From contig OZ242279.1 in NCBI GenBank assembly GCA_965207265.1, forward strand, positions 4,049,691 to 4,113,690: a stretch of DNA of 64,000 nt, given 5' to 3'. Numbering within the stretch: the first letter of the stretch is position 1; the number at the start of each line of letters is the position of its first letter. The stretch is from Vicinamibacterales bacterium (GTDB lineage Bacteria > Acidobacteriota > Vicinamibacteria > Vicinamibacterales > UBA8438). Positions 1 to 64,000 of the stretch are shown in pieces. The notes beneath the pieces are model-generated. The model was not told where the DNA came from, searched no databases, and saw nothing but the letters and a program-made list of their open reading frames with translations. A program made the position numbers and the translations under genes.

Positions 1-381
1 ATCATCTGCGCCGCCGCGGTGGCGCTGGCGGCGTTCTGGACCGCCGATACGGTGCTGAACGCCGCACCGCTGTCGCTGCTCGGCGTCGAGGGCCTGTGGG
101 ACGTCGGCAGCGTACCGCTGCTGGCGCTCGTATACGGGGCGGTCACGATCGCCGCGGCCCCGATCGTCAACCTGCTGTCACGCTGGCACGAGCGCAGAGC
201 CGACCGCTACGCGCTGCGCGTGACCGGCAATCTCGAGGCGTTCGTATCCGGACTCCGCAGGGTCAGCGCGCAGTATCTGGCCGAGGAGCGCCCCCCGCGG
301 CTCGTCGAGTGGTTCTTCCATTCGCACCCCTCGCTGGCCGCCCGCATGGCGGGAGCCCGCGCCGCGGCCTCCAAGAGTTAG
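1..381 (+). CDS. M48-family (HtpX/Ste24-like) metallopeptidase, C-terminal part; the 5' end lies outside the window
   Basis: The frame is open to the window edge. The tail ...HERRADRYA...FFHSHPSLAARM resembles the C-terminal E..AD / HP...R block of M48 peptidases. The HExxH motif would lie upstream of the window. Confidence 0.55.
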   Translation: MICAAAVALAAFWTADTVLNAAPLSLLGVEGLWDVGSVPLLALVYGAVTIAAAPIVNLLSRWHERRADRYALRVTGNLEAFVSGLRRVSAQYLAEERPPRLVEWFFHSHPSLAARMAGARAAASKS

Positions 382-455
382 GGTTAGGAGCCAGGGGTTC
401 TGCGCTGGCGTTACCTTGGGGTCGCGACGCGACGAATAGGCCGCGTTGGGAGTTT

Positions 456-478
456 GCCGGCGCGAACTCGTGGCCGGC
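456..478 (-). terminator. GC hairpin just 3' of pnp (GCCGGC-11 nt-GCCGGC); no U-tract
   Basis: The inverted repeat was read directly and lies 5 nt beyond the pnp stop at 483. The flanking CGCGTTGGGAGTTTGCCGGCGCGAA recurs 3' of xseA at 24467-24491. Confidence 0.4.
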
Positions 479-482
479 ATGG

Positions 483-2690
483 TTATCGACGCGCGGGCTC
501 GCGGTTGCCGCGCTGTCGCGGGGGACGAGACGATCCGCCGCCCGGTGCTCCGCCGCGGCGGTCCGGGCGGTGAGACTGGCCGTCGCTCTTGTCGCCGTTG
601 TCGGACGATCCGCCCGGCAGCAGGGCCTTGCGACTCAACCGGACCTTGCCGGAGGGGTCGACGTTGATGACCTTCACCAGCACCTGGTCGCCTTCGGTCA
701 GCTCGTTGCGCACCTCGTTCACGCGGTAGTGTGCGATCTCGGAGACGTGGAGGAGTCCGTCGATGCCGGGCAGAATCTCCACGAACGCCCCGAAGTCGGT
801 GATGCGCTGCACCTTGCCGAGGTAGGTCTTGTTCAGCTCGGGACTCGCCGTCAGCTCTTCGATGATGGCGATGGCCTTCTGCGCCGAGTCTTCGTCCGTC
901 GATGCCACGTTGACCCGGCCGTCGTCCTCGACGTCGATCTTGACGCCGGTGCGGTCGATGATGCTGCGGATGGTCTTTCCGCCCGGTCCGATCACGTCGC
1001 GAATCTTGTCGACCGGAATCTGAATCGTCACGATGCGCGGGGCGTGCGTGGAGATGGATTCGCGCGGCGTCGAGATCGTGACGCCCATCTTCTCCAGAAT
1101 GTGAAGTCTGCCGGCCCGCGCCTGGTCGAGTGCTTCGCGCATGATCTCCGTCGTAATCCCGGAGACCTTGATGTCCATCTGCAGCGCGGTGATGCCCTCG
1201 CTGGTACCGGCGACCTTGAAATCCATGTCGCCGTAGTGATCCTCGGCGCCCGCGATGTCGGAGAGAATGGCGTGCCGGCCGTTCGCCTCGTCGAGGATCA
1301 GTCCCATCGCGATTCCGGCCACGGGACGCTTCATGGGCACGCCGGCGTCCATCAACGCGAGGGCGCCGCCGCAGACGCTGGCCATGGACGACGAGCCGTT
1401 GGATTCGAGAATGTCCGAGACGACGCGTAGTGTGTAGGGGAACTCTTCCTCACTCGGAATCATCGGCGCCAGGCTGCGCTCCGCGAGGTGGCCGTGTCCG
1501 ATCTCCCGCCGCCCCGGCCCGCGCAGGAACTTCACCTCGCCGACCGAGAAGGGCGGGAAGTTGTAGTGCAGCATGAAGCGCTTGTAGGTCTCCCCGTCGA
1601 CCGCCTCGATCTTCTGCTGGTCGTCGGCCGTGCCGAGAGTAGCCGAGACGAGCGCCTGGGTCTCCCCGCGCGTGAACACCGCAGACCCGTGGGCGCGGGG
1701 CAGCACGCCGACGTCCGAGGAGATGTCGCGGACCTGATCGAACGCCCGACCATCGAGACGGCGGCCCACATCGAGGACCTCGTCGCGCAGGACCTTCTCC
1801 TTCAACTCCTTGAACACCGCCTTGGCGTCCGCGCGGCGCTCCGGATCGTCGTCGGGTATCGACGCGAGCAGGTCGTCGAGCGCACGATCTACTTCGGCAT
1901 AGCTCTCGAGCTTGTCCTTGACGCGCATCGCGTCGGCGAGCGGTGCGAGTGCCTGAGCCTCGATCTCCTGGCGGACGTCCGCCGCCACCTCTCTGGCGAC
2001 GACGGCCGTCTTCGGCTTTCCGACGGCCGCGGCCATGGCCTCGATAGCGTCGATGATGTCCCGGATGGCCGCATGGCCCGCCTCGAGAGCGCCGAGCATG
2101 ACGTCCTCGGGCACCTCCCGGGCTCCCGCTTCGACCATCACTATCGCGGCGCGGCTGCCGGCAACGATGAGATCGAGGTCGCTCTGCTTGCGTTCCGGGT
2201 ACGTCGGATTGATCACGAACGCCCCGTCGAGCACGCCGACACGGACCGCGGCGATGGGGTGTGCGACGGGAAGTGACGATATGGCGAGGGCGGCCGACGC
2301 TCCGGTCAGGGCGAGCACGTCGGAATCGTTCTCGGGATCGGCGGACAGGAGCAGCGCGATTATCTGTGTCTCCCGCGTCCATCCGTCAGGAAACAACGGC
2401 CGGAAGGGCCGGTCGATGAGCCGGCTCGTCAGAACTTCCTTCTCGGTCGGCTTGCCTTCCCGTTTGAAGAAGCCGCCGGGGATTCGGCCCGAGGCGTAGG
2501 CGTACTCCCGGTAGTCGACCGTGAGCGGCAGGAAGTCGATGCCCTCGCGCGCTGTCGCAGCGGCGCAGGCCGTGACGATGACGAACGTGTCGCCGTAGCG
2601 CACGGTGACGGCGCCGTCCGCCTGTTTGGCCAGCTTGCCGGTCTCGATCGTGAGGGTGGATCGGCCGACTTCAACCTGGGCCGTGTGCAT
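483..2690 (-). CDS. pnp: polynucleotide phosphorylase (PNPase)
   Basis: 735 aa. It shows two RNase PH-like halves plus KH and S1 regions (…[31 protein letters not shown]…), and the N-terminus is typical of PNPase. It sits downstream of rpsO as in most bacteria. Confidence 0.95.
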
Positions 2691-2786
2691 GGGGATGGGC
2701 TCCAGTTCTCGGGACGACTCATGGTCCCGGCGCGTTGCGCGGAGAGGCGGGCAGCGGTCTCGTCGGGACCGGTCGTTGTCTCGCGC

Positions 2787-3062
2787 CTACTTGCGGATGC
2801 CGAGCCGCTTGATCAGGTCCGCGTATCGCTCGGTATCCTTGCCTTTGAGGTAGTCGAGGAGGCGACGACGCCGACCGACGAGTTGCAGCAGGCCACGACG
2901 TGAGTGGTGATCCTTGGCGTGGGTCTTGAAGTGCTCCGTCAGATAGGTGATGCGTTCGCTGAGAATCGCGATCTGTACCTGCGGGGAGCCGGTATCGCTG
3001 TCGTGCAGCCGATACGAGCCAATCAATTCAGACTTCCGCTCCTTGGCCAGCGCCACGTGCAA
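2787..3062 (-). CDS. rpsO: 30S ribosomal protein S15
   Basis: 91 aa with a …[35 protein letters not shown]… signature. TTG start. Confidence 0.95.
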
Positions 3063-3110
3063 CTACCTCTCTACTCTTGCTTTACTCGACTCTATGTTCA
3101 ACACGTGATC

Positions 3111-4064
3111 CTACACTAGAACGATTGTCGGGTGCAAAAGCCGCGCGGCGTCCGCTTTCGCGATGGCGATCAGCAGACCCTCGCCGTCGTAGAGCTTCGC
3201 CGTCGCCGCTCCGGAGGAGACCGCGCTCGAGGCCCAGTCGGCGCTCGACGAGACGACGTCGGCAACGGTCAGGTCGTTGCCGTGCCGCGCCCGCCGTGCT
3301 CCGTGCTCGGTCAGCACCAGTCGCGGGAGTTCCGGCAACAGCTCGGCGAGCGGCACCATCCGGTCCGCGACGGCGGGACCTCGGGAGTCGATCTCCTCGA
3401 TCGAGACCGCGCCGCGCAGATCGAACGCCCCGTTGCGGTGCCGCCGCAGCGTTTCCAGGCAGCCTCCGCAACCGAGCGCCGCGCCGAGGTCGTGCGCGAA
3501 CGCGCGCATGTAGAAGCCCGGGTCGCAGGTGACGCGGCACCGCACCCGCGTGCCGTCGACCGCCAGCACGGCGGCGGAATGCACGGTCACCTCGACCGGG
3601 TCGGGCGCGACCGGCTGGTTCCTCCGGGCAAGCTTGTAGGCCCGGACGCCGCGGATCTTCTTGGCCGAGAACGGAGGGGGGCGCTGCGGCCGGGTACCCA
3701 CGAAAGCCGCCATCGCCCGTTCGATGGCCGCCGGGTTCGGGGCGTTCACGAGGCCGGTGCCCATCCTGTCCCGCGCGTCCGCGGTGATCGTGCCGGTGGC
3801 GTCGTAGGTGTCGGTCGAGATGCCGAGCAGGATGCATCCCTCGTAGGTCTTGCGTCCCGCCGAGAGGAGAGACGCAAGGCGCGTCGCCCTTCCTACGACG
3901 AGTGGCAGCACGCCGGTGGCCAGCGGATCCAGCGTGCCGATGTGACCGACCCGTTTGACCCCGATTGACCGGCGGGCGTGTGCCACGACGTCGTGCGACG
4001 TCAGGCCGGAGGGTTTGTCGACGACCAGAACCCCATCCATCTCAGGATCCGGGTGCGGCCGCAA
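3111..4064 (-). CDS. truB: tRNA pseudouridine(55) synthase TruB
   Basis: GVLVVDKPSGLTSHDVV…HIGTLDPLATGVLPLVVG motif containing the catalytic Asp. An alternative start at Met9 (4040) would remove the overlap with nrnA. Confidence 0.9.
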   Translation of the reverse strand: MRPHPDPEMDGVLVVDKPSGLTSHDVVAHARRSIGVKRVGHIGTLDPLATGVLPLVVGRATRLASLLSAGRKTYEGCILLGISTDTYDATGTITADARDRMGTGLVNAPNPAAIERAMAAFVGTRPQRPPPFSAKKIRGVRAYKLARRNQPVAPDPVEVTVHSAAVLAVDGTRVRCRVTCDPGFYMRAFAHDLGAALGCGGCLETLRRHRNGAFDLRGAVSIEEIDSRGPAVADRMVPLAELLPELPRLVLTEHGARRARHGNDLTVADVVSSSADWASSAVSSGAATAKLYDGEGLLIAIAKADAARLLHPTIVLV

Positions 4065-5034
4065 CGTGCGTCCCGGATTCCGTGACGGCCGCTACGGTGC
4101 GCGCCAGCAGCCGCGCCTCGACGTCCGGCCCGGGTACGTCCAGGGTGCATCCGGCGGCATTGCGATGACCGCCGCCGCCGAACGCCGCGGCAACCGCACG
4201 AACGTCGACGAGCCCCTTCGATCGCAGGCTGACCCGGGTGGCTCCGTCGAGCGTCCGGAGCATGATCACGGCTTCGACGTCGCGGGCGGCCAGGGGCAGG
4301 TTGATGACGCCCTCCATATCGTCGGGCGGGCAGCCGGTCTCGCGAAGCAGCGCCTCGTCGATGCGCAGGACGGCCACGCAGCCGTCCGCCTCGAGGCGCA
4401 TCTCGTTCAGCAACCGGCCCGTCAGACGGAGCTTGCCGAGCGAGCTGTTCTGGTAGATCGCGGCCGCCAGGGCCGCGACGTCGACGCCGCAGGCGGCCAC
4501 GTCCCGGCAGGTCTCGAACGTGCGGGCGGTGATGTTGGCATGCCGGAACGAGCCCGTGTCCGTCAGGATGCCGGCGTACAGCGCGGCCCCGATGGCCGGC
4601 GTCAACGCGACGTCCAGCGCGGCGATCAGGTCATGGACCATTTCCGCGCAAGCCGCGGCGGTCGGGTCGAACCAGTTGAGCGCGCCGTACATCGCGTTGC
4701 CGGCGTGGTGATCGATGTTGACGACGGGCTGGCGGTCCAGCCCGGCGACCTCCGTGCGCTCCAGGGTTCCGCACTCCAGCACGACCGCGGCGTCGAAGCG
4801 TCCGTCCACGGCCGCGGCCACCTCGATCCCGTCCGCACCCGGGAGCGTTCGCAGGTAGGCGGGCGGTGCGTCATGGTTGACGATCCGGGCGGTCTTGCCG
4901 AGGGCGCGCAGCGCATGGGCCAGCGCCAACTGCGAGCCGATGGAATCGCCGTCCGGCCGGACGTGCGAGGCGAGCACGAAGCGCTCGCCGTCCAGCAGCG
5001 CGGTCGTGATGCGCGCAAGCGGGTCAGACGTCAT
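4042..5034 (-). CDS. nrnA: DHH-family phosphoesterase (NrnA-like oligoribonuclease/pAp phosphatase)
   Basis: Contains DGDSIGS, NIDHHAGN and GGGH motifs of the DHH/DHHA1 family. It occupies the conserved position between rbfA and truB. Confidence 0.8.
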   Translation of the reverse strand: MTSDPLARITTALLDGERFVLASHVRPDGDSIGSQLALAHALRALGKTARIVNHDAPPAYLRTLPGADGIEVAAAVDGRFDAAVVLECGTLERTEVAGLDRQPVVNIDHHAGNAMYGALNWFDPTAAACAEMVHDLIAALDVALTPAIGAALYAGILTDTGSFRHANITARTFETCRDVAACGVDVAALAAAIYQNSSLGKLRLTGRLLNEMRLEADGCVAVLRIDEALLRETGCPPDDMEGVINLPLAARDVEAVIMLRTLDGATRVSLRSKGLVDVRAVAAAFGGGGHRNAAGCTLDVPGPDVEARLLARTVAAVTESGTHVAAAPGS

Positions 5035-5434
5035 CTCTGTCTTCCGGTTCGATGGCCGGGTCGTCGCCGGCGTTACCGCCGGCTTCCCGGCGCTCCCGCG
5101 CGATGTCGTCGAAGAGTCGTGCGATGCGGTCCTGCCGCTCGGTGGAGTCGTCGTACAGGAACCTGATCTCCGGCACCTGCCGGAGCTGCAGGCGCTGTCC
5201 GATTTCGCGGCGCAGGTACGCCCGCGCCCGGCGCAGGCCGCGGGCTGCGGTCCGCCGGTCGCTGCTGGTGAGCAGCGTGTAGTAGACGCGGGCGAGCTGG
5301 AGGTCCGCCGTCATTCTGACGTCGGTGATCGTCACGCCGAGCACACCGGGATCGCGGACGTTGCGTGCCAGCAGCGTCGAGAGCTCCGTTCGGACGCGTT
5401 CCGCGACGCGCCGGGTGCGCGTGCCCTGGGTCAT
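5024..5434 (-). CDS. rbfA: ribosome-binding factor A
   Basis: The last 136 codons of listed ORF 5024..6259 (MTQGTRTRRVAERVRTELSTLL…VPEIRFLYDDS) match RbfA. The ATG at 5434 was verified in the sequence. The upstream part of the listed ORF is an alternate frame of infB. Confidence 0.9.
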   Translation of the reverse strand: MTQGTRTRRVAERVRTELSTLLARNVRDPGVLGVTITDVRMTADLQLARVYYTLLTSSDRRTAARGLRRARAYLRREIGQRLQLRQVPEIRFLYDDSTERQDRIARLFDDIARERREAGGNAGDDPAIEPEDRDDV

Positions 5435-5454
5435 GTGGTGTCCGGCGGTGTGCG

Positions 5455-5739
5455 TCAGCTCAGCCACTGCAGGTCGGTCGCCAGAACGAGGCCGGGATCG
5501 CGCCGTTCGATCTCCGTGAGGACGCCCTCGAGGACGCGATCCACGTGGTCCCGGTGCGACGCCACCGCCGCGACGCCGAGACGGGCGCGCTGGTGGGTTT
5601 CCAGGTGGTCGATCTCCGCCACCGAGACGTTGAGCTTCCGGACCCGATCCTTGACGCTCGCGAGGATGCGACGCTTGTCCTTCAGCGAGCGCGCACCGGG
5701 AATGTGGAGATCGACGGTCAGCAACCCGACGGCAGGCAT
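5455..5739 (-). CDS. DUF503 (YlxP-like) protein
   Basis: 94 aa, LLTVDLHIPGARSLKDKRR…. It has the typical position between infB and rbfA. Confidence 0.8.
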   Translation of the reverse strand: MPAVGLLTVDLHIPGARSLKDKRRILASVKDRVRKLNVSVAEIDHLETHQRARLGVAAVASHRDHVDRVLEGVLTEIERRDPGLVLATDLQWLS

Positions 5740-5772
5740 CGGTCCGGCGGCGACCGGCGGGGTCGCCCCTCG

Positions 5773-8700
5773 TCAGACGGTAGCGACGACCTTCTCCACG
5801 GTGAACGACTCGACGACGTCGCCGAGCTTCAGGTCGGCGAACCGCTCGAACGCCAGACCGCACTCCATTCCGCCCCGCACCTCGTTGACGTCGTCCTTGA
5901 AGCGCCGCAGGGATCCGATGCGTCCCTCGTGGACCACCACGCCGTCCCTCACAATCCGGGCCTGTGCGTCGCCGGCGCGCGTGATGATCCCCTCGGTGAC
6001 CATGCAGCCGGCCGCGGTGCCGAACTTCGGAATCTTGAACGTCTGCCGAATCTCGGCGGAGCCCAGCTTGACCTCCTTCATGGTCGGGTCGAGCAGTCCG
6101 GCCAGAGCCTTCTTGAGCTCGTCGGTCACGTCGTAGATCACCGAATGGAGGCGGATGTCGACGCCCTCGCGTTCGGCGACGCCGGTGGCGTTGCGATCGG
6201 GGCGCACGTTGAACCCGACGACGATCGCGTTCGAGGTCGAGGCGAGCAGCACGTCCCATTCGCTGATGGCGCCGACGCCGGTATGGATGATGCGCGTCTT
6301 GACGCGCTCGTCGCCCAGCTTGCCGAGCGAGTCGGCCAACACTTCCGCGGAGCCCTGCACGTCCGCCTTGATGATGATCGGCAGCTCCTTGGCCTCGCCC
6401 TCCGTCAACTGCTGCTGGAGAGACTCGAGCGTCAGCCGCTGGCCGCGGCCACCGAGGGCCTTCTCCTTGGCCTGGTTCTGCCGCAGCACCGCGATCTGGC
6501 GCGCCTTGGCGGCGTCCGTCACCGCCTGAAAGGCGTCGCCGGGCTGCGGCAGCCCGGTCAGGCCGAGTACCTCCACCGGGCTGGACGGACCCACCTCGTC
6601 GGTCTTCTGCAACCGGTCGTCCAGCAGCGCGCGCACGCGCCCGACCACCACCCCGGCAATGAAGTTGTCGCCGACGCGCAGCGTGCCGTCCTGCACCAGG
6701 ATCGTGGCGACCGGACCGCGGCCGCGGTCCACCTTGGCCTCGAGAACGGTGCCGGTCGCGGCCCGTTTCGGGTTCGCCTTCTGCTCCTCGAGCTCGGTCA
6801 CCAGCAGGATCATCTCCAGGAGCCCGTCGAGGTTGTCCCGCTTCTTCGCGGAGAGCGGCACGGTCACCGTCGACCCGCCCCAGTCCTCGGGGGTGAGCCC
6901 GCGCTCCGCCAACTCCTTCTTGACGCGGTCCAGGTTGGCGTCGGCCTTGTCGATCTTGTTGATGGCGACGATGATGGGAACCTTGGCCGCCTGTGCGTGG
7001 TCGATTGCTTCCTGCGTCTGCGGCATCACGCCGTCGTCGGCGGCCACGACCAGGATGACCACGTCGGTCACCTGGGCGCCGCGCGCACGCATCAGGGTGA
7101 ACGCCTCGTGCCCCGGTGTGTCGAGGAAGACGATCCGGCGGCCGTGCACCTCCACGGCGTACGCGCCGATGTGCTGCGTGATGCCGCCGGCCTCGCCCTC
7201 GGCGACCTTCGTCTCGCGGATGGCGTCGAGCAGCGTCGTCTTCCCGTGGTCGACGTGTCCCATGACCGTGACGACCGGGGCACGGACGATCAGATCGTCG
7301 GGCCTGGTCTCCTCGGCCTCGATGACCACCATCTCTTCCTCGAACGTGCGCATCTTCACGTCCGCCCCGAACTCCCGGGCGATGGTCGTCGCCGTCTCGG
7401 AGTCGAGCGTGGTGTTGATGGTCATCATCACACGCCGTTCGATCAGCTTCTTCAGGACGTCCTTCGGCTTGACCTCGAGGCGCTCCGCAAGATCCTTGAC
7501 GGTCATGCCCTCGGCCAGCGTGATGGTTCGTGTCACCGGGGGCGGCGGCGCCGGCGCGGCCGGTGTCTGTGTACGCGTTCGCCGGTACTGCGCACGGCGT
7601 CCGCCCGGCCTGTGGTGGGGCCTTGGAGGTGGACGGTAGCCGACCGCCGGGCGCGGCGGCAGCGGCCGCGGCGCCGCCGGCGGGCGCACGGGCTGAGACG
7701 GCAGCGGCCGCGGTCCTCCGAGCGGTGGTCTCGCGGCCGGGCCGGTCACTCCTGTGGCGACCTGCGGCGTGACCGGCCGCACGGGCGGTCTCGTAGCCAC
7801 CGGCGGCGTCGCGCGTGGCTTCACCGGCTTGGGTTCCTCGATGCGCAGGCGCAGTCGTGGCGGCACGACCCGCCCCGTCGGTCGCAATGCGAGTCCCGAT
7901 CCGGGACGTCTCGCCGGGCTCGGGACGGTGGGCTGCGCGGGTGCAGCCGCTCGTGGAGGCGCCGGCGGGGACGTCGCGGCAGGAGCCGGCGGCGTGGGAG
8001 GTGCAATCTTCGGGGCCGCAAGGGGTTTCGCTTCGGCGGCGGCTCGGGTCGTTTCCTCGGTCTGCTGTAGCGGCATGCCTTCCACTTCGATACGGGGCGG
8101 CTCGACCCTTGCCCGCGGAGTTTCTTCGATCGGTGCGGGGGCCGGGGCGACACTTGTGCGCGGGGTCTCCTCGACCCTCGTGTGCGCGGTTTCCTCGACC
8201 CTCGCGCGGGGAGTCTCCTCGACCCTGATGCGCGGAGATTCCTCGATTCTGATGCGCGGGGGCTCCTCCAACTTCTCGCGGGGCGGCGCGCTCTCCACGT
8301 GCGGAGTGCCCTCGGCCGCCTGCGGGGTCGCTTCGGCTCTTGCGGGAGGCGCTCCGGTCTCTGTGCGAGCCGCTTCCGCCAGCGGAGCGGGCGTCGGTTC
8401 GGTGGCTTCACCGGCTGGGGCGGGGGGCTCCTCCACGCGAATACGGGGCGTCTCGACCCGGAGCCGGGGTGCGCCCTCGACCCGCAGCCGAGGCGTCGCG
8501 GGGAGCGTCCGCGGTGGGGTCGGGGGCGGAGGCGAGGTCGGTTCCGTAGAGGCAGCGGCTGCTGCAGACACGCCGGCGCCGGGTGCACCGGCGCTCTCGA
8601 CGGCCGCCGCCGGCGGCGAAGCGGTGCCCGCCGGCACGTTCTCCGGCCCGGCGGCCTCCGGCTCGGCGGTACCGGCCGCCGTGGCCTCGGCTGCCGCTCT

Positions 8701-9021
8701 CGCGGCCTTGGCGGACTTCACCAGCCGCGGCGGCCCCAGCTTGGGCGCGGTCGGCGCGGCGGCTTCCGGCGCGGCCCCGCCTCGCCCCCCGCGCTTGGAG
8801 GCGGTCCGCTGCGAGAAGAGCGAACCGGCCGGCAGGGTGACGTTGCGTTTGCGCGCAATCCGTTCGGCGAACTGCCGGGCCACGATCTCCTCGACGGTGC
8901 TCGACGCGCTCTTGGCCTCGATCCCGTGCTGCGTACGCAGCAACTGGACGACTTCCTGACTCGGAATCCCGAGGACCTCGGCGATCTTGTAGATGCGAAT
9001 TGTGCCCACGGGCGCTCTCAC
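5773..9021 (-). CDS. infB: translation initiation factor IF-2 with a long Pro/Ala/Arg-rich repeat-bearing N-terminal extension
   Basis: GTPase core VVTVMGHVDHGKTTLLD…DTPGHEAF…NKID and the C-terminal domains are present. The GTG start forms a GTGA overlap with the nusA stop. Confidence 0.95.
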   Translation of the reverse strand: MRAPVGTIRIYKIAEVLGIPSQEVVQLLRTQHGIEAKSASSTVEEIVARQFAERIARKRNVTLPAGSLFSQRTASKRGGRGGAAPEAAAPTAPKLGPPRLVKSAKAARAAAEATAAGTAEPEAAGPENVPAGTASPPAAAVESAGAPGAGVSAAAAASTEPTSPPPPTPPRTLPATPRLRVEGAPRLRVETPRIRVEEPPAPAGEATEPTPAPLAEAARTETGAPPARAEATPQAAEGTPHVESAPPREKLEEPPRIRIEESPRIRVEETPRARVEETAHTRVEETPRTSVAPAPAPIEETPRARVEPPRIEVEGMPLQQTEETTRAAAEAKPLAAPKIAPPTPPAPAATSPPAPPRAAAPAQPTVPSPARRPGSGLALRPTGRVVPPRLRLRIEEPKPVKPRATPPVATRPPVRPVTPQVATGVTGPAARPPLGGPRPLPSQPVRPPAAPRPLPPRPAVGYRPPPRPHHRPGGRRAQYRRTRTQTPAAPAPPPPVTRTITLAEGMTVKDLAERLEVKPKDVLKKLIERRVMMTINTTLDSETATTIAREFGADVKMRTFEEEMVVIEAEETRPDDLIVRAPVVTVMGHVDHGKTTLLDAIRETKVAEGEAGGITQHIGAYAVEVHGRRIVFLDTPGHEAFTLMRARGAQVTDVVILVVAADDGVMPQTQEAIDHAQAAKVPIIVAINKIDKADANLDRVKKELAERGLTPEDWGGSTVTVPLSAKKRDNLDGLLEMILLVTELEEQKANPKRAATGTVLEAKVDRGRGPVATILVQDGTLRVGDNFIAGVVVGRVRALLDDRLQKTDEVGPSSPVEVLGLTGLPQPGDAFQAVTDAAKARQIAVLRQNQAKEKALGGRGQRLTLESLQQQLTEGEAKELPIIIKADVQGSAEVLADSLGKLGDERVKTRIIHTGVGAISEWDVLLASTSNAIVVGFNVRPDRNATGVAEREGVDIRLHSVIYDVTDELKKALAGLLDPTMKEVKLGSAEIRQTFKIPKFGTAAGCMVTEGIITRAGDAQARIVRDGVVVHEGRIGSLRRFKDDVNEVRGGMECGLAFERFADLKLGDVVESFTVEKVVATV
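8074..8493 (-). repeat. in-frame octapeptide repeats inside infB (E-E-T/S/P-P-R-x-R-V, about 10 units)
   Basis: The protein reads PRLRVEGAPRLRVETPRIRVEE…EEPPRIRIEESPRIRVEETPRARVEETAHTRVEETPRTSV…EETPRARVEPPRIEVE. The matching ~24-nt DNA periodicity is visible at 8100-8280. Confidence 0.8.
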
Positions 9022-10400
9022 TCCGCTGTCGGTGTCTCGCCGGGCGTGTCCGCCGGCGCTTCGGGCGTCGTCCCCGCCGGATCGACCGTCGACAAATCAC
9101 CGGTCTCGTCCGGTGCCCGGACGGCTCTTGCGGCAGCGTCGACCTGTTCCCGAACGGCGGCCTGCAGATCCGTGGCCGTTGCCTCGTCCACGCCCGCCAC
9201 CTCGGCCAACTCGGACGTTGCGACTTCCAGCAGGCGGTCGGCCGTTTCCAGCCCCGCCTCGCTCAGCCGCAGGAGCTGCTCAGCGTCGAGTCCGGGCAGT
9301 GTGAGGGTGCCGGCTTCCTCGCCCTCCTCGAGCTCGTCGAACCGGGCTTCGACCTCACGCCGCTTCTCTTCCTCGCTCTTGATGTCGATCTTCCAGCCGG
9401 TCAGCTTGGCCGCCAGGCGGACGTTCTGGCCCTTCTTGCCGATCGCGAGCGAAAGCTGGCGATCTTCCACGACCACTTCGACGATCGGTTCCTCGCTGTC
9501 GACCACGGTCACCCGTTGCACCCTCGCCGGGCTGATGGCGTTGGTGACGAAGACGACGGGATCGTCCGACCATTCGACGATGTCGATCTTCTCGCCGCGC
9601 AATTCCCGGATGATCGCCTGCACCCGCGTGCCCTTCATTCCCACGCAGGCGCCGACCGGATCGACGTCGCGCTCGCGCGAATGGACGGCGACCTTGGCCC
9701 TGTCGCCGGCCTCGCGGACCGCTCCGCGGATGGTGACGGTCCCGTCGTAGATCTCGGGCACCTCCTGCTCGAACATCTTGACCAGCAGCGTGGGGTCGGT
9801 CCGCGACAGGATGATCTGGGGTCCCTTGGTGTTCTTGTTGACCTCGCGAATGACCGCTCGGATGCGGTCGCCGGTCGTGTAGTTCTCGGCGCGCGACTGC
9901 TCCCGCCGCGGAAGCAGCGCCTCCACGCGCTCGGCGTCGACGACGATGTCGCCGTTCTCGAACCGCTTGACCGTGCCGTTGACGACCTCGCTGACGCGGT
10001 CGCTGTAGAGGGCGTAGACGTTGTCGCGTTCCGCCTCGCGCACCTTCTGGAAGATCACCTGCTTCGCGGTCTGCGCGGCGATACGCCCGAGCACCCCCTT
10101 GATCTGCTTGGGAAACTCGATCTCCATGTCGACTTCCGCCTCGTCGCCGTACAGCTCCTGCGCCTCGGCGAGCGAGATTTCCGTCAGCGGATCGGTGACC
10201 TCGTCGACGATCTGGCGCACCGAGAACAGCTCCACCTCACCCGTCGCATGATCGAACTTCGTCCGCAGGTTTTCGGTCGACTTGTAGTGCTTGCGCGAGG
10301 CGGTCAGCACCGCGTCCTCGATGGCCGTGACGATGACGTCGGGCTCGATGCCCTTCTCCTTGGCCAGCGCGTCGATCATCTGTTGCAGCGGATTGCTCAT
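9018..10400 (-). CDS. nusA: transcription termination/antitermination factor NusA
   Basis: 460 aa with S1 and two KH regions (…RGAVREAGDRAKVAVHS…, …LSLAIGKKGQNVRLAAKLTGWKIDIKSE…) and an acidic C-terminal tail. Confidence 0.95.
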   Translation of the reverse strand: MSNPLQQMIDALAKEKGIEPDVIVTAIEDAVLTASRKHYKSTENLRTKFDHATGEVELFSVRQIVDEVTDPLTEISLAEAQELYGDEAEVDMEIEFPKQIKGVLGRIAAQTAKQVIFQKVREAERDNVYALYSDRVSEVVNGTVKRFENGDIVVDAERVEALLPRREQSRAENYTTGDRIRAVIREVNKNTKGPQIILSRTDPTLLVKMFEQEVPEIYDGTVTIRGAVREAGDRAKVAVHSRERDVDPVGACVGMKGTRVQAIIRELRGEKIDIVEWSDDPVVFVTNAISPARVQRVTVVDSEEPIVEVVVEDRQLSLAIGKKGQNVRLAAKLTGWKIDIKSEEEKRREVEARFDELEEGEEAGTLTLPGLDAEQLLRLSEAGLETADRLLEVATSELAEVAGVDEATATDLQAAVREQVDAAARAVRAPDETGDLSTVDPAGTTPEAPADTPGETPTAE

Positions 10401-10440
10401 TACCTGTTCTCGCGCGCCGGCTCCTGCCCGCGCGACGACT

Positions 10441-10968
10441 TCACAACTCCACTTCCAGTCGAGCCCGCGTCACAAGCGTCCACGGAATGCGGTGGACGCG
10501 CCGTCCTGCGGTCACGACTACGAGTCCCGCCTGCTCCGGCGGTCCGCCGCTTTCCGGCTCGACCCCGGCGATCCGCCCGCAGATGAAGCGTTGTCCGTCG
10601 ACGGCTTCCGACGTCACGAACCGGGCGAGCCGACCTCGAAAGCGCCGGCAATCGTCCACGTGCCGCAACGGGCGGTCGAGGCCCGGCGAGGACACTTCCA
10701 GGGTGTACGGATGCTCGAAGTCGAACTCGGCGTCGAGCACCACGCTCAGGTCCGTGCTCACCCGCGCGCAATCGTCGAGGGTAACCGCTTCGGCCGCAGC
10801 GTCGCCAGCCTCGCCGGCCGCGCCCGGCGGCCGGTCGATGACGATTCGCAACAGCCAGCCCACCGACTCGCGCTGAAGCTGGACGTCGAAGACGTCGAGC
10901 CCGAAGGCGCGGGCGACCCGCTCCGCGATGGACCAGACCTGCGCAACCCGGCCTTCACCGGGCTTCAC
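10441..10968 (-). CDS. rimP: ribosome maturation factor RimP
   Basis: The C-terminal 175 codons of listed ORF 10441..12324 (…FGLDVFDVQLQRESVGWLLRIVIDRP…LEVSSPGLDRPL…) match RimP. The GTG start at 10968 is inferred. Confidence 0.8.
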   Translation of the reverse strand: MKPGEGRVAQVWSIAERVARAFGLDVFDVQLQRESVGWLLRIVIDRPPGAAGEAGDAAAEAVTLDDCARVSTDLSVVLDAEFDFEHPYTLEVSSPGLDRPLRHVDDCRRFRGRLARFVTSEAVDGQRFICGRIAGVEPESGGPPEQAGLVVVTAGRRVHRIPWTLVTRARLEVEL

Positions 10969-11004
10969 CCTGTCTCTACCCCGCCTTCGCCCCGCAACTG
11001 CGCC

Positions 11005-11039
11005 CTGAAACACAAAGAAGTGGGCGAAACGCCCACTTC
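11005..11039 (-). terminator. rho-independent terminator after asnS
   Basis: On the minus strand, GAAGTGGGCG-TTT-CGCCCACTTC (10-bp stem) is followed by TTTGTGTTTC. It lies between the asnS stop (11091) and the rimP start. Confidence 0.8.
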
Positions 11040-11090
11040 TGCAGCACTTCGTCTCTCGTAGCCGACAGAGTATATCACGGAAGCCGGCCG

Positions 11091-12392
<1,302 letters not shown>

Positions 12393-12406
12393 CCTGACGT
12401 AGCGTA

Positions 12407-13426
12407 CTACGAGGGGGCCTCCGCCAGCACGGGGGCCAGGAGGTCGCCGAGACGGCGTCGATCGGGGTCCTGCCGGATGGCCTCCCGCGCGTAACCCAAC
12501 GTGCGGGGCACCGCGTCGCGGTAGCGCGGGTTCCCGCGGACGGCGATCTGGAATCCGAACGTCCCCAGCGCCTTGAGGGCTCGCTGCACCGTCGTCCGGG
12601 CGAAGCGTTGCCGCAGTCGCGCGCCGGCCCGTACGCCCGCGACGTTCTCGTAGTGGGTGATCAACCGGTCGACCTCGTCTCCGTCCAGCGCCACGTAGGC
12701 GTCCCGGAGCAGCGACACCAGATCGTAGGTGTCCGGGCCCATGCGCGCGTCCTGGAAGTCGATGACGTGCAGCCGGCCCTCGTGCACCATCAGGTTGCGG
12801 CTGTGGAAGTCGCGGTGGCAGAGCACGCGCGGCTCGTCCGCCATGTCCGAGGCGAGAGCGCGGAACTCTTCGCCCAGGGCGCGCCGCGCCGGCTCCGTGA
12901 GGCTGTGGCGCCGGAAGCCGACGACGAAGTGCTCGACGAAGAAGTCGAGCTCCTGCATCAGCTTGACGACGTCGAACGCCAGGTCGAAGGGGCCGGCGTC
13001 GGACCCGGCAAGCCGGCGTCCGCCGCTCTGAATCGTTGCGACGATCTCCACCGCTTCCCGGTAGCGCGCGCTCCGCTCGTCGTCCGGCAGCGTGGCGACG
13101 GCGTCTTCCAGCATCGTGTCGCCGAGATCCTCGACGACGACGATTCCCAGCGCCGCGTCCGCTCCGTGGATGACCGGCACCCGCACGGGAAGGCGGCGGA
13201 ACAGCTCGGCGACGCGGATCAGAGGCAGCGTCTCGGGGTCGATCGGACCGTCGTGCACGACGAGGACGCGCGACGGCGCGCCAGGCGGAACGACACGCAC
13301 GAAACGGCGGTCGGATGCGTCTCCCGCCAGGGGCGCGAGACGGGTCGACGGCGGCAGACCGGAACTGCGCAGCCACGCTCTGGCGCGCGATTCCGGTGTG
13401 TCGGCCTGTCGGGACGGGTCCGTCAT
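12407..13426 (-). CDS. aminoglycoside-phosphotransferase-fold sugar kinase (AmgK-like anomeric MurNAc/GlcNAc kinase candidate)
   Basis: 339 aa with the APH/ChoK-fold motifs [13 protein letters not shown] and [15 protein letters not shown] overlap with the upstream nucleotidyltransferase. Confidence 0.65.
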
Positions 13427-14415
13427 CGGTCCGTGCCGGGAAGGTCGTCGAGAGGGTAGACGGCTGCGTTGCCTGCCATGCTTCCGCCTTCCGGGGCCGC
13501 CGCCGCGTCGGCGGGCACGCAGATCCGACGATGCAGCACCGTCCCGGCCGGCAGGCTGACTCCGTCGGCGACGATGCAACGGTCGAGCCGGCAGTCGGCT
13601 CCGATGCGGACGTGGTCCCAGACCGCCGTGCGTTCGAGCGAGGCCGACGGATGAATCGTCGACCCGGCGCCGACCGGCAGCGCCTCGCATCCCTCGCGCC
13701 GGGCGACGGCCAGCGACGCGGCCAGGTAGTCCGCCGGCGTCCCGACGTCCAGGAAGTCGTCCCCGCACCCGTGGGCCCGAATGCTACCGGGCCGCTCGTC
13801 GTCCGGGTCGGCCAGAAGGCGGTCGTAGATGCCGCCGATGGTGGCGGCGGGCCGGCCGGCGGGCAGATCCGCGAAGACGGCCGCCTCGACGAGCTGCACA
13901 CCCACGAAGTGGGCGGCTGCGCCGAGTCCGGCCCGCACGAAGCCGCGCACGCGGCCGTCGCCCGCGACGAGCACGCCGCCGTAGCGGTCCGGGGACGGAT
14001 GCGGGGCGACGGCGAGGGTGACCGAGGCGCCGGCGGACGCGTGGGTCTCGGCGAGCGCACGAAGCGAGAGGGTCGTCAGGGTGTCGCCGTTGACGACGAA
14101 GAAGCGCGAGCCGAGCAGCGGCAGCGCCTGCCGCGGACCGCCGGCGGAACCGAGGATGACCGGCTCCCAGGAGTAGCGCACGCGCACATCGGCAGCCTCT
14201 CCGTGGCCCACCAACCGTGTGATCGTCTCCGGCCGGTGGTGCAGGTTGAGGACGACTTCCGCGACGCCCTGGGCCGCCAGCCATTCCAGGATGCGGGTCA
14301 CGAGCGGGCGCCCGGCGACCGGCACCGCCGGTTTCGCGCGAACGTCGGTCAGCGGACGGAGACGCGTTCCGAGTCCGGCCGCGAGTACGAGGGCGGGAGG
14401 CAGCGGGCCGGCCAT
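13423..14415 (-). CDS. NDP-sugar pyrophosphorylase (MurU-like nucleotidyltransferase with C-terminal hexapeptide-repeat extension)
   Basis: N-terminal [25 protein letters not shown] signature. The C-terminal ~90 aa look like a left-handed beta-helix ([35 protein letters not shown]). Confidence 0.7.
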
Positions 14416-14426
14416 CGCGTCGGGCG

Positions 14427-14999
14427 CTACTCGAAGACCATGTCGCTGACCGGACGTCCGTGGGCGGCGCAGTCCGACTCCCACACGCGGCGATAGGACG
14501 CCGTGATGTAGTCGGCGGGACCGCGGCCGAGCGCCTGCGCGAGCCGCGTCACGCCCGCCTCGCTGCCCTCGAGCTCGACGAAGACTCCGCACGGCGTCTC
14601 GTCGATGGCGACGATCGTGCCGTCCCGCTCGAACTCCTCGCGGTACTTCTGGTAGCGGAACCAGACGTCGAACCCCGCCCGTTCGAGGACCCGGAGCAAC
14701 ACCGCGCCGTCGCCGACGTCCGTCTCGACCTCTTCGCGGACCTTCATGACGACGTCGGGTCGCGGCGGTCCCTTGAAGGTGATGGTGGCGACGCTCTCCC
14801 CGCCGGCGTCCGGCGCCTCCATGCGCACGCGCAACGTGCACCACTCGGCGCGCAGCCGGCCGGCGCTCGTGTCGAGGAGGCGGTCGTCCTGCAGGCGCCG
14901 CGGGCGCAACCGGACCGCCCCGAGCGCGGCCACCGCCTCGCGGGCGGTCGAGGCCGATGCGAACGCCAGCTTGATCTCACGCTCGATGCGATCGCTCAT
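14427..14999 (-). CDS. CYTH-domain protein (triphosphate tunnel metalloenzyme / class IV adenylate cyclase family)
   Basis: N-terminal EREIKL (ExExK) motif, followed by …TLRVR…ITFKGP…REEVE…QKYREEF…AIDETPCGVFVELEG. Confidence 0.8.
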   Translation of the reverse strand: MSDRIEREIKLAFASASTAREAVAALGAVRLRPRRLQDDRLLDTSAGRLRAEWCTLRVRMEAPDAGGESVATITFKGPPRPDVVMKVREEVETDVGDGAVLLRVLERAGFDVWFRYQKYREEFERDGTIVAIDETPCGVFVELEGSEAGVTRLAQALGRGPADYITASYRRVWESDCAAHGRPVSDMVFE

Positions 15000-15020
15000 C
15001 GACGGTTCCCGCCTGGAATT

Positions 15021-15115
15021 CTAGCCCGACAATCGTCGCCTGCGGCTCCGATTGCCGCCCAACCGGGCCTGTCCAGGAGCCTGCACCGCTTCCACGGCGC
15101 AGACTCCCGGACTAG
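15021..15115 (+). repeat. R1 intergenic element, copy A (CTAG-core-hairpin variant-CTAG)
   Basis: It fills the whole CYTH/midA-like spacer. Its terminal CTAG (15112-15115) contains the TAG stop of the midA-like gene. Confidence 0.85.
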
Positions 15116-16275
15116 CGTGTCGCGCGGACACGATAGGAGCAACCCGCCAGAGACGGCGTCCCGACGTTCTTGCCGAAGAGCATCACCTTGTGGGTGCTGC
15201 CGAGTCCGCCGGGTACCAGCAGGGACTTCAGAGCCAGACGGCGCCGGAGAGCGGCGATGCCGTCGTCGCCCGATTCGCGCGATTCGTCATTCATCCGCTC
15301 GACCGCCCCGAGCCCCAGCAGAAAGTAGGTCTGGTCGAGCACGCCGAGCGTGCGCGCGCCGGCGTCCTCGGCCGCGTCGCGCACGAGTGTCAGGTCGACG
15401 TGCGCGGTGATGTCGCACTCTCCCGGGTCGACGAGCCACGGCGGCGGGGAGCCGTCGCCGGCGGCTGCGCTGCGCTGCCGCCGGTAGGTCGTCAGCGTGC
15501 CCGCGGCGTGCGTCGCCGAGTAGAGCTCCTGCGCCTCGTGGCCGTAGTCGACGAGCAGCAGGAATCCCCGGGTGAGGGCTTCGACGGCCCGGCGCACCCA
15601 GTCGGCGGCGGCCGGCGCGACCTCGGCTCGCCATCCCGACTCCAGCGTGATGTGCCGGTCGCGAACGTGCTGCAGGCTCGCTTGCGAGAGCGGGCCGAGG
15701 TGCTCGGCGAAGTCGCCGGTCGCGTGGTCGAGGTCGACGTATGCCTCCCGGAGTCCGCCGTCGGTCATTTCGAGCACATGCGGAGGGAGCGCGTCGAGCA
15801 GCTCGTTCGCGAAGATGGCTCCCCGGATCGCGGGTGGGATGCGGGAGCCCGACGATGCGACCTTGTCCGCGTGGGGGCCGAGCGTGGCGGCCTGCGCGTC
15901 GCGCGCGGCCCGGCTCCGTTCGACCAGGTGCAGCCGGATGGCCTGATAGAAAGCCTGGTCGTCGGCAGCGGCGGCGTCGAGCACGTCCCGTGCGAGCCGC
16001 CCGTTGCCGGCGGCGGCCTCGACCAGGTCGAACCGCGAGTCGCCGGATCCGGATCGCAGGATGCGCCACATCTCGGCGAGCTGCGATGCCAGCAGGGAGC
16101 CGAACGCGGGACCGAGGTCGACGCTGGTGAAGAAATCGCCCGCGCGACCGGAACGCCGGTCGGCGCGGGCGTAGTAACCCAACTCGGGATGGTAGAGGGC
16201 CAACTCCGCGTAGGCGGCGAACGGCAGCGGACCCTCCGTCTGGATCCGCTCCCGTATCACCTCCCGCAACGTCAT
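15112..16275 (-). CDS. class I SAM-dependent methyltransferase, MidA/NDUFAF7 (DUF185) family
   Basis: 387 aa, …PLPFAAYAELALYHPELGYYA…GDFFTSVDLGPAFG…LVEAAAGNGRLARDVL…. Confidence 0.8.
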   Translation of the reverse strand: MTLREVIRERIQTEGPLPFAAYAELALYHPELGYYARADRRSGRAGDFFTSVDLGPAFGSLLASQLAEMWRILRSGSGDSRFDLVEAAAGNGRLARDVLDAAAADDQAFYQAIRLHLVERSRAARDAQAATLGPHADKVASSGSRIPPAIRGAIFANELLDALPPHVLEMTDGGLREAYVDLDHATGDFAEHLGPLSQASLQHVRDRHITLESGWRAEVAPAAADWVRRAVEALTRGFLLLVDYGHEAQELYSATHAAGTLTTYRRQRSAAAGDGSPPPWLVDPGECDITAHVDLTLVRDAAEDAGARTLGVLDQTYFLLGLGAVERMNDESRESGDDGIAALRRRLALKSLLVPGGLGSTHKVMLFGKNVGTPSLAGCSYRVRATR

Positions 16276-16291
16276 CTCGTGCGTCCGGCCC

Positions 16292-16397
16292 CGCCGGCGC
16301 AGACTCCTGGGAGTCTGCGCCGTACAAGGGTGCGGATCTCCCAGTCAGGCCCGGCAGGGCGGCAATCGGAGCCCGCAGGCGACGATTGTCGGGCTAG
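16292..16397 (-). repeat. R1 intergenic element, copy B (inverted orientation)
   Basis: Reverse complement of the R1 core (CTAG at 16394-16397) plus the variant hairpin GGCGCAGACTCC-TGG-GAGTCTGCGCC at 16296-16322. Confidence 0.85.
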
Positions 16398-16455
16398 CGC
16401 CCCGAAACGCCTCGCAGGCTCGGCGTTCCGGCCCATCCCCCCGCTCCATGACCTT

Positions 16456-16502
16456 GCGCCGCAGCTCTTCGCTTCGCTGCGTTCTGCGGCGCAAGCTCCT
16501 AG
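16456..16502 (+). repeat. R1-related hairpin variant ending in CTAG at the htrA stop
   Basis: GCGCCGCAG-19 nt-CTGCGGCGC followed by AAGCTCCTAG. The CTAG at 16499-16502 contains the TAG stop of the HtrA gene. Confidence 0.6.
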
Positions 16503-18061
16503 TCCTTCTCCACCTGCAGAAAAACGCGTGTATCGCGGCGCTGCACCAGGAGGAACGCGGTCCGCCCCGACTCGATCTCGCCGAGCTCGGCGGTCGCCTC
16601 GCTGGCCGACGCGACGTCGACGCGGTTGACGCTGAGGATGACGTCCCCAGGCTGCAGGCCGCCTGCCTCTGCGGTGCTGCCGCGCTGGACGTCGACGACC
16701 ACCGCGCCGACCGTGTCCGCCGGCACGCGCAGGCGGCGGGCCATCGGCGGCGTCAGGTCCTGCAGCGTGATTCCGAACCCCTCGCTGGTCTCTTCGGCCG
16801 CGGCCATCACGTTGCGGCTCTGCGCCTCGAGGTCGAGCTCGCCGATGGTGATGTCGAGAGTCAACGGTTCACCGTTGCGAACGACGTCGATCGGCACGGT
16901 CGTGCCGGGCCGGGTGGCGACGACCCGACTCTGGAGATCCCGGGTGTCCTCCACGGGCTCCCCGCCGTAGGCCACCACCACGTCCGCGGGCTGCATGCCG
17001 CCTTGATCCGCGGGGCCGTCCGGGTTGACCAGTGAGACGATGACGCCGCGGGGTTCGTCGAGCCCGAGCACGGCGTACTCGTCCCTTGGGACGTCGCGAA
17101 TCTGAATGCCGATCACGCCGCGCGTCACCTTGCCGCCGCGGAGCTCGTCGAGCAGATTGCGTACGGTGTTGATGGGCACGGCGAAACCGACACCCGCGTT
17201 GGACCGGCGGTCGCTCATGATCGCCGTGTTCATGCCGACCACCTCGCCGCGGATGTTCAGGAGCGGCCCACCGGAGTTGCCCGGGTTGATTGCGGCATCG
17301 GTCTGCAGCATCTCGTTGCTGCGGCCGGTCGCCACCGGCAAGGGCCGGGCGAGCGCCGAGATGACCCCGACGGTGACCGTATGGCTGAGGCCGAAGGGGG
17401 CGCCGATCGCCATCACCCAGTCGCCCGGCGCCATCTGACTCGAGTCGCCGAACGTCGCCACGGGCAACTCCCGGTCGGGTCGCTCGACCAGCTCGAGCAG
17501 CGCGCTGTCGGTCAGGCGATCGCGGCCCAGCACGCGCGCTTCGTAGCGCTCGTCGTCGTCGTCGCCGAAGAAGTGAATCTCGATGCTCGTGGCGTTCTCG
17601 ATGACGTGGTTGTTCGTCAGAATCAAACCGTCGCCATCGATCACGAATCCCGTTCCGGTCGCCGCCGGCCGGGTGTTGTCGTTGTCGTCGGGCGGCGCCT
17701 CGCGTTCCGGCGGTTGCCCGAAGAACCGGCGGAAGAACTCGTCGCCGCCGAAGAACTCGTTCATGTTCCCCTGCTGCCGCGGCTGCTGGGTCCAGATCGT
17801 CACGACCATCGCCGTCTGCGCGTCGGCGATCTCGCGGAACGTCGTCGCGGTCAGATTGCCGGAGATCGGCGAGCTGTTCGGAATCGGCGCCCGAACGGAC
17901 TGCGCCGCCGACGGCGGAGCCAGATTGAAGCGTGACGCAATCACCATCCCGACCGCCATGGCGGTCACGGCAATCAACAGCGTGGAAACGAATGTGGTCC
18001 TCGATCTCGACATCATTTCCTCCAGCAGGGCGAGCACCCGCATCTCTCGCATCGACTCCAA
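16499..18061 (-). CDS. htrA: DegP/HtrA-family periplasmic serine protease with two PDZ domains
   Basis: The catalytic triad context is present (LTNNHVIENA, …DSALLEL…, GNSGGPLLNIRGEVVGMNTAI), with an N-terminal membrane anchor. Confidence 0.9.
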   Translation of the reverse strand: MESMREMRVLALLEEMMSRSRTTFVSTLLIAVTAMAVGMVIASRFNLAPPSAAQSVRAPIPNSSPISGNLTATTFREIADAQTAMVVTIWTQQPRQQGNMNEFFGGDEFFRRFFGQPPEREAPPDDNDNTRPAATGTGFVIDGDGLILTNNHVIENATSIEIHFFGDDDDERYEARVLGRDRLTDSALLELVERPDRELPVATFGDSSQMAPGDWVMAIGAPFGLSHTVTVGVISALARPLPVATGRSNEMLQTDAAINPGNSGGPLLNIRGEVVGMNTAIMSDRRSNAGVGFAVPINTVRNLLDELRGGKVTRGVIGIQIRDVPRDEYAVLGLDEPRGVIVSLVNPDGPADQGGMQPADVVVAYGGEPVEDTRDLQSRVVATRPGTTVPIDVVRNGEPLTLDITIGELDLEAQSRNVMAAAEETSEGFGITLQDLTPPMARRLRVPADTVGAVVVDVQRGSTAEAGGLQPGDVILSVNRVDVASASEATAELGEIESGRTAFLLVQRRDTRVFLQVEKD

Positions 18062-18120
18062 GTGTAACGCGGCTGCAGCCTGGCGCGGGCTTCCCGCCGA
18101 CGGGCGCGGGGCCGACCAGC

Positions 18121-18239
18121 AGTCTGCGCCGTTCTACGGCGGCAGACTCCTAGCCCGACAATCGTCGCCTGCGGCTCCGCTTGCCGCCCAACCGGGCCTG
18201 ACTAGGAGTCTACGCCGTTCTACGGCGGCAGACTCCTAG
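18121..18239 (+). repeat. R1 intergenic element, copy C (hairpin-CTAG-core-CTAG-hairpin-CTAG)
   Basis: The hairpin module is present on both sides of the core. The terminal CTAG (18236-18239) contains the TAG stop of the M24 peptidase gene. Confidence 0.9.
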
Positions 18240-19414
18240 CCCAGCGGGACGATTTCCGCCTGCCGCGGACCGGTCACGGCGGCGGCGGCGTCGTCCACGT
18301 ACACGTTGATCTCGGTCCGAACGCCGAAGTCATCCAGGTAGACGCCGGGTTCGATCGTGAACCCGGTGCCGGGAATGAGCCTCCGCTCATCGTGCGTCTC
18401 GTAGTCGTCCATGTGCACGCCGTTGCCGTGGACCTCCTCGCCGAGGCTGTGGCCGGTGCGGTGCATGAAGCGGTCGCCGTAGCCGGCGGCGTCGATCACG
18501 TCCCGCGCGGCGCGGTCCACCTCCCAGCCGCTGATCGGTCGACCGGCGTTCACCCGCTCGGTGACGAGGGAGACGGCGGCGTCGCGCGCCTCGCGTGCTG
18601 CGCCGAAGATGGCGGCGGCCCGGGGCGGCACCCGGGAGCCGGTGAAGCCGACCCACGTGATGTCGGCGTACACGGCGCCCGGCCGGTCGATCTTGCCCCA
18701 CAGGTCGAGCAGGACCACCTGTCCGCGTCCGATGGGACGATGTTCCTCCGCGGTGGGCAGATAGTGGGGGTTTCCGCTGCTCTCCTGAGCGGCCACCACG
18801 GGCGGGCAGTCGGTGACCAGCCCCGCGTCCGCGAACCACCCGGTCATCACCTGCTGGACCGCATACTCGGTCAACGAACCCCCGCCGACGCGGTCGGCGA
18901 TCAGCTCGAACGTGCGGTCCTTGATGCTGTGCAGATGCCGGGATGCAGTGCGATGGCTCGCGAGCGCCGCGTCGTCCCAGACGGCTTCGAAGCGTTGCAC
19001 GAGGTCGCCGGAGGACACCACCTCGGCGCCCAGCGAACGGATGCACTCGACGGTCCCGGCGTCCACCCGTGAGACGTAGGGAATCGCGCAGTTCGGCGAG
19101 TACTCCATCGCGATTCGGCGCATGCCCTGCACCAGGGAGTCCAGACCCGCTTCCAGCTCGTTGCGTCCCGCGTAGATCCGTCGGCTTCCGGGAAGATGCG
19201 CCAGACTGTGCCGCTCGATGCCGTGCACGAGGGCGCGCGGCTCGCCGGACGCGGGGACGAGGTAGTACCAGCGTCGCGTCGTCAGCTTGCCGCTACCGCC
19301 AAGTCCCGCTACCCGGCGCGCGATGGGGTTGGATCCGTGAAAGTCGTAGAGGAGCCAGCCGTCGAGTCCGTCCTCGCGGAGCGCCCGCTGAATCGCCGAC
19401 AGGTCGAATGCCAT
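18236..19414 (-). CDS. M24-family metallopeptidase (Xaa-Pro aminopeptidase-like)
   Basis: The C-terminal pita-bread fold motifs are present: HRTGHSLGEEVHG…GFTIEPGVY. Confidence 0.85.
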   Translation of the reverse strand: MAFDLSAIQRALREDGLDGWLLYDFHGSNPIARRVAGLGGSGKLTTRRWYYLVPASGEPRALVHGIERHSLAHLPGSRRIYAGRNELEAGLDSLVQGMRRIAMEYSPNCAIPYVSRVDAGTVECIRSLGAEVVSSGDLVQRFEAVWDDAALASHRTASRHLHSIKDRTFELIADRVGGGSLTEYAVQQVMTGWFADAGLVTDCPPVVAAQESSGNPHYLPTAEEHRPIGRGQVVLLDLWGKIDRPGAVYADITWVGFTGSRVPPRAAAIFGAAREARDAAVSLVTERVNAGRPISGWEVDRAARDVIDAAGYGDRFMHRTGHSLGEEVHGNGVHMDDYETHDERRLIPGTGFTIEPGVYLDDFGVRTEINVYVDDAAAAVTGPRQAEIVPLG

Positions 19415-19691
19415 GCGTGCGTACCGTACCGCGACGGCAATCGGGCCGCGACGCGCGACCCGGGATCTACCAGTAGGACGCCGGAATTCGCACCTTGGCT
19501 TGCTGCAAGGCCCCGGATCCGGTCAGGCCGGGGTGAGACGTCCGTCTGGCGACCGGAAAAGGACATAGACGGTGGCCCAGAGCACTTGCCGGCCGGGGTA
19601 AGCCGAAGCCCGGCCGGCACCGCGGATGCACGGGCGCGGCGACGACAGGCTCGGCGCGCGTTCCCGTCTCTGCGCGGCAAGGGGCCGCCGC

Positions 19692-20414
19692 TCAGGCGCC
19701 CTCTGCGGCTCCCGCCGCCCCATCCTCGGCCGCCGCGGACTCCTCCTGCATGCCCTCGACGGGGCGGAGGCAGGTGAACTTCAGCGCGTCCGCGTCCACC
19801 AGCTCTTCCTCGCCCTCTTCCGCTTCCTCGGCCGCGGCGGCTTCTTCGCCCTCTTCGCCCTCTTCGACCTCGGGTTGCGGCGGGAACTCGATGTCTTCCA
19901 GGAGGGTCGCCTTGACGTCGCCGTTCTGGTGAGAGAACTCGTAGTTGCTGCGGTCCATCGCGGACACCACCGGCACCCGGAGCTCGATGTCGCACACCTC
20001 GTCGACCAGGATCGGCAGGCGGCGCCGCGCCTGATCGCCGGTCACCGTGTTGCCGTCCCCGTCGTACCAGAACTCGTCGACCTGGAACCCCGCGATCGCG
20101 TTCTGCGAGACGTTCCGGATCCGGATCGACGTGATGTTGAAGCCGCGGTCCTGACCCGTGCCGCGGCGGGCCGTCGGCTGCGTGTAGCCGATCTCGGCCT
20201 GCCCGCGCTGCGTCGGCACGAGGGAGATTCCCGCCGCGAGCCGATCCGCGAGCCGATCCGCCGCGGCCCTGGCCTCGGGGCTTACTTCGACCTCCGCCTC
20301 TGCCGCCGCCGCGGCGGCCGCCGCCGCCTCCTCCTCTTCCCCGCCGCCGCAGGCGGTCGCCGCCGCCAGCAGGACCATGACACCCCAAAGCAGTGCGCGG
20401 TTCACGGATTGCAT
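19692..20414 (-). CDS. hypothetical lipoprotein with acidic low-complexity segments
   Basis: Signal peptide plus lipobox (LLAAATAC), followed by poly-E/A tracts. No family was recognised. Confidence 0.55.
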   Translation of the reverse strand: MQSVNRALLWGVMVLLAAATACGGGEEEEAAAAAAAAAEAEVEVSPEARAAADRLADRLAAGISLVPTQRGQAEIGYTQPTARRGTGQDRGFNITSIRIRNVSQNAIAGFQVDEFWYDGDGNTVTGDQARRRLPILVDEVCDIELRVPVVSAMDRSNYEFSHQNGDVKATLLEDIEFPPQPEVEEGEEGEEAAAAEEAEEGEEELVDADALKFTCLRPVEGMQEESAAAEDGAAGAAEGA

Positions 20415-20487
20415 CGCATGTCCTCCCGAAGATCGTTCGCAGAGATGAGGCGAAAGTATAGCAGTCCCGCGTCGAACGCGGGCATCC

Positions 20488-20946
20488 CTACATTTCTCCG
20501 TTCCAGTCCTCGGGCTCGGCGCTCGCCGACCGGAACACTTCCAGATGCCACTTGCCGCCGCCCCACGGTTCGATCACCTCGGCGGCGACGACGTCGACCA
20601 ACAGCTCCGAGAACGCGCGTCCCTCCGGGTCGCCTTCCAGGTGATAGGCCGGCTCGTCCCAGGAGAAGGTTGGGTAGAGGATCAGGCTGAGGAAGAGGTC
20701 GTAGCCGTCGTCGACCACGATAAGCTGGCCGCAGGGTCTCTTCTGGGTCGAGTGATACACGAGGTACTTTTCCGCGCTGTGCGCCCGGATGTACCGCTTG
20801 AGCGCGAACTCCTGGGCGACGACGTCCTCGACCGCCATCTTCTTAACCCAGCACTCGTGACAGTACTTCTCCTCCCCGCGGGGTTCGGAAACCTCCTTGG
20901 CGCCGCACAGGGCGCAGGGAGTGCGCGCAGCCGAACGTGGAGCCAT
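20488..20946 (-). CDS. hypothetical protein with N-terminal CxxC…CxxC zinc-ribbon-like motif
   Basis: 152 aa with protein-like composition (CALCG…CHEC). No family was recognised. Confidence 0.5.
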   Translation of the reverse strand: MAPRSAARTPCALCGAKEVSEPRGEEKYCHECWVKKMAVEDVVAQEFALKRYIRAHSAEKYLVYHSTQKRPCGQLIVVDDGYDLFLSLILYPTFSWDEPAYHLEGDPEGRAFSELLVDVVAAEVIEPWGGGKWHLEVFRSASAEPEDWNGEM

Positions 20947-21005
20947 GCGGTCGATTCTAGCAGGCTGGCAGGCCCGGCGCGGGCTTCGCGGATTACCATG
21001 GATCC

Positions 21006-21413
21006 ATGCCGGCTCGACCGCCGCACCGCGGCCTGCGACATCTGGCGCTGCACGTTCGCGCCTTCGACGCGATGAAGCGCTTCTATACGCAGGTTCTCGG
21101 CTTTGCGGTGGAATGGGAGCCGGACGCCGACAACGTCTATCTGACGTCCGGTGCCGACAACCTGGCGCTCCATCGCGGGCCGTCCGACGGCGATCCGGCG
21201 GAGCGGGCGGTCGGCGGCGCCCTCGATCATCTCGGTCTCGTGGTGCGCAGCGCGTCCGACGTCGACGCCTGGGCGGACTATCTGGCCGCCCAGGGCATCG
21301 CGCTCGACGCTCCCCCCCGGACCCATCGCGATGGTGCGCGGTCGCTGTACGTCTCCGATCCGGACGGGAACCGGGTGCAGATCATTCACCACCCGCCGAT
21401 AAGCGGCGAATAG
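21006..21413 (+). CDS. VOC-family (glyoxalase/bleomycin-resistance/dioxygenase fold) protein
   Basis: LRHLALHVRAFDAMKRFYTQVLGF…LDHLGLVV…LYVSDPDGNRVQI. Confidence 0.8.
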   Translation: MPARPPHRGLRHLALHVRAFDAMKRFYTQVLGFAVEWEPDADNVYLTSGADNLALHRGPSDGDPAERAVGGALDHLGLVVRSASDVDAWADYLAAQGIALDAPPRTHRDGARSLYVSDPDGNRVQIIHHPPISGE

Positions 21414-21466
21414 TCGCGCCTCGGAACCCCGTTCGCTGCGTTCTGCGGCACAAGGCTCCTGGACGC

Positions 21467-21508
21467 GGCGAGCGGGCGGAAGCGGCTCGCCGGCGCCGTC
21501 GGCGAGCC
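21467..21508. terminator. three-arm GC palindrome between convergent VOC gene and nadK (candidate bidirectional terminator)
   Basis: CGGCGAGC (21467-74), GCTCGCCG (21486-93) and CGGCGAGCC (21500-08) can form alternative 8-9 bp stems. Confidence 0.5.
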
Positions 21509-21512
21509 CGCG

Positions 21513-22418
21513 TCAGCGTTCGCCCCATTTCAGCTTTTCCCGCAGCACCGCGAAATAGTCGCGCGACTCGGCGCGCACCAGTCGCAAGGGGGGGGAAGAC
21601 CGCTCCACAATGACCGCGTCCCCGTCCTCGAGGGCCACGCTGAGCTGGCCGTCGAAGTTGGCGAAGGCGTCGAAGTGCGCTCCGGACAGACGCGGTTGCA
21701 GCGTCACCGGTTCCCGGCCCGGGATGACCACCGGCCGGTTGGTGAGCGTATGGGGAGCGATGGGGGTCACCGTGAGGGCATCGACGGTCGGGTGCACGAT
21801 CGGGCCGCCGGCGGCCAGGTTGTAGCCCGTGGATCCGGTCGGCGTCGCCACGATCACGCCGTCGGCGCGGCAACTCGTGACGAGCCGGTCGCGCAGGGTG
21901 ATCGACACGTCGATGATGCCCGAATCGGCCGATCTGCCGAGGACGACGTCGTTCAGCACGGTCCTGTCGGCGATGTCCCGCCCGTTGCGCCGGACCCGGG
22001 CCCGCACCGTGAGCCGCTCGTCCACGCCGGCCGTTCCGGCGAGCACGGAGTCGAGTGCGTCGTACATCTCGGGGCGGGTGATCTCGGTGAGGAAGCCGAG
22101 ACTCCCGCAGTTGACGGCGAGGATCAACGTGTCCGGGGCCAGGCTGGCAACCGGGTGGGCGACGCTCAGCAGGGTCCCGTCGCCGCCGAGCACGAGCAGC
22201 ACGTCCGCGGCCCCCGGCAAATCCGCCCGCGACGCGGTCGGGTGACCGTGCAGGGCGGCGCTGCGCGCGGTCTCGCTCTCGATCACCACCGGCGTGCCGC
22301 GGCCGAGCAGCCAGGCCGTGGCGCCCCGCGCGGCGGCGGTTGCATTGGGGGCGTGCGGCCGCGCCACGATGCCGACCGTGGTGCGGGATCCGCGGTTGCC
22401 GGTGGGCGGGTGCGCCAT
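21513..22418 (-). CDS. nadK: NAD(+) kinase
   Basis: …LVLGGDGTLL…, NCGSLGFLTE and PTGSTGYNLAAGGPIV motifs. The start was moved to Met32 of the listed ORF, giving a TGATG overlap with the tlyA stop. Confidence 0.9.
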   Translation of the reverse strand: MAHPPTGNRGSRTTVGIVARPHAPNATAAARGATAWLLGRGTPVVIESETARSAALHGHPTASRADLPGAADVLLVLGGDGTLLSVAHPVASLAPDTLILAVNCGSLGFLTEITRPEMYDALDSVLAGTAGVDERLTVRARVRRNGRDIADRTVLNDVVLGRSADSGIIDVSITLRDRLVTSCRADGVIVATPTGSTGYNLAAGGPIVHPTVDALTVTPIAPHTLTNRPVVIPGREPVTLQPRLSGAHFDAFANFDGQLSVALEDGDAVIVERSSPPLRLVRAESRDYFAVLREKLKWGER

Positions 22419-23179
22419 CAGGGTGAGGGTGTCTCGCGGCGGCGCAAATGGACGAAGTACTCGCGGTTGCCGGTGACCTCGCGCCGGGGCGCCGGCGTCG
22501 TGGACACGCACGCCAATCCTACCGCATCGGCTGCCGCGACCACCTGCCCGATGACGCGGCGGCGGACGGCGCGATCACGTACGATTCCGCCCTTGCCCAC
22601 CTCGCCCCGCGCCGCTTCGAACTGCGGTTTGACCAGCGCCACCACGTCGCCGTCGTCAGTAACGAGAGCGGGTACGACAGGCAGGACGAGCCGCAGCGAG
22701 ATGAACGAGACGTCGATCGTCACGAAGTCTACCGGCGGCAGTCCGCCGGGCAGCATTCCCCGCGTCAGGTGGCGGGCGTTGATCCCTTCGAGCGGCACGA
22801 CGCGGGGATCCGCCCTGAGTCTCCAGTCGAGTTGGCCCCGCCCGACGTCGAGGGCCACGACCCGTTCGGCGCCGCGCCGCAGCATGGCGTCGGTGAAGCC
22901 GCCGGTCGAGGCGCCGATGTCCAGGACCGTCCGTCCCCGCACCTCGATGCCGAACCGGTCGAGCGCACGGGCCAGCTTGACGCCGCCTCGCCCGACGTAG
23001 GGATGGTCCGGGACGGTCAGCGCAATCCGCGCGTCCAGAGCGACCGCGGTTCCCGCCTTGGTCTGCAGGACGTCGTCCACACGGACCCGTCCGGCCAGAA
23101 TGAGAGCGCGCGCCCGCGCGCGCGTCGCGGCAAGGCCGCGCGCCACGACGAGGGCGTCCAGCCGGTTCCGATCCGCCAT
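22418..23179 (-). CDS. tlyA: TlyA-family 16S/23S rRNA (cytidine-2'-O)-methyltransferase
   Basis: S4-like N-terminus (RLDALVVARGLAATRARA…) followed by the FtsJ-like VLDIGASTGGFTD motif. The start is taken at MADRNRLD (23179). Confidence 0.85.
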   Translation of the reverse strand: MADRNRLDALVVARGLAATRARARALILAGRVRVDDVLQTKAGTAVALDARIALTVPDHPYVGRGGVKLARALDRFGIEVRGRTVLDIGASTGGFTDAMLRRGAERVVALDVGRGQLDWRLRADPRVVPLEGINARHLTRGMLPGGLPPVDFVTIDVSFISLRLVLPVVPALVTDDGDVVALVKPQFEAARGEVGKGGIVRDRAVRRRVIGQVVAAADAVGLACVSTTPAPRREVTGNREYFVHLRRRETPSP

Positions 23180-23198
23180 CGGGGCTCTCCGCGGGTGC

Positions 23199-24140
23199 TC
23201 ACCTGGTGCGTCCAAGCACCCAGTCGGCGATCTCGAACAGGCGTCCACCGATACCGGCGGCCCCCAGCTCCGCTTTCGCATCGGCGATCGAGCGGGCTGC
23301 GAGGCGCCGCGATTCGTTCACCCCGAACAGCGCGGGGTAGGTCGGCTTGCCGGCCTCCGCGTCCTTCCCGGCCGTCTTGCCGATCTGTTCCTGTGCGCCT
23401 TCCACGTCGAGGATGTCGTCCACGATCTGGAATGCCAGGCCAAGATGCGCCGCGTAACGGTCGACGGCGTCGGCGGTCGCATCGGTGGAGCCCCCCATGA
23501 TCGCCCCGGCGACCGCCGCCGCGCGGATGAGCGCGCCGGTCTTGCGCCCGTGCAGCGCCCTTATCCGCGCCTCGTCGAAGGCCCCCGTCGCCCCCGTCGC
23601 CGCGAGGTCGATCACCTGTCCGCCCACCATTCCCTCGGCGCCGGCGGCGGCCGCGATGCGCTCCAGCGTGCGCAGCCGGCGGCCGCGGCGGTCGGGCGTC
23701 TCCGAAGCGGACCCCCGCGCCAGCACCCGGAACGCTTCGGTCAGCAGCGCGTCGCCGGCCAGAATCGCGATGCCTTCGCCGTAGACGACGTGCGCGGTCG
23801 GCTTTCCGCGGCGCAGGGTGTCGTTGTCCATCGCCGGCAGATCGTCGTGCACGAGCGAGTAGGCGTGGATCAACTCGACCGCGCAGGCGGCCGGCAGAGC
23901 CTCCCGATCCTCCCAGGGTCGGTCTCCCGCCACGCTGTCGGCAGCGGCCAGCGTAAGAAGAGGCCGCAGGCGCTTGCCGCCCGCGAACACCGTGTAGCGC
24001 ATCGCGTCCGCGATGAGCGGGGGGCAGGCGGGGGAGGTGGGGAGCAGGCGCTCGAGGGCTGCGTCGACCTCCGCGCGCCGCTCGCGGGCATACTCGTCGA
24101 ACGCTGCGCGTTGCGCCGCTGCCTCAGAAGGGGACGTCAT
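23199..24140 (-). CDS. polyprenyl diphosphate synthase (FPP/GGPP synthase, IspA type)
   Basis: First and second Asp-rich motifs are present (HAYSLVHDDLPAMDND and FQIVDDILD). The ATG at 24140 was verified. It overlaps the xseB 3' end by 17 nt. Confidence 0.85.
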   Translation of the reverse strand: MTSPSEAAAQRAAFDEYARERRAEVDAALERLLPTSPACPPLIADAMRYTVFAGGKRLRPLLTLAAADSVAGDRPWEDREALPAACAVELIHAYSLVHDDLPAMDNDTLRRGKPTAHVVYGEGIAILAGDALLTEAFRVLARGSASETPDRRGRRLRTLERIAAAAGAEGMVGGQVIDLAATGATGAFDEARIRALHGRKTGALIRAAAVAGAIMGGSTDATADAVDRYAAHLGLAFQIVDDILDVEGAQEQIGKTAGKDAEAGKPTYPALFGVNESRRLAARSIADAKAELGAAGIGGRLFEIADWVLGRTR

Positions 24141-24426
24141 CGTCGCTCGGCCCATTGTCCGCGCCAGGTTCTCCCGCGCCGCGGTCCGCAATGGGAGCGC
24201 CCGCGATCGACGCCGGCGCGGGGTGGGTGTCTCCCTGTTCCGTGAGCAGCTCGATCCGGCGTTCGGCGTCGTCGAGGCGCGTGTGGCAGAAGCGCGACAA
24301 CGCGATGCCCCGCTCGAAACGCTCGAGCGAGTGCTCCAGCGGAAGCTGCCCTTCCTCGAGCGTCTTGACGATGGTCTCGAGCTCGGCGAGCGCGGATTCG
24401 AAGTCCTTGATGTTCGGGTCGTCCAT
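24124..24426 (-). CDS. xseB: exodeoxyribonuclease VII small subunit
   Basis: FESALAELETIVKTLEEGQLPLEHSLERFERGIAL… is the canonical XseB sequence. Confidence 0.9.
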   Translation of the reverse strand: MDDPNIKDFESALAELETIVKTLEEGQLPLEHSLERFERGIALSRFCHTRLDDAERRIELLTEQGDTHPAPASIAGAPIADRGAGEPGADNGPSDDDVPF

Positions 24427-24463
24427 TGTCTCGCGCTCCTTCGCCGTGCCGGCGCGACCTTGC

Positions 24464-24513
24464 GGTCGCGTTGGGAGTTCGCCGGTGCGAAGCGCCTGCG
24501 GCGCAGACTCCTA
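24464..24513 (+). repeat. degenerate R1-type hairpin at the xseA 3' end
   Basis: …GGAGTTCGCCG…CGGCGCAGACTCCTAT. The CTA at 24511-13 is the TAG stop of xseA. The left part matches 442-466. Confidence 0.55.
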
Positions 24514-25956
24514 TTCCCGAGAGGTGACCTCGCAGCGCAACGCGCCCTCGTGCAGCGTGATGCGCACCGGATCGCCGACCGCGACCTCCGCCGCGCGGCG
24601 CACGATGGCCGTCCGATCCTCGTTCCAGCACACTGCGTACCCCCGCGCGAGGACACCGAGCGGGCTGAGCGAGTCGAGCTTCGCAAGGGTCGTCTCGAGT
24701 TCCCGCCGGCCGGTCGCGTGACGGTCGCGCACGGTGCGCGCCAGTTGCTCGCGGCCGGCCGCCAGCCGGCGGCGGCGAGCCGCGTGGCCGTCCCGGGCGG
24801 CGCGCGCCAGACGTTCGCGCGCGACGGCCAGACGAGTCCGGATGTGGGCCAGCCGGCGGCCGACGTCGAGCGCTTCGAGACGCGTGAGCAGCGCGGCCCG
24901 GCGGCGTTCGCGCCGTGCGACGCCGGCCCGCGCGCGCTCGACGAGCCGGCGGGTCAGCTCGTCCGCCCGGCGGCCGTGCAGTGCGAGCCGGGTCGGAAAC
25001 GAGGCCAGTCCCGGCCGGTGCCGCATTGCCTCCACGTTCGCCCGCCGCCGCTCGAGGGCGGTGCGCGCGGCCGCGACCAGACGCCCGCCGGCCCGTTCGA
25101 GGCGCGCCTCCAGCTCGGTCTTGCGGGTCACGACGAGCTCCGCCGCCGCGGACGGCGTCGGCGCGCGCAGGTCGGCGACGAAATCGCTGATCGTGTAGTC
25201 GGTCTGATGCCCCACCGCCGAGATCACCGGAACGCCGAGGGAGGCTATGGTCCTGGCCAGCCCTTCGTCGTTGAATTCCCAGAGGTCTTCCAGCGATCCG
25301 CCGCCGCGCGCCAGGATGACCACCTCGACGCCGCCGACGCGTGCGAGGCGCACGAGCGCGCCGGTGATCTCCCGGGCGGCCCCGTCGCCCTGCACGCGGG
25401 TCGGGCCGATGACGAGATGTGCGTTCGGGAAGCGGCGGCCGAGGACGTTCAGGACGTCGCGCAGCGCGGCCCCGTCCAGTGAGGTGACGATGCCGATCTT
25501 GCGCGGCAGCGTCGGCAGCGGGCGCTTGCGCGCTTCGTCGAACAGCCCTTCCCGTTCCAGGCGCTGGCGGAGCTGGTCGAAAGCCAACTGACGGGCGCCG
25601 AGGCCGAACGGCTCCAGGTGCTCCGCCACGAGCTGGTACTCGCCCTTCGGCTCGTACACGCTGATCCGCCCCCGTGCGACGACCCGCAGTCCGTCGGCCG
25701 GTTCGAATCGCAGATAGCGGAACGCCGACCGGAACATCACGCCGCGAATCTGCGCGGCGCCGCCCTTGAGGGTGAAGTAGAGGTGGCCGGTGTTCCAGCG
25801 GCGGCAGTTCGACAGCTCGCCCTCGACCCAGACTGCGGGGTAGGCCGACTCCAACCGCAACCGGATGCGGGCCGTCAGCTCCGCGACGGTGAGCACCTGG
25901 CGTCCCGGTCGTGTCCGCGGCGCGGGCGCCGCTTCGCCGAATGGCAGCCTCGTCAC
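24511..25956 (-). CDS. xseA: exodeoxyribonuclease VII large subunit
   Basis: The last 481 codons of listed ORF 24511..27180 match XseA: OB fold (VWVEGELSN…GHLYFTLKG), …ARGGGSLEDLW.FN…, and a long coiled-coil tail. The GTG at 25956 forms a GTGA overlap with the upstream gene. Confidence 0.9.
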   Translation of the reverse strand: MTRLPFGEAAPAPRTRPGRQVLTVAELTARIRLRLESAYPAVWVEGELSNCRRWNTGHLYFTLKGGAAQIRGVMFRSAFRYLRFEPADGLRVVARGRISVYEPKGEYQLVAEHLEPFGLGARQLAFDQLRQRLEREGLFDEARKRPLPTLPRKIGIVTSLDGAALRDVLNVLGRRFPNAHLVIGPTRVQGDGAAREITGALVRLARVGGVEVVILARGGGSLEDLWEFNDEGLARTIASLGVPVISAVGHQTDYTISDFVADLRAPTPSAAAELVVTRKTELEARLERAGGRLVAAARTALERRRANVEAMRHRPGLASFPTRLALHGRRADELTRRLVERARAGVARRERRRAALLTRLEALDVGRRLAHIRTRLAVARERLARAARDGHAARRRRLAAGREQLARTVRDRHATGRRELETTLAKLDSLSPLGVLARGYAVCWNEDRTAIVRRAAEVAVGDPVRITLHEGALRCEVTSRE

Positions 25957-26786
25957 GGTTCTGTCCGCCGGTCGAGCGCGTCTACGTCGTCCGCGGAAAG
26001 GTCCACGCGCTCGATCGTTCGCGCGCGGCCGGTCTCCGGGTCCGCGGTCACCACGATCGCGTTGATCCGCGGGTTGCGTGTCGCCGTGTCGAACTTCGCC
26101 GGCATGCCGTCCAGAAAGCGCTTCAGCACGGGCTGAGGGTCCACGCCGATGATCGAGTCGTGGGGACCGGTCATCCCGACGTCGGTGATGTATGCGGTGC
26201 CGTTGGGCAGGATGCGCTCGTCGGCGGTCTGCACGTGGGTGTGCGTGCCGGCCACCGCGGTCACCTCTCCGTCGAGGTGCCAGCCCATCGCCTTCTTTTC
26301 CGAGGTCGCCTCGGCGTGGAAATCCACGAACACGATGCGCGCCCCGTGTTCGGCCCGGACCGCGGCGACCTGCTCGCGAACCACGCGGAACGGATTGTCG
26401 AGCGGATTCATGAAGATGCGCCCCATCACGTTCACGATGCCGACCGGCACGCCGTCCCTTGTCCGCGCGCCGTAGTGCCCGCGGCCCGGCACGCCGGCGG
26501 GATAGTTGCCCGGCCGCAGGAGTCGCGGCTGGCTCTCGATGTACGCGAGCGCCTCCTTCTTGTCCCAGACGTGGTTGCCCGTCGTCATCACCTGGACACC
26601 GTGATCGAGCAGCGTCTCCCCGATGTCGCGGGTGATGCCGTTGCCGCCGGCCGCGTTCTCTACGTTGGCGATCACCAGGTCGACGCCGTGGCGGGCCACG
26701 AGCCGGGGGAGGGCCAGCCGGGTGATAGTGCGTCCCGGCTTGCCGACGATGTCGCCGACGAAAAGGAGCGTGACGGTTGCGGGCAT
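25953..26786 (-). CDS. YmdB-family metallophosphoesterase (TIGR00282-type)
   Basis: LLFVGDIVGKPGR…NVENAAGGNGIT…TTGNHVWD…DFHAEATSEK…GTHTHVQTADERIL. The ATG at 26786 was verified. Confidence 0.85.
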   Translation of the reverse strand: MPATVTLLFVGDIVGKPGRTITRLALPRLVARHGVDLVIANVENAAGGNGITRDIGETLLDHGVQVMTTGNHVWDKKEALAYIESQPRLLRPGNYPAGVPGRGHYGARTRDGVPVGIVNVMGRIFMNPLDNPFRVVREQVAAVRAEHGARIVFVDFHAEATSEKKAMGWHLDGEVTAVAGTHTHVQTADERILPNGTAYITDVGMTGPHDSIIGVDPQPVLKRFLDGMPAKFDTATRNPRINAIVVTADPETGRARTIERVDLSADDVDALDRRTEP

Positions 26787-26910
26787 CCGCTGGAATGATC
26801 GCACAGGTGGTTGCCGGCCTGCGAAGCGCCCGGCCGCGACGCGGCAGTCGAGACCGGCCGTGGCCCGGCGGATGTCGACCCGGCGCCGGATCTTCGCGTA
26901 TCCTAGTGGA

Positions 26911-27219
26911 ATGGACGACGAGACTGAGGTTTCCGAGGCTGCCACGGCGCCGGCGCAGGCTGCGGAAGACGGTGCCGAAGCCGCGCGCGAGCCGGCGCCG
27001 CCCATCGAAAGCCGTTTTCTGTATGTCGACGTGGCGGCGCAGCGCGCGAAGCAGTTGCGCCGCGGCGCTCTGCCGCGGCTCGAGGAGTTGGCCGGCGATG
27101 CGGAGGCGGACACTCCGGTGAAGCTGCGTCACAAGCTCGAGCGCATCGCCATGCGCGAAGTGGACCGCCGCAAGATTCATTACGACGTGCCGGACCCGGC
27201 GCCGGCGTCGGGGGAGTGA
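26911..27219 (+). CDS. rpoZ: DNA-directed RNA polymerase subunit omega
   Basis: 102 aa. ESRFLYVDVAAQRAKQLRRGA… matches the omega signature (NRF.LV..AakRArQL). The listed ORF start at 26623 lies antisense within the ymdB-like gene, so the start is taken at the ATG at 26911. Confidence 0.7.
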   Translation: MDDETEVSEAATAPAQAAEDGAEAAREPAPPIESRFLYVDVAAQRAKQLRRGALPRLEELAGDAEADTPVKLRHKLERIAMREVDRRKIHYDVPDPAPASGE

Positions 27220-27530
27220 TCGTGGCTCCAGATCAGTCGATCATCGGCGGGGCCGTGCAGACTCTTATGGGGCTGGCCGTCTCCACCGGATTTCTGCTCG
27301 CGCTGTTCATCGGGTTCCTGGTAATCGCGGGCTTCACCAAGTTCCGGAAGACCGGACGCGGATCGCTGGTGGTCCGCAATCTGGCGGATCAGATGGACGG
27401 TGCGCGGGTCCGGTACATCCCGCCGGATGCGCCCAGCGGGCCGGCGGACCAGTTGCGCACGCCCGAGCTCCTCGAACAGGCGGGCGGAACGGCCGCCGAC
27501 ACCGGAGCTTCTCAGGCCGGACCTTCCTGA
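27216..27530 (+). CDS. small hypothetical membrane protein
   Basis: One clear TM helix ([24 protein letters not shown]). The start overlaps the rpoZ stop. The 3' end overlaps convergent gatA by 19 nt. Weak call. Confidence 0.4.
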
Positions 27531-29014
27531 ACGCGTTCGTACGCGTGCGCCAGTCGCAGGAGCGTCGCTTCGCCGAAGGCGCGCCCGACCAGTTGCAGGC
27601 CGATCGGCAGGCGGGCCGCCGTGAAGCCGGCCGGCACGCTGATCGCCGGCAGGCCGGTCAGGTTGGCGCTGACGGTGAACACGTCTCCCAGGTACATCGC
27701 CAGCGGATCCTGCAGGTGCTCGCCGAGCCGGAACGCGGGTGCGGGCGTCGTCGGCATCGCGATGACGTCCACGCCGGGCCCGGCGGCGTCGAATGCGCGA
27801 TCGTAGTCGCGTCGAATCAGGCTTCGTACGCGCTGGGCCCGGCGGTAGTACGCGTCGTAGTAGCCGGCACTCAGCGCATAGGTCCCGAGCATGATCCGGC
27901 GCTTCACTTCCGCCCCGAAGCCGGCGTCGCGCGTCCGGTCGTACATCGCGGCGAGCGGTGAGCCTGCGCCGTCTCCGCCCTCGGCCGCCGCCGCGGCGCG
28001 GGCGCCATAGCGGACCCCGTCGTAGCGGGCGAGGTTGGAGCTGGCCTCCGCCGGGGCGACCAGATAGTAGACGGGCACCGCGTGCTCCGCGTGCGGCAGC
28101 TCGACGTCGACCACCGAGGCGCCTGCCGCCGCGAGCGCGACGAGGGCCTTGTCGAAGGCCGCCAGCACCTCGCTGTCGATGCCCGCGTCGCCGTACCCCA
28201 GCAGCGCGCGCGGTACGCCGACCCGCAGTCCTGCCGCGTCTCCGGGGAGCGCCGCCGTGTAGTCGTCGACGGGCGCGTCCACCGACGTCGCGTCGTGCGG
28301 ATCGTGCCCCGCCAGCACTCCCAGGACGAGCGCCGTGTCGGCCACCGTCCGCGCCAGGGGACCGATCTGGTCGAGCGATGAGGCGAAGGCCAGCAGTCCG
28401 TAGCGGGAGACGCGGCCGTAGGTCGGTTTCAGCCCGGCGATTCCGCAGAACGCCGCCGGCTGGCGGATGGAGCCGCCCGTATCCGATCCGATGGCGACCG
28501 GCGCGAGCCCGGCCGCCACCGCGGCGGCGGCGCCGCCGCTCGATCCGCCCGGCGTGCGTTCGGGGTCCCACGGGTTCCGGCTCGGTCCGTAGGCGGAGTG
28601 CTCGGTCGACGACCCCATCGCGAACTCGTCGCAGTTGGTCTTGCCGACGACGATCGCGCCCGCTTCCCGCAGGCGGGCGGCCACCGTGGCGTCGTACGGC
28701 GGTCGAAAGCCGGCCAGGATTCGCGACGCCGCGGTCGTCGGCTGTCCCCGCGTGCAGATGACGTCCTTGACGGTGATCGGCACGCCGAGCAAGGGCCGGT
28801 CGCGCCACTCGTTCCGGTGCCGATCTACCTCCGCGGCCCGCGCCAGCGCCTCGTCCCGGAACACCGCGGTGAACGCGTTCCAGCGCCCGTCGTCCTCCGC
28901 GATGCGTTCCAGGTAGTGCCTGCAGACCTCGACCGCCGACCGGTGGCCGGACCGTACGGCGTCGCGAATGGAGCTGGCGGTCTCCGCGTCCGCCGGCCGC
29001 GCCGCGCCCGCCAT
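27512..29014 (-). CDS. gatA: Asp-tRNA(Asn)/Glu-tRNA(Gln) amidotransferase subunit A
   Basis: Amidase signature …[14 protein letters not shown]…[16 protein letters not shown]…. Confidence 0.95.
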
Positions 29015-29328
29015 CAGCCCAGCACTCGCGGCACGCGGAAAAAGCCGCCCGTCTCCGAGGTGCGGTCCGCGACGCCGTCCGGCGCGTTGGCCAGCGTCTG
29101 GTCGCGGGCGAGCGACGGCCGCACGGAGTCCGGGCGCCGCGGGCAGTCGGCGCCGCCGGGGTGCCAGGACTCGTCGGCGCCGCTCACGTCGACCTCCTGC
29201 AGCCGTTCGGCGTACTCGAGGATGTCGGCGAGCTGCGGAGTGAACAGATCGACTTCTTCGGGGGTGAGATCCAGGTGCGCCAGCGCGGCGATCCGCTCGA
29301 CGTCGGCGCGGGTGAGACGGTCGGGCAT
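29014..29328 (-). CDS. gatC: Asp-tRNA(Asn)/Glu-tRNA(Gln) amidotransferase subunit C
   Basis: [47 protein letters not shown]. The ATG at 29328 was verified. Confidence 0.85.
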
Positions 29329-29446
29329 GGGCACGACCCTAACACAGCCTGCGAACGGCTCGGGCGCTCGGGCGTGGCGTCGGAGTCGGCGAAACATTCC
29401 GCACGGCGCCGGGGCGCGCCTGGCGCCGGCGTGCGATCATGGGCGG

Positions 29447-30334
29447 GTGTCAGGTTCGCTCTTCGGCCGGCCGCGCGCCGAGGTCGAGGCCGCCCTTCCG
29501 GATCGCGAGCCGGTCGCTTGCCCGCTGTGCGGTCGTGAGCCCCGGCCGTTCGCCGTCGACTTCCAGGGATTGCACCTCGCGCGCTGCACCGCCTGCGGTC
29601 TGGAGTTCCAGCACCCGCGACCCGTGTTCGAGCAGATCGCCTCCGCCGTCTATACGCCCGAGTACCATCCCGAAGGGCACGAAATCGTCGACGGCGGCCG
29701 GGAGCGGACCTTCGCGAGACAGTTGGAGCGGGTCGAGCGGTACGTCCACCGCCGCCCCGCCGCCCTGCTCGACGTCGGGTGCGGGGCCGGCGCGTTTCTG
29801 GGCTACGCCCGATCCCGCGGCTGGACCGTGGGCGGCACCGACATCAACGTCACGCAAGACGCGCGACGACACGATGCTCGACTGTGGGAGGGACAGTTGC
29901 CGGAGATCCGCTTCGACGGCGCGCGGTTCCACGCTGTTCGCCTCAACCAGGTGCTCGAGCACACCCCGGACCCGTTGCGGGAGCTGCGGCAGGCGCGGCG
30001 TCTGGTCGCCGGAGACGGCGTTCTGCTGATCGGCGTGCCGAACCTCGCCGGACTGAGCGTTCGCCTCAAGAGCTGGCAGAGCCGTCTCGGCCTGAAGCGC
30101 CGGCGTTGGAAGCACTACGGCGCACTGCACCATCTCTGGTTCTTCACCCCGGCGACGCTGGCGGCGCTGGTCGAGGCGGCCGGGTTCAGGGTGGTGCACT
30201 GGGAGACGCCGGCCGAGGATCGGCCGGGGCGGTCCGGATGGGCGAAGGCGCTGGTGCGGGGTCCGCTCCAGGCCGCGAGACTGGGCGGGATTCTCGATCT
30301 GTACGCACGGCCGGCAGAACCGACGCGGGACTGA
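29447..30334 (+). CDS. class I SAM-dependent methyltransferase with N-terminal Cys4 zinc ribbon
   Basis: CPLCG…CTACG is followed by LLDVGCGAGAFL (motif I) and …LNQVLEHTPDPLRELR…. The GTG at 29447 is in frame with listed ORF 28598..30334, whose upstream part runs antisense to gatA and gatC. Confidence 0.8.
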   Translation: MSGSLFGRPRAEVEAALPDREPVACPLCGREPRPFAVDFQGLHLARCTACGLEFQHPRPVFEQIASAVYTPEYHPEGHEIVDGGRERTFARQLERVERYVHRRPAALLDVGCGAGAFLGYARSRGWTVGGTDINVTQDARRHDARLWEGQLPEIRFDGARFHAVRLNQVLEHTPDPLRELRQARRLVAGDGVLLIGVPNLAGLSVRLKSWQSRLGLKRRRWKHYGALHHLWFFTPATLAALVEAAGFRVVHWETPAEDRPGRSGWAKALVRGPLQAARLGGILDLYARPAEPTRD

Positions 30335-30403
30335 ATCAGGACGTTCGGTCTGGCCGGCGGGCACCCTTCGCGCCAACCTCTGGACGTTCGATTCGGCGTG
30401 CCG

Positions 30404-31306
30404 TCAGTGCGAGCCGTAGTCGAGCTCTCCGGCCTCGACCCGCACCGGCAGCCGGTTCTCGCGCGGCGGCAGCGGGCACGTCGTGTGCGGATTGAAGGCG
30501 CACGGGGGGTTGTAGGCCCGGTTGAAGTCCACCGTCGTCCTGCCGTCGGCATCCGGGGCGTCGGCGTACAGGAAACGCGCGGCGGGGTAGGTCTCGCTGC
30601 CGCTCGTCAGGTCGCGGAAGATGAACCACAGTCGGTCGCCGGAATCGACCGCCGTCATGCGCAACTCCGCGCCGCCCACGGTGAGGGCGACCGAGCCGCT
30701 GGTCCGGAACGTCTCGACGTCGCCGAGGATGTTGGGCAGCCGCATCGTGCGCGGCTCGTCGTGCGGGATGTAGCGCCCGTGCACCCGGAAGGCCTCGTCG
30801 ACCGGGTACCAGCGCAGGCCGGTGAAGCTGCGCCGGACGTCGCTCTCCCGATCCCGCATGCGGATGGCGAGCCGGTCGCCGCTGTAGTGGCCGAACAGCG
30901 ACAGCGGACCGAGGGCGATGGTCGGCCGCTCGCGTCCCTCGTAGGGCCAGAGCTGCGCCGCTTCGACGTCCCGGCCATCGATCCAGAGCGTCTCTCCCCG
31001 CGGCGCCCGCACCGTGATCGTCCCGTCCCGCAGGGTGAACACGCCGGCCTCGGCGGGTCCGGTCCGCAGCAGGATGTCGTTGAGCGGCGACGACCCGAAG
31101 CTGTTGTCCCCCTCGTTGAGGAAGAACAGGCCGGCCACCGTCAGCCAGCCGTCGTCCGCCTTCAGGCGCTGTTCGCGGTCGACGCGCCAGGCCTCGATCT
31201 CCGCCGCGTAGTCCTGTGCGGCCGGCATCCCCGACGCCATCAGCACCGCGAGCGCGCAGAGCGCCGCTCGCCTCCACCGCAGGATTCCGTGTTGCACGGG
31301 CCACAT
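30404..31306 (-). CDS. DUF1684 domain protein (secreted)
   Basis: …DDGWLTVAGLFFL…VDFNRAYNPPCAFNPHTTCPLPPRENRL… is the DUF1684 hallmark. The start is taken at MWPVQ (31306), downstream of the R1 repeat. Confidence 0.8.
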   Translation of the reverse strand: MWPVQHGILRWRRAALCALAVLMASGMPAAQDYAAEIEAWRVDREQRLKADDGWLTVAGLFFLNEGDNSFGSSPLNDILLRTGPAEAGVFTLRDGTITVRAPRGETLWIDGRDVEAAQLWPYEGRERPTIALGPLSLFGHYSGDRLAIRMRDRESDVRRSFTGLRWYPVDEAFRVHGRYIPHDEPRTMRLPNILGDVETFRTSGSVALTVGGAELRMTAVDSGDRLWFIFRDLTSGSETYPAARFLYADAPDADGRTTVDFNRAYNPPCAFNPHTTCPLPPRENRLPVRVEAGELDYGSH

Positions 31307-31331
31307 CCTTTCACGCGCCGTCTCCGGCATC

Positions 31332-31420
31332 CTAGCCCGACAATCGTCGCCTCCGGCTCCGATTGCCGCCCAACCGGGCCTGACTAGGAGTCTACGCCGT
31401 TCTACGGCGCAGACTCCTAG
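31332..31420 (+). repeat. R1 intergenic element, copy D (CTAG-core-CTAG-hairpin-CTAG)
   Basis: This copy is closest to the consensus. It lies in the divergent spacer between the DUF1684 gene and acnA. Confidence 0.9.
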
Positions 31421-31594
31421 AACGCACACGCGCTATTATTTATGGTTCGTCTGGCGCGCGGGGGGCGCAGCGCCGTGCATCGTCCGGCGTCGTTCGTGAC
31501 GCCCGGCTTGCTGCGGCGCCGGCGACCCGTGCGCCGGCCTGGACGAGCCGACGCGTCTAGAGAGGGTACGGCAGCTACAGCAAGAGTCCCATCC

Positions 31595-34288
<2,694 letters not shown>

Positions 34289-34310
34289 CCGTTTGCCGGA
34301 CGGGAATACG

Positions 34311-36137
34311 ATGACGACTACAGCGACTGCCGAGCCCGCTCCGCCTGCACCGGCGCAGATCGAGTGGAACCTGGCGGAGATCTACGACAGCCTGGATGCC
34401 TGGCGGACGGACAAGGCGCGCCTGGAGAAGCAGGTGGGGGGGCTCTCGCGCTTCAAGGGCCGACTCGGTGAGAGCGCCGCCGTGCTCTCGGAGGCGCTCG
34501 ACGCGATCAGCACCACGGAGAAGGATCTCGTCCGGCTCTACGTGTTCGCGTTCCTCAAGGCCGACGAGGACCGGCGCGTCTCGGAGGCGCAGGAACGGCG
34601 CGGCGCGGCGACGCTGCTGCTGGCGGCGTTCGAAGAGGCGACCAGCTTCGTGTCGCCGGAGCTGCTGCGCGTCGGCTCGGCGACCATCGAGGGCTACCTC
34701 GACGGGGAGCCGCGGCTGGCCCGGCATGCCTTCAACGTGCGCAACATTCTGCGCAAGGAGCCGCACACGCTGTCGGACGAGGCCGAGGCGATCATCGCCG
34801 GTACCAGCGCGATGCGCCAGGGGCCTGAGCGGGTGTTCGCGATGCTCACCAGCTCGGACATGCCGTTTCCGACCGTCACGCTCTCGACCGGCGAGGAGGT
34901 GCGACTCGACCAGGCGGCCTACGGCAAGCATCGTGCGTCCCGCGTGCGGGCCGACCGGAAGCTGGTGTTCGACGCGTTCTGGAAGACGTGGAAGGGCTAC
35001 GCCGCCACGCTGGGGCAGACGCTGGACACGCACGTCAAGGCGCACGTGTTCGAGGCCCGCTCGCGGCGCTACGCCAGCGCCCTCGACGCGGCGCTGGCCG
35101 GACCCAACATCCCGGAGACTGTCTACCGGACGCTGGTCGCCTCCGCCAACCGCCATCTGCCGTCGCTCCACCGCTACTTCCGGCTCCGGCAGCGGATGCT
35201 CGGCCTCGACGAGCTGCGCTACTACGACGTCTATCCCTCGCTCGTCGCGTCGGAGCGGTCGTTCCAGCTCGACGAGGCCAAGTCGATTGCCGTCGCCGCC
35301 GCCGAGCCGCTCGGCGACGAGTACGTCGCTCTGCTGCGCGAGGCGCTCGCGGGCGACTGGATGCATGTCTACCCGCACGAGGGCAAGGCGCCCGGCGCGT
35401 ACATGTACGGCGCCGTCTATGACGGGCATCCCTACCTGCTGCTCAACTACAACGGCGAGTACGACGACGTCACCACCCTGGTGCACGAGTGGGGCCACGC
35501 CATGCACACGGTGCTGGCCAAGCAGCAGAACCGCTACGAGACGGCCGGCTACGCGACGTTCACGGCCGAGGTCGCGTCCATCACCAACGAGATCCTGCTG
35601 CAGGAGCACCTCCTCTCGCAGGACCTGTCGTCCCGCGAGCGCCTCTTCTATCTGGGAACGGCCCTCGAGGCGATTCGGGCCACGTTCTTCCGCCAGGTCA
35701 TGTTCGCGGAGTTCGAGCTCGGGATGCACGAGCTGGCCGAGCAGGGGGAGGCGCTGTCGGGCGAGAAGCTGACCGACCGCTACGAGAAGCTCGTGCGCCG
35801 CTACCACGGCTCGGACGAGGGCGTGCTGGAGTACGACGCCGCCTACGCCGTCGAATGGGCGTTCATCCCGCACTTCTACAGCAACTTCTACGTCTTCCAG
35901 TACGCCACGTCGATCGCCGGCGCGGCCCTGTTCGCCGAGCGGCTGCTCGGGGGCGACGGCCGGGCGCGCGACGACTACCTGGCCGTCCTGCGGGCCGGCG
36001 GCTCGCGCTACGCCTACGAGCTGCTCCGCGACCGCGGGATAGACCTGGCGACCGAAGCGCCGTACGATGCGCTCATCGGCCGCATGAACCGGGTGATGGA
36101 CGAGATCGAGGCGATCCTCGACCGGCAGGCGGAGTAG
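34311..36137 (+). CDS. pepF: M3B oligoendopeptidase F family
   Basis: HEWGHAMH zinc motif and the length typical of PepF. The ATG at 34311 is preferred to the TTG at 34293. Confidence 0.9.
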   Translation: MTTTATAEPAPPAPAQIEWNLAEIYDSLDAWRTDKARLEKQVGGLSRFKGRLGESAAVLSEALDAISTTEKDLVRLYVFAFLKADEDRRVSEAQERRGAATLLLAAFEEATSFVSPELLRVGSATIEGYLDGEPRLARHAFNVRNILRKEPHTLSDEAEAIIAGTSAMRQGPERVFAMLTSSDMPFPTVTLSTGEEVRLDQAAYGKHRASRVRADRKLVFDAFWKTWKGYAATLGQTLDTHVKAHVFEARSRRYASALDAALAGPNIPETVYRTLVASANRHLPSLHRYFRLRQRMLGLDELRYYDVYPSLVASERSFQLDEAKSIAVAAAEPLGDEYVALLREALAGDWMHVYPHEGKAPGAYMYGAVYDGHPYLLLNYNGEYDDVTTLVHEWGHAMHTVLAKQQNRYETAGYATFTAEVASITNEILLQEHLLSQDLSSRERLFYLGTALEAIRATFFRQVMFAEFELGMHELAEQGEALSGEKLTDRYEKLVRRYHGSDEGVLEYDAAYAVEWAFIPHFYSNFYVFQYATSIAGAALFAERLLGGDGRARDDYLAVLRAGGSRYAYELLRDRGIDLATEAPYDALIGRMNRVMDEIEAILDRQAE

Positions 36138-36178
36138 CGCCGTTGCCCGCACCGCGTGCTGCGCGGGACAATGCCGGT

Positions 36179-37450
36179 GTGAGCTCCATCCTGCCGATCA
36201 ACCTCGACGACCTGCTCCACTGCCGCGGCGTGGAATCCGCACGTATCGAGTTCAAGTCCGGTTGGAACCCGCGGACCACCGGCCATCAGGCGCTCAAGAC
36301 GATCTGCGCGTTCGCGAACGACTACCACAACCTCAACGGCGGCTACGTTGTCCTCGGGGTCGGTGAGGAGCACGGCCGCGGCGTCATGCCGCCGGCCGGT
36401 CTGACCGCCGCCGAGATCGCCGCGGCAGGGAGATGGATCCGCGGACATTGCAAACGTCTCGACCCGCCGTACCAACCGGTCGTGTCCCCCGAGGTCGTCG
36501 CCGGTCGCCGCGTCCTCGTGCTCTGGGCGCCGGCGAGCGACATGAAGCCGCACTCGGCGCCGGACGGGCCTCGCGGCGCCGCGAAGTACTGGATTCGCCT
36601 GGGAGCGGAGACGGTCGACGCGCAGGCCAACGGGTTGCTGTCCGGGCTGATGGCCCAGACCGCGCGCGTTCCGTGGGACGACCGGCGGGCTTTCGATGCA
36701 CGCATTGAGGATCTGCGCGAGGCGGCCGTCCGCGAATTCCTTCGCGACGTGCGCAGCGGGCTGGTCGACGAGCCGTCGGCGGGCGAGGTCTACCGCCGCA
36801 TGCGGCTGACGGTGCGCGCCAACGGCTCCGAGCTGCCCCGCAATATCGCCCTCCTGCTCTTCACCGACGATCCGGAGCACTGGTTTCCGGGCGCCCGGAC
36901 CGACGTCGTCCTGTTTCCGGACGGTCCGGCGGGAGACACGCTGCGCGAACGGATCTTCCGGGGGGGCCTGGTGACCCAGTTGCGCGGCAGCCTCAGGTAT
37001 CTGGAGAGCCTTCTGCAAACCGAGATCAGGAAGGCTCCCGATCGCGTGGCGTCGCTTTCCTGGACGAACTACCCGCTCGACGCGATCCGCGAGGCGCTCG
37101 TCAACGCCCTCTATCACCGGAGCTATCAGCCGGATGCGTCCGAGCCGACCAAGGTCTACTGCTATCCCGACAGGATCGACATCACCAGCTACCCGGGTCC
37201 CGTACCCGGGATCGAGCCGGACCACTTCCTGCCGGGGGCGGCGGTGCCCGCCATGCCGGCCCGCAACCGGCGCGTCGGCGAGTTCTTCTCGGAGCTGAAG
37301 TTGGCCGAACGACGCCTGACCGGCGTGCCGAAGATCTTCGAGGCGATGGCGAGAAACGGATCGCCCCCGCCCCGCTTCGATTTCGACGAGGGAAGAACCT
37401 GGTTCCGCGCGACGTTGCCGGTTCACCCGGGGGAGAGCGCGACGTCGTGA
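36179..37450 (+). CDS. AlbA_2 (Schlafen-like) DNA-binding domain protein with C-terminal ATPase-like/wHTH region
   Basis: N-terminal …GVESARIEFKSGW…ICAFANDYHNLNGGYVVLGV… matches the AlbA_2 pattern. C-terminal …REALVNALYHRSY… matches the HATPase_c_4-type region. The start (GTG 36179 or TTG 36143) is uncertain. Confidence 0.7.
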   Translation: MSSILPINLDDLLHCRGVESARIEFKSGWNPRTTGHQALKTICAFANDYHNLNGGYVVLGVGEEHGRGVMPPAGLTAAEIAAAGRWIRGHCKRLDPPYQPVVSPEVVAGRRVLVLWAPASDMKPHSAPDGPRGAAKYWIRLGAETVDAQANGLLSGLMAQTARVPWDDRRAFDARIEDLREAAVREFLRDVRSGLVDEPSAGEVYRRMRLTVRANGSELPRNIALLLFTDDPEHWFPGARTDVVLFPDGPAGDTLRERIFRGGLVTQLRGSLRYLESLLQTEIRKAPDRVASLSWTNYPLDAIREALVNALYHRSYQPDASEPTKVYCYPDRIDITSYPGPVPGIEPDHFLPGAAVPAMPARNRRVGEFFSELKLAERRLTGVPKIFEAMARNGSPPPRFDFDEGRTWFRATLPVHPGESATS

Positions 37451-37485
37451 CGCAGACCGGTCACTCAGTCCAGGGAGGCAGTCCC

Positions 37486-39513
37486 ATGCGATCGGCAACC
37501 TGCCGGCGTTTCCGCCGGGCCATCCTCTGCACGATCCTGAGCGCAGTGCTCGTCGTTCCGACCGCGGTCGAGGCCCGCGTGGTGCGGATCGAGATCGAAC
37601 GGGTGGAGTCTCCGACGTTCGAGGGCCGCTCGTTCGGCGACGCGGGACCGTACGAGAAGCTCGTCGGACGGGTCTTCGGGGAGGTCGATCCGGAGACGCC
37701 GGAGAACGCGGTCATCACCGATGTCGAGCTGGCCCCCCGCAACGCCCGCGGTCTGGTGGAGTACGCCGCCGATCTTCTCATTCTGAGGCCGGTCGATCCG
37801 TCGAGGGGCAACGGCCGCGTCTTCTACGAGCTCAACAACCGCGGCCGGATGCTGTCGCTGGGCCAGTTGAACGACGCGCGCTCCGGCGGGAACGATCCGA
37901 CGACCGCGGCGGACGCCGGCAACGGATTCCTGATGCGCCGCGGCTACACCTTCGTGTCGAGCGGCTGGGACGTGACGGCGGCGGCGGACGGCACGCGGCT
38001 GCGGATCGCGGCGCCCATTGCAGTGAATCCGGACGGCTCGCCCGTCGTGGGGCCGGCGCTGGAGGAGTTCGTCGTCGACAACGACTCGACCCTGACCGGT
38101 GCGCTCACCTGGCCGGCGGCGAGCCGGGACACGACGCGGGCGAACCTGACGGTGAGGAAGCGGTACGCGGATGTACCCGAGCGGATCGACGCCGCCGGGT
38201 GGGAGTACATTGACGCCCGGACGATCCGCCTGCGTCCCCCGGGCACGCCGTTCGAGCAGGGCCGACTGTACGAGCTCGCCTATCCGGCCCGCGATCCGCA
38301 GGTGGCCGGGCTCGGCTTCGCCGCCGTTCGTGACGTGGCCGCGTTCCTGCGACACGCCGCGAAGGACGACGAGGGCACGCCGAATCCCCTGGCGGGCGCG
38401 GTCGATCAGCTACTGACGATGGGCATCTCGCAGGCGGCCCGTTTCCTGCGCGACTTCGTGCACCTGGGCTTCAACGCCGACGAGGACGGCCGGCGGGTGT
38501 TCGACGGCGTCCTGAACTGGATCGGCGGGGCCAGCGGCGGCTTCTTCAACTATCGCTTCGCCCAACCGTTCCGTACCCACCGGCAGCACATCGCGCGCCG
38601 GTTTCCGGAGCGCGAGTTCCCGTTCGCCAACCATCGGCTGAGCAACCCCGTGACGGGGCGTACCGACGGACGGCTGGAGCGCTGCCGGGCGACCGGGACC
38701 TGTCCGCGGGTGATGGAGGCCAACTCGGCCAACGAGTACTGGGTGAAGGGTGCGTCGCTGCTGCACACCGATCTCGAAGGGAACGACCTGCCGGACCCGC
38801 CCGAGGTCCGTTTCTATCTGTTCTCGAGCCTGCCGCACGCGGCAGGCATCGGTTCCAGCGGGCCCGGCATCTGCCGGCAGCCCCGGAATCCGCTCGTGGC
38901 CAACGCGGTCCTGCGGGCCCTGCTCGTGGCGCTCGACGAGTGGGTCACGACCGGGAACGAACCGCCGGCCAGCCGGGTGCCGCGCCGCGTCGACGGGTCG
39001 CTGGTGCCGTCGCTGCCGCGCGAGATGGTCGGGTTTCCGAGCATTCCGGGCGTCGAGTACACCGGGCTCATGAGCACGGGAGACCTGTTCGACTACGGTC
39101 CCGACTTCGACGAGGGCATCCTGACGACCCTGCCTCCCGAGTCCGCCGGATCTCCGTATCCCGTGTTCGTGCCGCGCACCGATGCCGACGGGAACGATCT
39201 GGCCGGCATCCGCCTGCCGGCGGTCGCTGCCCCGCGCGCCACGTTCACGGGGTGGGCGTTGCGGGCGCCGGCGTTCGGCGGACCCGACCTGTGCGACGCG
39301 GCCGGCCAGCAGATCGACTTCGCCGCGACGCGGGCCGAGCGGCTCGCCAGCAGGGACCCGCGGCTGTCTCTCGAGGAGCGCTACCCGGACCCGGGGGCGT
39401 ACGTCCAGGCGATCCAGGCGGCGGCGCAGGATCTGGCCCGCGAGCGGTTGTTGCTCGGCGAGGACGTCGAGCGGATCGTCGCCGACGCCGAGACGACGGC
39501 GGCCGGGCGGTAG
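37486..39513 (+). CDS. secreted hypothetical protein (possibly alpha/beta-hydrolase-like; family not resolved)
   Basis: GGGAGG Shine-Dalgarno sequence before the ATG at 37486, a signal peptide, and protein-like composition over 675 aa. Confidence 0.6.
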   Translation: MRSATCRRFRRAILCTILSAVLVVPTAVEARVVRIEIERVESPTFEGRSFGDAGPYEKLVGRVFGEVDPETPENAVITDVELAPRNARGLVEYAADLLILRPVDPSRGNGRVFYELNNRGRMLSLGQLNDARSGGNDPTTAADAGNGFLMRRGYTFVSSGWDVTAAADGTRLRIAAPIAVNPDGSPVVGPALEEFVVDNDSTLTGALTWPAASRDTTRANLTVRKRYADVPERIDAAGWEYIDARTIRLRPPGTPFEQGRLYELAYPARDPQVAGLGFAAVRDVAAFLRHAAKDDEGTPNPLAGAVDQLLTMGISQAARFLRDFVHLGFNADEDGRRVFDGVLNWIGGASGGFFNYRFAQPFRTHRQHIARRFPEREFPFANHRLSNPVTGRTDGRLERCRATGTCPRVMEANSANEYWVKGASLLHTDLEGNDLPDPPEVRFYLFSSLPHAAGIGSSGPGICRQPRNPLVANAVLRALLVALDEWVTTGNEPPASRVPRRVDGSLVPSLPREMVGFPSIPGVEYTGLMSTGDLFDYGPDFDEGILTTLPPESAGSPYPVFVPRTDADGNDLAGIRLPAVAAPRATFTGWALRAPAFGGPDLCDAAGQQIDFAATRAERLASRDPRLSLEERYPDPGAYVQAIQAAAQDLARERLLLGEDVERIVADAETTAAGR

Positions 39514-39673
39514 CCGGCGGCGCCAGGAGGGTTGGTAGGGCGCCAGGCGGAGCCGTCAGGCGGCGATTGGCGGGGCGGTGGGGATGGGGCCGAACACGGA
39601 GCCCCGCGACGGGTTTGGCGGGGCTAGAATGATTCGTTCCCGTTTGGAGACAATGCCGCCGAGGAGGTGAATC

Positions 39674-40651
39674 ATGAGTCGTCACGTGCTTGCAGCCTTG
39701 CTGACCGTTCTGGCCATCGTCGCGTTGGCGCCCCCGGCTCGCGCGCAGACCGAGGCGTCGATGGAGGCGCCGCGCACCTCGTGGGGTGCTCCCGACCTGC
39801 AGGGGGTCTGGGACTTCCGCAGCCTCACTCCGATGGAGCGTCCCGAGGAGCTCGCCGACAGCGAGACGTTCACCGCCGAGCAGGCGGCGGAGTTCGCCGA
39901 GGACACCATCCGGCGCCGCAGCCGCGACAACGACACGTCGGATCGCGTGGTGCCCTACAACGACTTCTGGTTCGACGAGGGTACCTCGGTCACCACCGAG
40001 CGCACGTCGCTGGTGATCGATCCCCCGGACGGGCGGATTCCGCCGTTGACGCAGGAGGCCATGGACCGCCAGCAGGCGCTGGAGGAGGCGCGGGCCGGTG
40101 TGGGCGGACATGAGCCGACCTCGGGAGGCTTCGTCGAGGATCTTGGGCCGGGCGGGCTCCAGGTCCGCTGCATCCTGGGCTTCAACTCCGGTCCGCCGAT
40201 GGCGCCGAGCGCGTACAACAACAACGTGCAGGTGTTCCAGACCGAGGACACGGTCGTTCTGTTCAACGAGATGAACCACAACGCGCGGGTCGTGCCCCTG
40301 GACGGACGGGACCATCTGAATGCGGGCATCGGGCAGTGGACGGGTGATTCGCGCGGCCACTGGGAGGGCGACACGCTGGTGGTGGAGACCACGAACTTCC
40401 TGCGCGAGACGAACTTCATGCGGGGAGCGACCACGCCGAACCTCACGCTCGTGGAGCGACTCACGCGGGTCGACGCCGACACGCTGCGGTACGACGTCAC
40501 CGTCGACGATCCGACGGTGTGGACGCGGCCCTGGACGTTCTCGGTGCCGATGCGGAGAAACCCGGAGCCGGTCTACGAGTACGCCTGCCACGAGGGGAAC
40601 TACGGTCTCTACAACATCCTCGCCGGCGCGGTGGCGGGGGGCTCGAACTAG
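39674..40651 (+). CDS. secreted hypothetical protein
   Basis: GAGGAGG Shine-Dalgarno sequence and the signal peptide MSRHVLAALLTVLAIVALAPPARAQ. No family was recognised. Confidence 0.6.
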   Translation: MSRHVLAALLTVLAIVALAPPARAQTEASMEAPRTSWGAPDLQGVWDFRSLTPMERPEELADSETFTAEQAAEFAEDTIRRRSRDNDTSDRVVPYNDFWFDEGTSVTTERTSLVIDPPDGRIPPLTQEAMDRQQALEEARAGVGGHEPTSGGFVEDLGPGGLQVRCILGFNSGPPMAPSAYNNNVQVFQTEDTVVLFNEMNHNARVVPLDGRDHLNAGIGQWTGDSRGHWEGDTLVVETTNFLRETNFMRGATTPNLTLVERLTRVDADTLRYDVTVDDPTVWTRPWTFSVPMRRNPEPVYEYACHEGNYGLYNILAGAVAGGSN

Positions 40652-40732
40652 CGCGACCGCACGGTCGCTCTCCGGCAGCGTTGCGAGCAGGCGGCGGAAA
40701 CCCACGGGGGGCTGCCGCCGCCGGTTCCAACG

Positions 40733-41500
40733 GTGGACGTGCGCCTGCGCCGCCGCGCATTCCTGATCGGGCCGAACGCCTCCGGGAAGTCCAACGTGCT
40801 CGACGCGCTTCGGTTCCTGCGCGACACCGCCGGGCACGGTCTGAAGGAGGCGGTCCGGTTGCGCGGCGGAATGGGCGAGATTCGGACCCTGCAAGCGAGA
40901 ACGCCGGCTGGCCTCAAGCTGGCCGTTCAGGTAGGCGCGGACGAGACGCCGGACATGTGGACCTACAGTCTGCGGTTCCGAAACCATCCGCAGAAGCATC
41001 TGCCCGTGGTCATGGAGGAAGAGGTTCGAAAGCGGGGCGAGCTGGTTCTCAAGCGGCCGGAGGCGCCGGACAAGAAGGACCCCGAACGGCTGGCCCAGAC
41101 CTACCTGGAGCAGATCGTCGTGAACCGGGAGTTTCGTGAGCTCGCCGAGTTCCTCAAGTCCATCCGGTATCTTCACATCGTGCCCCATCTGGTGCGCGAT
41201 CCCGAAAGGTCCATCGGCAAGCACGACGATCCGTTCGGCGGCGATTTCCTCGAGAAAGTCGCCTCGACACCGTCCAAGACGCGCGACGCGCGATCACCAC
41301 GCACTCCGCGGCACTCATTGGCCGACGCGGGCATCGGTCTCGACGAGGTTCACGTCCTCGATCCCGACTCCCAGGGAACGGAAATCAAGGTGGGCAGAAG
41401 CTACCAGGACGTTCGGGTCATGGTGGAGAAGGGCGGATTGTCGATTGGTGCCGCCCTCCTGCCCAAGGCGGCGCCGGCGAACGCCGATCAGTTCATCTGA
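40733..41500 (+). pseudogene. SMC/ABC-like AAA ATPase lacking its central region (probable deletion derivative)
   Basis: Walker A (LIGPNASGKSNVLDALRFL) and a family-typical C-terminus (…DAGIGLDEVHVLDPDSQGTEIKV…) are present. No ABC signature, Walker B or H-loop lies between them. No ATG start exists, and the upstream in-frame sequence is not protein-like. Confidence 0.45.
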
Positions 41501-41541
41501 ACATGCCGTCGTCGAACTGGCTCGGGAATCCAGCAAGCGTG

Positions 41542-42068
<527 letters not shown>

Positions 42069-42164
42069 CAATGTGTTTCCAGATTCTGGCCGCTGATTCC
42101 GACGGTAGCAGGATGCCCGCACCGCGGCAAGTGTGACCTCGCCGCGGCGCGGAGCGCAGATTCT

Positions 42165-44129
<1,965 letters not shown>

Positions 44130-44171
44130 AGCGTCCTCCCCTTCGTCAACCGCCGCATCGGCGGCGAATCA

Positions 44172-44750
44172 TCATAGCCGCTTCGTCGCAACGAGCAGGT
44201 TGCGCGTCCTGCCGTCCGCCGTCATCACGTAGTCCCACAGCACCGCCTCCCGCTGATAACCGATCTGCCGGAAGAAACCCTGCGCGGCGGTCTGGTCCAG
44301 CGTCATCCGCGCCGTGAGCATTCGCAGGTTCAGCGTGCGGGCGATCCAGTCCACCTCGTCGGTCAGCAGGCGCGCCACCCCGCGGCGGCGGTGGGGCGGC
44401 GCCACCTGGAGCCGGATCTCGCCGAGGTGCCGGGTCCAGCTCGTCCGGTTGTGGAGCAGGCTGGCCTCGCCGGCGACCGTGTCCCCGTCGAGGGCGAGCA
44501 CCGTCTCGGTGCGGCCGGTCTCGATGTAGTGGACCCAGCGTTCCACGACGCCCGGCTCGGTGATGTTGACGCGCAGGTAGAGCAACTCGTCGGGGTCGAG
44601 GGTCCTCGCGAACGCGAGCACCGCGTCGACGTCTGCGCGCGTCATCAGCCGCAACGTCACGTCCCGTCCGTCGGGCAGGGTGACCGTCCGGGGGTAGCGC
44701 GCCTGCACCGCGGCGGCTCCGTTGCCGGCGCCGGGCGTCTCGGACCCCAT
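44172..44750 (-). CDS. GNAT-family N-acetyltransferase
   Basis: The last 192 codons of listed ORF 44172..47075 contain the acetyl-CoA pocket …LQVAPPHRRRGVARLL…. The ATG at 44750 forms a TGATG overlap with the glcB stop. Confidence 0.8.
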   Translation of the reverse strand: MGSETPGAGNGAAAVQARYPRTVTLPDGRDVTLRLMTRADVDAVLAFARTLDPDELLYLRVNITEPGVVERWVHYIETGRTETVLALDGDTVAGEASLLHNRTSWTRHLGEIRLQVAPPHRRRGVARLLTDEVDWIARTLNLRMLTARMTLDQTAAQGFFRQIGYQREAVLWDYVMTADGRTRNLLVATKRL

Positions 44751-46927
44751 CAGCCGCGCCCGTACTTCGCCTTGGCCTCCTGGCGCCGCGCGTGGAGGAT
44801 CGGCTCGGTGTAGCCGCTCGGCTGCTCGCGCCCCTTGAACACCAGATCGCAGGCCGCCTGGAAGGCGACGCTGCCGTCGAAGTTCGGCGCCATCGGCCGG
44901 TAGTTCGGGTCGTCGGCGTTCTGTCCGTCGACCACCGCGGCCATTCGCTGCAGCGTCTCGCGCACCTGCGCCTCGGTGCAGATGCCGTGGTGCAGCCAGT
45001 TGCAGATGTGCTGGCTCGAGATGCGCAGCGTGGCGCGGTCCTCCATCAGCCCGATGTTGTTGATGTCGGGCACCTTCGAGCAGCCGATGCCCTGATCGAC
45101 CCAGCGCACGACGTAGCCCAGGATGCCCTGCGCGTTGTTGTCGAGCTCCTGCTGGATCTCTTCGGGCGACCAGTTGGGTTTCTCCTCGCGCGGAATCGTG
45201 AGGATCTTGTCGAGATCGGCGCGCGGGCGGGAACGCAACTCGGCCTGCCGCTTGGCGACGTCCACCTGGTGATAGTGGGTTGCGTGCAGCGTGGCGGCGG
45301 TGGGCGAGGGCACCCAGGCCGTGTTGGCGCCCTGCCGCGGGTGGCCGATCTTGGCCTTCATCATCTCCGCCATCAGGTCCGGCATGGCCCACATGCCCTT
45401 GCCGATCTGGGCGTGCCCCGGCAGTCCGGTCTCCAGCCCGACGTCGACGTTCCAGTCCTCGTAGGTGACCATCCAGTCCGCGGTCTTCATCTCCTTCTTG
45501 CGAATCATCGGCCCCGCTTCCATCGCCGTGTGCATCTCGTCTCCGGTGCGGTCGAGGAAGCCGGTGTTGATGAAGAAGACGCGCTCCTTCGCGGCGCGCA
45601 CGCACTCCTTCAGGTTCACCGTAGTGCGCCGCTCCTCGTCCATGATGCCGATCTTGATCGTGTGGCGTTCGAGGCCGAGGACGTCCTCCACCTGCGCGAG
45701 GGTCCGGTCGCAGAAGGCCACTTCTTCCGGCCCGTGCATCTTCGGCTTGACGATGTAGATGGACCCGGCGCGGCTGTTCTTGCCGCTCTTGACGTCGTGG
45801 ACGGCGATCAGCGACGAGATCATCGCGTCGAGGATTCCTTCCGGTGCCTCGTTGCCGTCCTTGTCCAGGATGGCGGGGTTGGTCATCAGGTGCCCGACGT
45901 TGCGGATCAGCATCAGGCTGATACCGGGCAGCGTGACGCTGGAGCCGTCCGGCGCGGTGTACTCGCGGACCGGATTCATGGCCCGGTCGACCATCCGGCC
46001 GCCCTTCTCGAACCGATCCGTCAGGTCGCCCTTGATCAGGCCCAGCCAGTTCCGGTAGGCGACCACCTTGTCCTCGGCGTCGACGCATGCCACCGAGTCC
46101 TCCAGATCCATGATGGTCGTCGTCGCCGCTTCCAGGACGATGTCCTTGATGCCGGCGTCGTCGGCCTTGCCGACCGGGTGGTTGCGGTCGATGCGGATCT
46201 CGATGTGCAGGCCGTTGTTGCGCAGCAGCACCGCCGACGGCGCGCCGGCGTCCCCGCGGTAGCCGGCGAACTTCGAGGCGTCGGCCAGCCCCGTCGTGCC
46301 GCCGTCCTTCAGCGTGACGCTCAGCGCGCCGTGGGCCACCGCGTAGGCGGTCGCGTCGGCGTGGCTGCCGCCGGCCAGCGGCGCCGCCGCGTCGAGGAAC
46401 TCGCGGGAGCGGGCGATGACGCGGGCGCCGCGCACCGGGTTGTACTCGGCGGTGCGTTCGCAGCCGTCGTCCTCGGGGATGACGTCGGTACCATAGAGCG
46501 CGTCGTACAGGCTGCCCCAGCGGGCGTTGGCGGCGTTGAGCGCGTAGCGCGGGTTGGTGACCGGCACGACGAGCTGCGGCCCGGCGGTGGTGGAGATCTC
46601 GGGATCGACGTTGGCCGTCGTCGCCGAGAAGTCCTCGCGCTCCGGCACCAGGTAGCCGATCTCCTGGAGCATCGCCTTGTACTCCGGCAGGTCGATGGGC
46701 TCGTCGTGGTTCTCCCGATACCAGGCGTCGATGCGGCGCTGCAGGTCCTCGCGCTTGGCCAGCAGCTCGCGGTTGCGCGGCGCGAGGCCGTGGACGAGCC
46801 GGTCGAACCCGGACCAGAACGCCTCCGGGGAAACGCCGGTGCCCGGCAGCGCCTCGTCGTTGATGAAGTCGTAGAGCTCCTTGTCGACCCGGAGTCCCCC
46901 CGCCGCTATCCGATCCGTATCCGTCAT
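44750..46927 (-). CDS. glcB: malate synthase G
   Basis: About 725 aa. [32 protein letters not shown]… matches the GlcB N-terminus, and …[15 protein letters not shown]… is present. The ATG at 46927 was verified. Confidence 0.95.
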
Positions 46928-46964
46928 GCCTTCCCCCTGCTTGCTGTTTCCACGGGCGCGCACC

Positions 46965-47015
46965 GCGCCGCGCCCGGCAGGGGGATTCTACTCCGGTGAC
47001 GGGGATCGGGGCTTG
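46965..47015 (+). repeat. R2 direct repeat, left copy
   Basis: GCGCCGCGCCCGGCAGGGGGATTCTACTCCGGTGACGGGGATCGGGGCTTG. About 46 of 52 positions match 51141-51191. Confidence 0.85.
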
Positions 47016-47071
47016 GAGGGGAACGCATCCCGCGATGCGCGCCGGCAGGGCGGGGCAGGCGAACCGATTCG

Positions 47072-47831
47072 TCAATCGCCGCGGCCGCCGTCCGACCGCT
47101 CGTCGTCGTCGTCGATCAACGACGGCGACAGCAATTCGATTCGTTGCGAGGCTTCCTCGAACCCGAATCCACCGTACCCGAGAGACTCATTCGTCCCAAT
47201 CTTGCCAATGATGCCGACGACACGTCCCGCCCGTCCGGCCATGACGTCGTTGGAGTCGGCGCCTTGCCGGACTTTGTCGGCGGCATTTCGATATTCCTCC
47301 AGTAGCGGCGACGGCTTCGTGTGTTCGACGTAATGGCCTGGATTCCGGATCTTCGCAGCGGCCACGATGATCGCGGCTTCGAGATAAGGTCCAATGCCTG
47401 ATTCACTTGGTTCCGGACTGCGGGATCGGAAGAAGTCGATAACCTCGCGGTCTTCGGCTTCCCCGCGTCTGAAGCGTTCGTACAGATCGAGAATCGAGCG
47501 TTCGCATCACTACAGCCGTCGTCGCGGCCAAGGCAAACGACGGACTGTCCTTCTGTAGCGACGCGAAGACCAAGCCCAAGCGATGGATAGACTGCGCGAC
47601 CCGGCGAAGGCTGAGGTCGGATCCGCTGAACAGACCCGCCAGCCAATTCTTGATGCTCCCGTAGTCGTCTCCGAGCCCACGGCCTCCCGGTCGGCTTCTG
47701 AAGCAGTCCTCGATTCCGGCCGACTTCAGGGTCGCTTCGATGAACGGTTCTCGCTCCGCTTCAGGAAGGCGAAAGTCCATGTCGATGAAGCGCCGCAGGT
47801 AGCCAACAGCGTCGAACTTGCTACCGGACAC
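47072..47831 (-). pseudogene. KAP-NTPase-like gene, 3' portion (one frameshift near 47,490-47,507), separated from its 5' portion by an IS
   Basis: …SKFDAVGYLRRFIDMDFRLPEAEREPF… resembles the YLEK..Q.PF.LP block of KAP P-loop NTPases. The reading continues in another frame (…ILDLYERFRRGEAEDREVIDFF…AAAKIRNPGHYVEH…) to the stop at 47072. Confidence 0.55.
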
Positions 47832-49162
47832 CTCAGAGATCCCCTCATTTGCTATGTGAACCGAATAAGACGCCAGTCCTATTGAGATAGAACATCTCGC
47901 ATTCTGAAGGTTTGCAGAATAGCGCACCTGGATTTAGAATGTGGTTCCTATGCATCCACAGCGAAACAGGCAAACGTCATCCGGGCGATGGCTTCGGAGA
48001 CACGACCTCCTGAACTTCATCAACGCCTTGTACGAAGGCGACCTGCATGCCAAGCGGGTGCTGTCACTGGCCAACGCCACCCTGGGCGTGCTGACGAGTG
48101 CGTCACTGGCAATCCATGCGGTGGGACGCGGCCTGGCGCAAGCCATGGGCACGTTGACCAAACATGGCGTCAAGCAGGTGGACCGGCTCCTGAGCAATCG
48201 AGGCATCAACGTCTGGACCTTCTTCGCCCACTGGACGCCGTACCTCATCGGCGCCCGCACCGAAGTGGTCGTCGCGCTGGATTGGACGAGTTTTGCGGCC
48301 GACAAGCAGGAGACGATCGTGCTGTCGATGTTGACCGGGCACGGGCGCGCAACGCCCCTGCTGTGGAAGACGGTGGCGTCGTCGACGCTGAAGGACAATC
48401 AGCGGCGCTATGAGTACGAGGTGCTGTGCCGGTTGCGCGAAGTGCTGCCGGACGGGGTGAAAGTCACCATCGTGGCGGATCGGGGCTTTGCCGACTGCAA
48501 GCTGTTCTATGCGTTGACGACGGAGTTGGGCTTCGAATACGTGATTCGATTGCGTGGGGACGTCTATGTGACGAACGCGAGCGGCGAACGGCGAGTGGCC
48601 GCCGGGTGGGTTGGCGCCGGCGGGCGTGCGCGGCGGCTGGTGGGGGCTCGGGTGACCGACGTGCACGAGTGGCCGGTGGGCGCGGTCGTTTGCGTACACG
48701 ATAAGAAAATGGACGAACCGTGGTGTCTGGTGGCCAGCGAAGCGTCGGTCCCGACACGGGTGTTGATTCGCTACTACGGCAAGCGCTGGGGGATCGAGGC
48801 GGGCTTCCGAGACATCAAGGACATGCGCTTCGGGATGGGTCTGTCATCGATGCATGTGTCGCGCCCGGACCGGCGGGACCGCCTGCTGTTGCTCAGCGCG
48901 TTGGCGATTGCCGTGCTGTCGTTGCTGGGCGCGGCGGGCGAGCGGATCGGCTATGACCGGTGGTTGAAGGCGAACACGGTGAAACGGCGGACGCATTCGT
49001 TGTTTCGGCAGGGGTTGATGCTGTACCACCATCTTCCCAATTGGCCCGAGGATCGGATTCGTCCGTTGATGGAGACGTTCGGGAGCATGCTGATGGAACA
49101 GCGGGTGTATCGAGAGGTCTTCGGCGTGATCTGACGCCTTGCAGAATGAGGGGATGCATGAG
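47832..49162 (+). mobile_element. complete IS4-family insertion sequence (1,331 bp) with a 9-bp target duplication
   Basis: The 9-bp direct repeat ACCGGACAC occurs at 47823-47831 and 49163-49171. The terminal inverted repeats are CTCAGAGATCCCCTCATTTGC (left) and CTCATGCATCCCCTCATTCTGC (right, reverse complement). It contains a single DDE transposase ORF. Confidence 0.85.
47941..49134 (+). CDS. IS4-family DDE transposase
   Basis: …VVVALDWTSF…, …TIVADRGFAD… and …YYGKRWGIEAGFRDIKD… give DDE plus the Y-2-R-3-E-like motif. The start is GTG 47941 or ATG 47950. Confidence 0.85.
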   Translation: MVPMHPQRNRQTSSGRWLRRHDLLNFINALYEGDLHAKRVLSLANATLGVLTSASLAIHAVGRGLAQAMGTLTKHGVKQVDRLLSNRGINVWTFFAHWTPYLIGARTEVVVALDWTSFAADKQETIVLSMLTGHGRATPLLWKTVASSTLKDNQRRYEYEVLCRLREVLPDGVKVTIVADRGFADCKLFYALTTELGFEYVIRLRGDVYVTNASGERRVAAGWVGAGGRARRLVGARVTDVHEWPVGAVVCVHDKKMDEPWCLVASEASVPTRVLIRYYGKRWGIEAGFRDIKDMRFGMGLSSMHVSRPDRRDRLLLLSALAIAVLSLLGAAGERIGYDRWLKANTVKRRTHSLFRQGLMLYHHLPNWPEDRIRPLMETFGSMLMEQRVYREVFGVI

Positions 49163-49342
49163 ACCGGACACTGCGCGAATGGAGTGAGCGAGCTCCGCCA
49201 AGCAGCTCTTCGCCGTGGACCGCGTAGCGTTCGTTCTTGCCGTCAACCGTTCCTCTGCCGGTTCCTGCCGTCCGAGCAGATCGTTCTTGAACGGATCTTG
49301 CTCCGGTATCTCGATTTCCCTTGGCTGGATGCGGAATCCCAT
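49163..49342 (-). pseudogene. KAP-NTPase-like gene, 5' portion (60 codons)
   Basis: MGFRIQPREIEIPEQDPFKNDLLGRQEPAE… resembles KAP-type N-termini (D.LGR…AE). Removing the IS and one TSD copy joins …IRAVSG to SKFDAVGY… in frame. Confidence 0.5.
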
Positions 49343-49455
49343 GTTCGTGCTTCAGGTGGTCGTGTAGTGGCAGTCCGTCACAACGAGCATCGCTCGAGTT
49401 GGAATCGCCGACCGTCCAGCGTTGCCCGACGGAACACGCGCAAGGGACGATCTGC

Positions 49456-50202
49456 TCATTCGGGAACCAGCGGGAGAAACTCCGGGGCGGTCATCGGATC
49501 GTGCTGTCTCCAGGAACCGCGCATTTCGATCAACACGCGCTGCGCCGCTGGCGCCGACCAGGGATTGACCCGGACGACATCGGCTTCGTACATGCTCGGA
49601 GACTCGGCCATAGCCGCTGCGAGATCGCGCACGAGATAGCGGGGCGCCCAGCCGATCATGTGATAGTCCGTTGTTTGGATCTGCACTGCCAGCACCGTCG
49701 CCGGGTTGTTGAGCTCGAGAGTCAGTTGCAGTCTCTCACCCGACTTCAGGCTGTCGATCCGATGCCGTCCTGCCGGAGTCACATGCCGCCAGCCGTGCAG
49801 GAAGAAACGACAGGCGAATCGCCCGCCATCGCCCTTCACGAGCTTTGGAAACACTTCGTACGCGTCCGTCATGCGGTAACCGCCGCTGACGTTGAGAATC
49901 TCGATCTCGTCCGCTTGGTGGTGGAGCCCGAGTTGGCGCAGGTAGTCTTCCCGATCTGGACGGGCCGCGGACATCAGTCGATTCCTGAACAGAGAAAAAA
50001 GATACGGAGAGCGGTAATCCTGCGTCAGGTCGGGGAATTCCCACAGCGGAACGAACCGCGCCATCTCACGCGCCTGCCCCACGCCACCGACATAGCGGAA
50101 ACGATAGAGCGGGCGTTCGACGTCGGCATCCAGTCGGCCGATTGGAAACCACTGCCGACTCGACTTGTCTTGCCAGGCGAGAAACAACGTACGCACACTC
50201 AT
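49456..50202 (-). CDS. HipS-like (HipA N-subdomain-like) / HIRAN-domain fusion protein, putative partner/antitoxin of the adjacent kinase
   Basis: The N-terminal half (…WFPIGRLDAD…YRFRYVGG…LFSLFRNRL…LNVSGGYRMTDAYEVFP) follows the HipA N-terminal pattern (vG.L…F.Y…fF.NLLP…G.D..GA). The C-terminal half (…LKSGERLQLTLELNNPATVLAVQIQTTDYHMIGWAPRYLVRDL…) follows the HIRAN pattern. ATGA overlap with the kinase stop. Confidence 0.7.
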   Translation of the reverse strand: MSVRTLFLAWQDKSSRQWFPIGRLDADVERPLYRFRYVGGVGQAREMARFVPLWEFPDLTQDYRSPYLFSLFRNRLMSAARPDREDYLRQLGLHHQADEIEILNVSGGYRMTDAYEVFPKLVKGDGGRFACRFFLHGWRHVTPAGRHRIDSLKSGERLQLTLELNNPATVLAVQIQTTDYHMIGWAPRYLVRDLAAAMAESPSMYEADVVRVNPWSAPAAQRVLIEMRGSWRQHDPMTAPEFLPLVPE

Positions 50203-51080
50203 GGGGCGAGAGCCTCAAGTTGGTCGAGATTGTAGCACATGAGAGCGACCGCAAAGGTCCGAGCCGGTGCACTCATCCAGTCGTTCGGGATGCGATTGAC
50301 GATGGCGGCGACGGATTCCTCCTCCACGCCGCGCAGCTTCGCGAGTGCCGGCACGAAGTAGTCGCCGTGCGTTGCGACTGCGCGCCGAACCAGCTCGAGA
50401 GGGCTGATCGGCGGATCGCTTTCCTCCCAATAGATCGCTCCACGTCCTCGCTCCACATAGGAGCCAACTCGATTCTCGGTGAGCAGGCGCTGGCGCCGGG
50501 CATCCTGCAACTCACGCCCCAGAGAGGACGCGTGATCGAAGGAAGGGGCGACCATCCCGCGCCAGGCAGCCGCGGTGCGCCGGCGAAGCAACCCCCAGTT
50601 CTCATGATGCCGGTCGGTGTTGCCGATGATTGCATCGAGCACGGCGTACTCCGCAATGATTCTCTTGGCCTTTCGAGCGGAGCCGGGATGAACGAAGGCG
50701 TAATCCATCGCTGCCCAGATGTTGCTCAGGGTATGACTGGACTGCCCGAACCACTTGCTCGGGTCGTAGCCGTATACCGACCCTTCCAGCAAGTCGTTTC
50801 CGTGATGCAACTCGCGTCCACCGCGCGCGAAGGATTCGGTCGCCGAGCCCCGGTGGCCCTGGAACTCGGCAAGCTCTACCGTCGCGTGCCGAATCCTGAG
50901 AGCCGCCGCCACCTCTGCCGCGATCTTCTCCGCCCAATGCTCTCCTGTGCCGGGCCGCGGGTACTTGAAGAGCCAGTCTCTACCGCCGGCAGCAGCGGAC
51001 CGAGACCAGAACTTCCGCTTGCTGCCCATCGGTTCCGGAGCTGGTTGCCAGTCGGCCCGGATTTCGAGGATGGGATACAT
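50199..51080 (-). CDS. HipA-family Ser/Thr kinase, core-kinase-only (HipT-like size, 293 aa)
   Basis: Gly-rich loop analogue PMGSKRKFW, catalytic loop IGNTDRHHENWG, and Mg-binding region VAPSFDHASSLG. It lacks the N-terminal subdomain of full-length HipA. Confidence 0.8.
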   Translation of the reverse strand: MYPILEIRADWQPAPEPMGSKRKFWSRSAAAGGRDWLFKYPRPGTGEHWAEKIAAEVAAALRIRHATVELAEFQGHRGSATESFARGGRELHHGNDLLEGSVYGYDPSKWFGQSSHTLSNIWAAMDYAFVHPGSARKAKRIIAEYAVLDAIIGNTDRHHENWGLLRRRTAAAWRGMVAPSFDHASSLGRELQDARRQRLLTENRVGSYVERGRGAIYWEESDPPISPLELVRRAVATHGDYFVPALAKLRGVEEESVAAIVNRIPNDWMSAPARTFAVALMCYNLDQLEALAP

Positions 51081-51140
51081 GGCGCGGCGAAGGGGGTGGC
51101 CAGCCGTAGTGGCGGCGGGGGCGTCAAGGCGGCTCGGTCA

Positions 51141-51191
51141 GCGCCGCGCCCGGCAGGGGGGATTCTACTCCGCCGGTGGGGATCGGGCTTG
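51141..51191 (+). repeat. R2 direct repeat, right copy
   Basis: GCGCCGCGCCCGGCAGGGGGGATTCTACTCCGCCGGTGGGGATCGGGCTTG, 61 nt upstream of the kinase start. Confidence 0.85.
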
Positions 51192-51255
51192 TTCGGCGGT
51201 GGCGGGGCGCCGGCCCGCTCCGTTCTTCCCGGGGGGGCGGGGGCGGCCGCTCCGC

Positions 51256-51438
51256 TCATCGTTCCGGACAGGTGACGGCCTCGAACACCGCGACTTCCCG
51301 CGACGCCGCGCTGAGCTCCACGCCGATCAGGTGCACGGCGCGACCCGGCGCGCGGTACTTGTCCGCGTAGCCGCGCGCCCGCGACTGCGCCTGCGCCGCG
51401 CCGGTGTCGGAGCGCTCGGACACCCTGAACTCGAAGAG
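51256..51438 (-). pseudogene. C-terminal 60-codon fragment of a PD-(D/E)XK (PDDEXK_9-type) nuclease domain gene
   Basis: LFEFRVSERSDTGAAQAQSRARGYADKYRAPGRAVHLIGVELSAASREVAVFEAV matches the E.K…A..Q…K.Y…iGi.F tail of AAA-ATPase-like/PDDEXK_9 proteins. The fragment begins directly at a CTAG (51439-51442). Confidence 0.6.
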
Positions 51439-51442
51439 CTAG

Positions 51443-51975
51443 ACGTAGCAGCCCGTGGCGAAAGTCGCGGACCCGGCCTGGCCGGGGGGGGGGCGAGTTT
51501 CGTACACTGAGCGGCATGGCGATGGGCAAGAGACCGGCGGCGCGACAAGGGTCGCCGCTGTGGGTGACGACGGCGGATTTACCGACGAACGCGGGGCATC
51601 CATTCTTCGAGCGTCTCAACCGGGTCCTGGAGGATGCGGGTTTCGACGCGTTCGCGGAGAGTCTGTGCGCGGTGTTCTACGCGGCGCGGATGGGCCGGCC
51701 GAGTCTGCGTCCCGGGCGGTATTTGCGGATGCTGTTGATCGGCTACTTCGAGGGGCTGTCTTCGGAGCGCGGGATTGCGTGGCGGGTGGCCGATTCACTG
51801 AGCCTGCGGTCGTTCCTGGACCTGGATGTGACCGAGACGTCTGCAGATCACTCGACGTTGTCGCGGACGCGTCGGTTGGTCGACGTGGAGACGCACGAGG
51901 CGGTGTTTACGTGGGTTCTGGAGCGGCTGGCTGAAGCGGGGCTGGTGGCGGGGAAGACGGTCGGCATCGATACAT
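51443..51975 (+). mobile_element. 5' fragment of an IS5/IS1182-family insertion sequence
   Basis: It starts right after the CTAG and encodes the first ~153 aa of a transposase. Homology ends after …GKTVGIDT. No right end is present in the window. Confidence 0.65.
51516..51974 (+). pseudogene. truncated IS5/IS1182-family transposase (N-terminal DUF772/InsH-N region only)
   Basis: …GRPSLRPGRYLRMLLIGYFEGLSSERGIAWRVADSLSLRSFL…DHSTLSRTRR… is the N-terminal region. The DDE domain is missing, and the rest of listed ORF 51516..52274 is Arg/Ser-rich junk. Confidence 0.7.
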
Positions 51976-52048
51976 ACGGCGAGGGCGAGGGTGGAGCGTG
52001 GGCAGCGCCAGGGGATCGACAGGATCCAAGCGCCAGGGGAAATGAAGC

Positions 52049-52423
52049 ATGTCACGCCGAATCGTCACTCTCGCCGCCGTCGCGATCCTGCTACCTGTGG
52101 TTGCGAGCGCCCAGGAGCCGATCACGTTCAACGGTCGGCCGCTATCGGCCAAGGTCGAGGTCTGGACGTTGCAGGAGCCAACGGCACCAGCACCGGACGA
52201 ACCGAAACCCGCACGGCAGGGAGGCAGGCCTATACTCATTGGCGCGGTCGCGGGGGCATTCGCCGGTTGCATAGTCGGCATTGTCGTCGCGGCGGATGAT
52301 TCGGGCGGCCCCGGAGCGGCGCCATTGTGCGCTGTGGGCGGATTGATCTGGGGAGGCATCGGGGCTGGTATCGGCTTGGTCGTGAAGACGATCAGAGGCC
52401 GTCTGTCACCACCAGCGCCGTGA
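52049..52423 (+). CDS. small secreted/membrane protein with glycine-zipper helices
   Basis: Signal peptide MSRRIVTLAAVAILLPVVASAQE and two G/A-rich TM segments (ILIGAVAGAFAGCIVGIVV and VGGLIWGGIGAGIGLVV). Confidence 0.5.
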   Translation: MSRRIVTLAAVAILLPVVASAQEPITFNGRPLSAKVEVWTLQEPTAPAPDEPKPARQGGRPILIGAVAGAFAGCIVGIVVAADDSGGPGAAPLCAVGGLIWGGIGAGIGLVVKTIRGRLSPPAP

Positions 52424-52647
52424 CCACCGATCGAGACGCTGGCTGAGCCGGCGGGTGACCAGCAGCGGCCCGACCATCAGCAGCACCCAGGGCAAGTTGC
52501 GCGACCGGGCGACGAGGCCACCGTGCTGCGCTGTGCTGCGGTGCTGGAGCAGGCGGACCCCTGGCGCCATCGACGCCCGGCCGTTACCTGATCATCGACT
52601 GATTACCCGGCGTGTGCGCACTGGCAGGTGAGAGGAAAGAGCCGAGC

Positions 52648-53685
52648 ATGAGCAATCCGGAGAGCCTTCAGGTTGCGTGGCGCATCGACAGCTGGATGGT
52701 GGTCGCGCCGGAGGCCAAGAAACATCGGGAGTTGCAGTACGAGTTGGAAGACGGCCTTGACAACGCAACGTTGAGTCACCGGGACGCCATCACGCGACTG
52801 ACCGAGGCCCTGACGGCCAGTCCGGACTGGCTCGAAGGGTTGCTGCTGCGCGCCGCGCTGCATTCCGAGCTCGACGAACATGCCGACAGCGCGCGCGACT
52901 ACAAGCGCGCTTACATCCGGTGCATGGCGGTGCTGCCGAAGAACTTCAAGGGACCGCTCCCCTGGAGCATCCTGGACAACCGCACGTTCCTGCGGACCGT
53001 GGCGGCCTGGGGACTCGAACTCGTCGGTCAGCAACGCTACGGCGACGCGATCCCGGTGCTCCGGAAGCTCCTCGAGTGGAACCCGAACGACAACCAGGGG
53101 ATCCGCTACGTCCTTGGACCGACGCTGCTGCGGGCCGGCCGCCGCCGGCAGAGCATGAAGGCGCTGGCCGAAACCGCCGGCGAGAACCCGGCCATGCGCT
53201 ACGAACTCGGGCTGGCGCAGTTCGAGGACGAGAAGTACGTCGACGCGGCGACCACGCTGCGCCATGCCGGGATCGAGAACCCGTACATCGCCGAGCATCT
53301 GACGGGCACCCTGTCCCCCGAACCGATGCCTCTATGGCTTGGAAGCAACCTCCACGACTACGAAGGCGCGTACGACTATGAGGAGCACTGGTCGAAGCGC
53401 TGGGAGGAGAACGGCGAGGCCACCGACTTTCTCCGCTGGCTGCACACCCACCCTCGGGTGATGGCGGAACGGGCCGCGGCACTCGCACCGGTCGAGGAGC
53501 TGCTCTGGGAGCAGGATGTGCCCCGCCGGCACGCGCTCATCGAGAAGCAGAACGCGGTACGCGCCGGCATCGACGATGCGCTGTCCAAGGAGATTGTCGT
53601 CCGCCGGGAACTGCACGGACACGGGACCGACTATCCCTGGCGGCTCTTGCGGGCGAGGCGTGAGGAAGCACGCGGGCAGGAGTAG
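52648..53685 (+). CDS. TPR-like helical repeat protein, function unknown
   Basis: GAGAGGAAAGAG Shine-Dalgarno sequence before the ATG at 52648. The composition is protein-like, with TPR-like helices (…GDAIPVLRKLLEWNPNDNQGIRYVLG…). Confidence 0.6.
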   Translation: MSNPESLQVAWRIDSWMVVAPEAKKHRELQYELEDGLDNATLSHRDAITRLTEALTASPDWLEGLLLRAALHSELDEHADSARDYKRAYIRCMAVLPKNFKGPLPWSILDNRTFLRTVAAWGLELVGQQRYGDAIPVLRKLLEWNPNDNQGIRYVLGPTLLRAGRRRQSMKALAETAGENPAMRYELGLAQFEDEKYVDAATTLRHAGIENPYIAEHLTGTLSPEPMPLWLGSNLHDYEGAYDYEEHWSKRWEENGEATDFLRWLHTHPRVMAERAAALAPVEELLWEQDVPRRHALIEKQNAVRAGIDDALSKEIVVRRELHGHGTDYPWRLLRARREEARGQE

Positions 53686-54341
53686 CCGGTGCATTGACGG
53701 ATTGGACGAGGCGCGGCTTACCCACGACGATGACCAACCCGGCACTACTGCCGTCCGTGCAGCGTGTCGCCGATACGGGCCTGAGTCAGGCGGAGCGGCC
53801 GCGGTCTCGCGGCGGTTTCCGTGCTCACGCCGCGGAGTCGATTTCCGGTGCGGATCCGCGTGAACACGGGCCCGACCTCGTTAATTAACTGAACTCGGCG
53901 TTATCGGACGCCGGACGGGAACGCCGAAGCTCGGTCGCGGCCGCCAGGCATCCGGATGGACGACGTCATCGAGGGGATGGCGGTGGTCGCCAGACCCGGC
54001 AGTGGGGCACGGACTACGACCCTTCCTTCGACTTCGGCAGGACGCCCATCGATCGGCGACCGCTGGAAGGAACCGTCCGCAGCCTGGCGGTCACGCTGGA
54101 GCCCGATTTTCCGACGCAGGAAGGATCCGTGCCGTCCGGGATGCTCCGCATCACCTGGGGCGACGCGGAGCACTTCACCTCCTGGCACATGCTCTGGCCG
54201 TAGCGGAACGGGCAAGCCCGCCCGGTCCGGGCCGCGAGGTCTGCGAGCCCCGCCGCTGCCGCTTGAGCCTCGCGTCGAAGTGCACTACGCTGCCCTTCAC
54301 TGACACGCGGCCCACGAGGGGGAGGTCCCATCCGCATCGAG

Positions 54342-56336
54342 GTGACGGCTCGGCATCGAACCGGCTTGGCGGCGTTGGCGATGGCGGCGGCTCTGCTCGT
54401 CGGTGCGGGCGCGTTGCCCGGCAGCCTCGTACTCGCCCAGGACACGGACGCCACCGGCGTGATCGCCGGCAGCGTGACCGCCGACCATGGCGAGGTGCGC
54501 GCCCTGCGGGTCAAGGCGCACGACACCGTCCGCCGCATCGCCTACGCGGTCTACACGCACGACGGCCGCTACCGGATCTTCAACCTGCCGCCGAGCACCT
54601 ACGACGTCAGCGTCGTCGAGGAGGCGTTCGAATCGCCGATCGCGACCGTGGAGGTGAGCGCGAACGCCGCAACGACGGTCGACATCGCGCTGACGGCGCT
54701 CGGCGCCGGACCCGAGCAGGGCGCCGCGGCGCGCGGCGCGTCGGCCCAGCGCAACTACGGCGGCGGAGCGGCGGACGGTCGGGCCGTGGAGATCGTCGAC
54801 TTCGACACCCTCTACCCGCCCCACCCGGCCCGCGACGTCATGCTGCGCTCCTGCTTCGGCTGCCACGGCCCGGCCGGCTTCCACCGCCGCGGACCGCGCA
54901 ACGAGCGCGGCTGGCGCCGGGCGGTCGACCGGATGTTCGACATCGACGGCCGTGTCGCAAACATGGCGCCAGGCGTGCCGCAAATAACGCACGACTTGGT
55001 GTCGGTCGCGGAGAAGGAGCTCATCATCCGGTACCTGACCGACAACTTCGGTCCCGGGTCGACGCCCCGCGACCTCGAGCTCGACCCGCTCGTCCGCGAC
55101 GAGGAGGCGCTCTCCGAGGCGGTCTACATCGAGTACGAGCTGAAGCGCGGGCCGCAGCGGCTGCTCTCGAACGGCGCGCCGCCGCGCGGCAGCATCCACA
55201 GCGTCTTCGCCAGCCGCGCCGAGCCGGGGGTCATCTGGGTGTCCGGAAACGGCTCGAACTCCATCATCCGCATGGACAGCCGGGACCCGGACTTCGAGAC
55301 CCGCACCGACGAGCTGTGGATCGAGAACGAGGAGAACATCAACGTCACGCCGCACGGCATCGTCGAGTACCGCGCACGCGTCTACTGGGTCGAGCTGACC
55401 GGCGATCACTTCGGCGAGCTCGATCCGGCCACCGGCGAGATGAAGCGCTACCCGCTGCCCACGACGGGCGCCGGCCCGCACAGCGTCTGGGTCGATTCCC
55501 GCGGCAGCTTCTGGTACACCTACTTCGCCTCGGCCGGCCGCATCGGCCGCTTCGATCTCGCCGCCGAGGACTTCACCGAGTGGGAGCCCCTGTCCGGATT
55601 CAGCGGCTACGGCATCGTCGTCGACCGGCAGGACCGGGTCTGGGCGGTCGGCCTGCATACGCCGGCCATCTACATGTACAACCAGGAGACGGCCGCGTGG
55701 CGGTCGTACCCGCTGGCGAATCCGGCGCGGCGCCCCGCCATCGACTCCGAGGGCAAGATCTGGGCGGCGCACTACTTCGGCAACGCCATCTCGAAGATCG
55801 ACCCGGTCACGTCGGCGGTCACCGAGTACGTGCTGCCGCTCAAGGACGGCAACCCCTACGACGTCTGGCCGGACGACGACGACAACCTGTGGGTCGAGAA
55901 CGGCATCTACAACTCGCTGGTCCGCTTCGACCAGCAGACGAACGAATTCACCTACTTCCCGTTCCCGGAGCTGCGGGCGCACACGCCGAAGCTCGACCGC
56001 GACGCGGAAGGCACGCTCTGGTTCACGCTGCGGGGACCGTCGGGACCGGGCGTGGCGGCGCTCAAGCCGCACGGCAACGTGCCGGCGGAGCCACTCGGTG
56101 AACGATTTCCAGCCACGACTGGTGGATTCAGATTTCCAGCCGCGCAACGGTCGATTTCCAGCCGAAAGCGGGACTTCCGCGGGCTGGAGACGCTCGGCGC
56201 GGCTGGTGGTGGCCGCCGTTCGAGGCGGACGCGAGATACCAGGAGACGGCGTCGGGTGGCGTTCGTCGTGGCAGACTTCCGAATGCCGGCGGAACCGCTG
56301 CCGAGAAACCCGGCACCGGTCAGGAGATTCAGGTGA
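54342..56336 (+). CDS. secreted multidomain protein: carboxypeptidase-regulatory-like domain + CxxCH haem-binding segment + virginiamycin-B-lyase/NHL-like beta-propeller; the last ~75 codons look non-coding
   Basis: Signal peptide, GVIAGSVT…YRIFNLPPSTYDV, CFGCHG, and repeated …G.HSVWVDS.G.FWYT… blades. The family-like end is at …LKPHGNVP (~56,090). No stop occurs until the GTGA overlap at 56,334. Confidence 0.75.
   Translation: MTARHRTGLAALAMAAALLVGAGALPGSLVLAQDTDATGVIAGSVTADHGEVRALRVKAHDTVRRIAYAVYTHDGRYRIFNLPPSTYDVSVVEEAFESPIATVEVSANAATTVDIALTALGAGPEQGAAARGASAQRNYGGGAADGRAVEIVDFDTLYPPHPARDVMLRSCFGCHGPAGFHRRGPRNERGWRRAVDRMFDIDGRVANMAPGVPQITHDLVSVAEKELIIRYLTDNFGPGSTPRDLELDPLVRDEEALSEAVYIEYELKRGPQRLLSNGAPPRGSIHSVFASRAEPGVIWVSGNGSNSIIRMDSRDPDFETRTDELWIENEENINVTPHGIVEYRARVYWVELTGDHFGELDPATGEMKRYPLPTTGAGPHSVWVDSRGSFWYTYFASAGRIGRFDLAAEDFTEWEPLSGFSGYGIVVDRQDRVWAVGLHTPAIYMYNQETAAWRSYPLANPARRPAIDSEGKIWAAHYFGNAISKIDPVTSAVTEYVLPLKDGNPYDVWPDDDDNLWVENGIYNSLVRFDQQTNEFTYFPFPELRAHTPKLDRDAEGTLWFTLRGPSGPGVAALKPHGNVPAEPLGERFPATTGGFRFPAAQRSISSRKRDFRGLETLGAAGGGRRSRRTRDTRRRRRVAFVVADFRMPAEPLPRNPAPVRRFR
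56104..56163 (+). promoter_or_regulatory. three direct copies of GATTTCCAGCC upstream of the metalloprotease gene (candidate operator/regulatory repeats)
   Basis: The copies lie at 56104-14, 56131-41 and 56153-63, in a stretch with lower third-position GC than the flanking genes. Confidence 0.35.
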
Positions 56337-58222
56337 GATACGCGGCCAACACCAAGAGGGGCCGGCTATTGCGCCGCTCTGTTCTTCTGGCGGTCCAGTG
56401 CCTTCTCGTCGGTCTCGTCGGTCTCGTCGGTCTCGTCGCTAACGTCGGCGCCCAGCCGAGCGACGGCCTGTTCGTCGCCGAGGCGCCGCCGTTGGCGCCG
56501 GCCGCTCCCGACAGAGCGGCTCGGGACGCCGCGTCCGTGCTGCGTAACCGCTTTGCACGTATCGATGACGATATCCTCACCGCCGCGCGCTTGCGCGTCG
56601 ATGACCCGGCCGCCCGGCCGGCCGTGGTCCGGCTGAACCTGTTCGATGACGTCGTGCTCGACGCCGCGGTCCACGATACGGGGCCGACGTCGGCCGGCTA
56701 CTGGCTCTCCGGGCATATCGAGGGGTCGCCGCCGGGCACGCTGGTCCTGGTCGTGAACGGCGACATCGTGGCCGGCACCGTGCTGGCTCCGGCCGGCACT
56801 TACTCGATTCGGAGCATGGGCGACGGCGTTCTGGCCATTCGGCAGATCGATTCTTCGTCGCTGCGGCGGGTGTTCGAACCGGCGTTGTCGCGGCTGCAGG
56901 CTTCGCCTCCCGGTGGCGGACCCGATCGCGTCCAGCCCATCACGTGGCCGCCGCCGTCATCGCAGGCAGCAGCGGCAGGTGACGAGGAGGACGGATCGCG
57001 GATTGATGTTCTCGTCCTCTACGACCCCCATGCGAGGACCTATTTCGGCGGGCACGCCGGAATCAGGGCAGAGATTGACTTGGCCGTCGCCGGAACCAAC
57101 GAGGCTTTCGCAACAAGCGGTGTGATCCAGCGGATTCACGTGGTGTCGGCGCAAGAAGTGGATGACCTCCACGGGGAGGCAACCAGGAGACTCCGCGACC
57201 AGTTGGCAGCCGATATCGTCTTCCAGGTCGACGGGGACCCGGAACTCTGCGGCCCGGGCCATCTGGGAGGCTGCGGCGGAGCGTCCGTTACGTTGTACGA
57301 ATCGCTGCAGGGCGAGGTTCGAACGTACGAGCACCGCGCTTATGCCTTCTTGTCCCCCGACCATCTGAATCCGGTGAACTTCGCACATGAGCTGGGTCAC
57401 GTGATGGGGCTTTGGCACGACCGCTATACCGTTCAGAAGTACGGCGATTTCCTGGCTACCGACAACTGCAGCGACGGCGTCCCCTGCGCGGTCAGCTACA
57501 AACCTTACAGCTACGGCTATGTGAACCAGCGGGCCTTCGATGCCGAGGCGCCGGCATCGAGCCCTTGGATAACGATCATGTCCTACTATGAACAGTGCAA
57601 CGACTCGGGTCTGCAGTGCAGTCAGACGTTGCGCTTCTCCAATCCGGACCAGACGTACAACGGCGATCCGCTCGGTGTGCCGGGCGATGAACGGTCGTCG
57701 GACGTGACCGGGCCGGCGGACGCGCGACGCTCGCTCAACGACGCGCGGCGCATCATTGCCAACTACCGCGTGTCACCCTGTCTGCGAGGAGGGTCCGGGA
57801 TTCGGCTGCAGGCAAGAAACGGGCAATTCCTGACGGCCGAGCGGGGCGGCGGCGGGACGATCACGGCGGACCGGGACGAGGCGGGCGCCTGGGAACGCTT
57901 CGAGCTGGAGGTGCGGGACGGCGGCTGTGCAGAGTCGGGCGACGCCGTGTCACTCCGCACGTCGGACGGGTTCTATCTCAGGGCGGAACTGGGCGGTGGC
58001 TCGGGCCTCGATGCGACCGGCGCGTTGGCCGGGGCATGGGAGACCTTCACGGTGCATCGGCCAGCCGGTGATGGGGCAATCCGGAGCGGCGACTCCATCG
58101 CGCTCGAAGCATCGGACGGCCACTACGTCGTTGCAGTACTGGGCGGCGGCGGCCCGTTGAATGCGGGCGGCACCCGGCTCATCGAAGCCTGGGAGACGTT
58201 CAGAGTCAGCGCGAACCCGTGA
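56333..58222 (+). CDS. secreted metzincin (reprolysin-like) zinc metalloprotease with a C-terminal triple fascin/beta-trefoil-like repeat
   Basis: AGGAGA Shine-Dalgarno sequence, signal peptide and HELGHVMGLWHD motif. Three ~45-aa repeats each contain …G.FL.AE.GGG…AWE.F…. A 9-nt x4 tandem (TCTCGTCGG) at 56404-56439 encodes LVGLVGLVGLV in the signal peptide. Confidence 0.8.
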   Translation: MRYAANTKRGRLLRRSVLLAVQCLLVGLVGLVGLVANVGAQPSDGLFVAEAPPLAPAAPDRAARDAASVLRNRFARIDDDILTAARLRVDDPAARPAVVRLNLFDDVVLDAAVHDTGPTSAGYWLSGHIEGSPPGTLVLVVNGDIVAGTVLAPAGTYSIRSMGDGVLAIRQIDSSSLRRVFEPALSRLQASPPGGGPDRVQPITWPPPSSQAAAAGDEEDGSRIDVLVLYDPHARTYFGGHAGIRAEIDLAVAGTNEAFATSGVIQRIHVVSAQEVDDLHGEATRRLRDQLAADIVFQVDGDPELCGPGHLGGCGGASVTLYESLQGEVRTYEHRAYAFLSPDHLNPVNFAHELGHVMGLWHDRYTVQKYGDFLATDNCSDGVPCAVSYKPYSYGYVNQRAFDAEAPASSPWITIMSYYEQCNDSGLQCSQTLRFSNPDQTYNGDPLGVPGDERSSDVTGPADARRSLNDARRIIANYRVSPCLRGGSGIRLQARNGQFLTAERGGGGTITADRDEAGAWERFELEVRDGGCAESGDAVSLRTSDGFYLRAELGGGSGLDATGALAGAWETFTVHRPAGDGAIRSGDSIALEASDGHYVVAVLGGGGPLNAGGTRLIEAWETFRVSANP

Positions 58223-58551
58223 GGACTCTCCGGCTTCGTGATGCCGGGAGAGCCCCCGTCCTGCGGCCCGGGCGCGTGCCGCCTACTTGCCCGCGAGCTG
58301 CGCCCTGAACTCCGCCTCCAGCTCCGCCTCCCACGCGACCCGGTCCTCGATCTGGTCGCGACGGGTCTGCAGGCAGTCGAAGCAGAGGGTGCCGGGGATG
58401 GCGTAGCCCTCGCCGTCGGTCGGGATCCCGCGCTCCTCCATGAGCTCGCGCAGCAGCGCCGAGGTTGTGCTTCTGCGCCTTGTAGAAGTCCGAGTAGCTG
58501 AAGCCGTCGGCTACTTCCCGCTCGACAAGGGCGGCGCCGACTTGTGGTGCC

Positions 58552-59166
58552 ATGTACGTCAATGGCACCGGCGTGGCGCGGGACGACGAGCTGGCCGTAT
58601 CGTGGTTCCGTCGCGCAGCCGAGCAGGGATTCGCTGCTGCGCAGAGCATCCTCGGCCTCTCGTACCTCAATGGCAGGGGCGTGGCGCAGGACGACGAACT
58701 TGCCGTGTCTTGGTTCCGCCGCGCAGCCGAGCAGGGACACGCCGAAGCACAGAACAACCTCGGTGCCATGTACGTCAACGGTCGCGGCGTGGAGCAGGAC
58801 AGCGAGCTGGCCGTGTCCTGGTTCCGCCGCGCGGCCGAGCAGGGGCACGCCACCGCACAACAGAACCTCGACAACCTGCGCGAGACCGATCGCGGCACGG
58901 ACACCGGGGCTGGCGCGCTAGGTCGAGGAGACATTCGCGTGTCAGAGGGCGACGTAGTGTCCAGGCCGAGAGATTGCGATCGGGACACCGGCTGCGACGG
59001 CACTCTCAACGGCGTCGAGGGCCGTTTCTCCTGTAGCGGTGAGACTGTACGTAGCGAGACCGGCAATTTCCGGTTCCAAGCCACCGGGACCTGCCTGATG
59101 GGCTTGGGTCCGGGGGGCGTTGTCCGGAACGCCATCAGCTGGGTCTTTACACCCAGCAGTCCGTGA
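58552..59166 (+). pseudogene. Sel1-repeat protein, 5'-truncated
   Basis: Three Sel1 units (…DDELAVSWFRRAAEQG.A.AQ..LG..Y.NGRGV…). The ORF begins in the middle of a repeat, and an in-frame TAG lies at 58495. No signal peptide. Confidence 0.55.
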
Positions 59167-59207
59167 GACGGCAACGCGTTGCCGTCCCCGGCGAGCGCCT
59201 TCGCCGG
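59167..59207 (+). terminator. two consecutive GC hairpins after the Sel1 fragment
   Basis: A perfect 20-nt palindrome GACGGCAACGCGTTGCCGTC (59167-86) is followed by CCGGCGA-6 nt-TCGCCGG (59188-59207). Confidence 0.5.
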
Positions 59208-59255
59208 ATCTGGCTCGACAGTGCGGAACTGTACCATCGGAGGAGAGGAGTCACC

Positions 59256-59756
59256 ATGCGCGCACCACAAGCTCGGATCGTCGCCGTGACCGCCACCCTG
59301 GGGCTCCTGGCGACAGGGAGCGCAGGCTGAGCACAGAAGCCCGGCTATCGCGTGGCAGTCGGGCAGCTCACCGTGACCAGAGCGACGGGGTGGGATGCTC
59401 TCTCCACCACGGATTTCCAGGTCCAGGTCCTACGTCAGGACCCGGTTGTCGAGGCGAGAGTCACGGTGCTGAACAGCCGGATGAGAGAGCTCGCCGACGA
59501 AGTCGGGCAGCTTCGTGAGCAGATCCGTCAGATTGAACTCAAGGAAGCCCAATCGAGGAGTAGGCCGGGACCACCGCTCACGGACGTGGAGCGCCAGTTG
59601 CTCGCCTCGCTCTCCGCAATGCCGTCGTCAGAGCGGCGACAGATCCACCGGGAGGAACTGAATCGCCTCAACCGCAAGGTCGAGGAGAACAGGCGCCAGC
59701 CCGGACCGCCCTTGACCGCCGACCAGGAGGCCCGCCTGCGATCTCTCGAGGTCTAG
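59256..59756 (+). pseudogene. signal-peptide-bearing coiled-coil / C2-like protein interrupted by an in-frame TGA at 59328
   Basis: GGAGGAGAGGAG Shine-Dalgarno sequence, then ATG 59256 and MRAPQARIVAVTATLGLLATGSAG, then TGA. The same frame continues AQKPGYRVAVGQLTVTRATGWDAL… (listed ORF 59352..59756). Confidence 0.5.
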
Positions 59757-59766
59757 GCGACGGGAC

Positions 59767-60072
59767 ATGGTGCGTGGGTGGCAGGGTACGAGCAACGAGC
59801 ATTTCCGCACCCTGGCCCTGATAAGCGGTCGCACGAGAACGATAGACAGCGACTCTCAAACGTTGGACTTCGACTCCGGGCCGGTGCTGACTGTCTACGA
59901 AGGGGATCTTCTCCAGGTCACGGTGATCGACGAGGATGTCCTCAAGCACGACCTGATTGGCCGGCACGCGCTCGCCGCCACCCGCCAGATTCTCGAACGG
60001 GGGTCCGTCGATCTGGGGCCGGCGGGTTCCATCCGGTCGCTGGAGTTGCACTTCGCGCCGAGTTCACGATGA
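59767..60072 (+). CDS. C2-like beta-sandwich fragment/small protein
   Basis: …LTVYEGDLLQVTVIDEDVLKHDLIGRHALAATRQI… resembles the C-terminal strands of C2 domains (L.V.V.D.D…D.IG). It is in a different frame from the preceding ORF. Confidence 0.4.
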   Translation: MVRGWQGTSNEHFRTLALISGRTRTIDSDSQTLDFDSGPVLTVYEGDLLQVTVIDEDVLKHDLIGRHALAATRQILERGSVDLGPAGSIRSLELHFAPSSR

Positions 60073-60642
60073 ACCTGCGCGGCAACGGGTTGACGCTGGC
60101 GCGTTGTGGGCCTCGTCGGCTGCCAAGGGTTGTCCGGCGCCCCAGAGCCCGAAGTCCGTCCGGGCCGTGCAGTCTTTCACAGCGACGAGCGAGATGACGG
60201 CGTGAGGCCGATCTCGCTCTCCCGCCGTGCTATCATCCGCCCTTGTGGACCTTTGAACCCGCCGCGAGCTGCCGCCGCTGAGCCCGACCCGGGCGCGGGT
60301 CGGCGACACGCTGCACGACGGCGATGGGACGCGCGTCGTCGTCGATGCGTTCACGACTAACAGGCGGTCAATGACGGGGCCGGGCAGTGCCGGCTGTTCG
60401 CCGACGACGCCAGCGACGGTCACGCGCTCGAGGCGGGTCGAGGTGGCGTGATGGAGCTCGAGGCCGTGCGTGCGCAATCTCTGGAAGGCCGACCTCAGCG
60501 TCGCCGGCTGGCAGACGGGGCCGATCCCACGTTCGACGGCGACCGAGCGGTCGCCCGACTGGACCCCAGGGGCGGACCGTCTTCACTCCAGTAGCCAGCA
60601 TCCGTGCCGTCGCCACCAGTACGGGAACCGGAGTCAGTCCAT

Positions 60643-61143
60643 ATGTCGCGACGAACCAATATCCGGGTGGTGGTCACTTGCTCGCTTGCGTTGCTGATCG
60701 GCTCGTGCGGGGACGATCGGCCGACGTCTCCGACGGGGCCCACGTCTACCCCGAGCACACCGGGCGTGACCGTCACCGGCAACTGGTCCGCGGCGTTCGA
60801 GGGCGAGTTGTTTTCCGGCGACGGACAGGTCGGACTGACCCATAATGGTACGAGGGTGACCGGCGATTGGTCCCTGCCGATGCCTGGGTCGCTCGTAGCC
60901 CTCGGTGCGCCCGGAGACGTCGACCTAGCCGGTTCCGTCACCGGAACCGCGACGCCGACCAATGCCGCGCTTTCTTTTGGTTTCCTCGAAGCGTTGGCAC
61001 CTTATTTTGGCGGCACCGACTGCGCACTCAATGTGGATGTCACTTCCCTCGACGCGATGATGATGGGGGCCATTTGGACTACCGACGATTCGTGTCAGCG
61101 GCCGGTCAAAGATGCGGGCACGCTCACCCTTATACGCCAGTAG
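60643..61143 (+). CDS. hypothetical lipoprotein
   Basis: MSRRTNIRVVVTCSLALLIGSCG (lipobox), then a Pro/Thr linker. The ATG at 60643 was verified. Confidence 0.6.
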   Translation: MSRRTNIRVVVTCSLALLIGSCGDDRPTSPTGPTSTPSTPGVTVTGNWSAAFEGELFSGDGQVGLTHNGTRVTGDWSLPMPGSLVALGAPGDVDLAGSVTGTATPTNAALSFGFLEALAPYFGGTDCALNVDVTSLDAMMMGAIWTTDDSCQRPVKDAGTLTLIRQ

Positions 61144-61359
61144 ACAAACAGTCAGGTGCGCCGTGAGAAGGCGTCTGGCAAAGCGCAACGACGTCTTCGA
61201 AGGCCTGGCCGCGCACGCCGCGAATAGGCCCCCACAGTCCAGTGCCGAACGACTCTCCAAGTCAATTGACTAAAACTGCCCACCAGCGGCATGTCCTTGC
61301 CGACTATGACTTGCACACGTCGCGTAAACGTCCCGTCGGCGTTTTCCTCGCCTGGCGGG

Positions 61360-61725
61360 GTAGTAGACCCTCTTCCTTCCCTGCCAGTTGTAGCCGTTAT
61401 ACCAGGTCCGGATCAGATCGCGGTCCAGGTCCGGCAGCTCCGGCGCAAACACCGTGTCCAGGTCCGCCTCGGTGTAGCCGCAGATCGTCGAGTAGCCGGG
61501 GTCCAGGGTGATGTCGATGAGGTTGTTCAGGTCGGAGAACAGGCTGACCTTGGAGAACCTGCTCACCCCGGTGATGAAGGTGAGCTCGACGTGCGCGTCG
61601 CAGTCCTTGATCGTGCCGTACAGTCCACGCAGGTCGTCACGGTTCGCCTTCGCGTTATCCGGCTCGTCCAGCGCGTCCAAGGATCGGCTTGTCGTACTCG
61701 TCCACCAGCACGACCACCCGCCAGT
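61360..61725 (-). pseudogene. internal fragment of an AAA-ATPase-like (predicted AAA-ATPase / PDDEXK_9 family) gene, truncated at both ends and frameshifted near 61,680
   Basis: VVVLVDEYDKPIL / DALDEPDNAKANRDDLRGLYGTIKD…ELTFITGVSRFSKVSLFSDLNNLIDITLDPGYSTICGYTEADL…WYNGYNW. It lies in two frames and begins within ~25 nt of the neighbouring gene's stop. Confidence 0.65.
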
Positions 61726-61745
61726 CCGACGGCGGGCGACGCCGG

Positions 61746-64000
61746 CTACGGCGCCTCCGCGGCGAAGCCCTCGTAGACCTGCCGCGCCTCGTCGAACTGC
61801 GCGAAGACGTGCGCGCGCTCCCGGTCGGACCGCCAGCCGGGCCATTCCTCCGCCATCGCCCGCAGCCGGTCGATCCAGCGCATGCCGTACTCCGCCGACG
61901 CGGCGTCGCGGATCGGCTGCTCCCCGATCGTGATCCAGATCGGATTCGTGAACGCCTGCGCGTAGCGGACGTCGAGCGGCGCCCGCTCGCTCGGGTGACC
62001 CTCGGCGCGCAGGTGGCACCAGCCGCTGCGATCGATGTCCAGTTCGATTTCGAACGCCACACTCCGCCGGTCGCCGCTCAGGGGAATGTCGGCCCGTTCG
62101 TCTCCCCGGCAGACGACGAACACGCGCTCCAGCGGCGTGATCGATTCGACGCGGCCGGCCAGCGCGACGGCCCCGCCTCCGGCCGGGAGAGCGACCGTGT
62201 CCCCGGCCATGCGCCCGTTCGCGGTCAGCTCGACGAGGGGGCCCGACGAGACGAACGCCCGCCCCTCGCGGAGTCCCTCGAACCAGGCGTCCATGTCCAG
62301 CCCGCGGGCGCCGGTGTGCACGTAGGTGCGCACCGAGCCGACGATCTTGGACCGGTGCAGGTTGCTGATCGAGTCCTCGCCGCCGGTGGCGGTCACGCGC
62401 AGCCCGTTGTTCCAGGCGGCGTAGACCGGGAAGAAGCCGGCTCGCGCGGCGTCGGACCACTCGATGCCGTCGATCGTGCGGAGCGCCGCGTCCACCATGA
62501 AACCCTTGCCGCCGCCCAGGTTGCCGTTCAGAGGATCCGACTCGCCGCCGAAGGCGTGCACGTAGCCGACGGTGGCGCCCTGCGCCCGCGCCTTCCGGAA
62601 CATGTCGGTGTTGCTCGGATAGAGGCTCTCGATGGCGGTTCCCTCGTAGCCCATCGTGAAGGGGGAGATGAGGTGGTCGCGCATCCCGAACATGAAGACG
62701 TGGCCGTAGAACGGCGGCCGGTACTCCTGGCCGACCACGACCAGGTGCTCCGGCGTCGACGCCGGATGCGGGCCGCCGCCCGGCACGAAGAACTGGTGGT
62801 CGAGGATGCGGTTGTCCTTGTTGGCGACCTGCTCGTTGACCACGTCCTGGTCCTCGGCCGCGGACATCATGACGAGGTTCTCGAGCGTGTTGTGGAGGTT
62901 GCCGCCGTAGTTCATGTGCACGTGCGTCGAGCCGCTGAACCAGCCCTTGGCCGCCATGTCGGTCATGCGCCTCAGATCCACGGTCAGCTCGGCCACCTCG
63001 CCCGCGCCGACCTCGAGCGCGACCTCCTGCGGCCGGTACTCGAAGCCCTTGACGACGGTCAGGCCCGTCCGCCCGGCGGGCACCTCCACCGTGAACCGCC
63101 CCGTGTGGTGGAAGACGTGGTCGCCCTGCGCGCCGACGCGCGCGTAGGCGTCTGCGGGGGCGTAGAACTTACCGTCGGAGGCCGTCAGGTGGATGCGGGA
63201 GCCGGTCGGCGCGCCGGTCGCGGCGTCCCGGGTGGTGACCGACAGGACCCCCATCGGCCGCCTCCAGCGCCGGCGCTCGATCGTGACGGTGCGCAGGGCC
63301 CCGCCGTGCGTTTCCAGCAGCGCGAGCTGCGGCAACCCGCCCGCGTTGGTGATGAACGCGATCCACTCGTCGTCCGGCGACCACCGCGGGTGGAACGCGT
63401 CGTGCTGGAAGAAGGTGATCTTGTAGGGCTCGCCGCCGGCCGTCGGCTGCACGTAGAGGTTGTTGAACTGGTCGGCGGCGCCGCTCGTCGACGAGTAGAC
63501 GAAGCGCCGGCCGTCGCTCGCCACGTCGGGCCGCGTGCGGTAGAGCGTCTGCTCCCGGAGCACCGCGGTTGCGTCGTCGATGCCGCCGGCGCGCGCCGGC
63601 ACGCGCAGGACGTGCCCCGAACCCAGCGGGATGTTCCGGTTCGAGACCAGGAGCAGCTCGTTGCCGTCCGGCAGCCAGGCCGGCGTGATGTGCATGTCCC
63701 ACGGGCCGAAGTAGAGCCGGTTGCGGCCGAAGTCGTTGTCGCGGGTGACCGCGATCCCCTCCCCGGCCCACCGGCCCTCGGCGATCGGCCGGATGTACAC
63801 GTTGAAGTAGCCGCTCGGCGTCGTGGCCACGTAGGCGACGCGGGTCCCGTCGCGAGAGAAGACGGGGTCGGCGTAGATCTGGTCGTCGTCGGTCAGCGCA
63901 TGCGCCTCCCCGGTGGCCACGTCGAGGATCTCGAGCTGCACCGCCTCCCCGTCGTGGTCCGCCGTGTAGACGATCCAGCGCCCGTCCGGCGACCAGTCGG
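61746..64000 (-). CDS. TolB-like beta-propeller (PD40 repeats) fused to a CehA/McbA-type (PHP-like) metallohydrolase; the 5' end lies outside the window
   Basis: Repeated …SPDG…VY… blades, then …GSTHVHMNYGGN…HAFGGE…. The frame stays open to the window edge (…DWSPDGRWIVYTADHDGEAVQLEILD…). Confidence 0.75.
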   Translation of the reverse strand, partial: DWSPDGRWIVYTADHDGEAVQLEILDVATGEAHALTDDDQIYADPVFSRDGTRVAYVATTPSGYFNVYIRPIAEGRWAGEGIAVTRDNDFGRNRLYFGPWDMHITPAWLPDGNELLLVSNRNIPLGSGHVLRVPARAGGIDDATAVLREQTLYRTRPDVASDGRRFVYSSTSGAADQFNNLYVQPTAGGEPYKITFFQHDAFHPRWSPDDEWIAFITNAGGLPQLALLETHGGALRTVTIERRRWRRPMGVLSVTTRDAATGAPTGSRIHLTASDGKFYAPADAYARVGAQGDHVFHHTGRFTVEVPAGRTGLTVVKGFEYRPQEVALEVGAGEVAELTVDLRRMTDMAAKGWFSGSTHVHMNYGGNLHNTLENLVMMSAAEDQDVVNEQVANKDNRILDHQFFVPGGGPHPASTPEHLVVVGQEYRPPFYGHVFMFGMRDHLISPFTMGYEGTAIESLYPSNTDMFRKARAQGATVGYVHAFGGESDPLNGNLGGGKGFMVDAALRTIDGIEWSDAARAGFFPVYAAWNNGLRVTATGGEDSISNLHRSKIVGSVRTYVHTGARGLDMDAWFEGLREGRAFVSSGPLVELTANGRMAGDTVALPAGGGAVALAGRVESITPLERVFVVCRGDERADIPLSGDRRSVAFEIELDIDRSGWCHLRAEGHPSERAPLDVRYAQAFTNPIWITIGEQPIRDAASAEYGMRWIDRLRAMAEEWPGWRSDRERAHVFAQFDEARQVYEGFAAEAP

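Follow-up and report, generated by a model that had tools for sequence, protein, structure and literature searches.

The window, the whole 64-kb stretch of DNA analysed, carries on its minus strand a compact gene cluster, running from a CYTH gene through genes for a MidA-like methyltransferase and HtrA/DegP to an M24 peptidase gene, in which all three spacers are filled by short structured repeats (Table 1). A first-pass annotation had reported four copies of one such repeat, R1, three of them in this cluster, and that observation is confirmed: R1 is present at all four places, far above chance for the window, its 48-nt core matching at 15025, 18154 and 31336 with one mismatch each, where shuffled sequence gives an expectation of none. 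Copy B is inverted and its core shows a 1-nt insertion on alignment; copy C has, as had been described, a hairpin on each side of the core. The window is very poor in the tetranucleotide CTAG, with 20 occurrences where 70 are expected, and nine of the 20 fall in the four R1 copies.

Table 1. Repeat units and host gene cluster in the window
Feature	Positions	Strand	Parts	Score or remark
Host gene cluster	14427..19414	(-)	CYTH 14427-14999; MidA-like methyltransferase 15112-16275; HtrA/DegP 16499-18061; M24 peptidase 18236-19414	three spacers filled
R1 copy A	15021..15115	(-)	+ strand layout: CTAG 15021-15024; core 15025-15071; hairpin H 15072-15111; CTAG 15112-15115	106 bits; empty site in relatives
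R1 copy B, inverted	16292..16397	(+); consensus orientation on window minus strand	core 16346-16393; core-side CTAG 16394-16397; variant hairpin ~16297-16345	84.9 bits
R2, 109-nt relative of R1	16394..16502	(-)		28.9 bits, E 5e-4 with R1 model
R1 copy C with extra hairpin	18116..18239	(-)	CCAG + H 18116-18149; CTAG 18150; core 18154-18201; CTAG 18202; H 18206-18235; CTAG 18236-18239	107.6 bits
R1 copy D	31332..31420	(-)	CTAG 31332; core 31336-31383; CTAG 31384; H 31388-31416; CTAG 31417	114.5 bits
Decayed relic	39522..39627	(-)		26.2 bits, E 0.002

The bracketing of every module by CTAG, part of the original description, holds for copies C and D but not for A and B, nor for most copies of the family. 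In copy A, hairpin H ends CCGG+A ahead of the CTAG at 15112 and the internal position reads TCCAG; in copy B, which has an additional partial 5' arm at 16292-16310, the sole CTAG is the core-side one, the other positions being CTGG and CCAG. That same CTAG is common to copy B and R2, which abut head-to-head. R2, overlooked in the first-pass annotation, combines a hairpin resembling the core (CCGAAACGCC/GGCGTTCCGG, loop TCGCAGGCTC) with a long one that ends ...GCGGCGCAAGCTC-CTAG. Also overlooked was the relic, a degenerate reverse-complement core followed by a degenerate R2-type core hairpin with CTAG 39624 at its end, in the spacer behind a gene ending at 39513. The TAG stop codons of the MidA-like and M24 peptidase genes do lie within the terminal CTAGs of copies A and C, and the HtrA stop is the terminal CTAG of R2 (16499-16502). 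The strand of copy A that folds (-31.3 kcal/mol as DNA on the minus strand, -22.1 on the plus strand) is the one transcribed with the operon. Copy D is located between the divergent genes DUF1684 (minus; in-frame ATG at 31330 or 31306) and aconitase (plus; ATG at 31442).

Architecture and folding of the unit

The two ends of the unit are unlike: at one, a small hairpin combines a covarying stem with a loop of conserved sequence, TCGCCTGCGGCTC; at the other stands a large G+C-rich hairpin with a nearly invariant 3' arm, CGGCGCAGACTCC. The unit is bounded by CTAG-like tetramers, CYRG; in about 80 copies, CCAG/CTGG predominates at the internal and terminal positions, only 4 of 78 having CTAG at the internal one. 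These two tetramers are not the simple module boundaries they had been taken for, since they pair with one another at the foot of the hairpin stem, and with them included the stem measures 16-19 bp, longer than the ~13 bp first proposed. The hairpins themselves are real. Compensatory changes occur in both, 17 of 25 pairs being changed on both sides as against 8.2±1.6 in shuffles, a number that none of 500 shuffles reaches (slid controls give 7-12), and they are very stable (z = -6 to -7.6). Mismatches are asymmetric between strands, with 121 A·C (G·U or G·T on the reverse complement) to 39 G·T, which identifies the reverse-complement strand as the folding strand; it folds better both as RNA and as DNA.

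Terminal inverted repeats are absent from both R1 and R2, whether CTAG or TA is taken as the duplication, which upholds the annotation on this point: when the right end is reverse-complemented, giving (CTAG)GAGTCTGCGCCG, only the tetramer is common to it and the left end, (CTAG)CCCGACAATCG. Searches against Rfam 15 gave nothing at gathering thresholds across the window, nothing at E≤10 over 14900-18400, and nothing in loci L039, L044, L056 and L058. A scan of 14300-19600 for terminators picked out none of the elements; behind the hairpin come CTAGCCC... on one strand and UCAGGCCC... on the other, neither with a T/U run, and the repeat is thus not a classical intrinsic terminator.

A dispersed family inserted at CTAG

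The four repeats are members of a large, previously undescribed family of non-coding mobile elements of about 90 bases in soil Acidobacteria of the order Vicinamibacterales, and the proposal of a dispersed REP/BIME- or MITE-like family, as opposed to four local repeats, stands. A genome scan placed at least 97 loci among the matches listed, of which about 14 MAGs of Vicinamibacterales account for nearly all, and these matches include at least 13-15 copies on a single chromosome; about 750 kb of flanking DNA held 13 more unanchored copies, or roughly one per 58 kb. Decay and truncation are frequent among the copies. Together with R2 and solo hairpins, R1 belongs as one subfamily to a superfamily of non-autonomous units of 85-110 nt. 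The modules can be separated from one another: hairpins alone (L100, L104), a core alone (L064), the hairpin-core-hairpin of copy C and R2-R1 fusions all occur, and a third element, R3, is found inside R1, all joined at CTAG-like tetramers. Its members are small, non-coding, multi-copy and polymorphic for insertion, as MITEs are. A 22-nt stem-loop, GACAATCGTCGCCTGCGGCTCC, recurs unchanged in contigs binned to MAGs of Acidimicrobiales, Spirochaetia, Chloroflexota and Gammaproteobacteria (L010/L058, L039, L044, L056).

Comparison of filled with empty orthologous sites places the boundaries of insertion exactly at CTAG, and the single CTAG that had been predicted for empty sites is seen in relatives. 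At the MidA stop, five relatives (L099, L100, L101, L103, L106) read ...ACACG CTAG AATC..., where the window has CTAG-element-CTAG; the site is filled in the window and in L098, L104 and L105, by different members in different orientations. Independent fillings of the same CTAG sites involved different members of the family, in either orientation. Comparison of L105 with L104 reveals a clean R2 insertion, and R1 insertions of 85 and 86 nt separate L005 from L043 and L062 from L065, respectively. The spacers of the gene cluster measure 11-42 nt when empty in relatives, and the flanks of the target show a preference of roughly CG-CTAG-CG, about palindromic. Mobility and CTAG targeting are very probable.

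Roughly half the copies next to a gene 3' end begin exactly at the stop codon: 11 of 29 left-hand and 15 of 43 right-hand genes end in the flanking tetramer, and a further eight of the 43 end instead at an in-frame TAG in the loop. The elements had been thought to donate these stops; however, the stops mostly pre-exist, empty sites already ending in C-TAG, so that the element preserves or regenerates the codon. Where one strand is transcribed, it is the better-folding strand in 36 cases and the opposite in 17, a 2:1 excess; a third of co-directional copies have the opposite orientation, and divergent genes flank 15 of 80 copies. Orientation is unrelated to local GC skew (41 of 92 positive) and forms no replichore blocks, alternating along the two complete chromosomes OZ219745.1 (14 copies) and CAXXVU020000002.1 (15 copies).

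The first-pass annotation had further seen in the bracketing the trace that a 4-bp CTAG target duplication would leave. The single CTAG at empty sites agrees with this, but left and right tetramers are identical 14 times where 12.9 are expected, and copies with GTAG on the left never have it on the right; the two are uncorrelated and a duplication is therefore not demonstrated. The terminal tetramer covaries instead with the internal one (p≈0.001) and is inherited with the hairpin subfamily, as in CTAT...ATAG. Overall, the interpretation offered with the original observation is partly supported.

Candidate mechanisms of mobilisation

We lean towards a non-autonomous, CTAG-targeting mobile repeat superfamily, devoid of terminal inverted repeats and REP/BIME-like in character, that would be moved by an HUH-type enzyme. 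The unit inserts at CTAG, which in this CTAG-poor genome is very often the C+TAG closing a gene; a CTAG-like tetramer then stands on either side of the element, so that the stop is kept in either orientation, with a second, in-frame TAG in the loop. In the host, a 16-19-bp hairpin starting at the stop codon may affect translation termination or the stability of the mRNA 3' end. The mover itself is the more tentative part: a HUH/tyrosine (Y1) enzyme acting on single-stranded DNA and supplied in trans could possibly recognise the reverse-complement strand in its folded state, after the manner of REP-RAYT or IS200/IS605-type systems. Tblastn with approximate consensus queries, a weak test, found no Y1/RAYT gene in 0.88 Mb, and the sequence examined contained neither a longer element with the same two ends nor a parent IS for the ends of R1 and R2.

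The REP/BIME-RAYT systems of E. coli, Pseudomonas and Stenotrophomonas offer close parallels. REPs are likewise short, extragenic, imperfect palindromes of high copy number with stem-preserving changes, are often located just 3' of genes and combine into mosaic units (BIMEs); in each, a GT(A/G)G head precedes a palindrome, and RAYTs are their presumed movers (PMC2817692, PMC6006769). The third position of the head varies between A and G in both cases, CT(A/G)G here, and the reverse-complement strand of the element reads CTAGGAGTC... where REPs of Xanthomonas and Pseudomonas read GTAGGAGC... (PMC2817692). The R1/R2 head, CT(A/G)G or CC(A/G)G, is however base-paired within the stem, and is thus analogous, not identical; the R1 unit has a second, unrelated hairpin (the core) with a conserved loop, its insertions fall at CTAG or stop codons and have clean empty counterparts, and the host belongs to the Acidobacteriota, whereas RAYT-REP systems have been described mainly in Proteobacteria. 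IS200/IS605 elements and PATEs are comparable in lacking inverted repeats, in having unlike ends each with a subterminal hairpin, in the specific junction tetranucleotide and in folding better on one strand (PMC3201880, PMC6006769); the TnpA of IS608 recognises subterminal hairpins and cleaves at tetranucleotides (PMC3201880). Here, by contrast, the two hairpins are dissimilar, in contrast to the similar ends of the IS608 type, which counts against a HUH mechanism; canonical pairing of the tetramers takes place within the stem and not with a guide 5' of the hairpin foot, the sequence examined yielded no TnpA partner, and the lack of a replichore pattern argues against a strict IS200/IS605 lagging-strand mode.

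Three other groups bear a partial likeness. The BOX elements of pneumococci are modular (boxA-B-C), highly structured intergenic repeats, for which no mobilising enzyme is known, and mycobacterial MIRUs occupy intercistronic operon spacers, overlap the flanking stop and start codons and carry small in-frame ORFs. Neither is known to target CTAG, neither has a known sequence relationship to R1 or R2, and the small ORF of R2 is not conserved. The 3' ends of IS91/ISCR elements and Helitrons have a subterminal G+C-rich hairpin and, after ~6-10 nt, a terminal CTRR-type tetranucleotide, comparable to AGACTC + CTAG/CTGG here, with unlike ends and no inverted repeats in either case; they insert, however, beside GTTC/CTTG, or between A and T, no partner was found here and the likeness may be coincidental.

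A MITE moved by a DDE transposase, whether of the IS5 group with a 4-bp CTAG duplication or of the IS630 type acting at the TA of CTAG, is an unlikely but serious alternative, under which the flanking CTAGs would be true target-site duplications. MITEPsy1 duplicates CTAG (PMC3189936), and IS630 targets TA in CTAG according to a citation in PMC2170065 of Tenzen and Ohtsubo (1991); like these, R1 is ~100 nt, non-coding and inserted at CTAG. The CTAG-like tetramers on both sides and the palindromic target preference, as a DDE transposase making staggered cuts would leave, also count against the HUH mechanism, and insertion in both orientations without replication bias is equally in keeping with a DDE enzyme. 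The same genomes further contain a classical MITE, R3, with a terminal inverted repeat, TGCTGYGCCACG, and a 4-bp duplication (CTAG in L098, CTAC in L017), to which the IS5-group type does apply. R1 and R2, on the other hand, have no such terminal repeats, and their terminal tetramer, uncorrelated with the left one, travels with the hairpin subfamily. The IS5/IS1182 fragment at 51443, an ORF with a DUF772 transposase domain, does adjoin a CTAG as first noted, but the resemblance claimed between its end and the R1 core was detected neither by nhmmer nor by a covariance model.

That the repeat is primarily an element selected by the host, as a terminator, as a stabiliser of mRNA 3' ends or as a site for proteins or for ribosome stalling, and owes its spread to that selection and not to parasitic transposition, is improbable. 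The abundance of copies at stop codons, the excess with the better-folding strand transcribed and the stability of the hairpins are all in its favour, and REPs ≤15 nt from a stop codon have been reported to stall ribosomes (PMC12306157). The terminator role first suggested nevertheless fits poorly with the missing T/U tract and with three consecutive copies inside an operon that is tightly packed in relatives; copies between divergent genes or reversed, close relatives empty at the same sites and frequent decay likewise argue against host selection. Cassette shuffling, in which a CTAG-specific endonuclease with ligation, or a site-specific recombinase with a CTAG crossover core, could move any CTAG-bounded module into any CTAG in either orientation, would account for separable modules joined at CTAG-like tetramers and would need no inverted repeats, but is very improbable given that most copies have CCAG at the internal junction and are nonetheless intact, that conserved hairpins, covariation and strand asymmetry are left unexplained, and that no such enzyme has been identified.

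An undescribed transposition system, free of inverted repeats, recognising two different hairpins on one strand and aimed at CTAG, is a rather long shot. If it existed, the pairing of internal with terminal tetramer would be a built-in guide for the choice of cleavage site, and the widely shared 22-nt stem-loop would be what a widely transferred enzyme, or else a conserved host factor, recognises. As an aim at CTAG would in practice be an aim at TAG stops, insertions by such a system would be nearly harmless and could saturate gene ends.

Anatomy and fold of the repeats

R1 and its relative R2 constitute a real, abundant and mobile superfamily of repeats, previously undescribed. R1, some 90 nt long, runs from a left tetramer through a core of about 48 nt holding a small hairpin to an internal tetramer, a large hairpin and a terminal tetramer; drawn from about 95 copies, its consensus reads [CYRG] CCCGACAATCG-TCGCCTGCGGCTC-CGATTGCCG CCCAACCGGGCCTGA [CYRG] GAGTCTGCGCCG-TTCTA-CGGCGCAGACTC [CYRG] CG, the internal and terminal tetramers forming the base of the large hairpin. 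No classical terminal inverted repeats emerge over these copies, as the first-pass annotation had noted from four. Among 78 internal tetramers, 38 are CCAG and only 4 CTAG; the terminal tetramer is CTGG (29), CTAG (23) or CCGG (12), and the left one CTAG (22), CTGG (16), CCAG (13), CTCG (9) or GTAG (5). Terminal and internal tetramers covary (p≈0.001), and the left tetramer is uncorrelated with either. Variation is thus among CTAG, CCAG, CTGG and CCGG, with the internal and terminal tetramers in a CCWGG context (CCAGGAG, CTCCTGG); rapid turnover between CTAG and CCAG or CTGG would presumably fit Dcm-type methylation, deamination and very-short-patch repair.

All four R1 copies first reported in the window are present (see table), the 48-nt core recurring at 15025, 18154 and 31336, each time with a single mismatch, where shuffled sequences are expected to give none, and aligning in the inverted copy B with a 1-nt insertion. 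The CTAG bracketing ascribed to them is complete in copies C and D and incomplete in A and B. In this DNA of 69% G+C, CTAG is avoided (20 sites against 70 expected under a second-order model, or 0.28 of expectation), and the four copies hold nine of the 20. R2 follows the same plan as R1: its small hairpin is a perfect 10 bp with a loop, TCGCAGGCTC, akin to that of R1, CCCATCC stands where R1 reads CCCAACC, and a large hairpin longer than that of R1 leads to a common 3' end, ...GCGGCGCAGACTC-CTAG. The R1 covariance model picks up R2 at 28.9 bits (E 5e-4) and also detects the decayed relic (39522-39580), which lies downstream of a gene ending at 39513. Since R2 and copy B adjoin, the 223-nt HtrA-MidA spacer consists wholly of repeats. 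A small ORF in R2 (MERGDGPKRRACEAFRGA) was discarded, being unconserved in the copies at L104 and L105 (L numbers denote loci outside the window, with their flanking DNA).

The modules also occur solo, as the hairpin alone (L100, L104) or the core alone (L064), and recombined, as in the hairpin-core-hairpin array of copy C and in R2-R1 fusions that share one tetramer (L009, L021, L074, L078 and others). Rearranged copies include L093, which compared with L081 has lost an internal stretch lying between short GCCG repeats, and a truncated core from which the hairpin is absent (L019/L029).

Positions of the repeats, neighbouring genes and other features (window positions unless a locus is named)
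Feature	Position	Strand	Remarks
CYTH	14427-14999	minus	
R1 copy A	15021-15115		
MidA-type methyltransferase	15112-16275	minus	stop in CTAG of copy A
R1 copy B	16292-16397		inverted
R2	16394-16502		109 nt; missed by the first-pass annotation; head-to-head with copy B at CTAG 16394
HtrA/DegP	16499-18061	minus	stop in terminal CTAG of R2
R1 copy C	18116-18239		
In-frame loop TAG, example	18206-18239	minus	
M24 peptidase	18236-19414	minus	stop in CTAG of copy C
R1 copy D	31332-31420		between DUF1684 gene (minus) and aconitase (plus)
Decayed relic	39522-39627		degraded R1 core and degraded R2-type hairpin; CTAG end at 39624
24-nt period repeat	8148-8267		at least four overlapping copies; probably within coding sequence
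Truncated IS5/IS1182-type transposase ORF	51439-52274 (ORF 51516-52274)		252 aa, DUF772; start about 75 nt past a CTAG
Tandem 108-nt units	58554-58877		three, 73-80% identity to reference copy; probably within coding sequence
R3	L098:6200-6310		about 105 nt, AT-richer
R3	L017:680-790	minus	about 105 nt, AT-richer
IS110-family transposase	L044:4682-5716	minus	DEDD_Tnp_IS110 and Transposase_20; inserted into a spacer rich in repeats; direct repeats GAACGGCTCCCRGAGGGGA on either side, at about 4387 and 5906
IS4/IS1634-like transposase ORF	L050:1-1340	minus	judged by eye (...YDLTNTYFEG...KRGHSKEKR...); inserted in R1 hairpin loop directly after TTTCCTA
5' core fragment	L084:4000-4050		15 nt plus CTGG, immediately upstream of a complete copy

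RNAalifold, run on the plus-strand alignment, missed the hairpins owing to A·C mismatches and gaps; the two were entered by hand as a structure and then tested by pair counts over 94 sequences. Seventeen of the 25 pairs are altered on both sides, against 8.2±1.6 in shuffles (none of 500 reaching 17) and 7-12 in slid controls, and 70 cells are so altered, against 28 in shuffles and 12-34 in slid controls. Double changes maintain the small stem in diverged copies (C-G to A-T in L082 and L049, several pairs in L016 and L089), and L087 keeps a perfect 9-bp small stem despite a 45-nt insertion in the loop. An outer core stem, GCCCG/CGGGC, was rejected, as its variants do not keep pairing. In the large hairpin the 5' arm drifts and the 3' arm is near-invariant. 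Mismatch cells read in the consensus orientation are A·C in 121 cases and G·T in 39; as an A·C cell reads G·U or G·T on the opposite strand, the complementary strand is the one that folds. Computed stabilities have the same sense: copy D as RNA folds at -56.8 kcal/mol on the complement against -44.2 on the consensus strand, and copy A as DNA at -31.3 (z = -5.8) against -22.1 (z = -3.0). The mismatch-bearing variants form multi-copy subfamilies, which suggests that the folding constraint acted on copies still proliferating.

Insertion sites and stop codons

Eight relatives share the gene order M24-HtrA-MidA-CYTH (MidA identity 78-90%), and comparison of the spacers shows both empty and filled sites. 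At the MidA stop, five relatives read ...ACACG CTAG AATC... with a spacer of 11-20 nt, the empty site with a single CTAG that had been predicted, while the window reads CTAG[89-nt R1, complementary strand]CTAG AATTC; L098 carries an R1 in the opposite orientation with the remnant of an older copy, and L104 and L105 carry other family members. The HtrA stop is CTAG|GAGTCT... in L104 and CTAG[R2 ...GGGGCG CTGG]GAGTCT... in L105, a clean insertion by which R2 is independently mobile, and R2 in the window occupies the same place. In L104, R1 fills a CTAG that is conserved in the leader of HtrA (TTACA CTAG G). At other loci, L005 carries an insertion of exactly 85 nt that is missing from L043, where the empty site is GACG CTGG CGCGG, and L062 carries one of 86 nt missing from L065 and L003; the flank preference is approximately CG-CTAG-CG.

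The MidA and M24 stop codons are indeed the TAG of terminal CTAGs, and such overlap is recurrent. With orthologous duplicates removed, the stop lies exactly within the left tetramer for 11 of the 29 genes that run into the left end, and exactly within the terminal one for 15 of the 43 that run into the hairpin end; a further eight of these 43 stop 15 nt further in, at the TAG of the loop (TTCTA, TAGAA on the other strand), which is in frame with the terminal TAG (CTAG GAG TCT GCG CCG TAG). Decay of the terminal TAG to TGG or CGG makes the ORF five codons longer, up to the loop TAG. Among genes at element loci, 281 stop at TGA, 214 at TAG and 17 at TAA; C precedes only 61 of the TAG stops and G precedes 128, so that the C-TAG preference is real. 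R1 had been proposed to donate TAG stops, but the empty sites in relatives already end in C-TAG, and the element thus preserves a stop rather than creating one.

The terminator role also put forward in the first-pass annotation is rejected in its classical form: the hairpins have no T run, and three copies occupy consecutive spacers of an operon that is compact in relatives. Gene contexts are mixed (<E< 36, >E> 17, divergent 15, convergent 12), which excludes a single transcriptional orientation. An orientation tied to replication fails likewise, since local GC skew in element orientation averages -0.001±0.004 (positive in 41 of 92) and orientations alternate along two complete chromosomes. 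Hairpins that start at a gene's stop could also influence termination or the decay of mRNA in many operons.

Distribution of the family

The elements are dispersed well beyond the four loci of the window: an exact scan with a 22-nt core anchor, one genome per species, gives at least 97 R1 loci, nearly all of the matches listed coming from about 14 Vicinamibacterales or "Acidobacteria" MAGs (order Vicinamibacterales, Acidobacteriota), with at least 14-15 anchored copies on individual chromosomes. The covariance model adds another 13, more diverged, from about 750 kb of DNA flanking the loci (about one per 58 kb), which puts R1 copy number in a 7-Mb genome at an estimated order of one hundred; R2 modules are recurrent too (15-17 matches in 830 kb). 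The window is a member of the same Vicinamibacterales clade: a protein 100% identical to its MidA is encoded by a 7.59-Mb contig and by one of 99 kb with the same spacers. Rfam returned no match at gathering or permissive thresholds. A plasmid or phage origin found no support in searches of PLSDB, where blastn gave nothing relevant, and of IMG/VR, where the 22-mer and the hairpin arm gave no match each.

The 22-mer of the core stem-loop, GACAATCGTCGCCTGCGGCTCC, also appears outside Vicinamibacterales bins in differing surroundings: in a Spirochaetia MAG (L039, 49.8 bits), where the plan again comprises two hairpins, the small one with a perfect stem of 10 bp and the large one differing from that of R1, in two Acidimicrobiales MAGs (L044, L056), and in two FW602 bins (Gammaproteobacteria and Chloroflexota) whose loci, L010 and L058, are identical in sequence and lie at contig ends. 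The family or its enzyme could have spread horizontally, or the MAGs could be mis-binned; a search of metagenomes for the L058 type of flank beside the 22-mer gave no matches.

What may move the elements

R1 and R2 are non-coding, multi-copy and insertion-polymorphic precisely at CTAG-like sites, and they have two covarying hairpins, strand asymmetry and no inverted repeats. The recognised substrate would be the folded single strand, and recognition of this kind is a hallmark of HUH/Y1 enzymes. On the folding strand the large hairpin, CT(A/G)G-GAGTCTGCGCCG..., resembles REP heads such as GTAGGAGC.... IS608 TnpA binds subterminal hairpins and cuts at tetranucleotides (PMC3201880), and RAYTs go with REPs bearing a GT(A/G)G head (PMC2817692, PMC6006769). 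Mobilisation in trans by an HUH-type enzyme is the explanation that we tentatively favour. Against a strict IS200/IS605 mode stands the lack of replication bias, and tblastn with approximate consensus queries for IS200, IS608 and RAYT gave no match in 0.88 Mb of sequence.

The main rival, a DDE transposase of IS5 or IS630 type, appears rather unlikely. CTAG targeting is known for IS5-type enzymes (PMC3189936) and for the IS630 type (Tenzen and Ohtsubo 1991, as cited in PMC2170065), and the same genomes harbor R3, a classical IS5-type MITE whose terminal inverted repeats are imperfect (TGCTGYGCCACG / CGTGACGGACSA) and whose duplication of 4 bp is CTAG in L098 and CTAC in L017; it is found within R1 copies, either at the internal CTAG or in an arm of the hairpin. 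However, R1 and R2 lack the inverted repeats that such an enzyme requires. Distant inverted pairs of hairpin arms enclosing a transposase were sought and none found, those at L015 and L016 being separate small elements rather than a parent IS. The IS5/IS1182 fragment at 51443, once thought to resemble the R1 core, has no detectable similarity to it. Two other transposases were discarded as partners, that of L044 lying about 165 nt from the 22-mer with its own flanking repeats and the IS4/IS1634-like one of L050 being an insertion within a hairpin loop. Guide-directed targeting, in which the left tetramer would be complementary to the internal one, is not supported (12 matches against 9.7 expected).

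R1 and R2 behave much like REP/BIME elements but differ from them in that their target is defined, CTAG or a stop codon, and their two hairpins are unlike each other. Vicinamibacterales are abundant in soil and their genetics is almost unstudied; in these genomes, repeats filling gene ends, at an estimated hundred or more copies each, affect gene-end annotation and assembly breaks in MAGs, and they are a possible strain marker. The mobilisation of REP-like elements is still poorly understood, and the combination of target precision, absence of inverted repeats and unlike covarying hairpins makes this family a good test case for it. Clean empty and filled sites put the question of mobility within experimental reach, and the importance of the family would be greater if the mobilising system proves to be new.
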